From positions 7,812,001 to 7,876,000 of the forward strand of contig CM075979.1 of assembly GCA_038087875.1 (NCBI GenBank): a stretch of 64,000 nucleotides of DNA, in the 5' to 3' direction. This document shows, one piece after another, positions 1-64,000 of this stretch. Source of the DNA: Malacoraja senta. Taxonomy: Eukaryota. Position 1 is the first letter of the stretch, and every line of letters begins with the position of its first letter. The notes under the pieces were generated by a model that was not told where the DNA came from, did no database searches, and saw only the letters and a program-made list of their open reading frames with translations. The position numbers and the translations under genes were made by a program.

Positions 1-316
1 GTGCTTTGGGATTCAAACCTTGGTCATGGATGTGAAATAATATTTTGACTGTTCATGCTGTTATATCATTAGTAGCAGTGGGCATTCAATTTTACTTTTC
101 CAAGTTTCTTTTCTTTCCCATTTGAAAAGCACTGACCACATAAAAATGTTGTTGCAAGTGGTATGAAGTATTTTTTCCCAAATAACGCATATAATTCACA
201 AGTGATGCCATCATTGTCAGGTTTCAGATGTGATTTACCTCAGAATCAGGCTGTTAGATCTAGAATTTCCTCCAGTGGCTTACAGTCATCATCATTCAAA
301 GCCAACCTCAACTTTG

Positions 317-438
317 TAAAGGAAAGAACTGGAGATGCTGGTTTAAATCGAAGGTAGACACAAATACTCAGTGGGACAGGCAGCATCTCTGGAGAGAATG
401 AATGGGTGACGTTTGGGGTCCAGACCCTTCTTCAGACT
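317..438 (-). repeat. Short interspersed repeat with degenerate hammerhead-like motif (probably Penelope-related)
   Basis: Family block gcaggcagcatctctggagag...gggtgacgtttggggtccagacccttcttcagac, recurring more than 12 times in the window. Confidence 0.7.
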
Positions 439-2002
439 CTTTCTGGAGGACATGGATAGGTGATATTTATTTTCTGGAGGACATGGATAGGTGATTTGTA
501 TTTTCTGGAGGTCTCAACTTTGTAAAGATCATTTGAATTGTATCCTATAGATTGTAGTTCAGCGATGTATGCTGTATACCATTACTGCACTCATTTATCA
601 ACTGTGTAAAGATGAAATTGTAATAACTTATTTCATTTAAAATTTAAATTTCTTCTGCAAGAAAATGGTTTAGGGAATTGCAGATTTATAAAGTGGATCC
701 ATCTACATTTGCCTGATATTCTTCATTTGATTGTCCACGCTGACTTCTATTCCATTCTAATCCTGCTATCTGTGAGTAGTCTGATGAGCTTGGATCCAAG
801 CTGTGTATGTTGTGTTTTCATCTCCTGAAGCTAGGTTGAATGTGCCCAATTGACTTCACAAGGAGCAAATGGGGAAAGTCCGATCCTTGCACAGGGCTGA
901 ATTCCAATAGGGAAAATGTAGCAATCATTCATATTCAGTAGCTCAAAACATAATATTAATTCGTTCTAGAAATTCAAATATACCCTAAGCACAAATATAG
1001 GTGCAAAATCTTTTATGGGTGTCGACTAACATTTAATGAGAACGATAAGATAGAAATGAGTTTATCCCAAGAGGGAAATTGATCTGCCAACAGTCATAAA
1101 CCACAAGATACATGAAACATGAAATTAAAGTGTTGAGTGGAAAGGATTGGGGATGTGCAAAGATTGGGGGGTGGGGGGGGGGAGTCAGTCTACCCCACGA
1201 CAAAAGGGGGAGGAGTTGTACAGTTTGATCACCACAGGGAAAAAGGATCTGTGGTGTTTTGTACTACAACAAGATGCAGTACAGAATGCCACAATATGTT
1301 TATCTAAACATAACAGCACTTATGTTGTAAAGCTTATGTGTGCAAGCAAGCATTAGTTCATATGTTGTCTGCTCTAAAAATAGAGTTCTATTGATTACAG
1401 CTTTTTCAGCCATTTCAGGATTCACCCTCAGCTAACTGCCTTTGTATCATATCTGTCTGTTGCTTTTATAAAGAGCAGTGTAAGCTCGACAGTTAGTCTG
1501 CAGTTTCTCACATTTCACCATGTAAAAGTTGAAACTTTACTGAACAATCAACCTAAATGTTATTGTATGCATAATGGGGAGAGAACAAATTTGGGCATTT
1601 TTTATGAGCAAGCGATTTTTTTCCCCCTGCTCAGTAAGCAAATAATGGTATTGTGGATGTAGCTATATTGTACCATGTAATATCATTAAGCCTCAGTAAT
1701 GCTTCTTTGATAACTCACTTTATTATTTTGAGCAGAAACAAAGTATGGATGCAATTAATTTCACGCTGTAATGATTGATAGTAAGATTAAACGAGAACTT
1801 ACCAAGTTTGAAGTTTGATCTTTATTTTATGAGGAGTAACGTTGAGGGATTATGTGAAGAAGCCCCGTCCAGCCGCACACGCGTCAATCTTTCAAAGCAG
1901 CGGAGTGACAATCACAGATGATAATTACTGAAGTATGATGGTAAGATGCATAAAAACTTAGAACTACCAGCGTGATCCTTTTATGAGGGTGGGAGCGGAG
2001 GG

Positions 2003-2116
2003 CACGTAATCCCTCAACGTTACTCCACATAAAATAAAGATCAAACTTCAAACTTGGTAAGTTCTCGTTTAATCTTACTATTTTACTTCGGAGTCACGTG
2101 AGTGACTACGTGAAGA
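2003..2116. repeat. DIRS internal complementary region (ICR)
   Basis: cacgtaatccctcaacgttactcc...taatcttacta is complementary to ~1779-1856; ttttacttcggagtcacgtgagtgactacgtgaaga is complementary to ~7454-7488. Confidence 0.93.
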
Positions 2117-2280
2117 TTTCAAAGCTCTGTGATTTCACACTGTGGATTCAAATCCAGGCGTTCACTGCATCGATTGACTCTATTTGAGTAAGCACAATCA
2201 ACAATGCATAACCACGACATTTGAATGTAATCAGTTAATGGTTTTATTTATTTTAATAAAAGTAACAAAATTAGGCCCAT

Positions 2281-3273
2281 TTATTGTAATGGGGGATTTA
2301 ATACTGTATCCAGCACGGCATCACCAAACCCTCTGAGATCTTTAATCTCCTTATGGTAATACTTGTGAAACATCTGTTCACTTGCCCATCCTGCGGCCGC
2401 GAGAATAAGGTCTATTGTCTGAATCCCTGGCCGCTGATGTTGATGCCGCCCTGGTGGAATGAGATTTAAATTTATCAGTATCAATACCTGAATATCTCAA
2501 CACCTGTTTCAACCATCGTGAAATTGTTTGTGTTGACACTTTCTTATGAGGCTTTTTATGACTAATAAAAAATGCCAATTCGGTGCCTCTTAAAACTTTT
2601 GTTGTTTCTATGTAACATTTCACATATGTTACTACACACAGTCGTGGATCTGTAGAATATGCTAAAAATTTCAACTTGCATCCTGTGAACCTAGGTCTAC
2701 TTTGCTTCAGTAAATCATAGACATAGAATGTCACAGCATTTGGCCCTACTTTCATTCTATCAATTCTGAGTTTCTGTAATGTTTGAACTCTCTGAGCTGA
2801 AACTAATGCCATGAGCATAACCAATTTCATGGTGATTTTGGATAATGACAGAGTTTCAACTGGATTCCAATTCCTTAGCAACATCAGTATATCTTTTACA
2901 TTCCAAATTTCTGTATACCTAGGTCTGGAGGATTAGAGTTGAAAATTCCTTTCATAAACCTACAGACCCAAGGATGTGCTCCTATTGGAGTTTGTTCTGA
3001 TTCACTGCTTAAATATGCAGAGAGTGCACTACGTGCAGTATTAATTGCACTATAATTTAATTTTAATTCATAGTATAGAGTAGAAAGGAACTCTATTACA
3101 TCTGAAATTTCTGCTGTGTTATATGCAATATGTTTCCCTGAACAAAACTCCTCCCATTTCTTTATATAGGAGATGTACTGCTTCTGGGTACTATTCCTCC
3201 AGGCTGTTGTTATAACATCCACCGTACGGTCTGATAATCCTTTTCCAAGATATGGCCTTCTCAGAATCTGCAA
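2281..3273 (-). pseudogene. DIRS tyrosine recombinase, frameshifted
   Basis: ORF pieces 2896-3273, 2378-2884, 2281-2484 with SAINTARSALS, LVSAQRVQ, HSTRAASTS, AAGW...FHKYY (R-HxxR-W-Y catalytic set). Confidence 0.9.
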
Positions 3274-3382
3274 ATCAACAAACCAATATGATCATGTAAA
3301 GGATGTGGTTCATCAGTCACAGGGTGTACAAGCAGTTTAATCTGCTTTGGAATAACCATAAGGGTTTTTTTTTAAATTTAAT

Positions 3383-5700
3383 TTAATTTATTTTTTTAAC
3401 ACCAGGCCAATCTGGTACTACCAAAATCCCTGAGGCTGAATCTTGTTTAATTTTCTGTATGCATCTGTGGATTAAACAAAATGGCGGAAACGCATACAGA
3501 AACATACCACCCCAATGTAGCGAGAAAGCATCCACCGCTACTGCTCCAGGATCAGGTTCCCATGACACATACTTAGGCAAACTGGTGGTTCAATCTTGAT
3601 GCAAACAGATCAATTTCTGGCATTACAAATTGTGTGATAATTTGTGTGAATATTTTCCGATTTAACATCCATTCTGTATTATCATTAAATTTACGTGATC
3701 TTTTGTCTGTAATTGTATTAAATTTACCTGGTAAATATATTGCTGACAGCCAAATTTTCCTGGCAATACACCAGGTCCAAATTTCATTCGCTAATTTAGC
3801 ACATGATTCTGATTTTATACCACCCATGTGATTTATGTATGCTACAGCTGTAGTATTGTCAACCTGTACCAGAACATGCACATTTCCCATATCAGTGCAA
3901 TAAGCTCTAAGGCCGTAAAATGCGCCTAATAGCTCTAGGTAATTGATTCCCAGATTTTCCAGCAAAGGTACTTCATTCACATTCCACCTACCTCCACAGC
4001 TGGAAATCATGTTAGTAGCGCCGCAACCCAGCGCACTTACATCAGTCTGTAGAGTGACGGAAGATGTTTCTACCAGAACTTTTCTGGAAGCATTAGAAAC
4101 ATTGTTAATCCACCATTCTATTTCTGTAATGGATTAAATTGTTAATTTCATGGGCCTGTCAAAATGCCCTCTATTCATTTTTAACGCTTGTACCTTAGCT
4201 CTCTGTAAACATTGATAATGCAATGGTCCAAACGTGACCGCTGGAAACCCTGCAATTAATTTGCCTAGCAAGCTTGCCACTTCTCTAATTGAAGGTGTGT
4301 CCTCGTTAATGAGTTTTATGCAACCTTCAATTAACTGCAGCTTTTATCTTTTGGCAAAGTGATTACCATGTGTTCGGAATTAATTGTGAACCCTAGGTAA
4401 TCAATCTTTTTGCTTGGTAACAATTTAGATTTTTGTAGGTGAATAATGAAACCTAATTTCTCAAAATTGTATTTGACTCTGGATACTGACAATTTTGCAG
4501 CAGCCAAAGTGTCCCCTACAATGAGGATATCCTCTAAATAAGCCATTAATACATGGCCCTCAGCTCTTAACAGAACTAAAATTGGTTTGAGCAATTTAAA
4601 GGCCTGTCTCACGAGTCTGCGGTCTATGGCGGCGAAACGGGAGGAATCTGCCGCCATAGACCGTGCACTCGTGAGAAAGTACAATTCCCGGGCCGTGCGG
4701 CGGTGTTCCCAACACCGCGCGGTGATAAAAAAAAACGACAATGTCCAAAACTAAATACTCACCGCACAACCTCCACCAGTGATGCACGAGTGCGCACGGC
4801 CGCTCGCACGGGCCGCCGCCAGTGTGGGTCGAGCGCCGTGCGTCAAACCTCCTCTGCCACAGCCTCCGCCAGTGACGCACGTGCCGCTGCCAGTGAGGCA
4901 AGTGTGCTGCGCGGCCGCAGTCACAGCCACCGCTACAGCGCCGCGATCAGGATGGCCGCCGCCACAGCCGCCGCGGGTGAGTCACGTGCGGCGGGCCGAC
5001 GTCATCGCAGTCGGCCCGCCCTTTTTTTACTTACCGCAAGCACGTGGGACCCGCCGTGTTTGAATTAACTCGGCCCCCGCGCAACATCCGTGCGGCGCTC
5101 CGGTGGATAGGCTCGACGCTCTCGCCGTTGCCGCGCGGTCCTCGCTACCGGCGACGCCGCGCTTCACCGCCGATGACCGCAAACAGGTAAGACAGAACCT
5201 TTAGTGAATAATCTTGGTGCTGAAATCAGACCATTGGGCAATGCTTTAAATTGCCATAACTGACATCCATCTAAATTTCAAATATCTTTGATCATTACCA
5301 TGTATTGCCACGGAATAATATGCATCTTGCAGATCTATGCTTGCCATGTAGCAATTTTCTGTGATTAGCTGAATTGCATTAGTAAATGTTTCCATTTTGA
5401 AATGTTTGTATTGTACATAAAGGTTAAGATTTGTCAGATCCAATATGATTCTACATCCACCATCCTTTTTTGTTCTTGGAAAAATATTTGATACAAACTG
5501 ATGGTGTTGTTCTACTGACTTCTCTATTACCCCCTTTTTGGTTAAAGTTTCTAATTCTCCTTTGATCAACTTATTCTCTTCTTTTGAGAGAATTCGTGAC
5601 CAGTTTGAATTTCCTTGCCTTGGAGGATCCAAATGTGGATAGAAACTCAATTTTGAATCCTACAATGCTATTTAGAATAAATGAATCATTTCTTTTAGGA
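3383..5700 (-). pseudogene. DIRS pol: reverse transcriptase, RNase H and DNA N6-adenine methyltransferase-like domain; disrupted
   Basis: KKDGGCRIILDL, IDLQDAYY, AYLEDILI (YxDD changed to YLED), INYLELLG...VDNTTAVAYINHMGG, IDLFASRLN...DAFSLHW...YAFPPF. Split by frameshifts and a MITE at 4599-5200. Confidence 0.9.
4599..5200. mobile_element. GC-rich PIF/Harbinger-type MITE inserted in the DIRS RT
   Basis: TTA duplicated at 4596-4598 and 5201-5203; imperfect 14-bp TIRs aaggcctgtctcac / gtaagacagaacct; removing it restores RT sequence APRLFTKLLKP. Confidence 0.88.
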
Positions 5701-5759
5701 AGAATCGTAACCTTCCCCCTACTTGTGAATGTGAAACATTTATTGTATTCCTTACCAGA

Positions 5760-7282
5760 CCAGGACCCCCTACCTCGGGGTTTGCCACCGGCAATTGTCC
5801 GCTTCTGGTAGGCACATTGTAACCTCCACGTATCCCCGGTGCAGCACGCCAACGTGTATACGAGAATGATCGGCTTGTTCCTTCTCCAGCACCAGTATTC
5901 CGCCTGTAGGGATACTGCCTTCGCACCGCTCTGCTCATCATCAGTGGTTTCATCATCATGCCACTCAAGGTTCTTGACTCTTCATTCAAGTCCTTTTAGC
6001 TTCTTTGCTAGATTTTCTCCAAACAGCAGCTAAGGCATTTGTATGTTGGTTGGTTTGCAGAGCCCTGCATACTTAGGATGAATATTTGGTTTTATTGCAT
6101 TTTTATGAATATAATTTATTTCAAAATGTGCACCACACATCAGTGCTAGAGCATCTTGTTGTGAATCTGATACATAATCATCATCCAAACCTCTGGCAAA
6201 TGCCGTGATGCCTGACCCCAGCAATTTCAATACACGTTGCAATTTCAATTCTTGTGAGTGTAAACCAATGCTCAAATAACCCCAAATCAAGTTATTTACT
6301 GCTGGAACAGTCAGCAATTCACAATTTGCTGGGCCTCGTACTGTTTCATAGTCTCAACCATAGTTACTTCCTGGAGCTGATGGGAGAGTAGATAGTTTAT
6401 AGTCATTGCTATTTCCTCCCTCAAAGGTTCCCCCTTTATTCTAGGAACAGCAAACCTTTGTGCTAGTCCAGGAACTTTCAGCTCTGATAATGGGCTCTCA
6501 TCCTCATAGAATTCATCTTCTGAATGTAGATGTTCCTATTCAGGTTTGGTAAATTCTGGCTCCCCTGTTTCAGGTAAGTCTATGCCAGATTCCCCCTGTG
6601 CGGGCTCTCTTATAGGCCCATGGATAGGCAGCCCTGTTTCAGGTGCTGCTGGCGCTGGCTCAACTCTAGGCCAACGCTTCATAATTTTCCCTTTAGGAAC
6701 TTTCGGTGCTGGCACATAAGTACGTTTGTACTGTCTTTTTTGAGACATTTCTGGTACTGGCTCTTCAGTAGGCCAGCACATATACTGCCTTTTTTCAGGC
6801 ATTTCTGGCACTGGCTCTCCTGTAGGCCAACCACTGTAATACCTTTGCACAGTCATTTCTGATGGCTCTCCTGTAGGCCACCCTTGTGCCTGTCCCAACC
6901 AAGGCACACCCTGTGCTGTATCCTCCATTGGCCAACACCGACCTGATTCCTCCTGTGGGGGTTCTTTGTAAATCCCCATCAAGAGCTCTAAACTGGCGAC
7001 CCTTGCAGCCATAACATTTTCTGCTGCAGGAGGGTATACCTCCGGGTCTGACTCTTCCGAGTCTACAGGTCGGGCCGACTTTTGTCCAGCCTTGCGCCCC
7101 GCCGCCGGCGGTTTAACGGCACATTCGACCGTAACGGGAGTTGATGGCTTCGATGCCACTGCCTCCTCTTCCTGACGCCCGCTACACTTAGCATCGGGGG
7201 TTTTACCTGCGGTGCGTCCCTGGCCTCTCCTTCCCCTACGCTCTTCTCCATTCTGAGTTTGTGTGGACCTCTGCCAACACAT
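5760..7282 (-). pseudogene. DIRS ORF1 (gag-like), frameshifted
   Basis: ORF pieces 6536-7282, 6030-6317 (QQDALALMCGAHFEIN...IKPNIHPKYAGLC) and 5672-5989, lying upstream of pol inside the ITRs. Confidence 0.75.
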
Positions 7283-8199
7283 CTGAGCGGGAAGAAAAGC
7301 ACCCTGTAAGTAAAAACGAAACCACTTACCTTGTCCGATTTTTACTTTAAATTTGCTTTAGTCACCGCTGGAGGAGCTCCTGCTCCTCCACACACGGTCA
7401 TGAACGCTATGCGATCTGATCGATAATGACGCGTGTGCGGCTGGACGGGGCTTCTTCACGTAGTCACTCACGTGACTCCGAAGTAAAATTATATTTGAAT
7501 GAGATTTAAAATCTTCCAAAAAACACAAATTTTCTTCAGTTGTTTATAGGATACCAAACCCTTGAAACGCTAATGTAATAAATAACCATCCTCATTTTTG
7601 ACATTGTATCCAACGTGTAATGCTTTTCAAAGATTTATGCTCATTAATTTAATAGGATTTGCTTTGACAGTGTCACTTCTGGTGCTTCACTGCATTGGAC
7701 ATTGCAAAGTCCATACTTCATGGTCACGTACTTCATGTATTCACATTTCTTGGCATTCTGCAAATTGAAATGTTGTGTACCATTCACATGCTGTGCACAT
7801 ATTGCAAAAATATTTCCAAACTTTTATTGATCCAGCAATCACAGATTTTTGGCGGGATGGATTTGAGCTCTGCAAAGCTTGTTAAAAGTTTTTCACAAGA
7901 AACACTTCAATCAAGTGAAATTATGCTGAATATCCAATCAAAAATCCATTGGTTGAAACAGACTCATTTAAAGGGGTGACAGAAGAGTCACTTAAAATTT
8001 ACCTGGGAGATCTATAATTTATTTTCTCTTTCTCCTTTCTCAGAATGTCTTTAGCCATTTGTAATAGCAACACCCTAAGGTGGTTACTCAAATATTTCAC
8101 CACTGTAATACAACACATACATAATTTATATGTTCAACGTTTCAAATAGAAAAAGATTCTCAAATATCTCTCCACCTGCACAGTTCCCAGAACGAATCA

Positions 8200-8830
8200 C
8201 AATACTGTAAGTGTGGCCTCACCTTATACAACTGCATCATGACCTCCCAACTTCTATACTAAATGCTCTGGCTGATGAAGGCCAATGTGCCAAAAGCTTT
8301 TTTGACCAATAAATCTACGTGCAACTCCACCTTCAGGGAGCTATGCACCTGCACTCCTAGATCCCTCTGCTCGACAGCAGTGCTTCTTAAACTGGTGATT
8401 GGTTCACCCAAGGGTGAATGAAATTATTTTGGGGTGAATGGGTTCATTTATGTTTTTTGCTCACATGTCAATATAAATTATATCTAAAATTATACACAAG
8501 AGAGAATAAGACGAAAATTACCAAAAAACATAAGAAAATTTAGTCGAGGATGAATTAAAGTTTGTGATAAAGACTCAAGGGTGAATGACACTGAAATAGT
8601 TTAAGAAGCACTGCTCTACAGCACTACCCAGAGCCCGACCATTCACTGTGTAGGTCCTGCCCATGTTAGACTTCCCAAAATGCAACACCTCACATTTTTC
8701 TGCATTAAATTCCATCAACCATTCCTTAGCCCACTTGGCTAATTGATCAAGATCCTGCTGCAATTTTTCACAACCTTCTTCACTATCTGCAAAGTCATCT
8801 ACATTTGTATCATCTGCAAACTTGCTAACG
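8200..8830 (-). mobile_element. CR1-type LINE fragment (RT C-terminal part)
   Basis: ORF 8575-8763 QQDLDQLAKWAKEWLMEFNAEKCEVLHFGKSN. Confidence 0.85.
8378..8613. mobile_element. hAT-type MITE (236 bp) nested in CR1
   Basis: 16-bp TIR cagtgcttcttaaact / agtttaagaagcactg; 8-bp TSD ctcgacag (8370-8377) / ctctacag (8614-8621). Confidence 0.9.
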
Positions 8831-8844
8831 TTGCTGTGTCTTAT

Positions 8845-9110
8845 TCTCTGTCTCTGTCACTGTCTCTCTTTCTCTGCCTCTCTTTCTCTGCCTCTCTTTC
8901 TCTGCCTCTCTTTCTCTGCCTCTCTTTATCTGCCTCTCTTTATCTGCCTCTCCCTCTCTGCCTCTCCCTCTCTACCTCTCCCTCACTGCCCCTCCCTCTC
9001 TCCCTCACCCCCTCTCCCTCACCCCCTCTCCTCTCCTCTCCCTCTCCCCCTCTTTCCCTCTATCCCTCTCCCCTACACCCCCACTCTCCCTCTCCCCCTC
9101 TCTCCCTCTC
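8845..9110. repeat. CT-rich low-complexity polypyrimidine tract
   Basis: Degenerate (tctctgcctctctt)n grading into a C/T-only run. Confidence 0.9.
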
Positions 9111-9224
9111 GCTTATCAAAAGCTGTTTCTTTTAAATTCTGTCCAATCTTCAACCCTGTCACTATTCTTTGTGCAATTATAGACTTTTAATTTAGGCTTC
9201 AAACCCGAGTCCAGTTCAGGTAAG

Positions 9225-10095
9225 TTTCAGGGCTGGTTGGTTCAGCAGCCTGATTATCTGGGGGGAAAAGCTGTTTGAGTGTCTGGTGGTACGGGAGTTG
9301 ATGCTCCGGTACCTTCTGCTGAGGGCAGCAGGCAGAATAGACCGTGGTCTGGGGTGGCTGAGGTCTTTGATGATCCTCAGGACTTTTCCTGGAGTAGATG
9401 TTCTGGGAGGAGGGCAGCTCGCACCCAGTGATGTGCTAGGCCGTCCGCACCATTCTCTGCAGGGCCCTTCGGCCGTGGCTGGTGCAGCTGTCGTGCCAGG
9501 TGGAGATACAGCCTGTGGTGATCAGACCCACGACTGGTAGTGTCGTCCGCGAACATGACGATGGTGTTGGTGTTGTGTTGGGCCACACAGTCGTGGGTGT
9601 ACAGGGAGTACAGGAGGGGGCTGAGGACACACCCCTGAGGTGCGCCGATGGTGAGGGTGAGGGCTGTGGAGGTGGGGTCGACCCATCAGGAAATCCAGGA
9701 GCACAGGCCTGGGTTCAACCCCAGGTGCAGGAGCTTGCCGACAAGCCTAGAGGGCATAATTGTGTTGAGTGCTGAACTGTAGTCTATGAACAGCATCCTA
9801 ACATAAGTGTCCCTCTGGTCCAGGTGGGTGAGGGTAGTGTGAAGGGTGGGGCAATGGCGTCGTCTGTTGATCTGTTGGGGCGGTAGGCAAATTGGAAGGG
9901 GTCCAGGTTGTTGGGTAGTGAGGAGCAGACTATGTCCTTGACTAGCTTCTCAAAGCATTTGCTGATGATGGGTGTCAATGCTATGGGTCGGCAGTCATCG
10001 AGGGTGGTGGGTTTGTTGTGTTTGGGTATGGGGATGATGGTGGAGGTTTTCAGACAGGTGGGGACGGATCTTAGGGAAAGCAAGAGGTTTCCTCC
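9225..10095 (-). mobile_element. Rex1/Babar-type LINE fragment with internal deletions
   Basis: VPTCLKTSTIIPIPK...[15 protein letters not shown]...[18 protein letters not shown] and IVMFADDTT. Confidence 0.85.
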
Positions 10096-11227
10096 CCTCC
10101 CTTTCTGAATCCCCATCACCAGTTTAAGGGATATGGTAATAAATACAAGCTTACAGACTCCCACCACTATCCTGACTATTTCTTCCCATCTAAACTTCTT
10201 TAAGGATTCCATTCTCTTTTCTTTCAGAACTGGACTCATTTACTGTAAGTAGACCAAGGTACTGGCCTATTCTTAAATACTAACCTGTACGGCATTTCCT
10301 TCAACCCCGTATTTCACAACTGTTAAGAGGTATTCTCTTTGTCCTATTCAACATTACCTTCCCACCCCCCACTTCACCCCACTTTCTCTGCAGCATAAAA
10401 GTAATTTAATTTATCTATTTTCCAGTTTTGACAAAGGATCTTTGACTTGAATTGTTAATTCTGTTCCTCATCCCACAAATGCTGTCTGATCTGTTGAAAG
10501 TTTCCAGCCTTCTGCATTTAGTTCAGATTTCCTGCATCTACAGTTTAGTGTCATGGAATCAAACAGCACGGAAATGATCCCCTTTGACACAACTCGTCTG
10601 TGTGGACCAAGATGTCCCATCTAAGCTTGTCCTATTTGCCTTTGTTTGTCCAATATCCTTCCAAATCTTTCCTCTCCATTATAAACCTCTCCTATCTAGT
10701 ATATTGATTTGCATTTACAGTTGTCATCTCTATATTTTGTAGTGCTAGTAATATGTTTGTGGCTGCAGGAGTCAGTACTTTGGAAGCTATCCTAAGAAAT
10801 CATATGTATAAATTCATTTGCAGGATAAATGACTCTTAAAAATGTAATTATCGTGGCCTTGTCAAACATAAGGTTTTGCACTACATGCTACAAATCCCAG
10901 TTGTGGAGACACTGTTATCGCTGTCTCGTTGTAGGACACTGATCTTTCTTTTTTCATTCTGGATTTTAAATCATGTATTGTGTGTTTTTTAAAATATATA
11001 ATTTATGATGCTTTTACAAGTGTTATACTAAGATTTTATATGTATTTTATGATGTTTTTATATGCAATGTATTTTTATGTAATGTTGTCCCTTGTCTGGA
11101 CCTTGAGTCCGAAATAAAGTTTATTATTATTATTATTTTTTAAATTTTATCCATCTAGTAATAAATTCTGTTAATTTACTTGCTGACCGGTGTTGTGAAT
11201 TTTTAGTAGTTAAGAGTTTTTGTACTT

Positions 11228-13057
11228 GATATAGAATAAACTGGAACAAAAGTGAAATCATGACGTTAAAACCTCAAGAATCCACACACTTATTGAAATT
11301 CCCCTTTAAAATAGCAACAGAAAAATTCAAATATTTGGGTATTCAGATTACTAGAAAACATAAAGCTTTATTCAATGCCAATTTTATACCCTTAATAAAT
11401 AAACTTAATATAATGATAAAATTTTGGAAAACACTCCCTTTATCATTAATAGGCAGAATAAATGCTATTAAAATGAGCTTCCTACCACAGTTATTATACC
11501 TATTTCAATCTATACCAGTATATGTACCAAAATATTTTTTTTCTAAACTGAACGCTAATATTACTAATTTTGTTTGGGATTATAAATCACATAGAATTAA
11601 AAAAGAACACTTATGTAAACCAAAAGATGTCGGGGGACTTTCACTCCCTAATTTTTTGTATTACTATTAGGCAATACATATTAAGAATATAAGTTACTGG
11701 TTGGATAGTTCAACTCAACAGACAGAATGGATAAAAATGGAGAAAGAGGATTGTTATCCTTGTAATATAGGAACAATCCTCTTCTCCCCGAAAAAAATGA
11801 ACAATACAATATATAAGAAAAACCCAATTATACAAGATACAATAAGAATATGGAAACAAATAAAATTATCCTTAAAATTAAGAAACCTATCATTGTTAAC
11901 ACCGATAGCGAATAATCCTTTATTTAAACCATCTATGATGGATAAAATATATAATCAATGGGAAAGTTTAGGAATTAAAAGGATCGGGGACATGTATGAA
12001 ATGGGAGATTTATTATCATTTCAACAATTACAATTAAAATTTAAACTGAAAAACACTCATTATTTTAAATATTTTCAGATTTGTAATTTTTTGAAGACAT
12101 ACAGGGATATCAAAAAATAACTTCTGATTTACTAGAAGAAGTAATGAATATAAAAGCTGATACACAAAAATTAATATCATATTTATATAATTGTATCTTA
12201 ATTGATAAAAATTACGAAGGCTACATGGGAAAAGTATTTGACATACATTCACAAGTGTTCGATTAACACAAGACATAACCTAATCCAATTTAAAATTTTA
12301 CATAGATTATATTACTCAAAAACAAGATTAAATAAATTGTATCCAAATATATCGCCCATTTGCGATAAATGTTTAACCCAAGACGCAACTAAAACACACT
12401 CTTTTGTTTCTTGTATAAAACTTCATGGATTTTGGAGTGATATTTTCGAAATATTTACAAAACTATTTAAGACAAAAATAGAACCCAATAATGAATTGAT
12501 TATATTTGGGGTAATGGAAGACGGGAACAAATTGAGCTCATCTCAAAAGTCAATTTTTAATTATGGTTTAATAATAGCAAAAAAATTAATATTGAAATTT
12601 TGGAAAAATACACCAATACCAACGCTCAAAATGTGGATTGCAAGTATGTTGGATACCGCACATCTTGAGGAAATGCGATTCCTCCTAATAGATAAATTTG
12701 ACCAATTCATAACGAGTCGGTCTCCATTTGTCGTCTTTTTGGAAACATATGGTGCAAAACAGGTGTAAAAGCTAATCCGTGACTGCGGATGGTCAAGATT
12801 ATAAATGATCTCCTATTTTCTTTTCTTCTCTTCTCTTCTTTTATTCTCTTTCTTCTATTTTCTATGTCTCAACTTTCTTTTTTCATTCTTTATTTTTCTT
12901 TTTCACACACTATATATCTCACATTTTTCTATTTTTCATTATCTAACTTTTTTATTTTTCTTTATTTCAAAATTTTTTTTAAATAAGAAGCTGTACATAA
13001 AAGGTATTATGAAAATATGATTGTATACAATTGTACTTACTTCTAATAAAATAAAAA
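11228..13057 (+). mobile_element. L1-clade LINE, 5'-truncated (ORF2 C-terminal half plus 3' UTR)
   Basis: FKYLGIQIT, LPLSLIGRINAIKM..LPQLLYLFQ, GGLSLPNF, QFKILHRLY...CDKC...H...C cysteine-rich end; T-rich 3' UTR ending in AATAAA and an A-rich tail; in-frame stops. Confidence 0.9.
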
Positions 13058-14479
13058 TATTTAATTTTTTTTTTTTTTAAATGCATAAAATACATCAAAT
13101 GTACAATAAAGAAAATAGTGACAAGAGTTTTTGTACTTGCAGAACCTTTACTTCTAAACTCAACCATAACTCCTGTGTTCATTTTCATTTTATCCATTCT
13201 GATAATTTATTATTTTACTTGCTCCTGATTGGAGATGTATTTTTAGGAGGTACATTCAAGCTGATGTAAACAGATTTCCCAGAGGTACAAATAAGTAGCT
13301 AGACATTTGACAAGCTTTATGTACAAGCTAAAGAAGTAAAAGTGTGTTGCAGCATTAACATTGCCAGCACATGAGTGGGTGATCCATAGAAAATGCACCT
13401 CTTGATTGACTATAAAGTGATTGTAAGACAACTGCTGATATTGCAGATATGAAAACTGCATCTGCAGCACGAACAGTTATTACAGAAACCACTTTAACCA
13501 GCTACTGCTTGATGTTAAGCACATAAATCTATGAGCTTTGATGACATGTGACTAAAATATACTTGTTCGTCCACATGAGTTGTGTTCAATTCTGTTTAGC
13601 TTTAGTGCCACATGGATAGATTTTTAAAAAGCCTTAACGTAATTTAAAGTAAACAATGTTAAGACTTGTCTGAATCTATGCATCATTATAGTATATCTCG
13701 ATGATCCAACTATAAAACCAAATTAGAGTCCTTTTATGTTACAGGATCATGTTGACAGGATATAGGTTTGCACTTTAAGCTTGAAATACACAAGTTAGGA
13801 AATATTAGACTATGTATTGGTCTCTGTTTCCTTTCTCTTTTTTCACTACCTGTTGCAGTCATGTATGGTTGATTGTACCTGGATAGGATACAAAGTAACA
13901 AATGATGGATTTAATGCTTTGTGAACAGTGCGAGCGGAGAGCTCTCAATCCCACACAACATTTTGGCAGATTTGGAAAACCCACCTTAAAGTCCAATTTG
14001 AACCTATGTATTTCGATATTTGCTTTTCCACTCCAACTCTTTGTAAACCAGCTAAACACAGAAGGTCAAAGTTTGTTTCTGCAAAGGTGTAAATTCCCAC
14101 TATGTGCTTACAGCCTCTCCTCAATAATTCAATGATGACCCAAAATGTATTAATGGATTATCCATCAATTGCAGTCTGAGCAACAAAACTTCCAGTATAT
14201 TATTTTTTAACGTGCCACATGTTTCCACTATTCATACCAGTGCCTCTGATCTGCCTTTTATCCTCATCCTAGAAGTTCTCTCTAATATGACTGATAGGGT
14301 CCTCAGTTATATCTGCCTTATTTTGCACATTTCTGCTGTCATACCTTCCACCCAATGAGTCTTTATTTCAGTGGATCCTCATCTGCCAGTTAGCCATGGA
14401 ATTATAGAACTATACAACATGGAAACTGGCCCTTGGACCCACCTTGTCCATGTTGACCAAGTTGGCATTATGAGTTCTA

Positions 14480-14885
14480 TAATATACAGGCATTTGGACA
14501 GGCAAGGGCTGATTCGGGATAGTCAGCATGGTTTTGTAGGTGGGAGGTTGTGTCTCATAAATCTGATTGAGTTTTTTGAAGAAGTGAGTGACCAAAAAGG
14601 TCGATGAGGGCAGAGCTGTAGATGTCGTCAACATGGATTTCAGTAAGGCATTCAGTAAGGTTCCGCATGGTAGGCTGCTCTGGAAGGTTAGATCGTATGG
14701 GACCCAAGGAGAGATAGCTGAATGGATAGCAAATTGGCTCCATGGAAGGAAGCAGAGGGTGTTGGTGGAAGGTAACTTCTTGGACTGGAGGCCTGTGACT
14801 AGTGGTGTGCCTCAGGGTTCGGTGCTGGGCCCATTACTGTTTGTCATCAACATCAATGATTTGGATGGGAACATACAAGGCAAAT
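14480..14885 (+). mobile_element. CR1-type LINE RT fragment
   Basis: SQHGF...LIEFFEEV; VDVV.MDFSKAF.KVPHGRL; [16 protein letters not shown]. Confidence 0.88.
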
Positions 14886-14927
14886 TGAATGAGGAAAAAT
14901 ATCAGTCAGAATCCTCATGCATACAAT

Positions 14928-15540
14928 TAGTTTAGTTTAGAGATATAGTACGGAAACAGGCCCACTGGGATCCGTGCCAACCAGCGATCCCCACACATTA
15001 ACACCATCCTCCACGCACTAGATAGATAGATAGATAGATAGATAGATATGCCTTTATTGTCATTCAGACCGAAGTCTGGATGAAATTGCAGCAGTCATAC
15101 ATATAATACAATAAAAACAACAATAAACACATATTAACATCCACCACAGTGAGTCCACCCAGCATCTCCTCACTGTGATGGAGGCAAACGTCTTAGGTCT
15201 GCAGCCTCTTCCCTCCTCTTCTCCCTCTGCGCTGAGGCGATACCCCCCGGGAGATGTTATAAATCAGTCCCGCGGCTCAAACACCGCGGCCCGGGGTGGT
15301 CGAAGCTGCCGCCCACCACTAGGGACAATTTTTACATTTATCAAGCCAATTAACCTACAAACCTGTACATCTTTGTGCTGTGAGAGGAAAACCGAAGATC
15401 TCGGAGAAAACCCGCACAGGTCACGGGGAGAACGTACAAACTCCGTACAGACAGCACCCGTAGTCGGGATCGAACCTGGGTCTCCGGAGCTGCAAGCGCT
15501 ATAAGGCAGCAACTCTACCGCTGCACCACCGTTCCGCCCT
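14928..15540 (-). mobile_element. HE1/V-SINE (tRNA-derived) interrupted by a LINE 3'-end insertion with (GATA)n tail at ~15021-15316
   Basis: SINE tail ttagtttagagata..gaaacaggccc and head ggcagcaactctaccgctgc; cactag repeated on both sides of the insert. Confidence 0.8.
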
Positions 15541-15959
15541 GCTGTTTGTCCAAACTCTCTTGTAATTCTAAAATCGTAAAGTTACACAAAACACGGTCAG
15601 TTTCTCCATAAGATTGTTTGATGGCTTCCCTAGACAATGCCTTGCATCTTCTTTCTCTTATTTACAGATTGTTTTTTCAGCTCGAAGCATTGTCAGCAAT
15701 TCTTTCGTATCTTGCGGTTCTTGAAAAGTGCCAAAGGCCTGCAAATTTATTACACTCTGCTCCATAACAGCGGCAGAGTATTCTGCCTCCATATGGTGGG
15801 AGCAGTCTGGCTTCTTATGATTTTCAATTTCTTACTGTTGTCGTGTATAATACTCATCATGTCTTTGAATACAGTAGTAAGCCACATATGCTAACAATTT
15901 AATAGTCTTATCTACTTTATTCTTCTTTTGATCTGCCTGTTCCAGAATAAAATTTACTG

Positions 15960-16100
15960 CCGAGCTGCCAACTCTCACACATTGAGCGTGAGAATCACGC
16001 ATTTCGCCCAATTCTCACGCTCTCAAGCTGATCCTAGAATTTCTCACGCTCTGTCGTGAGAAATTCTGTGATCAACGAGAATTTCAAAACTATTATAAAC
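15960..16100 (+). mobile_element. Probable left end of a non-autonomous DNA transposon (hAT-like gagctgccaact start with ctcacgc subterminal repeats)
   Basis: Terminus resembles the (C/T)AGGGTTGCCA class of TIR; repeated tctcacgc/gtgaga motifs; no matching right TIR found. Confidence 0.4.
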
Positions 16101-16231
16101 TGCATGGGCCGTGGGTGTTGGAGAGCTGAGGGAGGGATGGAAGCAGAAGCAGCGGCGAGGACAGATGCGGACGGGGAGCCGGTGCTGGCGTGTGTATGCC
16201 GGGCTGGCGAGTGTTTGCTGCAGCTCCGGCC

Positions 16232-16378
16232 ATGGAGCAGCCTCAGTGCAAGAGTCCCGAGGCGTCGGAAGCGTTGCGCCGCTGCCCTGAGAGTCTCTGC
16301 GCTGAATTCACCCTGGTGACCGGCATGGACCAGGCTGCGTCTTGGTACATCCTGGAGGACAACCAGTGGCTGCTGGAA
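16232..16378 (+). pseudogene. Orphan first coding exon resembling the TDP2 N-terminal UBA-like domain
   Basis: GCCATGG Kozak start; MEQPQ...SLCAEFTLVTGMDQAASWYILEDNQWLLE followed directly by GTAAGT. Recalled human TDP2 segment: LCVEFASVASCDAAVAQCFLAENDWEME. No downstream exons seen. Confidence 0.6.
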
Positions 16379-16494
16379 GTAAGTACCAAGCACTGGGTAG
16401 AAGCGGTGGAAGACAGTGGCCTTCAAATGGGGGTGGTTGGAGAAAGCATCCTGCTTGCCTGCTAGATTTTCACTTACTGTAACTGCAGGAAAAA

Positions 16495-16830
16495 ATTTCC
16501 CGATGTTGGGGGAGTTCAGAACCAGCGGTCACAGTTTAAAAATTAGGGGTAGGCCATTTAGGACTGAGATGAGGACAAACTTTCTTCACCCAGAGAGTTG
16601 TGAAATTGTGGAATTCTCTGCCACAGAAAGCAGAGCAGGCCAATTCACTGGATGTTTTCAAGAGAGAGTTACATTTAGTTCTTGGGGCTAGCGAAATCAA
16701 GGGATATGGGGAAAAAACAGGAAAGAGGTACTGATTTTAGATGAACAGCCTTGATCATATTGAATGACAGTGCTAGCTCGAAGGGCAGAACGGCCTATTC
16801 CTGCACCTTTTTTCTATGTTTCTATGTTTG
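16495..16830 (+). mobile_element. CR1/HER1 LINE 3' tail
   Basis: FPMLGEFRTSGHSLKIRGRPFRTEMR and tail cctgcacc...(ttctatgt)n. Confidence 0.85.
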
Positions 16831-17394
16831 AGTACATGGCAAAAAACACTCGACCACTTGATTTTGAAGCATTCATGCATGGTGGAGGTATAATGTAGTT
16901 ATAGAGTGATACAGTGTGAAAACAGGCCCTTCGGCCCAACTTCCCCACACCTGCCAACATGTCCCAGCTACGCTACCTGCTTTTGGTCCATATCCCTCCA
17001 AACCTGTCCTAACCATGTATCAGTCTAACTGTTTCTTAAATGTTGGGATAGTCCCTGCCTCAACTACCTCCTCTCAACTACTTCCATACACCCACCACCC
17101 TTTGTGTGGAAAAAGTTACCCCTTAAAAAGTTACCTCTTAAAAATACTTTTAAAAAAAACATTGAAATCATACTTCTACAATGCACTAAAACATAATTTT
17201 AATACATCAAATTTCAAAAGGTCCCACACCCTCCCCCCACTTGGTCGCTGCACTCCCTCACTGGGTACCCCCAAGGCCAGTGATCAGTGATCACTCAGCT
17301 CCCCCCACTTTCAAAAAAGCTCTGCGGCCTCTGGTTCAGACAGAGAGCACTGCTGGATGTGAGCGGGGAACCGAGGCCAGTTGTCCGTGATGTA

Positions 17395-18926
17395 CCCTGA
17401 TGGTCTGCATCCCAGGGTACTAAAGGAAGTGGTTTTAGAAATCGTGGATGCATTGGTGATAATTTTACAATGTTCTATAGACTCAGGATCAGTTCCTGTG
17501 GATTGGAGGGTAGCTAATGTTATCCCGCTTTTTAAGAAAGGCGGGAGAGAGAAAATTGGGAATTATAGACCAGTTAGCCTGACATTGGTGGTAGGGAAGA
17601 TGCTGGAGTCAATTATAAAAGATGAGATAGCTGAACATTTGGATAGCAGTAACAGGATCGGTCCGAGTCAGCATGGATTTACGAAGGGGAAATCACGCTT
17701 GACTAATCTTGTGGAATTTTTTGAAGATGTAACTAGGAATATGGACAAGGGAGAGCCAGTGGATGTAGTGTACCTGGACTTTCAGAACGCATTTGATAAG
17801 GTCCCACATAGGAGATTAGTGGGCAAAATTAGGGCACATGGTATTGGGGGTAGAGTGCTGACATGGATAGAGAAGTGGTTATCAGACAGGAAACAAAGAG
17901 TAGGGATTAATGGGTCCCTTTCAGAACGGCAGGCAGTGAGTAGTGGGGAACCGCAAGGCTCGGTGCAGGGACCACAGCTATTTACAATGTACATCAATGA
18001 TTTGGATGAAGGGATTCAAAGAAACATTAGCAAATTTGCAGATGACACAAAGCTGGGTGGCAGTGTGAACTGTGAGGAGGATGCTATGAGAATGCAGGGT
18101 GACCTGGACAGGTTGTGGGAGTGGGCAGATGCATGGCAGATGAAGTTTAATGCGGATGAATGTGAGGTTATCCACTTTGGTAGCAAAAACAGGAAGGCAG
18201 AATACTATCTAAATGGCGTCAAGTTGGGAAAAGGGGAAGTACAACGGGATCTGGGGATCCTTGTACATCAGTCTATGAAAGTAAGCATGCAGGTGCAGCA
18301 GGCAGTGAAGAAAGCGAATGGCATGTTGGCCTTTATAACAAGAGGAATCTAATATAGGAGCAAAGTGGTCCTTCTGCAGTTGTACAGAGCCCTAGTGAGA
18401 CCACACCTGGAGTATTGTGTGCAGTTTTGGTCATTCTTGCTATTGAGAGAGTGCAGCATAGGTTTACAAGGTTAATTCCTGGGATGGCAGGACTGTCATA
18501 TGCCGAGAGAATGGAGCAGCTGGGCTTGTACACTCTGGAGTTTAGAAGGATGAGAGGGGATCTCATTGAAAAGATTGTTAAGGGTTTGGACACGCTAGAG
18601 GCAGGAAACATGTTCCCGATGTTGGGGGAGTCCAGAACCAGGGGCCACAGTTTAAGAATAAGGAGTAAGCCATTTAGAACGGAGACGAGGAAACACTTTT
18701 TCTCACAGAGAGTGATGAGTCTGTGGAATTCTCTGCCTCGGTGGAGGCAGGTTCTCTGGATGCTTTCAAGAGAGAGCTAGATAGGGCTCTTAAAAATAGC
18801 GGAGTCAGGGGATATGGGGAGAAGGCAGGAACGGGGTACTGATTGGGGATGATCAGCCATGATCACATTGAAGGGCTCGAAGGGCCGAATGGCCTACTCC
18901 TGCACCTATTGTCTATTGTCTATTGA
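17395..18926 (+). mobile_element. CR1/HER1 LINE, 5'-truncated, RT domain open over 323 aa
   Basis: PDGLHPRVLKE...NYRPVSLT...SQHGF...YLDFQ.AFDKVPH...KFADDTKL; ends in (ctattgt)n. Confidence 0.95.
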
Positions 18927-19895
18927 TGCATGGGCAAGGACAAACTGGTCCCATGAGCACCAATATCTTTCAATCTGTCACCACAATAACCCCCTTTTCT
19001 ATTATTTCTACCAAATGATCACATATCCAACATTATATTCAATTTGATATGCCCTGCACTTATCCACTTTGCCTTTCTTCTCTTTCTGTTTCATTGTCTA
19101 CACCTCAACCCACCTTCCCAAATTATTTCCAACCTTCCCCATCTCCCTATCACCCAGTTTCTTTCCCCTCCCCTGCCACGTGTTGGTTACCCACACACTC
19201 TTACCACTCCCACCCTCCCTTAATTCCCATCTGTCTACCCGCTGCCCTATTTAGTTTAGAGATACAGAGCAGAAACAGGCCTTTCGGCCTACCGAGTCCA
19301 CGCCGACCAACACTAAACTACACTAAACCACACACAAGCACTATCCTACACACTAATTTACATCTTTACCGAAGCCAAGTATCCTACAAACCTGTACGGC
19401 TTTGGAGTGTGAGAGGAAACCCTGGAGAAAACCCACATGCAGTCACTGGGAGAACATACAAACTCCGTACAGACAGCATCCATAGTCAGGATCGAACCCG
19501 GATCTCTGATCAGGGTGTAAAAGCCCTGTTTCACGGTGCGAGCTGACCCACGAGGTACCCCGAGTGAAAGACTCGTGGAAGTGTACGAGATTCCAAGTGT
19601 ATGATCAAGAGTTTAACCGAGTTCCCACGGGTATGACTACGTTTGCCGTTTACTTGTCATTTCTGCGATGTTCCAAGTTCGTCTCCCGAGTTACCAAGTT
19701 CCTCTCCCGAGTTACTCTTGAGCCAACCGTGAATGAAGTCTGTTTTAATAAGCAACAGTGTTAAAGAAGACATCTCCATCCTGCGGCTTTGAGTTAAGAT
19801 AGAATTCAGCGCGGCCGCATCTATTGATATGATCTACAAAGGGAAAATGCGCACCGTCCAGTGCCAGAGCAGTTATACTTATGATTTGTTTGAAA

Positions 19896-20278
19896 CAATA
19901 GCAGTGAGGAAGAAGCATTCTCACGTCTACACCAGTGATAAACCGTACAACTGTAAAGTAAGAGGCTGCGACAAGTCATACACTCACCCTAGTTCTCTTC
20001 GCAAACACATGAAAGTTCACTGCAAATCTCCTCCCCCTCCCGCTAGCTCAGGCTATGAACTTTCAAACACATCCCTGGGGATGGTGTCCCCAGCCGCAGA
20101 GACAGTCAGGGGCCGCACTGCCAGCGTGTCCTCACATGTAACCAACCTCAACGAATGGTACGTCTGTGAGGGAAGCGGGGCGGCCAACAGCCTGCATGCA
20201 CCTTCCAACAATGGCACCTCGTCCGACACCGAGGATGAGGAAGTTTACACGAACTCTGATCCCAGAACTATGCTCTGA
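19896..20278 (+). pseudogene. ZIC5: ZIC5-like last-exon fragment (end of zinc finger 4, finger 5, C-terminus)
   Basis: [44 protein letters not shown]...[10 protein letters not shown]...[19 protein letters not shown] matches the recalled ZIC5 C-terminus (ZIC4 not fully excluded). NSSD codons lie upstream out of frame; last His of ZF4 is Tyr. Confidence 0.8.
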
Positions 20279-21617
20279 TATAGGTGCGTTGGAGAAGTGT
20301 GCAAGTGGGCAAGAGTCAACGCAGGGTTAGTGGCAATGGAGCCCATCAACTAAAGGCAGCTAGGATGTCCAATGATGACCATCTTACACCAGCTAGATTT
20401 AAACCTCGTAGGAAAGGAATTTAAGGGCTAAGTATCGGTTCTTAGGCAACTTTTTGGCCTCCGTGTCAGTCAGAATTATTGTGTGTACTTCGAGGTAAAA
20501 GAGAATCGCTATCTCATTTACTTTCAGACTATAAATATTGATTTTCTGAAATCAGACGTGACTTAAATAGATAAAACATATCATCAGACCCATTTCGGAC
20601 TGGCAATAGAATCTTCGACCCACGAGAAACACCTCGCTTCTTGGAAGTGATACATACATTGCCGATCTTTGCTTACTCCCAAATTAGAGACCATTGTCCG
20701 AAAGAAGGGAAATTCTACAATTCTGTGAAATCTTCATGACTATAATCCCTGGAGGGAATCAAAACGGCCATAGCCTTGTGTTCAGTGAAATGACCCAGTG
20801 CCACCACGTTCGGTAACGAAGCACAAGCGACATTCTATTTACACATACCTAACATACAAAGCTGAATTCGGACTTTCCTGCTATATGTGAAAAGAGTCTT
20901 CTATCAGTAAGAGTGAAACTCACAAGTACTCTATTTGACCCTGAAATCAGAATCGACAATATCTCAACCCTTAAATCCAAGAGCTCTAGGATTCTTTTGT
21001 GTGATCTTCTATCCGTCATGGTAAAGTAAAAAATCTCATATTTTACAGATAATTATTCAGGCCTTCAGACAAGCAAACTAAAGAGCACTAATATATCCTT
21101 AGAGGCCAGAAGATGCAAAAATGACAGGCCTGTCCCTGTAGGATTTGTACATAATTGTCGTTAGCTATGTTAAGATTTTGTCCAGAAATGCTCTTTTATT
21201 TGTAAACTATAATTTATTTGCTGATGTGTCATATCTTTCTGCGATGGTACAGACACACCAAAGAATTATATTATTACGTTTGGTGCTGTATTGTGGTGTT
21301 TATGAACTGTGGTTTCGTCAGACAATTTAATTTTTGATTAATTGAATGAAATGTAAAATGTGAAAAGTAAAATATGTGATTGTTTATTTCTACTCAGTGG
21401 TGGTTAATCGTTGTAACTACAGTATTGGTCCATGTTATGATCATGATGCTTGTTGCAGTCATCTTGTATTTCCCTTGCATTGACAAACGCCACCCAGAAC
21501 TCCTGATTGAAAAAAAATGCAACAAAGACAGTTCCTTTATTGAAATGAATGGTCCACGTGTACTTTGTGTTTCAGTGAAAGAGGTTAAACCGTGTGACAG
21601 TGTATTTTCCAATTGTG

Positions 21618-21623
21618 AATAAA
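21618..21623 (+). terminator. Putative poly(A) signal of the captured ZIC 3' UTR
   Basis: AATAAA after ~1.3 kb of AU-rich, TGTA-rich UTR-like sequence, followed by a GT/T-rich stretch and no poly(A). Confidence 0.55.
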
Positions 21624-24600
21624 GAGATATTGTTCTTCCTCTGTTTTAATAATCGTATTCCATATTAAATGTCTAAATCCTAACAAAATGTCAAAACGTG
21701 ATTTTTTTTGCGGGGTCTGCGGATGTAGCAACACTCAACTCGATCTTCGATAGTGAAGAATCGAGTAATCTCAGCCAATGATGGAAAGCCAGATGATTTC
21801 AGGCCCCGGGCGTGAGTTTTATGTTTATATGTTTATTGTTGCACAAGGACCTCTGCCTCTGTGCAAATATTTACCTGTTCAATGGCAGAATGGGAGACAT
21901 GTAAGAGGCAGGTCGAAGAAGCTACCTGGATACAATTGGCAGCCGGATGTAAAACAGTTCACAATATTATCTGTAATCGTTATTTGAAAACAACGTAAAA
22001 AAGGCAAGCAAAAAAGTCACATTTGTTTTCGGAAATCAAAATGTTCTGGAGTCCAAAATTGCAGGGAAACTGGGAGATATATTGGTTGAGGTGAAATCAA
22101 GATTTAACGAAGATTCCCGTTTTACAAATCCGGTCGCAGTACACGAATATACCGAACTGTTTTAATATCTCCACAGTTCAGTTGTAACCTCGCCCCACAA
22201 ATGTTATACTTGATGATTTACATGTTATTGCACGGTCATCCCCAGCAGCGCACAAAACCAAAATGCGGCATCAAAAACAATGCGGCAAAATACATCGTTT
22301 CCGCAATTCAATTTCTGATTGTCACAGTTCTAGATATGATGAAGTTTTTCAAAATTCATCATCTGTCTCAGAGGAACTGAATTTGTCTCTAGGATCATAA
22401 TGAATATTTAAATTATTATCGTCGACTTTATGTACGTTATGGATGGTATATCCCATGTACCGCTGATCGCGCTTCAGGGTCACCTTGTGAAGGTGGATAT
22501 CATACCACCTAAAAGCGCTGGAGTTACACAAAGACAGCAGAAATTTGGAAATGTCATCCCATCACACATTCCTTCTCTCCAGAGATGCTGCCTGCCCGCT
22601 GAGTTAAAGAGTTCCCACGGTAGACTCACGAGTCACTAAGGTAAACGCACGGGCCACTACGTTCTTACAACATGTTTAAATGTTTCAAATTTTAACCTCA
22701 AGAGTACATTTTACTCGTGGAAAAGTTTAAACATGTTTGAATTTTTCCAAGAGTTAACAAGTGTCACAGGTACCTGCCATTAGCGCCAAGAGTCGCTAAG
22801 TTACGTTCACGAGTTCCGACGTTCCCGCTACGTTAATCGTACATGATTACCACAAGTTAAATTTGTTTTAAGCTCAGGGTACCTCGTGGGTCAGCTCGCA
22901 CCGTGAGACGGGTTTAAGGTAGCAACTCTTACTTCTGCTCCACCGTGCCGCCACTCTTCGCTTTCCCTTCTTATCAGCTTCCATAATCTGCAGTAGGAAA
23001 TTTTATTCTCTACCCATCACCTCCCATCCTCTATCAGGTTGAACTAAATTACTTGCACATGACCTGGTGTTAGAGCAGTTACTTTTTCAAAAATTAAGGA
23101 ATCATTTTTTAAACATTTCACTTTAATTGCGAGGACCGTGGAAGGGAAGCTGTGTTTTCATGAAGTATATATAATTTTCATTAAGACAGAGCTGTCATGC
23201 ATGGATCGTGTGCCATGTGGCGGAAGCAGTCGCACCAGCCAGATGAGTCCAGTGACCTCGTTTTATGCTGTAACAATATAAGTATCACAAAATAATCTGG
23301 GCCCTATAATTTTCCACAGCCATGACTTGTATTGATCTGTTGGCAGGAGAGAACCTATTTTGTATTTCCTACTTTGATTGCTTGCGCCCTTGGTGTGCTG
23401 CATCTGTCTGAGGAAGTGCCAGACTTTAACAAAGAGATTAGAAAATTATCCATTTCAATCAAAATTCACAGACATGCAGAAGATGGTAAATCGATGGGCC
23501 TAAGTAGTATCTGCATGAATCTGTGTGACGTTGGTCCAACAATCATGATCTTATTGGACTTTAAAAAAAATATTTTACCAGTATCTTCCAATAAGCACAT
23601 TAATTTGGAATTTAACAAAATAGCATATAAAGTAACATAAAAGGATTTCCTAACTTATTGTTAATAAATGTCTGTGCATGATTCCTTTATTATTAACAGT
23701 TGGAATTTTTGAAGAAATATTTGTACTTTGCTGCTTGGCTCCAAGTAATCTGCGGGATCTGGTGTGAGACTCTTTGAATAATGGCATTTAAAAAAATGGA
23801 TGTAAACATCAAATTAAGAAATGTAATATGATGAAACATACATAGATGATTCAACGAGTGACCCTCCTGCCAACTGGTGAAGAATGACATTTTATTGAAA
23901 CTTGGCAAAATATAAAATTTTAAGAATACAGGTTTATAGGAATATTTTAACCTTTTTTTTGACCCTTTAAATGTCATTGTATTACTGTAAGCATTGGAAA
24001 TATGACATTTAGATGTAGGGTAGAATTTGACCTTTTAAAGATGCTTTATAGATAATGAACAATGTGAACTCAATTTTTATCTGGAAAACCAGGTTCTTGC
24101 TTTCATTTTAACTGAACTACATGGGCTAAGATACATGTAATCAGGCGATTTGTGATTGTGAAGAGAATTCAACTGCTGTTTATATTTCTAAATTCATGCA
24201 AGATTTAACATTGTGGTGTTGAAATGGGCAAATATAATCCAGTTGTAATGGAGCTACCATCCTGCGCTGTGGCACGCACGATACAGTAATTGTGAATCAA
24301 CAGGCTCCAGCAGGAGTTCAGCTGCAGCTTCATGGCTTCAGCATTATTCAGTGCGGGTGGTTTATGCTTGAGAGATTTACCACAGATACATTTTTATTCA
24401 TGGTGAACATGGGCTGAATGAAATGTTATTGTCATGTATTTTTGGAAAGGTCTAAAAGGTTGTTCTCCTTGGATAAGGGGAAGTCTATGAATTTAATGAA
24501 TATACTCAAAATTACAAAGGGATTTGCTGAGCAAATAAAATTTCATCTGGAGGGAAGGTTGATCACCAGAGAAGAGAGAATTAACTATAATGACTAAAGG

Positions 24601-26844
24601 ACAAGATTTTTTTGTGCTGCGAATTGTTATGACTTGTAATTTATTGTAGAGTTATTGGGACAACTTCAACAGTAACATGGGAATTTTTTTTAAAGGGCTG
24701 AAGAGTAAGAGCAGAAAAACTCTAAACTAATTAAATAACTCTCCCACAGGCCTGCTGGACACATTGGTCGCATCTGCTGCTATATTAATCTTTAAGATGT
24801 TGCTTGTCTTGGCAAAATAATGTACTGGGGATAATGCTTATGTATAGCATGCCGGCAAAACCTTTTAAAGCAAGAGTTCTGGGTCATAGATTGCCATACA
24901 AATATCAGAATTTATTTGTCATCTTTATATTGATTGATTCCACAAAATAACAAATAAGTAGCAACTATGAAAATACAAAATTATAATAGTTATTACATTT
25001 TTTTCCAAAATGATTATATTTGGTAGTGGGTGCTGTTTTGTACAATCGGGTTAAAGTGATTTTCTTGTGCTTTTCGATAAAAGTCAGATCTTTGAATTGA
25101 TCGGCGCAATGCAAAGCTGGAGGTTGGCCTTCATGCAAGCCCAACATGCGCTTAAATTGTTCCTACCCGGTGAATAGTGAAGCCACAGCAAGGCATCCAC
25201 ACTGCTGGTCCTGTTGTCACCACTGAGCCTACTCAAGAACTGGATATGCCTGAGGAGCCATACAGATTCAGAGACTATACAAAAGTGTTCCTATTTAGAG
25301 TTTGGAGATACAACGTGGAAACAGGCCTTTCAGCTCACGGAGTCCACACCGACCAACGATCACCCGTACATTGGTTCTATGTTCGAAAATTATTGATGCT
25401 TGTAGATAAGTGAAAACTTGAGAAAGGAGATGTGCCGTCAGTTTGAATTATGTGCTTGAACTCAGTAGCTTGAAGAATCCTTTTATTCCCACTCGTTATA
25501 GGTCTTTGCTCCTTGCTAACACGTTTTGACTGATATTCATTGGCACATGCAAGGGACAAGCGTTCAGCTATTCTGAGAACTAACACCAGCAATGGTATGT
25601 TTTCAATATCCTCTGCACAGTAGGATGGTGCAGTGTGTTAGACTTGTTGGCCCTCATTGCTCTCGAGTTTTAATGCATTAATCGTATTAAATGATTGTTT
25701 TTTAATAAATGGCACCTGCTTATGTAATGGAGATGCAGAATAAATTTCAAGGCGTTGATGAATGCCTTTCGTGAATCTAATTACCACGGTTGCTCTTTTC
25801 ATTATTCCTGCCAGATTGGATAAAACGTTTTTGATGAGAAAGCTCCAGCAAGACATGTGATGTTAATTGATTAGATCCATTTGGCCATTTCTCCATCATC
25901 TTTTATTCTTTGGAGTAGCACTCTGCATTTGGAACAGGCTTCTTTCACTTGTTAGCAGTGTGAGCCTGAAGCATTCGACCAAAAGTCATGTTGCGATAAC
26001 TGATGTCAGAAATAATTAACTCTGATTTACGCGCAAGGCTTGCACAAATATTTTGTTTGTGGAAAAATATTGTCGCACTTACCTTGCATGTGCTCATTAG
26101 GTTTTGACCTTGCACAGAAGCATCAGGCATCCATGTGAAAATGGTTTAGCAGAGGAGCTGAAATAGATATCATTTCCATTTGTAACTGTATGGTTCTTCC
26201 TCTCATATATTTTCCTCATGCCAACCAATGTTATAAAATGACATTCTTACAAAGGAGGAGAACCGTTCCTTAAATATTTACTCTGACCAGGGTCATAGCT
26301 TTGTAATCCTTACAAAACACCTACAACTGAGGAGTAAATTCAAGGCGCCCAAGAGGAAAGGTTTGATTGCACTGTTTTGCATTCCCACAGAGTAGCTGAT
26401 CCACATGAATCATTAATGAGAACCTTTTAAATGGAGATGCTGTGAACTAATTTTTTTTTAAACATTTGGTACTCAGAGCAACAATATACTGCAAAGTGGA
26501 ACATAAAAGCTATATTCTGGGTTTACTTTTTTTTAATGGAAGTTTAATAATAAATGAAAGTGGTTAACTTTCAAGCAGTAAGCAACACATAAAAGTATCT
26601 TGAACATCTTAGTCTATTTAACTGTCGGGTAAGATTCATTGCTTTTTAAATAAATGGATGTGACAGATTTAACATAGTAGTTTATATATTTTTGAGAGAT
26701 GGGAATTCTCAGAAGTTGGCTTCTTAAGAATGAGAAAGTTTGTTTTCTCAGAGTGGGGCCTTTGTTCTGAGGAAGGAAATGACACTATTATGATCTCATC
26801 AACACAATGTGCAGGTCTGCAGGTGAAACATTAATTCAGTTGTC

Positions 26845-27062
26845 GACACAAGGAATTGCAGACGCTGGAATTTTGAGCAAAAATCAAAGTGTTGGAGGAA
26901 CTTAGGGGGGCCAGGCTGCATCCGTGGAGGGGAATGGATAAATGATGTTTCGGTTTGGGATCCTAGCTAAAAAAGGGTCCCAGCTTGAAACATCATCTGT
27001 CCATTTCCCACCACAAATGCTGCCTGATCCCCTAGGTTCCTGCAGCAGTTTGTTTTTTGCTC
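26845..27062. repeat. Degenerate palindromic copy of the hammerhead-motif repeat
   Basis: gcaaaaaatcaaagtgttggaggaact...gatgtttcggtttgggatcc and gggtcccagcttgaaacatc...gttcctgcagcagtttgttttttgctc form inverted arms. Confidence 0.65.
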
Positions 27063-27391
27063 ATTTACCCATTTACTTCCACCACAGATGCAGTCTGCAG
27101 TTCTGAATATTTCCAGCATTATGTATTTTTATTCTGCCGTCGAAAGTAATACAATATTATTTTTCCTATTGTGGAATAATCCAGCTCAAACTACCAATAA
27201 GTGCATTACACAATAATTTATCTGTCTGCACAAGGGATGAAGTGTGGTAATGCTTCCTTGATTTATTGTAAATTACTAATTCAGGTGACTGCAGAGTCTA
27301 TATTTTGAGACATGATGGATTTTATATTTTTATATTAGTGAGCTATGAAAGTATGGAGGGCATTATCGATTTTGAATCCTCAATACATATA

Positions 27392-29008
27392 CAGTGGCTT
27401 GCAAAAGTATTCATACCCCTTGAACTTTTCCACATTTTGTCACGTTACAACCACAAACGTAAATGTATTTTATTGGGATTTTATGTGATAGACCAACACA
27501 AAGTGGCGCATAATTGTGAAGTGGAAGGAAAATGATACATGGTTTTCAAATTTTTTTACAAATTCAAAACTGAAAAGTGTCGCGTGCAAAAGTATTCAGC
27601 CCCCTTTACTCTGATACCCCTAAATAAAATCCAGTGCAACCAATTGCCTTCAGAAGTCACCTAATTAGTAAATAGAGTCCACTTGTGTGTAATCTAATCT
27701 CAGTATAAATACAGCTGTTCTGTGAAGGCCTCAGAGGTTTGTTAGAGAACATTAGTGAACAAACAGCATCATGAAGCCCAAGGAACACACCAGACAGGTC
27801 AGGGATAAAGTTGTGGAGAAGTTTAAAGCAGGGTTAGGTTATAAACAAATATCCCAAGCTTTGAACATCTCACGGAGCACTGTTCAATCCATCATCCGAA
27901 AATGGAAAGAGTATGGCACAACTGCAAATCTACCAAGACATGGCCGTCCACCTAAACTGACAGGCCGGGCAAGGAGAGCATTGATCAGTGAAGCAGCCAA
28001 GAGGCCCATGGTAACTCTGGAGGAGCTGCAAAGATCCACAGCTCAGGTGGGAGAATCTGTCCACAGGACAACTATTAGTCGTGCACTCCACAAATCGGGC
28101 CTTTATGGAAGAGTGGCAAGAAGAAAGCCATTGTTGAAAAAAAGCCATAAGAAGTCCCGTTTGCAGTTTGCCACAAGCCATGTGGGGGACACAGAAAACA
28201 TGTGGAGGAAGGTGCTCTGGTCAGATGAGACCAAAATTGAAGTTTTTGGCCTAAATGCAAAACGCTATGTGTGGCGGAAACCTAACACTGCACATCACCC
28301 TGAACACACCATCCCCACTGTGAAACATGGTGGTGGAAGCATCATGCTGTGGGGATGCTTTTCTTCAGCAGGGACAGGGAAGCTGGTCAGAGTTGATGGG
28401 AAGATGGATGGAGCCAAATACAGGGCAATCTTGGAAGAAAACCTGTTAGAGTCTGCAAAAGACTTGAGACTGGGGCGGAGGTTCACCTTCCAGCAGGACA
28501 ACGACCCTAAACATACAGCCAGAGCTACAATGGAATGATTTAGATCAAAGCATATTCATGTGTAAGAATGGCCCAGTCAAAGTCCAGACCTAAACCCAAT
28601 TGAGAATCTCTGGCAAGACTTGAAAATTGCTGTTCACAGACGCTCTCCATCCAATCTGACTGAGCTTGAGCTATTTTGCAAGGAAGAATGGGCAAAAATG
28701 TCAGTCTCCAGATGTGCAAAGCTGGTAGAGACATACCCCAAAAGACTTGCAGCTGTAATTGCAGCGAAAGGTGGTTCTACAAAGTATTGACTCAGGGGGG
28801 CTGAATACTTTTGCACGCGACACTATTCAGTTTTTAATTTGTAAAAAAATTTGAAAACCATGTATCATTTTCCTTCCACTTCACAATTATGCACCACTTT
28901 GTGTTGGTCTATCACATAAAATCCTGATAAAATACATTTACGTTTGTGGTTGTAACGTGACAAAATGTGGAAAAGTTCAAGGGGTATGAATACTTTTGCA
29001 AGCCACTG
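27392..29008 (+). mobile_element. Full-length Tc1 DNA transposon (IR/DR type, Passport/Eagle-like)
   Basis: TA flanks at 27390-91 and 29009-10; ~210-bp near-perfect TIRs starting cagtggcttgcaaaagtattca, with an internal repeat of gcaaaagtattca. Confidence 0.97.
27771..28790 (+). pseudogene. Tc1 DD34E transposase, 339 codons, two in-frame stops
   Basis: Paired-like N-terminus, [27 protein letters not shown] (34 residues between D and E); TGA at 28536-38, TAA at 28563-65, no frameshift. Confidence 0.95.
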
Positions 29009-29939
29009 TAGTTCAGCAAGAGTGTAACTACTACTTGCATCGTTCCTGCAGATCCCCCTGTGGATAGGCATTGGATTCTGATTTCTTATCACTATAGGCT
29101 GCAGTAGTAAAGGAAAACAAGTAATCTGAGCAAGTGCGTGTATAATGAATAGCAACACAAAATCTTTGAGTGCTGTTTGAAAAATGAATCCACCTGTCAT
29201 CCTCATTAATGCTGATCGAAACAAAGGGTTAAAATCACCAGAAATGTATTCCTCACCAAATCTCCTTAAACCTTTAAGATGCTTCATGGTAAATTTGCAA
29301 CAGTTAATCTTTTTTTGTTGTTCATTCCTTTCCCAGTTATGGTCTCGGATGTAAATATCATTGTCTCAGTTCCTTTCTTCAGTTAGTTCTATCTGGTTCT
29401 ATCCTAGCCACATGAGTTTCTTCCCACATTGCAAATATATGTTGTTTGGTGGATTAATTGCCTGCCATAAATCACCCTTAATGCAGATTGGGGGTATAAT
29501 CAGGAGTTTTGAAGGGCATGGAAGAGAGAATAGGTGTTGAGAAAGAAGTGGCAATGGATAACGTGATGCTCTACCTAAAAGAATTGCTCTGGGGACTTGC
29601 ATAGATACAATGGACTGAATGGCTTCCTCCCATATTGAGAGAAAAAATGAAAATAATTTCAAATACTAAATTAACAAAAATTCTGAACTTTTTGTGGCAG
29701 TCTGAATATGATGAATTGAGCTGTGGTGATCTTTATCACATTGCATAATTTCACATATCTCTGGAATATAGATCCTTATTTTCCTCTGGAGAAAAGTAAT
29801 TAAACATTTAATTGTGTAATTTGGACTGTTTCCTGCTGGATCCAATTTTTCGCTGAAAATCTTGGAACCTGGGTTATCATCAAATTTGAAGGGAAAGTTT
29901 TACATCAAATCAATTTTCCTCTGTATTTGCTTCTGTTTA

Positions 29940-30370
29940 CTGACCAGTCCATCACCAGCTTTGACCTTCCCACCATCGAAGGGATCTATCAAAGTCGCTG
30001 CCTCAAAAGGGCAGTCAACATCATCAAATACCCATAGCATACTGGCCACACTCATTTCACCATTGCCATCGGGAAGAAGGTACAGGAGCCTGAAAACTGT
30101 AACGTCCAGGTTCAGGAACAGCTACTTCCCTACAGCCATCAGGCTATTAAACATGACAACAAATAAGCTCTGAACTGCAACAAACTATCATTATTATTGC
30201 ACAATACTTGTATTTTATTGAGATTGCGTATGTGTGCATGTGTATACACACACTGAACTTTTTTTCTTCTCCCGTTATGTACTATGTTTACATATTCTGT
30301 TGTGCTGCAGCAAGCAAGAATTTCATTGTCCCATGTGGGACAAATGACAATAAAACATTCTTGACTCTTC
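29940..30370 (+). mobile_element. Rex1/Babar LINE 3' end
   Basis: LPSGRRYRSLKT.TSRFRNSYFPTAIRLLN then gacaataaa..ttcttgactct tail. Confidence 0.85.
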
Positions 30371-30654
30371 ACTATTGGGTCGGTGTCTCAAATCAAAATA
30401 ACGCAGAACAATCCTTGTAATGTTAATTTTATAATAAAGTTGGATAGATTTTAGTTGCGCAGGTTGAACTACATTTTTATATCTAATTATGGGAAATTGA
30501 GGCATGATATACAAGTAGTCGTTTTCATTAATTCCCCTTGTTTCTGATCATCTGGAAGAGATGGGTTGAGGAACCATCGTGCCGCAACTAAGAGCAGTCC
30601 AGAGTTAGTCTACCTCGATGGAGACCCTCGAACTACCTTTAATCAGACTTTAAA

Positions 30655-31295
30655 GTGAAGGTAGACACAAAATGCTGGAGTAACTCAGCGGGACAGGCAG
30701 CATCTCTGGACAGAAGAATGGGTGACGTTTCAGGTCGAGACCCTTCTACAGACTTTTTCTTCCTTTACTTTCTTTTTTTCGTCATGGAGTAAGAATGTTC
30801 TTGTTCCATGAGCAGAGTTTGGACTTTGGATCACCCTTCTGCAAATAGTATTTGATGCATTATTATTTTTTAAATTGAAGATTCTAAACTACTCGTGTTA
30901 AAGGTAGACAAAAGTGTTGGAGAAACTCAGCGGGTGCGGCAGCATCTATGGAGCGAAGGAAATAGACAACGTTTCGTGCCGAAACCCTTCTTCAGACTCT
31001 GAACCGCACCCGCTGAGTTTCTCCAGCACTTTTGTCTACCTTCGATTTTCCAACATCTGCAGTTCCTTCTTAAACACTAGTGTTAAAGGATGTAGGGGAA
31101 AGGCAGATAGACACAAAATGCTGGAGTAACTCAACAGGTGAGGCAGTATCTCTGGAGAGAAGGAATGCGTGACGTTTCGGGTCGAGACCCTTCTTCAGAA
31201 ATGTCAGCAGAGATGCTTGCCTGTCCCGCTGAGTTACTCCACCTTATTATGTCTACATTTGATTTAAACCAGCATCTGCAGTTCTTTCCTACACA
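30655..31295. repeat. Cluster of hammerhead-motif/palindromic repeats (30655-30755, 30900-31075, 31105-31295)
   Basis: Minus strand of 31171-31198 reads CTGAAGAAGGGTCTCGACCCGAAACGTC; inverted arms tgctggagtaactca / tgagttactcca. Confidence 0.8.
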
Positions 31296-31654
31296 TTTAA
31301 TCAGACTTTCCTGGATTTTATCTTGCATTAAACAGTATTTGCTTATCATGTATCTGTACACTGCAGATGGCTTGATTGTAATGTGTAGGAAGGAACTGCT
31401 GATGCTGGTTTAAACCGAAGATCAACACCATATGCTGGAATAACGCAGCAGGACAGGTAGCAGCTCTGGAGAGAAGTAATCATGTATTGTCTTTCCGCTG
31501 ACTGGTTAGCGGAAAGACTAAAGCTTTTCACTGCACCTTGGTATAAGTGACAATAAACTAAACTAACAAACTAACTAAGCCAGATTTGTATCTGCTGGAC
31601 TTTAGAAGAATGAGAGAGGTATTGATGGAAACCTATAAGACCCCAAGTGGTCCT

Positions 31655-32095
31655 GCGTTAATTCCCAGGATGGCGGGACTGTCATATGCTGAGAGAATGG
31701 AGCAGCTTGTATACTCTGGAATTTAGAAGAATGAGAGGGGATCTTATTGAAATATATAAGATTATTAAGGGTTTCGACACGCTAGAGGCAGAAAACATGT
31801 TTGCGATGTTGGGGGAGTCCAGAACGAGGGGCCACAGTTTAAGAATAAGGGGTAAGCCATTTAGAACAGAGATGAGGAAACACGTTTTCACACAGAGAGT
31901 TGTAAGTCTGTGGAATTCTCTGCCTCAGAGGGCAGTGGAGGCTGGTTCTCTCAATACTTTCAAGAAAGAGCTAGATGGGGCTCTTAAAGATAGCAGGGTC
32001 AGGGGATAAGGGGTGATGGCAGGAACGGGGTACTGATTGTGGATGATCAGCTCGAAGGGCCAAATCACCTACTCCTGCACCTATTGTCTATTGTC
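31655..32095 (+). mobile_element. CR1/HER1 LINE 3' end
   Basis: LYTLEFRRMRGDLIE..KIIKG...RTRGHSLRI; (ctattgt)n tail. Confidence 0.9.
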
Positions 32096-33527
32096 CTGAC
32101 AAAGTGAATGTGGAGAGGATGTGTTTCCTCTTGTGTGGGCATCGAGAATCGGGACACATTAAAAAACAAGGATTGCCCTTTAAATGCAAAGAAAATACAA
32201 CTTTCTTTCTCCAGGAATCACACGTCTTAGGAACTCTCCACCTCAACGAATGGTGTAAGCAAAGCTTTGGAGTATATTGAAGGTGGACATGGATAGATAC
32301 TAGATAAATGGGTCAAAGGATACTCTGGACAGATGGGAATACAGAGTTAAGCAGAACTGTCATGATCTTATTAAATGGTGGAGGAAACCTGTGGGGCCAA
32401 GTGGCCCATTGCACCTTATTTGTATGTATACATGTAAACTGGTATTCTAATAACTTGCCAGATTTACCTCTTTGTTTGCTCATTCTTTGCTTCTCATAGG
32501 GATGTTGAGGTGCATTGGTCTGTATTTTTCAAAGGCGAGGTTCACTTTTTATTTGATCATTAACCACAACGTTTTCAGTTTTTAGAAGGCAGATTAGCCC
32601 AATCCCGTACAGGGGAGCAGTGGAGGCTACATGTGGACAAGAAGCAACGATACTCCTAACTAGTCAGATCGAGGAAACTTCACTGTAAAATATAAACCAG
32701 GAAAAAGAAGGCATCAAATATAAAATAGGATTTAACTGGAGTATAGAAAAAGAAATGACGCTTAGAAAATATAAATTGTAATAAAGGAGAGAAAGCAAAG
32801 AGAAAATAATCTAAAACAATTAAAAAATCTTCACGGCTGTTTCTGAAGGAATGAACATTCACATTTATAACATTCCTTTAAATGGAGTAGAGACATTGTT
32901 TAGAAACATTTATTACTGTCATTGTTTGAAAAGACTCCACATTCATGAACCTAGGCACATTCTACACTGTCAGTGTGTTACAGCTGAGTAGTTAATCCTG
33001 TTGCAGTTATTTAAGTATTAATCTTGTGCAAAGATTGTAACCTCATTTACTGTGGAAGATGGATTTCTGACTGTACTTCCTGATTTGTGCATGGATTGTG
33101 TATGTGCAGTTACTGGACATTTATCTAATTTATCCTCTTATGATATTGATCAATGATAGCCTCATTGAACCAGATTTTTATAACAAGAACTACAATGTCT
33201 TCTGTGACACAGTAGGAGATAAGAATACCAAATGCAGGTGTGAAGCAAACCCTTAAATTAAATGAATTGCATTGGTGATTGAGTGATAGATTCTCCATAA
33301 TCTCATGTGTTCAGATGCCATTGTACAATAAGTGATTGTTAAAAGCGTATACTTCAAACTGCTCTCTGCAATTCAAAGTTTTGTATATAATTTTCTTTTA
33401 ATACTCTCACATAACAGGAGATGGTTTTGATTGTTACAATCTATTCCTTCCCCTTGGACCCACTGTATTTCAAATCTCTTCTCACTGCTGACTGATTGCA
33501 GCACCATAGGAAACACTATAGATCAGC

Positions 33528-33713
33528 ATAGACACAATATGGTGAGGTAACTCAGTGGGTCAGGCAGCATCTCTGGAGCAAAGGAATGGGTGACGTTTCG
33601 GGTCGAGATCCTTCCGTCACCTATTCCTTTCCTCCAGAGATGCCGCCTGACCCGCTGAGTTACTCCAGCATTTATCCTTGGTGTAAACCAGCATCTGCAG
33701 TTCCTTCCTACAC
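33528..33713. repeat. Palindromic hammerhead-motif repeat with central deletion
   Basis: gtaactcagtgggtcaggcagcatctctggag...ctccagagatgccgcctgacccgctgagttac; cactatagatcagcat duplicated on both sides. Confidence 0.75.
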
Positions 33714-34091
33714 TATAGATCAGCATTCTCTCCAACTCTGAGTAGCTGTCCATTTGATCTCCACTATGGGAAGATTCATTTGTAGGCACCTACAACTGTG
33801 CACTGAAGTGAACTTGGCCTGAGTTCAGTGAGATATAGGCCATACAGCCTGAATCTGCTGACCAGCAAGCATCCATTTACTCACACCATATTTTCTCTCT
33901 CCATTCCCATCAGCTCTTCCCAAATATAACTGCAGGCATAATCAATAATGCTTGATATATAATCCAAGATCATTGAAGGTAAAGTGTGAGGTGGTGGCCA
34001 CAATTTCATTTGTGAATGAGGAAGGCTGAGTTCAAGACCTACTCCAGCCACTTACACACAAATAAATATCTAGACTGACACTCCATGAATA

Positions 34092-34445
34092 AGGTAGTGG
34101 CACAGTGGTTAAATTATCAAATGTGTAACCCAAAACCCTGGATTACCAATCCAGAGACCTGAGTTCAGATCTCACCATTAAAGCAGTATAATTTAAATTC
34201 AGTTAATAATCTTGAATATGAAAGATATTAAACAGCTAGTCTTAATGATTACCATGAAACACACGAATTGTCATAAAAACTTATCTAGTTCACTCATGTT
34301 CTTCTGGGAGGCATCCTGTCATCTCTCCCAATATGTGACTCCATGCGCACAGCTATGTTGTCTATGTTCAGGGCAGTTAGTGATTGGCAATAAATGCTGG
34401 CCTTACCATCGATGCTAACATCCCAAAATAAATAAATGAAAGAAA
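34092..34445 (+). mobile_element. Old tRNA-derived SINE with L2-type tail
   Basis: Head ggtagtggcacagtggtt...gagttcagatctcacc; tail gggcagttag.gattggcaataaatgctggcctt...catccc then A-rich. Confidence 0.6.
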
Positions 34446-34522
34446 AAAAGGCATAAAAGAGTTCATGTCAGTGGTTTATAGAATAGTGATGTTATCCCAA
34501 ATGCCCTGACAATATTCATATT

Positions 34523-34830
34523 GGGCGGCACATTGGCGCAGTGGTAGAGTTGCTGTCTTACTGCGCCAGAGACCCGGGTTCGATCATGACTACAGGTGCT
34601 GTCTGTACAGAGTACGATCTCCCATGACCATGTGGGTTTTCAACGGGTGTTCTGGTTTTCTCCCATATTCCAAAACCATACAGGTTTGTAGGTTAATTAG
34701 CTTTGGTAAAAATGTAAAATGTCCCTAGTGTGCTTGATAGTGCTAGTGTACGGGAGTCACTGCTCAGCGTGGACTCGGTGGGCTGAAGGGCCTGTTTCCG
34801 CACTGTATCTAAATTAAATCTCTAAACTAA
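34523..34830 (+). mobile_element. HE1/V-SINE
   Basis: A box tggcgcagtggt, B box ggttcgatc, V-domain-like core, CR1-like tail gggctgaagggcctgtttcc..(taaac)n. Confidence 0.9.
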
Positions 34831-36393
34831 ATAATCAAATCCAACTTCCATACTTCAAGAAAGATGCCCTTGATTTGTGCTGCAGAGAATATTTACAAGG
34901 TTGATTGCTGGGCTGAAGCAATTTGTCATATGAAGAAAGGTTGAGCAAGTTGGCCCTATGCTTATAAGTGTATGGAAGAATAAGAAGTGATCATATAAGA
35001 TTCTGACAGAATTGACAAGGTGGATACTAGGCGGATGTGTCCTTCTGTGGAGGAGTCTCGAACAAGATGGCATTGTTACGGAATGAGGGGTTTCCCATCG
35101 GATGCAGATGCAGATGAGAAGGAACAACTTCCCTCAGAGTCACAAATCTTTGGAATTCTCTATTTCAGAGATTTCAGTATCAAATCCAGCACTGAGGCAG
35201 CTCCCCAACTTGCTGCGCCACTTAAGTTGTCATCTAAGAAGTTTTTATTGGCAGCTCCTTGAAATAAAGCTATCGAATGAAAGCTATACCCTCCGTGTTC
35301 ACTTAACCTAGAAAACTAATATGTCATAGCTACACATACCACTTAATTCTGCTAATACTTTTGTAGCTACAATTTCAGCACTAATTTCAACTTTAAGGCA
35401 TGATTTGTGCAGATGAATATTATAAACTTAACATTTATTGGTTGAATGATAAAGAGCTTTATATATTTGCGTTGATTTAGTTTTATTCTTGACAATTACG
35501 GAATAGGAAAGCAAGTACATTAGAATGTACATGTGGGAAAATAATGTATGCTGTTTTATAGCGAGCTTGATACAGTAGGGCTTTTTCATTAACAGCAATA
35601 TGTAGAGTAAAGGTGCTGGAATCACAAAACACATTGGAGTATTTTCAGCCTAAGTATTAGCATCTATAGTGCCAACATTTGCAACAAAAGTCACTGTGTT
35701 TCAATACATTCGTGAAACTTCAGTCAAGTATGCAAGACCTATTCCTTGTGTTTTTGAATGACTTGAGACTATAGGACTTGCTGGAGAATTGAATCTAAAT
35801 CTTCATAAAAATCACATGCATAAAACGTCATTCTCTTCATCATGTATCTGTATACTCAACTTTTCGCTTAATTGTAATCATGTATTGCCTTTTCACTGAC
35901 TGGTTTGCGTGCAAAAAAAAGCTTTTCACTGTATCTCGGTAACATGTGACAATAAACTAAACTAAAGGTTTGGCTACCAATAGCAGCAAAGGAAATTGGG
36001 ACTATGCAAGATACCAGAAATGGAGAAGCTAGGTATATCGAATGGTTAGTAGATAAAAATGCTGGAGAACCTCAGCTGGTGAGGCAGCATCTATGGAGCG
36101 AAGGAAATAGGCAACGTTTCGGGTCGAAACCCTTCTTCGAATGGTTGTAATGCTGAGGAAGGTTACAGAAACAGGGATGGGCCTTTTATCCAGGGATTCA
36201 AACATAAGGATAAGAAATTGTTACCAGAAGCACACAATCTGCTAGGTCGCATTTCTAATGCTTTTTTTCCCCCCATTATAGAGCAATCCTTAAGCTCTCA
36301 CGTAGTTAAAAATATTTACTGTGCAGCTGAGTTGACCTTCAAATAAAATGTAAAGAAAAAAATAAATTGAAACACTTATTATTAACCTAGATC

Positions 36394-36612
36394 CATGTTC
36401 CCGATGTTGGGGGAGCCCAGAACCAGGGGCCACAATTTAAGAAAAAGGGATAGGCCATCTAGAACTGAGATGAGGGAAATCTTTTTCACACAGAGAGTTG
36501 TGAATTTGTGGAATTCTCTGCCTCAGAAGGCAGTGGAGGCCGATTCACTGGATGCATTCAAAAGAGAGTTAGATAGAGCTCTTTGGGCTAGCGGAATCAA
36601 TGGGTATGGGGA
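36394..36612 (+). mobile_element. CR1/HER1 3' fragment
   Basis: MFPMLGEPRTRGHNL...FFTQRVVNLWNSLPQKAVEA. Confidence 0.85.
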
Positions 36613-36777
36613 ATGTGAAATTAATAGATATTGCTGCGATTTGAGGGGATGTGGACATTGCTGGTAAATGACTATCATTTATTGAACTTGAGAAGGTGGC
36701 ATGGAGCTTCCCTCTTAATCTTCTGCACACAGTATGATGGAATTCCCACATCATACTGAAAGACTGGCACCACATTC

Positions 36778-36995
36778 CCCAAAGATGCTGGAGTAACTCC
36801 GGGGGTTCAGGCAGCATCTATGGAGAAAATGGATTGGTGAGGTTTTGGGTCAGGCCCCTTCTTCACGTCTTGGACTGAAGAAGGGACCCGACCCGAAACA
36901 TCACCCATCCATTTTCTCCAGAGATGCTGCATGAGCTGCTGAGTTACTCCAGCATTTTATGTCTATCTTTGGCATAAACCAGAATCTGCAGTTCA
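36778..36995. repeat. Palindromic repeat with back-to-back hammerhead-like cores
   Basis: CTGAAGA...GAAAC on + at 36875-36899 and a degenerate mirror copy on - at ~36838-36866; arms of ~90 bp. Confidence 0.8.
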
Positions 36996-37611
36996 TTTTT
37001 ATTGCACCATATTTCCCAGTCAGGGCACGGTTTGATTTGCAAGCAGACTTGGGCAGTGGGTGCATGGGAATATTTGTTCTTTTGGATGTTACAGGTGTCA
37101 GATTTGGGAAGGACTATTGTAAACTGGTTCTGGAAGTAGAACGCTGGGGCCAGGATTATGTTCACATTAATTTCATCACAAATGGTTTGGATTAGAGTGT
37201 TGGAAAGGCAAACTGAAACTATGCCAACATCATCAAAATATAGTTTGCTAAGCAGCAAGAATAACTGCAATCTCAGTGATAGTCTGTTTCATAGGATCAG
37301 CAGTCAGATGGCAGATGTATATAATGCAAGATAGATATGAGTTCATTCATTTGGCAATGGGAATTGGAGTGCCAGTAGATGAGCACAAACCTACAATTTC
37401 AAACACTTCATTTTCAAATTGACAGTGTTAGTTCATGAACCAGTAGATAGGCCACATAGTAAAGTATAATACAATCTGTGCAAGTGAATGATTAAATTAC
37501 TGTTCAGTTTGCCTCATCCCAATATATAAATATCTTTATAGCGAACAGAATTATGAATACATGAGGATAATACCAGGTATGGGCAACCATATCTTTAATG
37601 AGCAACTAGTG

Positions 37612-37815
37612 GGCTGCAAGGCAGTGCAGCGGTAGAGTTGCTGCCTTACAGCGCCAGAGAGCCGGGTTCAATCCTGACTATGGGTGCTGTCTGTACGGGT
37701 GTTTGTACGTTCTCTCCGTGACCTGTGTGGGTTTTCTCCACTTTCTCCAGAGTGCTCTATTTTCCTCCCACTCTCCAAAGATGTACAGGTAGGTTAATTG
37801 GATTCGGTAAAAAAA
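37612..37815 (+). mobile_element. HE1/V-SINE, 3'-truncated
   Basis: gcagcggtagagttgctgccttacagcgccagaga..gggttcaatcc. Confidence 0.85.
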
Positions 37816-38760
37816 TGACAATAATAAACTCAAACCTAAACCTGATCCTCTCTAACTGCCTCTTATAGTTATTCCATGATCAGCCATGATCACATTGAAT
37901 GGCGGTGCTGGCTCGAAGGGCCGAATTACCTACTCCTGCACCTATTGTCTATTGTCTATTGTCCATGGGTATTATAATCACAACAGTAAACTGAAATTAC
38001 ATTCATGTTTTTTTGCTTTACATGTATAGTAAATCCTCCTTTTGACGGACATTTTCATAATGGATTGTGGTTATAGCGGACTGAACTGCCAACAGCTGCC
38101 CGAGCCATCACCGTCACATGTCGCTTACAGCGCCAGCTTCCCGAATCACCCGCGGCTTGCTCCACTTCCAGGCAGGAGCTTCTGCCACCACCTCCGGCCC
38201 ACACAGCTCCCACCACCACTGCTGACCCTCACCTGCACTCCCGTGAGCCGCGACCATTGACTCCACCAATCCTCGCCTCTCCCCCAGCCACCAGCAGGAC
38301 GGGGCCATCAGCTCACCTGGATTCCAACCCCAGTCCGAGAGTCTGAAAAAGAATCTTGACCCGAAGTGCCACCTATCCATGTTCTCCAGATATGCTGTCT
38401 GACCTGCTGAGTTACTCCAAAGCTTTATGTCCTTTTGTGTATTAACAGCAACTGCAGACGTTTGTTTCTACTACTCATACAATGATAATACCTTACTCAG
38501 TTATGGTGGACAATGGGCAATAACTGACACCATTCCCCCCCATAGTCTTTTATAACGAGGGTTTACTGTACTTGTACCTACCATAGATGTAATACTGATG
38601 TGAAAGAGAATGTACTCTGCACTTAATGTAATCATGCATAGTACTGGATTATTAGATCTAGAAAAGTGTCAGTGAAAAGACAAGGCTGGTGCCAGGAATG
38701 ACCAATGCAGTTGAGTGATTAGCATCTTAAATATATCTCTTTTTTTTTAATTTTCCGTTT

Positions 38761-39526
38761 GGGATGGCACAGTGATGCAGCAGTAGAGTTGCTGCCTTGC
38801 AGCGCCAGAGACTCAGGTTTGATCCTGCATACGGGTGCTGTCTGTACAGAGTTTGTATGTTCTCCCCGTTGCCGTATGGGTTTTCCCCATGTGCTCCGGT
38901 TTCCTCCCACACGCCAAAGGCGTACAGGTTTGTAGATTAATTTGCTCTGGTAAAGATTGTAAATTGTCCCTAGTGTGTAGGATAGTGCTAATATACGGGA
39001 GATCAATAGACAATAGACAATAGGTGCAGGAGTAGGCCATTTGGCCCTTCGAGCCAGCACCGCCATTCATTGTGATCATGGCTGATCATCCACAATCAGT
39101 ACCCTGTTTCTGCCTTCTCCCCATATCCCTTGACTCTGCTATCTTTAAGAGCCCTATATAACTCTCTCTTGAAAGCATCCAGAGAATTGGCCTCCACTGC
39201 CTTCTGAGGCAAAGAATTCCACAGATTCACAACTCTCTGGGTGAAAATGTTTTTCCTCATCTCCGTTCTAAATGGCCTATCCCTTATTCTTAAACTGTAG
39301 CCCCAGGTTCTGGACTCCCCCAATATCGGGAACATGTTTCCTTCCTCTTGTGTGTCCAATCCCTTAATAATCTTATATGTTTCAATAAGATCCCCTCGCA
39401 TCCTTCTAAATTCCAGTGTATACAAGTCCAGTCGTTCCATACTTTCAACATATGATCGCTGGTTGGCGCTGACTCGGTGGGGCAAATAGCCTGTTTCTGC
39501 ACTGTATCTCTAAACTAAACTAAACT
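38761..39526 (+). mobile_element. HE1/V-SINE interrupted by an antisense CR1 3' fragment (~39005-39450)
   Basis: SINE head at 38761, resumes at ~39453 (gatcgctggttggc...taaactaaac); insert begins with the reverse (ctattgt)n tail and includes ORF 39096-39485. Confidence 0.85.
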
Positions 39527-39556
39527 GCAAACCATAGTCTTAAAAGGAATGTATAA

Positions 39557-39904
<348 letters not shown>

Positions 39905-41020
39905 GTGAAGCAGTTTGTAGGGTATGTTTTTCTTTTAAAAAAAAATTCATCATGATTTAAGTATACCTGGACATGCTTGGATACACAGCCAAGGTATATG
40001 TTTTGTTTTAAAGGGCGACCAGCAAGATATGTGCTTCTACAAAACTTTGCTGCCCCCACACCTCTCCCCCACCCCTTTATATGGCATAAAGCTCATGCCA
40101 TATCTCTTCATTGTGCGAGCTGTCAATGACAAACAGGGCAGTTGATCCATTCTACAATGTCCATCTACAAGGTATCCGGAACATTCTGCTTCTCAACTCC
40201 TCCTGGCATAAGGATGGTCATAGTACCAGAAAGAACATGTGACACCCACAGCTAAAATGGACACGTATGTTTTATTTGAGGGGTTGGGAGGGCAAAATAA
40301 CATGTTATCAACATTTAAAAAAAAAAAATCAAACTTGCCCTCCTCACATGTATATATTTATTGGTTCATGTAGTATTTTATATGCTTGTTTTGTTCCCGT
40401 TAAGTATAAAGGGGCTAATTTTCTGTATCAGATTTTGTTTTTGGCTCTGTGTGGAGTAGAACACCATGGGGTATATATTTGCTTCAAACGTGTTGGTGGC
40501 AGAAGGTTTAGATGTTGTGTTGGGAGCAATAAGCATGCAATCTTAATTTATTTTCTACAATGTAGCAAGTCTTTTTTTCTTTGCCTGGTTGTGCTCTAAC
40601 TTCACAAGGCAGCCAGATCAGGGTTGGGAACGATGAACGACTGCAACACTGCAGTCAGTGATTTAGCCTCAGTTACATTTTACCGTATGTAGCCTGACTC
40701 CTCACCTTTCATTATTGTTTCCTGCTACAAAATGGAATTGGTAGCAGGCAGTCGTTACAACAGGACGTTGCTGTTTGCACTGTTTCCTCCCTGTTTTGCT
40801 CCATGTTTAACTTTCCATCATCTTCCTGCACACCTGATGTTTCTGTAACAAGTTTATGTATTAAGACTGAAAGAGACAATTGATTTCTGTTGACCAAAAT
40901 GCAAAACATTTAGTTTTTGTCTATAATAGAACTATTTTTGCAAATATGACACCTGAAAGCTATGAATTAGACTGTAAGTCTGTATTTTAATGGAAATAAA
41001 GTTTACAAATCTCAAAACAG
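39905..41020 (+). other. Probable TMEM263 3' UTR with AATAAA at 40995-41000
   Basis: Repeat-free AU-rich stretch after the stop codon; TGTA motifs upstream of AATAAA. Confidence 0.6.
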
Positions 41021-42572
41021 CATGATTGAAAATGTTCAGCTTTCCATAATTGTCATATTTTGTCCTGAATGGCTGTGAATTTGCAGACGCTGGCACGCCA
41101 TATTTGCATCTAGTGATTTGCTGCAAAGAAATTGTAAACATTTAAGCCTGGGATGTGGATCACACAATTTAAATTAAACATTAAAAAACAATCCTAAAAG
41201 TTGATGAATTGCCCATGCAATTAGATAGTTAAGAGAACGGAAAGGGTAGACATGGAATACTGCAGTAAATGAACATGCAACGATTGGACAAGTGCATGTT
41301 GGTCTCAGAGGCAGATGAATAGAGATGGACAAGTTACCTTTTTCACATATAGATATCATATTAAGTGGATGTGGTGCAAGCCAGCTCCAAGGAGCGGGCA
41401 CAGTGCCTGCAACAGCAATTGTACTTGCAGCAGCTGATGTTCTTTCTGCCTGTCCATTTGGAGAGTTGTGCAAGCAAGAAAATTAAGTTTCAGACCACAG
41501 CTTAAAACCAGCCATGCGTCCAGATGGTAACTGTGGAATGAGACACAGTGTATGGGCCTGGATTAATATTGATGTAGTTACTGATGCTGAACAAGTAACT
41601 AGAAGTCATAGTTCAAATCCCTATGTTCATGTTGACTTGACATGTTACGTTTAATTCAGTAGATATTGTTATTTATGGGCTCAAGTCAGAAAATATAAAA
41701 GCTTCAATTTTTTTTTAAAGTGCATAACCTGCTCACAAACATTTTTCAGCGAACAAGACTTTGCCATTTACCTGCCTCACTCTAGCCTGTATTGTGTGAT
41801 TGATTCTTAATGCCTTTATAAGCCACTCCTTTTTACAGAACCTCACTTACAGCAAGAAGGTGGGACACCTTTTGTTCTTGAAGTTATCAAGCTATATGAC
41901 AATCTCACATCAATTTCTCAAGACTGTTTATGATGGTTTGGGAGGGAACAAGGGGTGAAGGTTGGAGGTATAAAGTTCAGACGCTGGAAGAGATTGGAAA
42001 AAAGAAGAGTTAAGGGCATGAAAAGGTTTAAACATAAATCTATCTTGGAGGCTTTGGGGACCAGGACAGTACATATCCTGGTCATCATGGTACATCAAAG
42101 ATCTACTTGCAGACAATAGAACCATGGATGGGGCATTAAGAATGGGAGTCCTGACTCCTTACGTAGAGAATTACAACGTTTCACTGTCTTCTGGGTGAGG
42201 AAACTTCTCGTCTCTCTCTGGATGGTCGACCTCTTATTTTCAGACTTCGAATAGCTAGGGAAAAAGTCAGCTCCATTCCTAACCGATTTAGAAAAGTCAT
42301 AATACTCTATGTTTCAATAAGATGACTTCTCATTCTTCAAAACTCATCACCTCTGGTTCAAGGAAGAGTGTAGAAAGTTTGCAGGGAGTAGTACCTGACA
42401 CACATTCTTACGTTTAAGAAACAGTTAGCCAGGTACATGGATAGGACAGGTTTGGAGGGATATGGGCCAAATGCAGGCAGGAGGGACTAGTGTAGCTGGG
42501 ACATGTTGACCGTTGTCGGCAAGTTGGGCCGAAGTGTCTGTTTCCATGCTGTATCACTCTATGACTATGACA

Positions 42573-42861
42573 CAGGTATTACTTTTTTCTGGAATCTGAT
42601 GGTCCGCACCTCCTTTACTCCGGACAATACTACGAGAATTATGTGTGGCGCCATCTTGAAAGAGTTAATTGTTTCATTCTTTGTTAATTGTTAATTATTT
42701 ATGTTTCTAGCAGTCCGTGGTGCTTTAGAGACATGGGGGAGGAGTATAATTAGTGGGTCAGAGGTGTATTGTTGAATTATTATTACTCTGTTGTTCCGGC
42801 AAAATGGAAAATCTGGCAAGTCTCTGGAACCAAGACTGCTGGAAAATCGATGCTGTACCTG
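42573..42861. mobile_element. Degenerate Tigger/pogo-like MITE
   Basis: caggta...tacctg followed by TA; internal ccgga motifs; left TSD not preserved. Confidence 0.4.
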
Positions 42862-43019
42862 TACCTTATAAAAGTTGAGGTGCCAAGCCTTGTAAAACTG
42901 CAAATCAGAACACACTTCACCCACTGAGTTCTTCCAGCAGTTTGTTGTTAACTGCAATATAGGACTATTGAGCAAAAACAGCATGCAACAGATCAATGGT
43001 GGATGCGATCTCACTGGCT

Positions 43020-44200
43020 CTCCACTCTGCTCTGGACCACTTGAACAACAAAAACTCCAATGTCAGGCTGTTATTCATTGACTACAGCTCGGCATTTAAT
43101 ACCATCATCCCCTCCAAGCTGGTTACCAAGCTCTCAGATCTGGGTCTCTGAGCATCCCTCTGCAATTGGATCCTCGACTTCCTCATCCACAGACCACAGT
43201 CTGTCCATATTGGTGGAAATGTGTCATCCTCAATAACAATCAGCACGGGAGCACCTCAAGGCTGTGTGCTCAGCCCTCTGCTTTACTCACTCTATACTCA
43301 TGACTGCGTAGCCGGACATAGTGCGAACTCCATCATCAAGTTCGCCGACGACACCACTGTTGTGGGACGTATCACTGATGGTGATGAGTCAGAGTATAGA
43401 AGTGAGATCGACCGATTGACCAAATGGTACCAGCACAATAACCTGGCTCTCAACACCAGCAAAACCAAGGAACTGATTGTGGACTTTGGAAGGGGTAGGA
43501 TAGGGACCCACAATCCCGTTTATATCAACAGGATGTTGGTGGAAAGGGTCAAGAACTTCAAATTCCTGGGCGTGCATATTTCCGAAGATCTTTCGTGGTC
43601 TTAGCACACTGATGCAATTATAAAGAAAGCACATCAGCGCCTCTACTTCCTGAGAAGATTACGGAGAGTCGGTATGTCAAAGAGGACTCTCTCGAACTTC
43701 TACAGGTGTACAGTAGAGAGCATGCTGACTGGCTGCATCGTGGCTTGGTTCGGCAACTTGAGCGTCCAGGAGCGGAAAAGAATGCAGAAAGTTGTGACCA
43801 CTGCCCAGTCCATCATTGGCTCTGACCTCCCCACCATCGAAGGGATCTATCGCAGTCGCTGCCTCAAAAAGGCTGCCAATATCATCAAGACCCACACCAT
43901 CATCTCTCCGCTGCCATCAGGAGAAGGTACAGGAGCCTGAAATCTGCAACATCCAGGTTCAGGAACAGCTTTTTCCCCACAGCCACCAGACTATTAAACA
44001 CAACTTCAAACAAACTCTGAACTATAACAGCCTATTGCACTTTATCTGTTTATTTATGTGTATATATATGATCTATGCTATATAGACACTGTTCTCTATT
44101 TATGCTTAAAATATGCTGTTGTGCTGCAGCAAGGAAGAATTTCATTGTCCCATCTGGAGCACATGACAATAAACTCCCTTGACTCTCTTGACTTGACTTG
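43020..44200 (+). mobile_element. Rex1/Babar LINE, 5'-truncated
   Basis: [53 protein letters not shown]; (cttga)n tail. Confidence 0.92.
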
Positions 44201-44967
44201 AGCTAAGTGATATCACAGCCACGGATCAGATCAAAGATCTGCAGTGCTCACATATCTAATAAGAAGGGTCTCGACCCAAAACGTCAACCATTCCTTCTCT
44301 CCAGAGATGCTGCCTGTCCCGCTGAGTTACTCCAGCATTTTGTGTCTATCTTCGGTGTAAACCAACATCTGCAGTTCCTTCCTTCAATTTGTATTTGTAA
44401 CTTAATTACTTTAATTTGTAATAGTGGTTGACAATTAGACATCTAACAAGAAACAAAGGCTCCAAGCACATCCCCATTCTCGTCGGTGATAGGGCCCTAC
44501 TTCTGTGTTCAAGGTAAGGCCAAAGCATTCAGCCCGAAATGCTGAACAGATAATCCATCTCAGCTTCCTCCTGAATTCCAAGAAACCAGTCTCCAGCTGT
44601 TCAATTAATTCCGTATTTTATTACAAAGAAGCTGTCAGCACTGGATACAGTAAAGTCTACGGACCTTGACAGCTACCCAACTGTTGTACTGAAGCTGTAT
44701 GCAGCAGAATGAGCTGCACTTCGAGTCAAGCTGTTTCAGTGCAGTTACAGTACTAGCATCTGTCCAACAATGTAGAAAATTGTCCAGTTACAGGTAGTTC
44801 TGCTATAATGCACGTTTCCATAACACAAATCGGATATAACACTAGTGATGAATTAGGAAGCACAATCAGTAATAGGGAACCTCTTAAAAATGAATTTGGA
44901 ATTGACAAACAGAAAAAAAACCTGTCTTAGAATTTAAATAGTATAGGGTGGGGTAGTGAGCTGGTGT

Positions 44968-44998
<31 letters not shown>

Positions 44999-46150
44999 TG
45001 CTGTTTCTATGTGACCTGCTGTAATCAGACTGTTTCTTAAGAACACAGCTTAAGAACACTTCAACCATGGTTGGCATGAAATTGACAAGCAGCGCTTCCA
45101 ATGATATTCTGTGAGGAAATAACATACATGCACAACATACATGCACACGCATTCCTTCCACTACCAGTGCATCGGCTGCAATGTGCACCAACTACAAAAT
45201 GTAGTTACTCGCCCAAAGGTAGATGCAAAATACTGGAGTAACTCAGCGGGACAGGCAGCATCTCTGGAGATAAGGAATGGGTGACAGTTGGAGAGCCAGA
45301 GTTTGGGTTAGTAAATTAAGCTATACAAAAAATAAAGCAATACTAAGCCTGAAGGGCAACTGGGAGAGAGTGGAATTTATACCGAAGGATCAGTCTGCCA
45401 GTACTATCATATTGGATGAATATCAAATCTCCAACTACTGGAAGAGGCTAACTCTGTTTCCATGGAGACATGTTTGACAGCGACAGAAGGGGAAAAAAAC
45501 CTCTATCCAATCTGCTGCTCTAACTAATCCGAAATTCTCATTAGATAAGCATGGGAACTGGCCAGTTCCATGAAACATGACCAAATTGTCATTTTAAAAT
45601 GTGGTCCATTCACAAGGGTGAATGTAAATCTGTCGTTTGTAGAACCGGCAGATTAGAAAGTAACAGTTTCCTGTCTTTTGTGTCTTACTTGATAATGAGT
45701 TTTTATTGAGTGGAAGGTGTGGATGCGCATTACAGATCTTGCACAGGCAAGGATCAATTCACAAAAATATCCGAGCGACGTATAACTCTGGCCAAGTAAA
45801 TCTTAATAACACACTCAATCGATCCTAATAACAGCGAAAATGTGAAATAAGTTTTACTTCATTTTCCAGAACCATGCCCATATATTAGATTGTAGATTAT
45901 CCCAAAATAATGAATCAATTCAGTTGTAACGGTTACTGAACCAACCTTCCATGTCATAATCAATTTACTTTTCCAATTGTATAATTAGCGCTCAAGAAGC
46001 ATCTATGCGTATAATTAAATTTCATGTTTGTGCCATGCATCTATAGAGCACAAAAACGTGCAAGGAGGTGGAAGATATTTGAAAGAGCATGAAGATTATG
46101 GATGAGGTCAGTTTATTTGAAAAAAATCTGTTCAAACTTTCTCACTCTTA

Positions 46151-46393
46151 GGGCGGCACAGTGGCGCAGCGGTAGAGTTGCTGCCTTACAGCGCCAGAGA
46201 CGCGGGTTCGATCCCGACTACGGCTGCCGGCTGTACGGAGTTTGTACGTTCTCCCCGTGAGGCTTTCTCAGAGATCATCGGTTTCCTCCAACATACGTAA
46301 AAATCGTCCCTAGTGCACGCTTGTGTTGATGTGCGGGGATCGCTGGTCGGTGCGGACTCGGTGGGCCGAAGGGCCTGTTTTCGAACTAAACTA
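46151..46393 (+). mobile_element. HE1/V-SINE with internal deletion
   Basis: gggcggcacagtggcgcagcggtagag...gggttcgatccc; tail gggccgaagggcctgttt. Confidence 0.9.
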
Positions 46394-47090
46394 AGCACAA
46401 ACTACAATTATTTTCCATTATTCCCCCATATGGCAACCAACCAAATTACTTTGGAACCGCAGATGCTGTTTAAACCTAAGATAGACACAAAAAAATACTT
46501 AAATCTTTAATCTGAAACATCACCTATTCCTTTTCTCCGGAGATACTGCCTGACCCACTGAGTTACTCCGGCTTTTCTTGTGTCTGTATGCAAATTACTT
46601 TATTTCTCTATATTCCATTTTACACAATGTTTTGAGTTACTAGGAGTGCAACAGGAAAGCAGATCTGCTGAGCTATTGCTTGAAGTGAGAGGGAACGCTG
46701 TGCAAATGGACCAGAATTTCTGCCAGTTGTGAGTTGCCAGTGCTCCCCACTGACATGTGTAAGATCTGAACCACCTTCAGAGTATCACAAGTACACCAGA
46801 AAATAAGATCGGCAATAAGCAACCTGGTGCCTTGATTCTGCTCTGCCAATCAACATGATCATTGCAGATCTACGCCAGGCCTTAGTTCCTCTTCTGTTCC
46901 GGTTCTCCATTACCCTCAATTCCCCAACCTTTCAAAAAATGATCTACCTCTGCTTTAAATACTTCTAATGATTATGCCCTCCGGGCTGGAGAATTTAAAA
47001 GATTCACTATCCTCTGCAAAAAGTCGCACCTTCATTTGAAATGACAAGCATCTTTTCTTATAAGAAGGACTGCAGATGCTGGTTTACACT

Positions 47091-47518
47091 GAAAAGGGTG
47101 AATTTATTATGGGGAACAAGAAAATGGCAGGTGAGTTGAACAGGTACTTTGGATCCGTCTTCACTCAGGAGGGCACAAACAATCTTCCTGATGTACTAGT
47201 GGCCAGAGGATCTGGGGTGACGGAGGAACTGAAGGAAATCCACCTTAGGCAGGAAATTATGTTGGGTAGACTGATGGGACTGAAGGCTGATAAATCCCCA
47301 GGGCCTGATGGTCTGCATCCCAGGGTACTTAAGGAAGTGGCTCTAGAAATTGTGGACGCATTGGTGAACATTTTCCAATGTTCTATAGATTCAGGATCAG
47401 TTCCTGTGGATTGGAGGGTAGCTAATGTTATCCCACTTTTTAAGAAAGGCAGGAGAGAGAAAACGGAATTATAGACCAGTTAGCCTGACATCGGTGGTGG
47501 GGAAGATGCTGGAGTCAA
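47091..47518 (+). mobile_element. Internal CR1 ORF2 fragment flanked by an 8-bp direct repeat
   Basis: KADKSPGPDGLHPRVLKE...; tttacact at 47083-47090 and 47519-47526; sits inside a hammerhead-motif repeat. Confidence 0.8.
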
Positions 47519-47632
47519 TTTACACTAAATGCTGGAGTAACTCAATGGGTCAGGCAGCATCAAAGGAGAAGAGAAATGGGTGACGTTTCGGGTCGAGACA
47601 CTTCTTCAGACTGAAAGTGAAGGTATCCTATT

Positions 47633-49525
47633 CAATAGACAATAGGTGCAGGAGTAGACCATTGGGCCCATCGAGCCGGCACCGCCGTTAAATGTGATCA
47701 TGGCTGATCATCCCCAATCAGTACCCCGTTCCTTCTCATATCCCCTAACTCCACCATCTTTAAGAGCTCTATCTAGCTCTCTCTTGAAAGTATCCAGAGA
47801 ACCGCCCTCTGAGGCAGAGAATTCCACAGACTCACAACTCTCTGTGTGAAAAAGTGTTTCCTCATCTCTGTTCTAAATGGCTTACCCCTTATTCTTAAAC
47901 TGTGGCCCCTGGTTCTGGACTCCCCCAACATCGGGAACATGTTTCCTGCCTCTAGCGTGCCAAACCCTTAATAACCTTATATGTTTCAATAAGATCCCCT
48001 CTCATCCTTCTAGATTCCAGAGTATACAAGCCCAGCCGCTCCATTCTCTCAGCAGATTACAGTCCAGCCATCCCGGGAATTAACCTTGTGAACCTACACT
48101 GCACTCCCTCAATAGCAAGAATGACCTTCCTCAAATTTGGAGACCAAACTGCACACAATACTCCAGGTGTGGTCTCACTAAGGCCCTGTACAACTGCAGA
48201 AGGATCTCTTTGCTCCAATACTCAACTCCTCTTGTTATGAAGGCCAACATGCCATTCGTTTTTTTCACTGCCTGCTGCACCTGCATGCTTACTTTCATTG
48301 ACAGATGAACAAGGACCCACCAGATACCGTTGTACTTCCCCGTTTCCCAACTTTGACACCATTTAGATAATAATCTGCCTTCCTGTTTTTGCTACCAAAG
48401 TGGATAACCTCACATTTATACACATTAAACTTCATCTGCCATGCATCTGCCCACTCCCCCAACCTGTCCAAGTCACCCTGCATTCTCATAGCATCCTCCT
48501 CACAGTTCACACTGCCACCCAGCTTTGTGTCATCTGCAAATTTGCTAATGTTACTTGTAATACCTTCATCTAAATCATTAATATATATTGTAAATAGCTG
48601 CGGTCCCAGCACCGAGCCTTGTGGTACCCCACTAGTCACTGCCTGCCATTCTGAAAGAGAGCCGTTAATCCCTACTCTTTGTTTCCTGTCTGCCAACCAA
48701 TTTTCTATCCATGTCAGCACGCTAACCCCAATACCATGTGCCCTAATTTTGCCCACTAATCTCCTATGTGGGACCTTATCAAATGCTTTCTGAAAGTCCA
48801 GGTACACTACATTCACTGGCTCTCCCTTGTCCATTTTCCTAGTTACATCCTCAAAAAATTCCAGATTTCCCCTTTGTAAATTATGATTTACAAAAAGCAT
48901 GATTTCCCCTTTGTAAATTATGTTGACCCGATCCGATCCTGTTACTGCTATCCAAATGTGCCGCTATTTCATCTTTTATGATTGACTCCAGCATCTTCCC
49001 CACCACCGGTCAGGCTAACTAGTCTATAATTCCGTTTTCGCTCTCCCGCCTTTCTTAAAAAGTGGATTACATTAATTACCCTCCAATCCACAAGAACTGA
49101 TCCTGAATATATAGAACATTGGAAAATGTTCACCGATGCGTCTACGATTTCTAGAGCCACTTCCTTAAGTACCCTGGGATGCAGGCAATCAGGCCCTGGG
49201 GATTTATCAGCCTTCAGTCCCATCAGTCTACCCAACACCATTTCCTGCCTAAGATGGATTTCCTTCAGTTCCTCCGTCACCCCAGATCCTCTGGCCACTA
49301 GTACATCAGGAAGATTGTTTGTGCCCTCCTAAGTGAAGACGGATCCATAGCACCTGTTCAACTCATCTACCATTTCCGTGTCCCCCATAATAAATTCACC
49401 CTTTTCCGTCTTCAAGGGTCCAACTTTGGTCTTAACTAATTTTTTTCCTCTTCACATACCTAAAGAAGCGTTTATTTTCTTTATCTCCTTTATTTTCTTG
49501 GCTAGCTTATCTTCGTACGTCATCT
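47633..49525 (-). mobile_element. CR1/HER1 LINE, 5'-truncated
   Basis: ORFs 48295-48900 and 48969-49298 (RT motifs YLDFQKAFDKVPH, KFADDTK); reverse ctattg tail at 47633. Confidence 0.93.
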
Positions 49526-49639
49526 ATTTCTTTTCTCCAGAGTTGATTCCTGACCAGCTGAGTTACTCCAACATTTTGTTTCTACCTTTTACGTAATATC
49601 TGCAATTGTCTACTACTCCCCAGCCAACCCTTGAATGTC

Positions 49640-50115
49640 AAGTCAAGTTGAGTCACGTTTATTGTCATATGCACAAATATGGTAAGCTGCAGGTACAATG
49701 AAAACTTTGCTTGCAGCAGCAACATAGGCACAGAGACTCAAACACACAAAATATAAATCAGACAAGACAGTGAAAAGAAAAATACTGTAAAAAATCAGGA
49801 AATGAGTACAGACCATAATTAGAAAACAAGTCCATGATAATGCAAGGGGTGATTTCATTTATTTTGCTGAGGTAGGATTGGAGTTGTGCAGGTTGGTTCA
49901 AGACCCTGATGGCTATGTGAAGGTAACTGTTCCTGAACCCAGTGGTGTGGGAGTTCAGGCTTCTGTTCCTTCTGCCAAACGGCAGCAGTGGGAAGAAGGC
50001 ATGAGCCAAATGGTGGTATTCTTGATATTAGATGCTACCTTATTGAGGCAGCACCTCACGTGGATGCTTCTGATGGTGCGAAGTTCTAAGTTTGCGGTGG
50101 AATGGGCTGAGTGTA
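49640..50115 (-). mobile_element. Rex1/Babar LINE 3' end (old)
   Basis: LLPFGRRNRSLNSHTTGFRNSY...AIRVLN; reverse gacaataaa and cttga tail. Confidence 0.75.
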
Positions 50116-53100
50116 AGTAACATCATGTGTCCAGTCCTGCCCATAAATGGGCTGAAGAAATCTTTCAGAATCACTTAAGCCATGACCAAGCTGGCTGTCA
50201 AAAATAAGTAGTTCAGAATGTCTCTGAAATTGTACATTAAAAAGCAATTTAGATTTAAACATTTGCTTTGAAAATAATACATAACAGAAAGGTTTTTTCA
50301 AAAACAAATACTGTAATACCTAGATAATTAAGAACATTTATCTAAAGTTATAAGAGAGATGCTGTTTGTATATAGCTGTAATCTGGAGTGGGGATTCCCA
50401 TGTGGGAGAACAGCCCAGAAAAGATTGGCAAAAAGCAGTAATAATTCCACATTCATGCAAGGATCCCAAACCTGGTGGCTATTATTCAGGAAATACTTAT
50501 AGTTCCACATACTGTTTCCCTGCAAACTCTGGCATAATATCTGCTTTTGTACTTCCACTCAAACCTCCCTTCCCCCTTATAGTTGTCAGATATTCTATTT
50601 AAAACTGTCAATCCAATGACTGCAACAAATCAAATGGACCTAATTATTCTGATCAAATCATCTGAAAATATTGGTTATGTTTATGTGGGAGTGGCCTTTC
50701 CTAATCTTCCTCAATTCACTACTTTTCCACCAAAAGTTACAGCATTTCCAAAATAAATATTTAAGCTGTTAGCTCCAGCATTAAAATTGGCCAGAAGTGG
50801 GGCTGTAATTGAACGGAAATTTAAATGGAAACAAAGATGGCTTCAGACTGGATTTTGAGTGAAAATAACACGTGTTTCTGCAACGCAAATTGGATATATT
50901 GTGATTGATGAATCGGGCCAAAATTGTGTTTATTCCACAGACCAGATTGGTTATAACGCGATACCAATCGGGAACTAGCGAACCACTTAAAAGTTACTTT
51001 TAAAATTGACGAGCAGGGAAAAAAACTGTCTTGAAGAAAAATGTCTAGGGAAAAAAAAACTGCTTCCATGACACCTCCCCACAGTAATCAGACATCATTG
51101 TCTCAGCTGCTATTTTAACCAGGTGGCAACTTAAATTGACAAGCGAATTGACACTTTTGCGCAATATTACTCCTTGAAAGTAACATTAGCCTTTGGTATA
51201 TTTTTAGGCAGTAATAATCCTGCCTAAAGAAGTAATTTAAAAATCCTGCGGAAAAAATAACTTTGTTATGGTGATTCTGAAACTCTCCAACTCCAAACCC
51301 CCTTGTTAGGATTGCTTTTGCAATGTGATTTTCTATAAGGCCTGGTTTCTTAGCAGCACAGCCATTGTGTTTTAGCAGAATTACATATATTGACATTATT
51401 CATGCTACTTGACAAATTCTTTCCCCAGGGGAAACATGTCCTGAGTGCCAATTATATGTGAAAAAGTAAATTGATCATGTCATGTATGTTTGATTCAGAA
51501 ACTGTTAAACTGAATTGATTCATTGATTCGGCAATATGCATTGCCGGGAATGTTATACAATATCATATACAAAATGATCCAGTTAAACACTGTAGTAATT
51601 AGTAAGTAGAAGGTACTTACTGACTTTTGATGGCATGGGAAAAGGTGGCTTTGCAAAAGATCAGCTGATTGCATTGTGCAGGAGGGAACCAACAGATGCT
51701 GGTTTACACTGAAGATAGACACAAAATGCTGGAGTAACTCAGTGGGCCAAGCAGCATCTCAGGAGAAAAGAAATAGGTGACGTTTTGAGTCGAGACCCTT
51801 CTTCAGATAGATTACAGGCATCAGACCAGGTCACAGGGAGAACGTACAAACTCCACACAGACATCACTCGCAGTCAGAACCGAACCTGGGGTCTCTAGTT
51901 GTGAGGCAGCCATTCGACCAGCTGCACACTGCGCCGTCCTTAGGTTGAGTTGAGAAAGAGACCATGGAGTAACAAGAACAGACATGGGTGATGGTCGAAT
52001 GTTCAGAAATTATTGAGGAAGGGAGGTGAGATATATCGCCCTGTAGTCACTGGTGTGGAAAAGAATGAGAGATGATCTGATTGAAACATCCAAAATTCTG
52101 ATCGGCATTCGGAGGCTATGAGGGTATTCCCAGTAGCTGGAGCATCTAAGTGCAATACAACTCGGACTTTGCACAGCAATTGGGGTCGTTGTCAACGATC
52201 ACAGAGAAGTGAGGCGAGGAGAAATCACTTTGTGCAGAGAGAGCAGTAAATCTTTGGAATTCCCTACCTCACTTGGCTTTCTTTGCTCCATAACTAAATC
52301 TATTGAAGTCTGTGATTGCTGGTTTTCTGTTCACTCGGGGAATCTAATTTAATGTGAACTGGGCAGACAAAATGGCCTTGAGGCACAGAATCGGCCATGA
52401 TCTTACCAAACAGTTGAGCAAGCTCGACAAGCAGTGCGGTCCTGCTACTGCTCCTACTTCTTACAATCACGTCATAGGAGCTCAAAGAAGGACAGAGACA
52501 TTAAAACAGCATTATCTCAGTGAGCACGAACTTGTCAGATCTGTTCCTCTATAATGTGCTATATTGCTGAGTGTAATGCTTTATACAAACAAAAACTGCT
52601 TTTTTTATAGCTTTGTTCATGATGCTTCTAGTATTTAACTGCTGAAGAAGCACCTTCTGAAGGATTTTTCTGTGTTGCGGAAGTAAATCTTGCAACTAAT
52701 TCAGTGCAAAGCAAATTCTCAGGAAACAGCTAACGAGTTAAATGATACGAAACTGTTTGTACAGCTTGGTTCAACTGCATATTTATTACATGCTGAATGG
52801 AATAACGTTCTTGTTTTTTTCTGTGTATTTCCTGGCACTATGAACCTATGAACAGTAGCAATGATGATGCTTTGACTGTGAATGCAGTACCCTGGAAAAT
52901 CCTGGCTAACTTTGCTGTCCATTGATAACACCTCTTAGCTCACATGTACTCCATATGCTCTTGTGTTGCGAACTGGATTCAATCAGCTAACTGGATCTGA
53001 AAGGAATTTCCAGCTGAATTCTTCCCCTTAAATGACTCAGTTTCTCTCCTCTGGGGTTTTGTCTCTCCCTGTAGATTTCATTTGCTTTGCCCATGCTGAA

Positions 53101-53727
53101 GATTGATAGACAACACCTCTAGTTATTTCCCTTCAAGATACAGCATGGAAACAGACCCTTCGTCACACCAATTCCACACCCGACCATCGATCACCCGTTC
53201 ACACCAATTCCATGTTATCCCGCTCCCTGCACATTAGGGTCAATTTACAGAGAGCCAATTAACCTACAGACCCCCACGTCTTTGGGATGTGGATGGAAAA
53301 CGGAGCAACCGGAGGTAACCCACGCGGTCACAGGGAGAATGTTTGCTTGTGTAGGGAGTGAACGGGAAGTAGAACTAGTGTGAACGAGTCATTGATGGTC
53401 GACGTGGATGCTGTGGGCCAAACGACTTGTTTACATGCTGTATCTTTCAATCAGTCAATCAGGTTTTAAGGAATAAACTGCACAGGTGCATTTCATAGAT
53501 CTGAACATCAGCTAACAACGATGACGGAACAGGTGGTACAAGTTGTGGGACTGTCTGCGAGGTGTAAGGCGAAGGGGGAGAAAGATTGAATAGGAACCTA
53601 AAGGGTAACTTTTTTACATATGGAGCGTGTATGGAACGAGCTCCTGGAGGAGGTAGTTGAGGCGGGTACTATTGCAACGTTTAAGAGATGTTTACACAGG
53701 TACATGGCTAGGGTAGGTTTAGAGGGT

Positions 53728-54053
53728 AGTTTAGTTTTAGTTTAGCCCAGTTTAGAGATACAGCACGGAAACAGGCCCGTCAGCCTTCAGTGCCCGCACC
53801 GACCAGCGATCCCCGCACATTAACACTATCCTACACACACTAGGGATAATCTACACTTATACCAAGCCAATTAACCCACATACCTGTCTTTGGAGTGTGG
53901 GAGGAAACCGAAGATCTCGGAGAAAACCCACGTGGTCACGGGGAGAACATACAAACTCCGTACAGACAGGACCCGTAGTCGGAATCGAACCGGGTCTCTG
54001 ATGGTGCAAGCGCTGTAAGGCAGCAACTCTATCGCTGCATCACTGTGCCACCC
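53728..54053 (-). mobile_element. HE1/V-SINE, near full length
   Basis: Reverse of the head/core/tail seen in + copies. Confidence 0.9.
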
Positions 54054-54071
54054 AAAGTCTGAAGGTTAAGT

Positions 54072-54099
54072 CTGAAGAAGGGTCTTGACCCGAAACGTC
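54072..54099 (+). ncRNA. Candidate minimal type I hammerhead ribozyme core within a repeat (54070-54166)
   Basis: CTGAAGA-A-GGGTC-TT-GACCC-GAAA-CG-TC: both conserved boxes, stem II and a GUC site; stems I and III minimal. Confidence 0.5.
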
Positions 54100-54309
54100 A
54101 CCCATGCCTTCTATCCAGAGTTGCTGCCTGTCACGCTGAGTTACTCCAGCATTCTGTGTCTATCTTAGGTTTAGAGGGATATGGGCCAAATGCAGACAGG
54201 TAAGACTAGTGTTGATGGGACATGTTGGTCGGTGTGAGCAAGTTGGGCCGATGGGCCTGTTTCCACACTGTATGACTACAAGGTCTATCATTCTGCATGT
54301 TGCTGCAAT

Positions 54310-54820
54310 GCTGTGGGTTGATGCACTCCACCCCTGAATTCAGAAGGTTACAGGTTCCAGTACCATTGGAGCACAAAAACAAATGTCAACTCCACAGTAC
54401 AATTCCTTCAGAGTTAAATCCTTATGGTTGAGGTGTTATTTTAGGGTTTTCCTTCTCTCTCAGGTGGATGAAAAATAAAAATCTCACAGTGCTATTTTAA
54501 TGTAGCCAAAACCTGCTCCTGGTATTTTAAGAAACATTAAGATATAACCATAAAATTAAACAGCAGTTTAAAGAATGTTGTACACTGCTCTGTCGTACAT
54601 TTCCGTTATATATCTTGCATTGCCCAGAACTAGTTGTACTCGCTTCTTCAAAGGGATCTTTTATATTCATTAGACCAAACCTTAATGCTTCATTGAAAAG
54701 ATGATACCTCTAAAAGTACTGCAATGCAGAATCAACCTGAAGATTGCTTCTGAGGTTTTTCACACTGGGACTTGAATCGTCTAAATTCTGAGGTGAAAGT
54801 GTCACCCATTGAGCTGCAGA
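54310..54820. mobile_element. Ancient Deu-domain SINE remnants (AmnSINE/SacSINE-like), one per strand
   Basis: ctctctcaggtggatgaaaa...cacagtgctatttt on +; gggatcttttat...ttaatgcttcattgaaaagatgatacctc on -. Confidence 0.5.
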
Positions 54821-54849
54821 TAGGTACATAATGACTACACCATAAAGTT

Positions 54850-55435
54850 AACATCAAGACTAACATCCCCTACAACTCTCACCAACTTCTACAGATGCAC
54901 CATGGAAAGCATTTTGTCAGGATGCGTCACAGTTCCAACCAAGACCGCAAGAAATTGAGCGAATTATGTACGCAGCCCAGACCATCACACAAATTAACCT
55001 CCCTTATATTGACTCCATTTATACCTCACGCTGCCTCGGCAAGGCCAGCAGCATAATCAAAGACGAGTCGCTGCCACTCCCCCCTTCTCCCCTCTCCCCT
55101 CAGGCAGAAGGTATAGAAGTGTGAAAACGCACACCTCCAGATTCAGGGACAGTTTCTTCCCAGCTGTTATCATGCAACTGAATCATCCTACCACAACCAG
55201 AGAGCAGAGCTGAACTACTATCTACCTTGGTGACCCTCGGACTCTCCTTGATCGGACTTTGCTGGCTTTACCTTGTACTAAACATTATTCCCTTATCATA
55301 TATCTACCTATACATTGTAAATGGCTCAATTGTAATCATGTATTGTCTTTCTGCTGACTGGTTAGCACGAAACAAAAGCTTTTCACTGCACCTTGTTTCG
55401 CTTGTACAAGTGACAATAAACTAAACTGCACTGAA
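54850..55435 (+). mobile_element. Rex1/Babar-type LINE 3' end
   Basis: accaacttctacagatgcaccat..gaaagc, ggcagaaggtatagaag..cagattcagggacagtttcttccc; gacaataaactaaact tail. Confidence 0.8.
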
Positions 55436-55989
55436 CTGGTGGTTACCAGATAATGAGACAAAATGAAGCCACACTGTTGGGAGTACTGTACGTTTGCAAA
55501 GCAAATGTGTTGTGTTCCTTGGCACGTTCTGTATCTCAGCCAAAAGTGACAGAGTAACCAGAGTCTGGCGTGAATGACATCCCATTTGGAGGTGATATCA
55601 TACTGTGTCAGAGACAGCAAGAAATATAATTGTGCTGCACTGTCATACTGTTTTACTTCATAGCCTTGCGCAGAGTTGATTTAAAATTGTTTTGAGAAAT
55701 CTGCAGTTCGTACAAATGCTATAAGAAATATTCCATGCCTGGCAGCCAAGAGCAGATGTTCTTGTCTGCATGTTCCCAGACCCCACCTTGCCAGAAGTCA
55801 TTCTTGCAGCCAAGCAGAAAAAAAACAAAGTCATGCCAGCTGAATATCCATATGGTAGTTAACGGTCTGAACGGCAGCTTCAGCAAACTGCAGCTTAGAG
55901 ATACTAGACTTATTTGTTAATTTATTCTTTAACGGGTGGTACTAGAAATGACAAAGGTTCCATGCCAGTCGCTGGGTACATACGTGATC

Positions 55990-56365
55990 TCAGTTCAGTT
56001 TAGTTTAGTTTATTGTCACGTCTACAAGTGAAACAAGGTACAGTGAAAAGCTTTTGGTGCGTGCTAACCAGCCAGCAGAAAGACAAATACATGATTACAA
56101 TCGTGCCGTTCGCAGTGTACAGATACGTGATAAGGGAATAACGGTTAGTTCAAGGTAAAGCCGGTAAAATCCGATCAAAAATAGTCCGAGGTCCCCGATG
56201 AGGTAGATAGTAATTCAGGATTGCTTTCTGGTTACGGAAGGATGGTTCAGTTGCCTGATGGAAAGAAATTGTCCCTGAATCTGGAGGTGTGCACTTTCAC
56301 ATGTCTATACCTTTTGCCAGATGGGAGAGGGGAGAAGAGGAGTGGCCAGGGTGCGACTTGTCCTT
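55990..56365 (-). mobile_element. Same LINE 3' end, inverted relative to 54850-55435
   Basis: gtttagtttattgtcac...gtgaaaagcttt...tgctaaccag is the reverse complement of ~55330-55425. Confidence 0.8.
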
Positions 56366-57142
56366 GAATATTCTATTCTTTCTATTCCTTCTATCTATCT
56401 ATACATAACTAAAGCTCTGATCTTGTGCTCTTCCGGTTTGCGCAAAAACGGTACGCGATAGCACTACGACTTTTCGCCAGGGTACTCGGCGTTCTGTGCT
56501 GTGAGTGCAACAAGTTTCGTTCCGATCGGTGGTATATTGTAAAAGTTATCGAGGTTTAAATATCTTTAAAACCGCACTGCGCAGATTCCTTCAGTCAGCG
56601 CCACGCAGTTTGTTCTCTTCACCTGTCAGCCAATGCCACGACCGGGATGGCGACGCCCCTTCCTGCCCCATCGGCGGCCGCCTGTCCCGCCTCACTCACA
56701 AACTCCTCTCTCCCCTCCTCACAGTAACTTGTCTATCGTCTCCCCCACCAACGGCGGTGGCCGCGAGGGGGGAGGTTAAATTGAAGGCCCAGTGGAGGCC
56801 CTGGTCCCGTCTCTCTCTCCCTCATCACTCACCCCTCTCCCCCCCCCCGCCCTCTGCGGCAATGGCAGGTAGGCGGGTGGGCAGGGCGGGGACGGGCCGA
56901 GCGGCAGCAGAGGCGGGGGGGGGTGGGCTGGGTGCCGATGGGCCGAGTGGAAACAGCAGGCGGTCGGACAGGACAGGCCGAGCGGCGGATGAGCCGGAGT
57001 GGCAGAGGGAGGGGGGGGGGGGGGGGGGGGAGTCGGGTTGCAGGGTGGCTGAGCAGTTTGCGTGGAGTTTGAGTAACTGATACACACACACGATGCAAAC
57101 TGAGTCCAATCGTCAAGTCAACTGGATCTAAACCACAACTAA

Positions 57143-57472
57143 TGGCCCTGTCCCACGGTACGAGTTCATTCCAAGAGCTCTCCCGAGTTTGCCCTGATTC
57201 GAACCCGGAGACTTACGGTAATGGCCGCTCGTTGGTACTCGGGGCTCTCGTGGACATTTTTCAACATGTTGAAAAATCTTCACGAGTCTTCCCGAGCTTA
57301 CCTGCCGTTAGCGAGTCTTCCCGAGTACCTTCCGTTAGCATTACGAGCCGCTAAGAGACGTCCCCGAGCTCCGACGTACCCGCTACGTTCATTCTCCGTG
57401 CTTACCACGAGTTTGATTTTTTTTAAACTCGGTAGAGCTCTTGGAATGAACTCGTACCGTGGGACAGGGCCA
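57143..57472. mobile_element. PIF/Harbinger MITE (330 bp) nested in the Helitron
   Basis: Perfect ~39-bp TIR tggccctgtcccacggtacgagttcattccaagagctct; TAA TSD at 57140-42 and 57473-75. Confidence 0.95.
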
Positions 57473-57519
57473 TAACAATGAATGACCTGCGGAGGAAGGA
57501 ACTGCAGATGCTGCTTTTT

Positions 57520-57920
57520 AAGGATGGAGGGATGGAGGGAGGGGAGGAGGAGAGGGGGAAGATCCTGGGGAGGTGAGGAGGGAGAGTGGGGGGATTGAGG
57601 AAGAGGAAGGGGTAGGAAGGGAGAGGGGGAAAGTGGTGGAGGTGAGGAGAGGGAGTGGGGGAGCAGGGGGAATAGAGGGAGAGGAGGGGGGAGTAGGAAG
57701 TGGGTAATAGAGGGAGAGAGCAGTGAGGGAGGTCATGAGGGATAGTGGGCGGGGTAGGGGGCGGTGAGGAGTAGGGGATAGAGGAATAAGAGGGGGTAGG
57801 GAGGGGAGAGGGAGGGAGGGAGTGACTGAGGGTAGGGGAAAGGAGAGGGAGGGCGAGGTGAGGGAGGGATTGGGGAGGGGAGGAGAGGGGAAAGAAGAGG
57901 GAGGGTGAAGAGAGGGAGGG
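57520..57920. repeat. G/A-rich polypurine tract, G-quadruplex-prone
   Basis: Dense G3-G6 runs. Confidence 0.85.
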
Positions 57921-59578
57921 GCTGCTGGAGGATGAGGGGAAATGAGCCGTGCCTGCGCAGTTGGGGGCTATGCATGAGTGGTGGAATATTGCATTGGGGG
58001 AACGGGTGAGTGGTGGAATATTGCGTCGGGGAACGGGTTGCGTTGGGGGACCAGGACTCCCGTGTGACAGGGGCCCAACGGGTCCCCACTTAGTCTAGTT
58101 ATCTCTATTTTTCCATCTAGAATTATTCAAATCTTTCATTCATCGACCAAACCTGGCAATTACAATAGTGACAGAACTCCACAAGCAGTGTGCTGAATGC
58201 AAGGGGAAAAAAATCGATGTACCAATCAAGTTATGAACCTCTCAATAATAATAAAACTCAACTTCCTTTTATGAAGCATTAGTTCTGGTCCATTAATGAC
58301 GACATGGAAAATAAAATAGTTTGCATTTAAAATCACGTCAAATGAATTACCATTACAAAAGGGCATTTGGTCAGTGTAAGGAAATATTGCATTCTCAACT
58401 CATAAGTACTTTGAAGCTCTCAGCAGACCTTGCACCACAAGCGTAATATGTTTTCATTACACCTACTGAGCAGGAGATGATTTCTTCCACTCACTGGATC
58501 ACAGCTGCCTGTTGATTCCACGCAGCTTGTTTTCAACACTTTTATTATAACCTTTTGCTTTTTCAATATAAATGGTGCAATTTAATGCTCATTTGTATTG
58601 TGCTCTCATTTAAGTCTTAAATTTAACCATTGGCGCACTAATCGTGATATCTAATGATCCATGGTCTCAATGTCTGTACCATTCAGTAAGTCTGCACCGA
58701 CTTTCATCTCGTTTTATTCACTTCCATGTTATTCTGCACATTTGCTCCTTATTGTGTTTCGTATTATTTATAAAGCCTGGAGAAAAAAAGCAGCTTTTTA
58801 AAGTCACAAATTTCACTGAGTTCGGTGATTTATTCGGTGATTCAGTCACAAGGCACTGCAGATGACTAAGGGTGCCGTTAAACTGAAATGGGTGCAAGAA
58901 AAGGATTACACAGATGCTCGAGCAAAGAAACAAATTGCTGGAGGAACTCAGCGGGTCAGGCAGCATTAGTGGGGGGAATGGACAGACAACGGCTTACCTT
59001 GGAACCCTTCCGGGCTCTTTACAAGGATGCTACTGGGTCAGGAAGGTTTACGTTATAAGGAGAGGCTGGATAGACTAGGACTTTTTTCCCCTGAACCGTA
59101 GAAGGCTGAGGAGTGACCTGGGGTGGGCAGCACGGTGGCACAGCGGTAGACTGAGTCAGGAGAAGGGTCTCAACCCGAAACGTCACCCATTCCTTCTATC
59201 CAGAGATGCTGCCTGTCCCGCTGAGTTACTCCAGCTTTTTGAGTCTATCTCAGGTTTGTAGGTTAATGTCCTTCAGTAAAATTGTAAATAGCCCCTGTAG
59301 GATTGTGTGTGGGATAGTGCGAGCGCGTGGGGTGGTCGCAGGTCAGTGTTGACTCAGTGGGCCAAAGGGCCTGTTTCCATGCTGTTTCTCTAAAGTCTAA
59401 AGACCTTATAGAGGTTTATAAGGCCATGAGGGGAATGGATAAGGTGAATGCCCATAATCCTTTCACAAGTATAGGGCTAGGTTTAAGGTGAGAGGGGAAA
59501 GTTTTATAAGGGTCTTGGGGGAAACCTTTTCACACAGAAGATGGTACAGAAATGGAACGAGCTGCCAGAGGAAGCTGT

Positions 59579-59989
59579 CTTAGGCCCCCTTCAGTCATGG
59601 CTGACCATGGGTGTCTCCAGGGTTGGAGGATGCCAGTGTGTGACTTTGTTTAACGTGGGGAGACTGGTGCACAGACAGCCACCACATGGTCCTTGATAGA
59701 TCTGGGTCAGGATCCAGTGGCATGGAGTCCAAGACGACCGGAGACCCTTTTCTGCTGCAGCCTTCATCCGCCTTCCCAGCCGTTGTGACGTTCCACTAAG
59801 GTCAGCCATCATCCTCCCCCTGCTCCACCGTTGAGGTCTTGGTTGGATTGCTCTTTGTCAGAGACCTCCCCCTCGACCTTACCGCCATGGATGGCCCAAC
59901 CAGGAGCATAGCTCCAGACAGCATCGCTCTCAAGATCTCAGGACCACACAAGCGTCTCCACCACGACAAGGTGACAATCCACGGGGAAG
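59579..59989 (-). mobile_element. Short non-autonomous RTE-derived retroelement inserted in a CR1 3' fragment
   Basis: 12-bp TSD agaggaagctgt (59567-78, 59990-60001); 5' part ggattgtcaccttgtcgtggtggag...ctgacaaagagcaatcc resembles RTE/BovB 5' UTRs. Confidence 0.7.
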
Positions 59990-62019
59990 AGAGGAAGCTG
60001 TGGAGGTGGGTATAATGACAACATTTAAACAACACAGAGAGCTACTTGGATAGGAAAGGTTTGGATGGATATGGGCCAAGTGCAGTAAGTGGTATTGGCT
60101 CGGCTAGATCATTTGCTTGGCATGGACGAGTTGGTCAGAAGGGCCTATTTCCATGCTGTCTCGCTCCATGACTTTATGCTGGACAGCTGAACAAAGAACA
60201 GGAGGTGATGGACATGCTCAGTGAATCAAGTAGCACCTGTGGAAAAAGAAGCAGAGTCATGGTTTCCAGTCAATGACCTTTTTCATCAGTTATGAAAGAT
60301 CGTCGCCTGAAATGCTACCCTTTCCTCCTATGCTGCCAGTATTTTCTACTTTTAGGAAAGATTCAAAAATACAAGATTAGGTTGCGATTGGAACTTTTTA
60401 AGCATAGCCTCTGTGAAACCACAGCAGGGTAATCCACACGTATACTCGAGTATTAACTTTGTTTTGGAGCATGCTTGTGAGCCTGAACCACGAAGAATAG
60501 GAGAACAGTCCAATTAGTGGAGAGAGAAACAGAGTTAACTTTACAATTTATGATCCATGCCAAAACCAGAAACAACAGATGAAAATACTTGCAAGACTCC
60601 ATATTTTATTTTCAACAGCTTTGAAAGAATCTTAAAATGACAATATCCCATGTGTCGGTGTGAAACTATATTTTTCATGTGAATTGAAATACATAAAGTG
60701 ATTTTACACCTTTCCCTGCCACTTGGCTACTAAGGCAAGAACTGCCTATTCTTTGAGGTTTAAGTCCATTCCTCCTGTAAAGATCATAATCGGTATATAT
60801 GTATTTGATCCACATTCCACTGAAAAAATCAAGGGCTGGAGCAATTCATACAATTCATCTTTCATCTTGCAGATTTCCTTTCTTTTCCAAAGGCAAAACC
60901 TCAAAAACCTGCTGCACTCATAGAAGTCACTTTTGATTCAATATTATTATTTTTCATGAAATACCAAAGACAAGTTGCTGGAAATCTGAAATCATATCAG
61001 AAAACATTGGGTGTACTCTATGGGTCAGACAACACATTGAGAGAGAAATGTCTTGAGTATAGCCACAGACAAAAGCCCTTTCTGTATGTGTCTTGTTATT
61101 TTGTGGGGGATCTGGCAATCAGTAATTTTAAGTCAAGCTTTATTTTTGTCTCTTTCTATTTGGAATATGGAAAATAATCGTTCTCAGACGTCATTCTCTC
61201 CACATTGAAAATCAGGATGTCATTATGCCCTGTAACCGGGTGAACACTGGCAAACAACCATTCACAGGTGGTGATGTATGCAGAGTGAATGCCAAAGCAT
61301 TGGCCTCCCATCCAGGGAGTGGCTGAAAACCCACAGCAGCTCCACAGAGGAATACTTTCCAGCTAAGTGTCTTCCAGAACGTAAAAAACGTACTCTGAGA
61401 AACGTACATTTAAGCAATGTTTAAAAATACAAGTACACAAGACTTTATTTAGGAATTGATGTTCCATTCACAACAATCTGTTTTGAAATCCAAAGTGCCG
61501 TAGATAGGCTGATCCACATCCACTGTAGATGAGTTTCTGCTTAAATCAATGCAAATCCTCGACTGGGTCTATTTTAAGACTTTTATTGCCAAGGGACATT
61601 GTCAACCTCCAAAGCATACAGATGATGCAATAAGATTTAAATTATATTTCTGGAGGTGAATGTTAGGAAAAATGGACTAACTTCCTTTCCCACTGTGGTT
61701 TGTAAACATCCTGCCTGTCACTGACTTCTATCAAACTCCAACACGCATAAATTAAACTTTCATTTCTATAGCTCCTGAAACATCCACACAGTGCCATAAA
61801 GTACATTGTAGCCAATGAAATACTTTAGAAGTGTAGTCTTTGTTATAACGTAGAATCCAATAGGATGATTATTGAAGTTGGATAATTCGTTTTATTGATA
61901 TTTGAAGGATAATTATTGGCCAGTGCTACGGGAATGTTCTCTATTCCATTTGAAATATCATCACAGAGCTAGTCTAATTTCGCACTGAGAAGGCGGCTAA
62001 CTCCTTCGATCGCGGTACT

Positions 62020-62285
62020 CACAGCGCCAGAGACCCGGGTTCGATCCTGACTGCAGGTGCTGTCTGTGTGGAGTTCGTACGTTCTCCCTGTGACAGCATG
62101 GGTTTTCTCCAGGTGCTCCGGTTTCCTCCCACATTTCCAAGACGTGCGGGTTAATCGGCTTCTGTAAATTGCCCCTGGTGTGTAGGAATGTGGGATGACA
62201 TAGAACTAGTGTTCGGGCAATCGATGGTTGGGGTGGACAGGCCGAAGGGCCTGTTCCCACTCTGTGCTTCTAAAAGTGAACTAAA
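62020..62285 (+). mobile_element. HE1/V-SINE
   Basis: cacagcgccagagacccgggttcgatcctgact...ggccgaagggcctgtt. Confidence 0.85.
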
Positions 62286-62654
62286 TTTGGATCTGATTCT
62301 CCCCAGATTTTGTGCACAACACTCCAGATTGAAACGTGAACCCATGAGATGGGGGTACTACATTTTGGAAGTACAGTCAATTCAACGCAGATATTCAAAA
62401 GTGAATTTCTTCTGGACAACTGCATGCAGAGGTACAGCTACTCCAGAGTGCTTTGAAAACGTTCAAACTAAAGTTAACTTGAACAAATACATGTCACTTG
62501 TCACAAGAGCTCCAGTAGACCTCTGCTTGTTTTTAATGGGAACAGGCTTGTCCAGTGTTGTCCAGTGGTAGAAATTCCTGGCTGGTCACAAGAACAATTC
62601 TAACTACATACGCTAATTGTGTTCAGGGTTTTACACATACAAACAAACTCATGG

Positions 62655-62763
62655 GCACACGCATACACGCAAACACACACGCATACACATGCATACACGC
62701 AAACACACACGCACACACACGCACACGCAAACACACGCACACACACACGCATACACACGCACA
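62655..62763. repeat. Imperfect (CA)n/(CACG) microsatellite
   Basis: cacacgcatacacgcaaacacac iterations. Confidence 0.9.
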
Positions 62764-63521
62764 ATAAAGGTCTATGCACCCCATGGATATTTATTTGACA
62801 AATCCCTAGCACCTGTTAGAATGAATGTGAAGCGTTCACAGTGATTGAGTTACACTTGCACACGATGCTTTTTATCTTACCATTTTACCAACAAGGCACA
62901 GAGGGTTATTAAAATATGCATGCATACACCATGCAAAAGAACAGAGGCCACATGCAATGATGGTGACAAACACTCATTTGTTACGTAGCTCTTCTGTCAG
63001 AAAATTGCCCACTCCTGGATAAATCAATCAGCCGCATGTGGTTAACGAATCTGACAACACTGGCCAAATCTGAGCTTTTCCCCCTCTCGTTAAAGATTTA
63101 TTTCAAATGACAGGTCGGCTCTTCAACAGACACAACCGAACATATATTTTGGCATGAACTCTAACACAATATACAAAATACCCGACCTACACCAGGAATG
63201 CTTCAAGGGGGGGGGGGGGGGGGAATGGAAAACGGAGAAATGTCATAGTGTATTAAAAATACTTCAATACAGAAATGTTGGTTCCTTTAAGAGATCTGAC
63301 ATTTTAGAAAGATACAATGCATTTTAAAAATATTCAAATATTTCACATTTTTAATAAACATATTCACCCACAATAAAAAGTTGGGAATTCTGGAATTCTT
63401 TTTGAACTTCCACCCTATCCGAGAAGCTCTCTGAAGCCTTGTGCGATGCCTCAAGTTCATTTTATCAGCAGGGATTTTTTTGTGTTTGTGTTAGGGTTGC
63501 CAACCTTCCAGTGTGCCTTTC

Positions 63522-63640
63522 AAGCCCGTCCCACTTCGGCGATTTTTTCGGCGACTACAGGCGACTAGGCTGTCGCCACATGGTCGCGGGGTGACGCCTG
63601 TATGGGTCGTGAGTAGTCTCCTCAAGTTGCCTAAAGTGTC
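63522..63640. mobile_element. Truncated Harbinger-type MITE left arm
   Basis: aagcccgtcccactt start resembles the other Harbinger TIRs; ggcgact subrepeats; no right TIR. Confidence 0.55.
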
Positions 63641-64000
63641 TACAGGGATTAATCTCCAGGATTTAAGCAATCCCTGGAGAAAATCATAGGGAGGCAGAAA
63701 TATCTTTTGCAATTCTTTTCAAACATTGCTTCTTTATTTGATTATTAAAGAGGTGTTTAGGTCCATACCCCTCCGTGTGCATATGGTTATGTCGGGTATG
63801 GAGGGTTATGGATCACGTGTAAGCAGAGGAGATCAGTTTAACGTGGTATCACGGACGTTGTGGGCTTAAGGGTCTGTTCCTATGCTGTGCTGTACTATGT
63901 TCACACAATGCAGCCATCGCTGACTAGGATATCTCAAATGTTCCTAATTGCCCTCATAAAGATGACATGATCCACCTCTAGAACTATCGTCCAACAGTGC

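Follow-up and report, generated by a model that had tools for sequence, protein, structure and literature searches.

Plants, bats and other animals all provide examples of DNA transposons that have captured fragments of genes, a process recognised to give rise to new exons, promoters and chimeric transcripts. Most of the animal evidence comes from bat Helitrons and from Pack-TIR elements of the hAT and Tc/Mariner types, which are rare and mostly single-copy.

The Pack-TIR survey gives a frequency of about 2 per 10,000 TIR elements in animals, with 4 of 370 multicopy; its main text assigns 87% of the cases to hAT and Tc/Mariner and names neither Harbinger nor cartilaginous fish (Tan et al. 2021, PMC8277862). 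Bat Helitrons with captured material are multicopy, have patchwork interiors and prefer the 5' ends of genes (PMC4224331).

Here, we describe a 42 kb repeat-rich stretch of DNA from Malacoraja senta in which three inactive transposons of cut-and-paste or rolling-circle type, designated A, B and C, carry gene-like, GC-rich passenger DNA. It lies in a window of 64,000 nucleotides (the whole stretch of DNA that was analysed, to which all coordinates refer), which is filled by remnants of LINE, SINE, DIRS and Tc1 elements.

Results

Arrangement of the three elements

The coordinates of all features are given in Table 1. Elements A and B are located upstream of the terminal coding exon of TMEM263, on its strand, and element C is located downstream of it. 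There is no working gene among the three elements, and all copies here are dead. Probably, A is a Harbinger-type element with a piece of ZIC5, B belongs to a dispersed family with a TDP2-like exon, C is a multicopy Helitron-like element, and the three are unrelated. The stretch would then be a repeat-dense region around TMEM263 holding three DNA transposons that are inactive and non-autonomous and have foreign interiors. Their closeness looks coincidental and not the outcome of a local process; it is explained by the abundance of B and C and by the accumulation of repeats in the region.

Table 1. Features of elements A, B and C and of the neighbouring gene (positions in the window)
Feature	Start	End	Strand	Evidence or remark
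B terminus with TCTCACG/CGTGAGA subterminal repeats	15960	16100	+	Palindrome I1; start of homology in L001-L003
B GC-rich 5'UTR-like stretch and exon	16101	16378	+	GC 0.62-0.67, CpG o/e 0.64-0.81
Intron-like stretch and LINE 3' tail of the B unit	16379	16838	+	Homology to L001 and L003
Left TAA target-site duplication of A	19518	19520	.	Sequence; rebuilt empty site
A left terminal region: TIR and subterminal CGAGTT-type repeats	19521	19719	+	Direct-repeat families D1, D2 and D5
Filler between left terminal region and ZIC5 cargo	19720	19881	+	Single copy in the window
5'-truncated ZIC5 exon 3	19882	20278	+	L004, 96.8% from 19896; CAATAGCAG shared from 19882
ZIC5 3'UTR/downstream DNA travelling with the exon	20279	21285	+	Collinear with L004 to 20832 (end of contig L004)
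Rest of A interior	21286	22558	+	CpG o/e 0.77; donor contigs stop short
45-nt high-copy repeat fragment at the junction of cargo and right terminal region	22559	22606	+	14 matches in the window, 83-98%
A right terminal region, including TIR 22873-22912	22607	22914	+	144 nt with 74% identity to MITE end
Right TAA target-site duplication of A	22915	22917	.	Sequence; rebuilt empty site
TMEM263 (UPF0444) terminal coding exon	39621	39904	+	Pfam UPF0444, E 1.9e-42; splice acceptor precedes
C head: (TCTA)n, then TCTATACATAAC...	56390	56622	+	Shared by L005 at 81%
C GC-rich core, multicopy	56623	57139	+	GC 0.66, CpG o/e 0.60
Nested Harbinger-type MITE (57143-57472) with TAA duplications	57140	57475	+	Perfect terminal match at both ends
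C patchwork: 25-nt common-repeat piece, then purine-rich low-complexity DNA	57476	57929	+	
C tail: 32-bp duplication, hairpin and terminal CTAG, then T	57930	58098	+	Fold; contig depth

A Harbinger-type element carrying part of ZIC5

Element A (19521-22914) sits inside a SINE. Its left TIR (19525-19564) and right TIR are 40 nt long and 93% complementary, and the element is flanked on both sides by a TAA duplication, a 3-bp target site of the TWA type. The rebuilt empty site could be aligned, junction included, with six further SINE copies from the window. The terminus is common to A and the MITE nested in C, which places both in one TIR family: within the window, the terminal 19-mer occurs only at the four ends of these two elements, compared with 0.02 occurrences expected by chance. 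No Harbinger-type transposase was noticed among the long ORFs of the window, a minority of which were scanned against Pfam.

The interior of A corresponds to ZIC5 exon 3 from about 19882, followed by the 3'UTR to at least 21285. Identity to L004, a ZIC5 contig that holds the complete exon 3 plus the intron upstream of that exon, was 96.8% across 940 nt of element A. The block at 21079-21285 was 70% identical (E 2e-15) to DNA that follows ZIC5 in L006, a contig from a distant species, with which it is collinear; by both comparisons, the interior originated from a host locus, as in Pack-type elements. The named relatives closest to the cargo were ZIC5 proteins; at the amino-acid level, identity was 93% with P0007, a skate-like ZIC5 exon 3, and 55-58% with the ZIC5 of mammals. 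The remaining part of the interior (21286-22558), for which no repeat match was found elsewhere in the window, is likely derived from the ZIC5 locus.

The coding part, which matches zf-C2H2 (E 2.3e-6), runs from the end of zinc finger 4 through zinc finger 5 and the NEWYV tail to the stop codon. The last finger, the NEWYV motif and the ZIC5-type tail are shared with vertebrate ZIC5; unlike ZIC5, however, the cargo is missing exons 1 and 2 together with about 16 codons at the beginning of exon 3. A 2-bp deletion lies close to the start of the truncated exon, and a His that serves as a zinc ligand has been changed to Tyr. A thus holds a ZIC5 fragment and not a gene, and it cannot make a ZIC protein. 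The TIRs, the TAA duplication, the SINE empty site and the ZIC5 homology confirm the Harbinger element with ZIC cargo that had been proposed in the first-pass annotation. The boundary of the cargo is corrected, the homology beginning inside exon 3, at about 19882-19896, and not in intron 2; when the filler preceding the cargo was aligned with intron 2 and the start of exon 3 in L004, the local score of 18 was not significant (shuffle mean, 17.6).

To produce this chimera, a contiguous stretch of the ZIC5 locus, comprising the 3' four-fifths of exon 3 and the 3'UTR, would have taken the place of the middle of A at the DNA level. The gap may have been repaired on a ZIC5 template either at the present site or elsewhere, with subsequent transposition. 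We give an even chance to formation in place, in which a MITE already resident in the SINE lost its interior and the gap was filled from ZIC5, so that the cargo never transposed. The filler DNA at the left breakpoint and the repeat scrap at the right one are consistent with such an event, and gap filling without transposition is given as the main route for single-copy animal Pack-TIRs in the survey of these elements (PMC8277862). Moreover, no second copy of this form of the cargo was found among 570 ZIC-like ORFs; however, absence from the ORF database says little, as the ORF of the window itself is also not on record.

A probable multicopy Helitron-like element with a GC-rich core

Element C (56390/56398-58098) has Helitron-like ends consisting of a TC, a hairpin and a CTAG. 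An A precedes TCTATAC at 56397/56398 and a T follows CTAG at 58098/58099, with no duplication, as is expected of Helitron ends, although the (TCTA)n run leaves the position of the left edge uncertain by 4-8 nt. The hairpin, with a 7-bp GGGGACC/GGTCCCC stem and a long loop, lies 11 nt before the end, in the position typical of Helitrons. Other genomic copies begin at 56390-56397 (at 56397 in one contig of run X16) and end at 58099, with separate contigs for each end; one X16 contig matched only 57930-58099.

The summed contig depth of the core was 2e4-7.5e4, with many contigs at 85-90%, compared with about 35 on the unique flanks; that of the tail was about 9e5, falling to about 35 past 58100. 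The core contains a 46-bp duplication, a poly-G run and an ATGGCAG/GT motif, and it yielded no Pfam family and no assignable host gene. The nested MITE is bounded by TAA duplications at 57140-57142 and 57473-57475, and contigs of other C copies show its empty site, joining 57139 to 57473 with 333 nt skipped and a 3-nt overlap. C would accordingly be described as a copy of a multicopy Helitron-like element with a patchwork interior that was later hit by a Harbinger MITE.

It is rather unlikely that C is instead an accidental assembly of separate repeat fragments, with TC and CTAG at its outer edges by coincidence. Such an assembly could explain why the depth along C varies by three orders of magnitude, with the tail at 5-10 times the head, and why the 5' TC sits in a (TCTA)n run; the head and tail, being matched by separate contigs, could also belong to different repeats. 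However, both edges coincide to the base with the boundaries of other copies, the hairpin lies 11 nt before CTAG, and the A and T flanks show no duplication. Furthermore, common ends with differing interiors are typical of Helitron families (PMC4224331).

A dispersed family with a TDP2-like exon

Element B, which extends from 15960 to about 16838, corresponds to the left part of a family with dispersed copies. In three contigs from three samples (L001, L002 and L003), homology to B started at 15960-15964 and the upstream flanks were unrelated, such that the four copies carry different left flanks; as judged from these alignments, 15960-15964 is a real family boundary. The three contigs share the terminus, the ATG-to-GTAAGT exon and the LINE tail with B at 86-91%. 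Identity to L001 and L003 remained at ~89% along the LINE tail, as far as 16759 and 16711, respectively, compared with 77-84% to other LINE tails.

The left end reads CAGAG in L001, CAGGG in L002 and CCGAG in the window, where hAT TIRs have YARNG; the family may be of the hAT class. Of the hAT-like end and TDP2-like exon suggested in the first-pass annotation, the end was upheld as a family boundary, and the TDP2 label is based on a profile match; no right end, right TIR or TSD was found within the window, nor was an 8-mer repeat with a matching inverted end.

The exon (16232-16378) consists of 49 codons from ATG to GTAAGT and encodes a UBA-like domain. A profile of the four family copies matched the TDP2 UBA domain (6q00_B) best in the PDB, with an E value of 2.7e-4, and the next match was the p47 UBA domain (E 1.4). 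The window copy of the exon alone reached only E 0.61, and copy P0005 passed the Pfam UBA_4 cut-off. No full-length TDP2 with the B exon was found in 1.84 billion representatives, where only element copies and spurious repeats were retrieved. The ancestor of B may have captured part of a host gene, with TDP2 as the candidate donor, from its GC-rich 5' end through the first coding exon and the splice donor to the start of intron 1. The LINE tail would already have lain in the captured intron 1, and the family would then have multiplied.

CpG content of the cargoes

CpG islands were defined by a GC content of at least 0.5, an o/e ratio of at least 0.6 and a length of at least 200 bp; the mean CpG o/e of the window was 0.47. 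By this definition, 16101-16378 in B is a CpG island and the core of C is borderline. The CpG o/e of the A cargo was above background (0.61-0.77) at a GC content of 0.37-0.53: the 383-bp coding part had a GC content of 0.53 and an o/e of 0.61, and the GC content of the remaining 2.3 kb was 0.37-0.43. Outside its coding part, the A cargo is not a CpG island; it is 3' gene sequence and not a promoter. The earlier description of the cargoes as CpG-rich applies to B and the C core. The terminal motifs, copy boundaries and multicopy core of C fit the proposed Helitron with a CpG island, the island itself being borderline.

Discussion

The first-pass annotation had extended its findings to the whole lineage, proposing that gene-fragment capture biased to CpG-rich, open loci may be common in it and could be a route for exon and promoter shuffling. 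Three superfamilies with foreign, gene-like interiors are indeed present in this one window, so that several classes of DNA transposon do capture or carry such DNA in this genome, but the window does not carry the wider proposal, since only the A cargo has an identified parent (ZIC5), that cargo is a 3' exon plus 3'UTR and neither a promoter nor a CpG island, B and C belong to amplified families and are present here because of their copy number following a single old capture in each case and not because capture is frequent, and a bias cannot be shown by three cases. In addition, a preference for gene 5' ends has already been documented in bat Helitrons (PMC4224331). It is unlikely, in our view, that the lineage captures CpG-rich, open-chromatin fragments unusually frequently through at least three superfamilies, the clustering being a symptom of this activity and exons and promoters being shuffled by it. 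The CpG-island-like nature of B and the C core, and the normal rarity of Pack-TIRs reported in the animal survey (PMC8277862), would fit such a scenario; however, all of the cargoes here are decayed, and the many copies of B and C may stem from very few captures. We are similarly doubtful that skates possess an unusually productive capture system that spans at least three superfamilies, including a Harbinger element that moved a piece of ZIC5 and a cut-and-paste family that spread the 5' end of TDP2 to very many sites, and prefers hypomethylated, CpG-rich donors; such a pattern is not known to have been described for cartilaginous fish.

It is also unlikely that B is a retroposon, copied by a LINE from a TDP2-like promoter transcript that ran into the LINE tail of intron 1, its "end" being a transcription start: the shared unit does include the LINE tail and would end near 16838 at the LINE (TTCTATGT)n tail, and the window contains no inverted right end or TSD, but the terminus has the CAGRG seen at hAT ends, TCTCACG repeats in inverted and direct orientation come after it in the manner of transposase binding sites, and the start base is the same in all three copies that reach the terminus.

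The value of the three elements lies in genome-evolution bookkeeping and not in a function at this locus. Their recognition avoids the mis-annotation of orphan "ZIC5" and "TDP2" exons and of false CpG-island promoters.

Comparison with known capture systems

Element A and, if it is a TIR-type family as we prefer, element B resemble animal Pack-TIRs and the plant Pack-MULE and Pack-TYPE elements, which are non-autonomous TIR elements in which host gene DNA, copied at the DNA level, takes the place of the interior. Both also fit the pattern described in the Pack-TIR survey, in which breakpoints lie inside the element and filler occurs at the junctions (PMC8277862). The 3-bp TAA duplication, inverted ends of 30-40 nt and subterminal repeats of A are those of PIF/Harbinger MITEs, to which the MITE in C also corresponds in its small size (330 bp); unlike these MITEs, A has a foreign interior of about 2.9 kb. 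B forms a dispersed family, whereas only 4/370 animal Pack-TIRs were multicopy in the survey (PMC8277862). The layout of its cargo (5' end, exon 1, splice donor and start of intron 1) equals that of the NUBPL capture by bat Helitrons (PMC4224331), although its vehicle, unlike theirs, looks like a TIR element. C is similar to the bat Helitrons in combining Helitron-type ends with a GC-rich core, the host here being a skate. Together, a Harbinger-borne ZIC5 fragment with a clean empty site, a dispersed TIR-type family with a first exon and a Helitron-like family with cargo would widen the known range of gene-fragment capture to include cartilaginous fish and one more superfamily.

Genomic setting

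The window has a GC content of 42% and a mean CpG observed/expected ratio (o/e) of 0.47, and it is crowded with repeats, including LINE reverse-transcriptase fragments, LINE tails and one SINE in many copies. The DIRS-like element contains an internal CpG-rich stretch (4501-5500, o/e 1.1-1.2), and the composition of the tabulated LINE remnant differs from that of the other LINE fragments in the window.

The sole clear host exon is the conserved last coding exon of TMEM263, which makes up the part of an intact plus-strand ORF (39572-39904) that follows a splice acceptor at 39620. Upstream of it, on the same strand, are the Harbinger-type element carrying ZIC5 sequence (A) and the putative hAT-like copy with a TDP2-like exon (B), both probably within a TMEM263 intron or the gene's 5' region; the Helitron-like element (C) is located downstream. 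In the unique flank at 58043-58400, contigs from one sequencing run (X1) were identical to the window throughout, and runs from other organisms matched at about 95%; the DNA is thus that of a skate-like fish of which several relatives have been sequenced. A search of the whole window against Rfam at gathering scores gave no match, and an exact-sequence look-up of the ZIC and TMEM263 ORFs of the window found neither on record.

Features of the window and their coordinates
Feature	Position	Strand	Description
DIRS-like element	2378-7282	-	ORFs with Phage_integrase (tyrosine-recombinase) and SAM-like domains; RT- and RNase-H-like ORFs
LINE remnant	11260-12768	+	AT-rich (GC 26-29%); zf-RVT domain in ORF 12202-12768
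B exon	16232-16378		ATG, 49 codons, GTAAGT
Element A	19521-22914		40-nt inverted repeat, 93% complementary; TAA at both edges
Tc1/mariner transposase N-terminal remnant	27771-28538	+	HTH_Tnp_Tc3_2, E 1.4e-25; Sleeping-Beauty-type HTH, E 3.6e-18
TMEM263 exon, conserved part	39621-39904	+	Pfam UPF0444, E 1.9e-42; splice acceptor just 5'
Element C	56390/56398-58098		Left edge, A followed by TCTATACATAAC at the end of a (TCTA)n run; right edge, between CTAG and T

A Harbinger element carrying ZIC5 sequence

When the empty site of A was rebuilt by joining the two flanks through a single TAA, it aligned without a break to six SINE copies in the window; thus, the whole 3.4-kb element is a single insertion in a SINE, accompanied by a 3-bp TAA duplication. 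The terminal 19-mer of A occurred elsewhere solely at both ends of a TAA-flanked 330-bp MITE nested in C (57143-57472; 0.02 occurrences expected by chance), and the right end of A (about 140 nt) is 74% identical to this MITE. The empty site of the MITE was recovered in contigs from other C copies, which connect 57139 to 57473 with a 3-nt overlap. A and the MITE, although independent elements, both have a TAA duplication, the signature of Harbinger, and by this signature they are Harbinger-type elements.

An ORF inside A (19829-20278) encodes a C2H2 finger and an NEWYV motif. The best named among its 570 relatives were ZIC5 proteins (55-58% identity, 92% coverage including the tail past NEWYV), and the top match was a protein derived from Logan contigs (P0007, 93%). 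One of these contigs, L004, contains the full ZIC5 exon 3, preceded by a polypyrimidine tract and AG. It is 96.8% identical to the window along 940 nt that start at 19896 and stop where the contig ends, at 20832. Across a 2-bp deletion, the match extends by 11 nt (CAATAGCAG...) from 19882, and 5' of that position similarity to L004 was no better than that of shuffled sequences. Because the homology begins at 19882, the capture starts within exon 3, approximately 16 codons in. The first-pass annotation had correctly described a Harbinger element carrying ZIC, as the terminal inverted repeats (TIRs), the duplication in the SINE and the match to L004 indicate; its proposal that A also carries ZIC5 intron 2 and a splice acceptor is ruled out by the shuffle-level similarity upstream of 19882. 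The apparent acceptor is a coincidence, and the stretch 19720-19881 (162 nt) represents filler, without ZIC5 similarity above shuffles.

Contig L006, which carries ZIC5 of a more distant species, matched both the exon and a collinear block at 21079-21285 (70%, E 2e-15), showing that ZIC5 3' sequence reaches at least 21285. The following stretch, 21286-22558, had no repeat match elsewhere in the window and probably continues the ZIC5 locus. The junction between cargo and right-terminal sequence is occupied exactly by a 45-nt fragment (22559-22606) of an abundant short repeat, which is present at 14 other sites in the window (e.g., 44289-44329, 45239-45284 and 59183-59228); the fragment may have been added as filler during capture.

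Relative to L004, the window cargo has a zinc-binding His replaced by Tyr, two more derived replacements and three CpG-to-TpG/CpA changes. With exons 1-2 absent, the cargo is unable to encode a ZIC protein. A native ZIC5 gene is ruled out by the truncated exon and by the position of the whole unit within a SINE with a TAA duplication. We regard two histories of the ZIC5 chimera, formation in place by gap filling and movement after capture, as evenly balanced; in favor of the former, a study of animal Pack-TIRs gives gap filling as the usual route for single-copy cases (PMC8277862).

A dispersed family with a TDP2-like first exon

Three public contigs from three samples (L001, L002 and L003) were 87-89% identical to B and 86-91% identical among themselves. 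The matches of L001 and L002 start at 15962-15964; 5' of this point, neither contig is related to the window or to the other. The terminus reads CAGAG or CAGGG in other copies and CCGAG in the window, followed by GCTGCCAAC and then by TCTCACG/CGTGAGA repeats in both orientations. By these sequence comparisons, B (15960 to approximately 16838) is one decayed member of a dispersed family, and the window copy is probably truncated.

Identity of about 89% continues in L001 and L003 through a LINE tail (from 16485) to 16759 and 16711, respectively. Since other LINE tails are only 77-84% identical, the tail was already in the B unit before amplification. Spread of B as a LINE-mediated retroposon, which the shared tail would also fit, seems unlikely to us. 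The terminus fits the hAT class, for which the window holds neither a right end nor an 8-bp duplication: searches of the window for the duplication and for the terminus in inverted orientation (allowing 3 mismatches in a 19-mer and 4 in 16-mers) gave nothing credible, and reading 18860-19320 by eye was also without result.

Taken alone, the window copy of the exon gave weak UBA-like matches (Pfam E ~0.1; TDP2 UBA 6q00_B, E 0.61). Among 1.84 billion representatives, the 49-aa sequence matched no TDP2 protein; the matches were P0002, which is another copy of the element, and three unrelated repetitive proteins. P0002, a 110-aa ORF, matches the exon, the sequence 5' of the ATG and the sequence past the splice donor, to the same stop, and a word search added P0005 and P0006. 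A profile built from four B copies detected the TDP2 UBA domain with an E value of 2.7e-4, the next being the p47 UBA domain (E 1.4), and one copy (P0005) scored above the Pfam UBA_4 cut-off. The 5' end is GC-rich (GC 0.62-0.67, CpG o/e 0.64-0.81). As putative cargo, the family carries this 5' end together with the first exon (TDP2-like), the splice donor of that exon and the beginning of intron 1. Of the hAT-like end with a TDP2-like exon first proposed here, the shared terminus and the UBA profile bear out a part, whereas the right end and the duplication are missing.

A Helitron-like element with a GC-rich core

In C, a 7-bp stem stops 11 nt short of the 3' end. One public contig (L005) is 81% identical to 56390-56622 and then continues into an unrelated LINE tail. 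At 56390-56401 of the window and ~776-790 of L005, the head of C is preceded by extra TCTA units, of which the window has three and the contig two.

Copy depth was estimated from contigs of four runs aligned to 55900-58400; contig joints to 57493 were left out, as they rested on ~21-nt overlaps in a common repeat. The outer flanks showed single-copy depth (~30-50), and the interval from 55984 to ~58100 was wholly multicopy. Summed depth was 2e4-1.8e5 in the GC-rich core (56404-56907), contributed by many separate contigs at 85-90% identity, and ~9e5 in the tail (57916-58083). The match of one contig starts at 56397, and another covers 57930-58099 alone, so that both edges of C are copy boundaries. 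Given the thousandfold range of depth within C, and with no record that links the head to the tail, we consider a single Helitron only the somewhat favored reading.

The core contains a 46-bp tandem duplication (56875-56963) and a 24-nt G run (57007-57030), and 56908-56991 is much scarcer than its neighbors (depth ~500-1600). No Pfam family was detected in the core, and a word search with it returned one relative (P0127), whose contig, L005, has the head of C alone in common. No clear RNA for C was present in the runs found. The core barely passes the criteria for a CpG island (GC 0.66, o/e 0.60). The edges agree with the Helitron carrying a CpG island described from the sequence. The island is multicopy in runs of three species, which rules out a unique host promoter.

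Gene-fragment capture and CpG content

A is a real case of gene-fragment capture and B very likely another, and it is plausible that C carries foreign-looking DNA. The first-pass annotation, which had inferred from these elements that capture biased to CpG-rich loci may be common, was partly confirmed in its observation and partly supported in its interpretation: capture stands, but three cases are too few to establish the bias, and the ZIC5 cargo comes from the 3' part of its gene. This cargo has a CpG o/e of 0.61-0.77 against a background of 0.47, which would agree with its having been copied fairly recently from a hypomethylated locus; it has no CpG island beyond the coding part. Both B and C are amplified families, and their occurrence together in 64 kb therefore reflects copy number. 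One window containing all three elements is unremarkable among the more than 1000 windows of this genome scanned. No further cargo-bearing TIR elements were seen in the CpG-rich patches at 24.9-25.6, 30.4-31.1, 45.3-46.8 and 53.3-54.2 kb.

Pack-MULEs have a preference for GC-rich DNA. The idea of capture biased to the 5' ends of genes has a precedent in bat Helitrons: promoters, 5'UTRs and first exons are their preferred cargo, and families with such cargo amplify most (PMC4224331). For animal Pack-TIRs, the published survey reports approximately 2 per 10,000 TIR elements, with only 4 of 370 multicopy (PMC8277862); given this rarity, an exon-carrying dispersed family of TIR type would be unusual, provided that B has the class and copy number proposed for it. 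A full-text search of an incomplete literature collection gave no account of gene capture by transposons in cartilaginous fish. A, B and C fit an already known phenomenon, the capture of gene fragments by transposons.

Follow-up and report, generated by a model that had tools for sequence, protein, structure and literature searches.

Structure of the element and its insertion site

The 3.4-kb unit at 19518-22917 of the window, the 64-kb stretch of DNA analysed here, is likely to be a non-autonomous PIF/Harbinger-type transposon in which 2.6 kb of ZIC5-like host DNA has taken the place of the interior, through template switching, and which was then transposed. Multicopy read depth, shared junctions and a parental locus in related species together lead us to regard it as a multicopy Pack-type PIF/Harbinger element. 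Two DNA samples (runs X1 and X2) of the window's species, organism A, were used together with the relatives B, C and E; copy numbers were taken from the k-mer depths of assembled contigs and are rough. The features of the unit are as follows (coordinates in the window).

19518-19520, no strand: left target-site duplication TAA, read from the sequence, with the same TAA at 22915-22917
about 19520-19565, + strand: left terminal inverted repeat (TIR), 41/45 against the reverse complement of the right TIR
19521-19895, + strand: left transposon arm (375 bp); its subterminal motifs are CACGAG, CCGAGT and CCAAG
19896-22517, + strand: cargo, 2,622 bp from the 3' end of a ZIC5-like locus (blastn to Logan contig L001)
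19907-20278, + strand: coding remnant with the end of finger 4, zinc finger 5, the C-terminal tail and TGA (Pfam zf-C2H2)
20279-21640, + strand: captured 3'UTR, with AATAAA at 21618
21641-22517, + strand: ~0.9 kb of captured DNA past the poly(A) signal, ending without an A-tail
22518-22545, + strand: internal transposon sequence right of the cargo, at ~6-7x the cargo depth in X1 and higher still in X2
22546-22605, + strand: part of a short, hyperabundant repeat (GAAACGTCACCCATTCCTTCTCTCCAGAGATGCTGCC... family) whose depth reaches the millions in every run
22606-22914, + strand: right transposon arm, including the right TIR, high-copy in all runs
about 22871-22915: right TIR, within the right arm, 41/45 against the left TIR
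22915-22917, no strand: right target-site duplication TAA, read from the sequence

The original prediction described matching TIRs at both ends, a TAA duplication and a SINE that rejoins once the unit is removed, and each of these was recovered. The TIRs are 45 bp long and 91% identical (41/45), forming the longest inverted pair of the region, with slight degeneracy at both tips in this copy (AAGCCCTG vs AACCCG). With the flanks joined through one TAA, four other SINE copies of the window align across the site unbroken, and the SINE consensus from reads has a single TAA at the insertion point (...CTGTAAGGCAGCAACTCT..., from loose ends at 19508). The flank contigs of B and C begin aligning at 22915 and 22918 and carry 38-39 extra letters unlike the transposon; these alignment stops suggest that the orthologous site is empty in both relatives.

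The left arm is tiled over 19521-19896 by short contigs and is high-copy in all four organisms examined (A, B, C and E), and CACGAG is enriched 40-fold in the arms. A second family in the window is represented by a MITE at 57143-57476, likewise bounded by TAA on each side, which shares the core GCCCTGT.TCACGGTGCGAG with the left TIR and whose segment 57325-57430 is 77% identical to 22770-22875 of the right arm. The repeat at 22546-22605 recurs ~10 times elsewhere in the window, with identities of 84-98% (compare 59160-59240). Across the whole window no Rfam family reached its gathering score, the hammerhead-like core of this abundant repeat included.

PIF/Harbinger elements are defined by TAA/TTA duplications and trans-mobilised MITEs (PMC2836001), the target-site duplication being 3 bp long and usually TAA or TTA (PMC2836001, PMC8903248). 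Both a 3-bp TAA duplication and terminal inverted repeats are present here. The start, GGCCCTGT..., is one that we take to resemble Tourist/PIF ends, and a transposase of the PIF/Harbinger superfamily is the probable agent. The unit itself has no transposase coding capacity, its sole Pfam match being the one zf-C2H2 of the ZIC remnant. Autonomous members of the superfamily encode a DDE transposase and a Myb-like ORF1; none was detected within the 64-kb window, where the long ORFs correspond to reverse transcriptases, a Tc1-type HTH and a tyrosine-recombinase-like piece.

Extent and content of the cargo

Comparison with L001, which together with L002 represents the parental locus, delimits the cargo. 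The contig aligns to the window at 94.4% identity over exactly 19896-22517 and is dissimilar beyond on both sides (blastn); at 22517 the alignment ends sharply and the parent continues with AATGATAAAATGG. The cargo had been placed at 19720-22605 (~2.9 kb), which is too wide on both sides: 19720-19895 is transposon arm, and 22518-22605 is repeat and transposon sequence instead of ZIC DNA.

L001 contains the full exon with an intact acceptor. This exon begins at TTTTCAG/GAGAGAAGCC and the cargo only 49 nt further downstream, within the last exon, so that neither an intron nor a splice acceptor was taken up. For the same reason the 'AG' at 19900-19901, just before 19902, was rejected as a captured acceptor; it is composed of transposon arm and mid-exon sequence. 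The proposal of a C-terminal ZIC exon is thus upheld for the zinc finger, the tail, the TGA and the AATAAA and has to be amended for completeness, the exon being 5'-truncated and devoid of its acceptor. The coding remnant is still open (123 codons and a stop) and is 97% identical to the parental protein P0001 over 123 residues. Read-through of the TGA, at which P0001 hinted, was rejected, as L001 also has TGA and the P0001 entry was translated with a code in which TGA = W.

Five C2H2 fingers, an upstream ZOC/ZF-NC and several exons, the hallmarks of a ZIC gene, are not found in the cargo, and tblastn revealed no other ZIC exon in the 64-kb window. Judged from its sequence, the ZIC stretch at 19907-20278 is a gene fragment and not a gene. 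With a single complete zinc finger, and lacking both a promoter and upstream exons, the cargo is in our view a passenger, one that looks dead and is probably without function.

Several changes distinguish the cargo from its parent. A 2-nt deletion and a C>T change lie at the arm-cargo junction, and the finger-4 remnant shows H>Y at a zinc ligand, which is also present in the family consensus. Private to this copy are a 26-bp deletion after 21157 (the 26 nt are kept in the parent and in the family consensus) and six coding changes, four synonymous and two not; in this tiny sample amino-acid changes are slightly fewer than expected under neutral decay. The high-depth contigs differ from the window at 32 letters, and 28 of the 32 differences restore the parental letter. 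These contigs therefore represent a family consensus that is nearer to the parent than the copy at 19518-22917.

The parental locus

In each of B, C and E the cargo span occurs once, on one long contig (4.8-6.1 kb) that aligns over 19907-22517 only. The depths of these contigs are 17.6 in B (flanks 38-41), 19.2 in C (flanks 14-23) and 84.5 in E (flanks 85-120), values that we read as single-copy. As the long contigs of the three relatives diverge at exactly both breakpoints, we assign them to the parental locus. In organism A, one X2 contig goes past 22517 into the parental downstream sequence. The TIR/TAA boundaries, the parental contigs and this downstream sequence bear out the original prediction of a host-gene-carrying Harbinger-type element with the real ZIC gene elsewhere.

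The best named matches of the coding remnant and of the parent are ZIC5. Matches to ZIC5 reach 55-58% identity over 92% of the query, compared with 50-54% over 72-74% for most ZIC4 matches, and the SDPRTML end is that of teleost ZIC5 (P0130). Finger 5 reads like ZIC4, and a tree of ZIC proteins gives a polytomy for ZIC4 vs ZIC5. A ZIC5-like gene would therefore be the best-fitting parent by sequence resemblance, with ZIC4 not separated from it by the tree. The protein database holds the parental ORF only, from another species; an exact look-up of two cargo/junction ORFs returned no record. Two raw poly(A) reads were recovered from organism B, and an RNA contig set of organism C gave no alignment, which may reflect filtering.

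Copy number and junctions

In X1, contigs of the cargo have depths of 491-1152, compared with 23-43 for the flanks, which match the window with 0-2 differences; this corresponds to a ~20-35x excess. In X2, the second sample, cargo contigs have depths of 90-116 vs 4.7 for a variant contig. We considered this variant as the parental allele of the species but discarded the idea, since L001 shows no difference from the window there; the 4.7-depth contig is therefore a divergent copy.

Both junctions are crossed by contigs of X2, an independent sample, which speaks against a mis-assembly. On the left, the junction lies on a 442-nt contig (19868-20309, depth 92) that begins exactly at the first chimera-specific 31-mer, with 29 letters on the arm side, not 31. 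On the right, a contig of 86 nt (depth 116) spans 22517. The two junction depths equal that of the cargo in X2. Next to the element, an X1 flank contig (depth 23) begins 25 nt within the right TIR and is single-copy from there on; thus the flank of the 19518-22917 copy has not been amplified. No further complete copy, with flanks and a duplication of its own, turned up among the contigs.

Cargo-free copies of the transposon run on after 19896/19897 with GCACATCACGTAGTTAGAAGACC... (from loose ends), and other copies have ...AACACACAGT before 22518 in place of ZIC sequence. The internal transposon sequences recovered from loose ends are GCACATCACGTAGTTAG... and ...AACACACAGT/CTGGAGTTACAC.

Taken together, these data show a multicopy element, with an estimate of ~20-30 copies from the 20-35x read depth, for which transposition is the probable route of amplification. 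As to movement with the cargo as opposed to capture in place, between which the original prediction did not choose, the depth in two samples largely favours movement.

Origin of the chimera

Capture would have taken place at the DNA level: a repair or replication strand copying a longer member of the transposon family may have switched to the ZIC5 locus as template and then back. Two nucleotides of microhomology are found at the left breakpoint (CA at 19896-19897, common to transposon and parent), and the right join is blunt. In animal Pack-TIRs the documented route is template switching at short microhomology, with a median of 2 bp (PMC8277862), and we consider a template switch the most likely mechanism of capture. 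The chimera would have retained both TIRs and the subterminal motifs, and would for this reason have been mobilisable in trans by the transposase of the family. It would then have multiplied to ~20-30 copies in the window's species only, the copy at 19518-22917 landing in a TAA within a SINE.

A different history would have the chimera made in place, or moved once, with the extra copies arising by segmental or tandem duplication and not by transposition. Most animal Pack-TIRs do form without transposition (PMC8277862), and the missing flanks of the other copies would suit this account; however, the flanks of 19518-22917 are single-copy next to a cargo 20-35x deeper, the flank contig is unique exactly from the TIR end, and at least 20 duplications would all have to break within the arms, so that we hold it to be improbable. 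A composite capture, in which two family members flanking the ZIC5 3' region are mobilised jointly from their outer ends (the model of PMC8903248), is documented in maize Pack-PIF families, yet it fits poorly with inner boundaries that both lie within transposon sequence and not at termini. Cargo-free copies are continuous through 19896/19897 and have other sequence before 22518, TAA/TTA is absent from the parental sequence at both breakpoints, and L001 has no family member within 1.6-1.8 kb of the cargo span, which makes a composite origin very improbable.

We consider it just as improbable that the cargo is RNA-mediated, that is, a 5'-truncated ZIC5 retrocopy inserted into a Harbinger element and then carried along. 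The cargo does correspond to the 3' end of a transcript-like unit, begins in the last exon and is intron-free, but splicing cannot be read either way from a single last exon. In addition, an A-tail is missing at 22517, the cargo extends ~0.9 kb past its only AATAAA, and internal transposon sequence is replaced at two breakpoints with no duplication of the cargo's own. That the ORF is simply an exon of a real ZIC gene lying between two unrelated MITEs, or that the junctions are assembly errors, matches only the first impression of an ORF that has a stop and is followed by a poly(A) signal. This view is contradicted by the missing parental exon start and acceptor, 64 kb without further ZIC exons, a separate parental locus in the same species and the high depth of both junctions in an independent sample, and its probability is negligible.

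Comparison with known systems

The element read as a template-switched, transposed chimera resembles the animal Pack-TIRs (PMC8277862, including the Xenopus PIF-Harbinger cases of Supplementary Data 1), which likewise have a host-gene interior with the parental copy elsewhere, little or no breakpoint microhomology and a non-coding passenger. As PIF/Harbinger Pack-TIRs are already in this vertebrate catalogue, the rarity in animals implied by the original prediction does not hold for the kind of element. Multicopy cases make up only 4 of the 370 in the survey (1.4%), and the one described in its text has three insertions on different chromosomes (PMC8277862); the word 'shark' is absent from its main text. 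Its example captures measure a few hundred bp, whereas the ZIC5 element has 2.6 kb at ~20-30 copies by depth. What is new, then, is a copy number and a cargo size unusual for an animal Pack-type element; the kind itself is already known.

Among plant elements, the maize and rice Pack-PIF / Pack-TYPE elements (PMC8903248) and the rice Pack-MULEs are likewise non-autonomous, with TIRs and gene fragments, and form amplified families, and Pack-PIF shares the TTA/TAA duplications. In one Pack-PIF of maize the gene piece measures 163 bp, and the fusion of neighbouring insertions would account for the element (PMC8903248); the ZIC5 element differs in that its breakpoints are internal to the transposon and fit template switching. 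Tourist-like MITEs such as mPing (Ping/Pong; PMC2836001) are similarly non-autonomous, with TAA duplications, TIRs and subterminal sequence, and need proteins provided in trans, but the ZIC5 element differs from mPing in having a host-gene cargo.

A broader proposal is that this Harbinger family is the animal counterpart of Pack-MULEs, repeatedly capturing and amplifying gene pieces, and that the ZIC5 copies feed back on their parent, for instance through small RNAs made from sense/antisense transcripts or through microRNA titration; we regard this as unlikely. Capture by cut-and-paste transposons contributes heavily to gene shuffling in plants. For animals, the single wide survey describes it as rare, small, nearly always single-copy and mostly without transposition (PMC8277862), and a 2.6-kb fragment that a Harbinger-type element has carried to ~20-30 copies in a vertebrate genome would plainly run counter to this. 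With breakpoints, parent and cargo-free relatives all visible, the family is tractable for the study of how such chimeras form. Annotation pipelines run on this genome can be expected to pick up numerous false 'ZIC5 last exons'.

Cargo boundaries and the parental locus

A protein search with the 149-codon ORF returned a single very close match, P0001 (93% identity), a protein derived from Logan contigs of the public runs SRR089296 and SRR090301. Those contigs, L001 (6,014 nt) and L002, carry the parental ZIC5-like locus. L001 aligns at 94.4% identity restricted to 19896-22517, while its sequence on either side of this span, 1.76 kb before it and 1.64 kb after it, is unlike the window. Independently of L001, the relatives designated organisms B, C, and E, in which the cargo is single-copy, each have one contig (4.8-6.1 kb, single-copy depth) that aligns over 19907-22517 only. 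The cargo is thus shorter than the span of 19720-22605 (about 2.9 kb) in the original prediction, the remainder of which is arm or repeat.

Features of the ZIC-carrying element and a related MITE (window coordinates)
19521-19895: transposon arm, non-cargo; high-copy in all four organisms, tiled by short contigs
19896-22517: cargo, 2,622 bp, delimited by L001 homology and read contigs
19907-20278: truncated coding remnant
21618: AATAAA of the 3'UTR, then about 0.9 kb more cargo; no A-tail
22518-22545: non-ZIC sequence right of the cargo, at several times cargo depth; different sequence precedes it in other copies
22546-22605: hyperabundant short-repeat fragment, non-ZIC, with about 10 further copies in the window
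57143-57476: cargo-free MITE relative from another subfamily, 334 bp, TAA on each side

The last exon of L001 starts at TTTTCAG/GAGAGAAGCC, and homology with the window begins at CAATAGCAG, 49 nt inside this exon, so that the cargo includes no intron or splice acceptor and interrupts zinc finger 4. Homology ends abruptly at the right edge after ...CCTAAAAGCG, where the parent goes on with AATGATAAAATGG. The C-terminal ZIC exon described earlier retains its stop codon, 3'UTR, and AATAAA, but is 5'-truncated. ZIC partner genes had been noted as absent here, and in a tblastn search with full-length ZIC proteins the window showed no further ZIC exon. In X2, one of two DNA sequencing runs of the window's species, a contig reads past 22517 into parental downstream sequence, showing that the parental locus is still present in this species; together with the restricted match to L001, this establishes a separate parental locus.

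P0001 (L001:1450-2220) begins in the intron and reads the TGA stop as W; the DNA has TGA, like the window, and the C-terminal extension was rejected as an artefact that stems from the genetic code used by the gene caller. A stretch of 41 bp (22213-22253) present in the window and in organisms B and E is absent from both L001 and the organism C contig, which suggests that L001 comes from organism C.

The best named protein matches of the cargo are ZIC5, and the remnant has its SDPRTML end in common with teleost ZIC5. However, finger 5 reads like ZIC4, and ZIC4 and ZIC5 do not separate in a tree built on the shared region. On these comparisons, the predicted "ZIC5-like" is a fair label for a putative ZIC5 orthologue.

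Element ends and insertion site

The best inverted repeat in the region pairs 19520-19564 with 22873-22915 (41/45 identical), and TAA at 19518-19520 and again at 22915-22917 borders the unit (19518-22917). When the flanks were fused with one TAA and compared to the remainder of the window, the join was spanned without a break by alignments to four further copies of the host SINE, and in the SINE consensus recovered from loose read ends the insertion point reads ...CTGTAAGGCAGCAACTCT... A TAA within a SINE was thus the insertion target, and the TIRs, TAA duplication, and SINE rejoining of the original prediction all hold. TAA/TTA duplications characterize PIF/Harbinger, whose MITEs are mobilised in trans (PMC2836001); the duplication and the TIRs support a probable assignment to this group. 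No transposase gene lies within the window. CACGAG is among short motifs enriched 40-fold in the arms, and the MITE at 57143-57476 has the TIR core GGCCCTGTC.CACGGT.CGAG in common with the ZIC-carrying element. The related TIR core of this MITE reads GGCCCTGTCCCACGGTACGAG; over its right part the MITE matches 22770-22875 at 77% identity.

In organisms B and C, alignment of the orthologous right-flank contigs starts at 22915 and 22918, and the contigs include 38-39 extra letters with no match to the transposon. Contigs stopping at the insertion point fit an empty site in these relatives.

Copy number and divergence

In X1, the other sequencing run, flank contigs differ from the window at 0 of 373 nt and 2 of 611 nt, and the right one starts 25 nt within the TIR, which shows that this run contains the insertion. 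Flank contigs have depths of 23 and 43, and cargo contigs (92-745 nt long) depths of 491-1152. In X2, a second sample of the same organism, a variant contig of depth 4.7 served as the single-copy level, with cargo contigs at 90-116. The contig depths of X1 and X2 point to roughly 20-35 copies in the window's species.

Both arm-cargo junctions are common to the copies, since both are crossed by X2 contigs. At the left, a 442-nt contig (depth 92) spans 19868-20309 and begins precisely at the first 31-mer specific to the arm-cargo chimera; at the right, an 86-nt contig (depth 116) runs over 22517 into right-hand transposon sequence. The choice between movement with cargo and in-place capture, left undecided when one copy was at hand, is now informed by depth, which indicates a multicopy element with shared junctions; no further complete copy was seen together with flanks of its own, and the copy count comes from contig depth.

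Of 32 positions at which high-depth contigs and the window disagree, 28 have the L001 letter in the contigs, which thus represent a family consensus closer to the parent. The window copy has about 1.2% private changes, and it alone is without 26 bp after 21157 that the parent and the consensus both have; the consensus has two additional letters after 22533. One X1 contig (depth 14) represents a copy with a 52-bp deletion over the stop codon (20262-20313).

Origin of the chimera

Past 19896/19897, cargo-free family members continue with GCACATCACGTAGTTAGAAGACC..., and 22518 is preceded in other copies by ...AACACACAGT; both breakpoints thus fall within a longer transposon and not at transposon ends. 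The left breakpoint has CA common to transposon and parent, and the right one is blunt. Animal Pack-TIRs have been attributed to template switching in gap repair or stalled replication, with a median microhomology of 2 bp (PMC8277862), and by analogy the pattern seen here is most likely that of such template-switched elements. An origin from neighbouring insertions, as for maize Pack-PIF families (PMC8903248), does not fit: inner transposon termini are missing at the cargo edges, the parental breakpoints lack TAA/TTA, and no family member lies close to the cargo span in L001. Capture of a retrocopy is unlikely because the cargo passes the poly(A) signal by 0.9 kb and has no A-tail. In the template-switch reading, parental ZIC5-like DNA would have been copied into the interior of a longer family transposon, and the chimera, having retained both ends, would be movable by proteins supplied in trans.

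Other repeats and mobile-element remnants

Besides 22546-22605, the hyperabundant repeat occurs near 409, 30725, 31172, 33593, 36899, 44289, 45284, and 59160-59240, and its depth reaches millions in each of the four organisms. A minimal hammerhead-like core, CTGAAGAAGGGTCTCGACCCGAAAC, is contained in the fuller copies; no Rfam family attained its gathering score in any part of the window. At 15960-16385, an orphan TDP2-like first exon (MEQPQCKSPEASEALRRC...WLLE, then gtaagt) directly follows a transposon-like end in which CTCACGC/GCGTGAG motifs abound, with no matching TIR pair around it within 15500-17800. The window is dense in further remnants, at 2381-2884 (-), 17381-18349 (+), 27771-28535 (+), and 48298-48900 (-), comprising a tyrosine-recombinase-like ORF, whose Phage_integrase match falls slightly short of the Pfam threshold, two reverse-transcriptase ORFs, and a Tc1/mariner-type transposase HTH region.

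Comparison with known Pack-type elements and fate of the cargo

In plants, Pack-type capture is a familiar process that extends to PIF families (PMC8903248); for animals, a survey of 100 genomes catalogued 370 Pack-TIRs, Xenopus PIF-Harbinger cases among them (PMC8277862). Only 4 of the 370 were multicopy, the example in the text having three insertions on different chromosomes, and example cargoes measured a few hundred bp (PMC8277862). The ZIC-carrying element belongs to this known kind and is distinctive in its 2.6 kb cargo, its about 20-30 copies by depth, and its host lineage.

The reading frame of the remnant is open in the window copy and in the consensus. The cargo has no promoter, no upstream exons, and lacks four of the five zinc fingers, and a zinc ligand in what remains of finger 4 is already changed (H>Y) in the consensus. 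The private coding changes of the window copy (four synonymous, two non-synonymous) are too few to interpret. From these sequence features, the cargo is read as a probable passenger, with a possible side effect on ZIC5 via small RNAs or microRNA titration.
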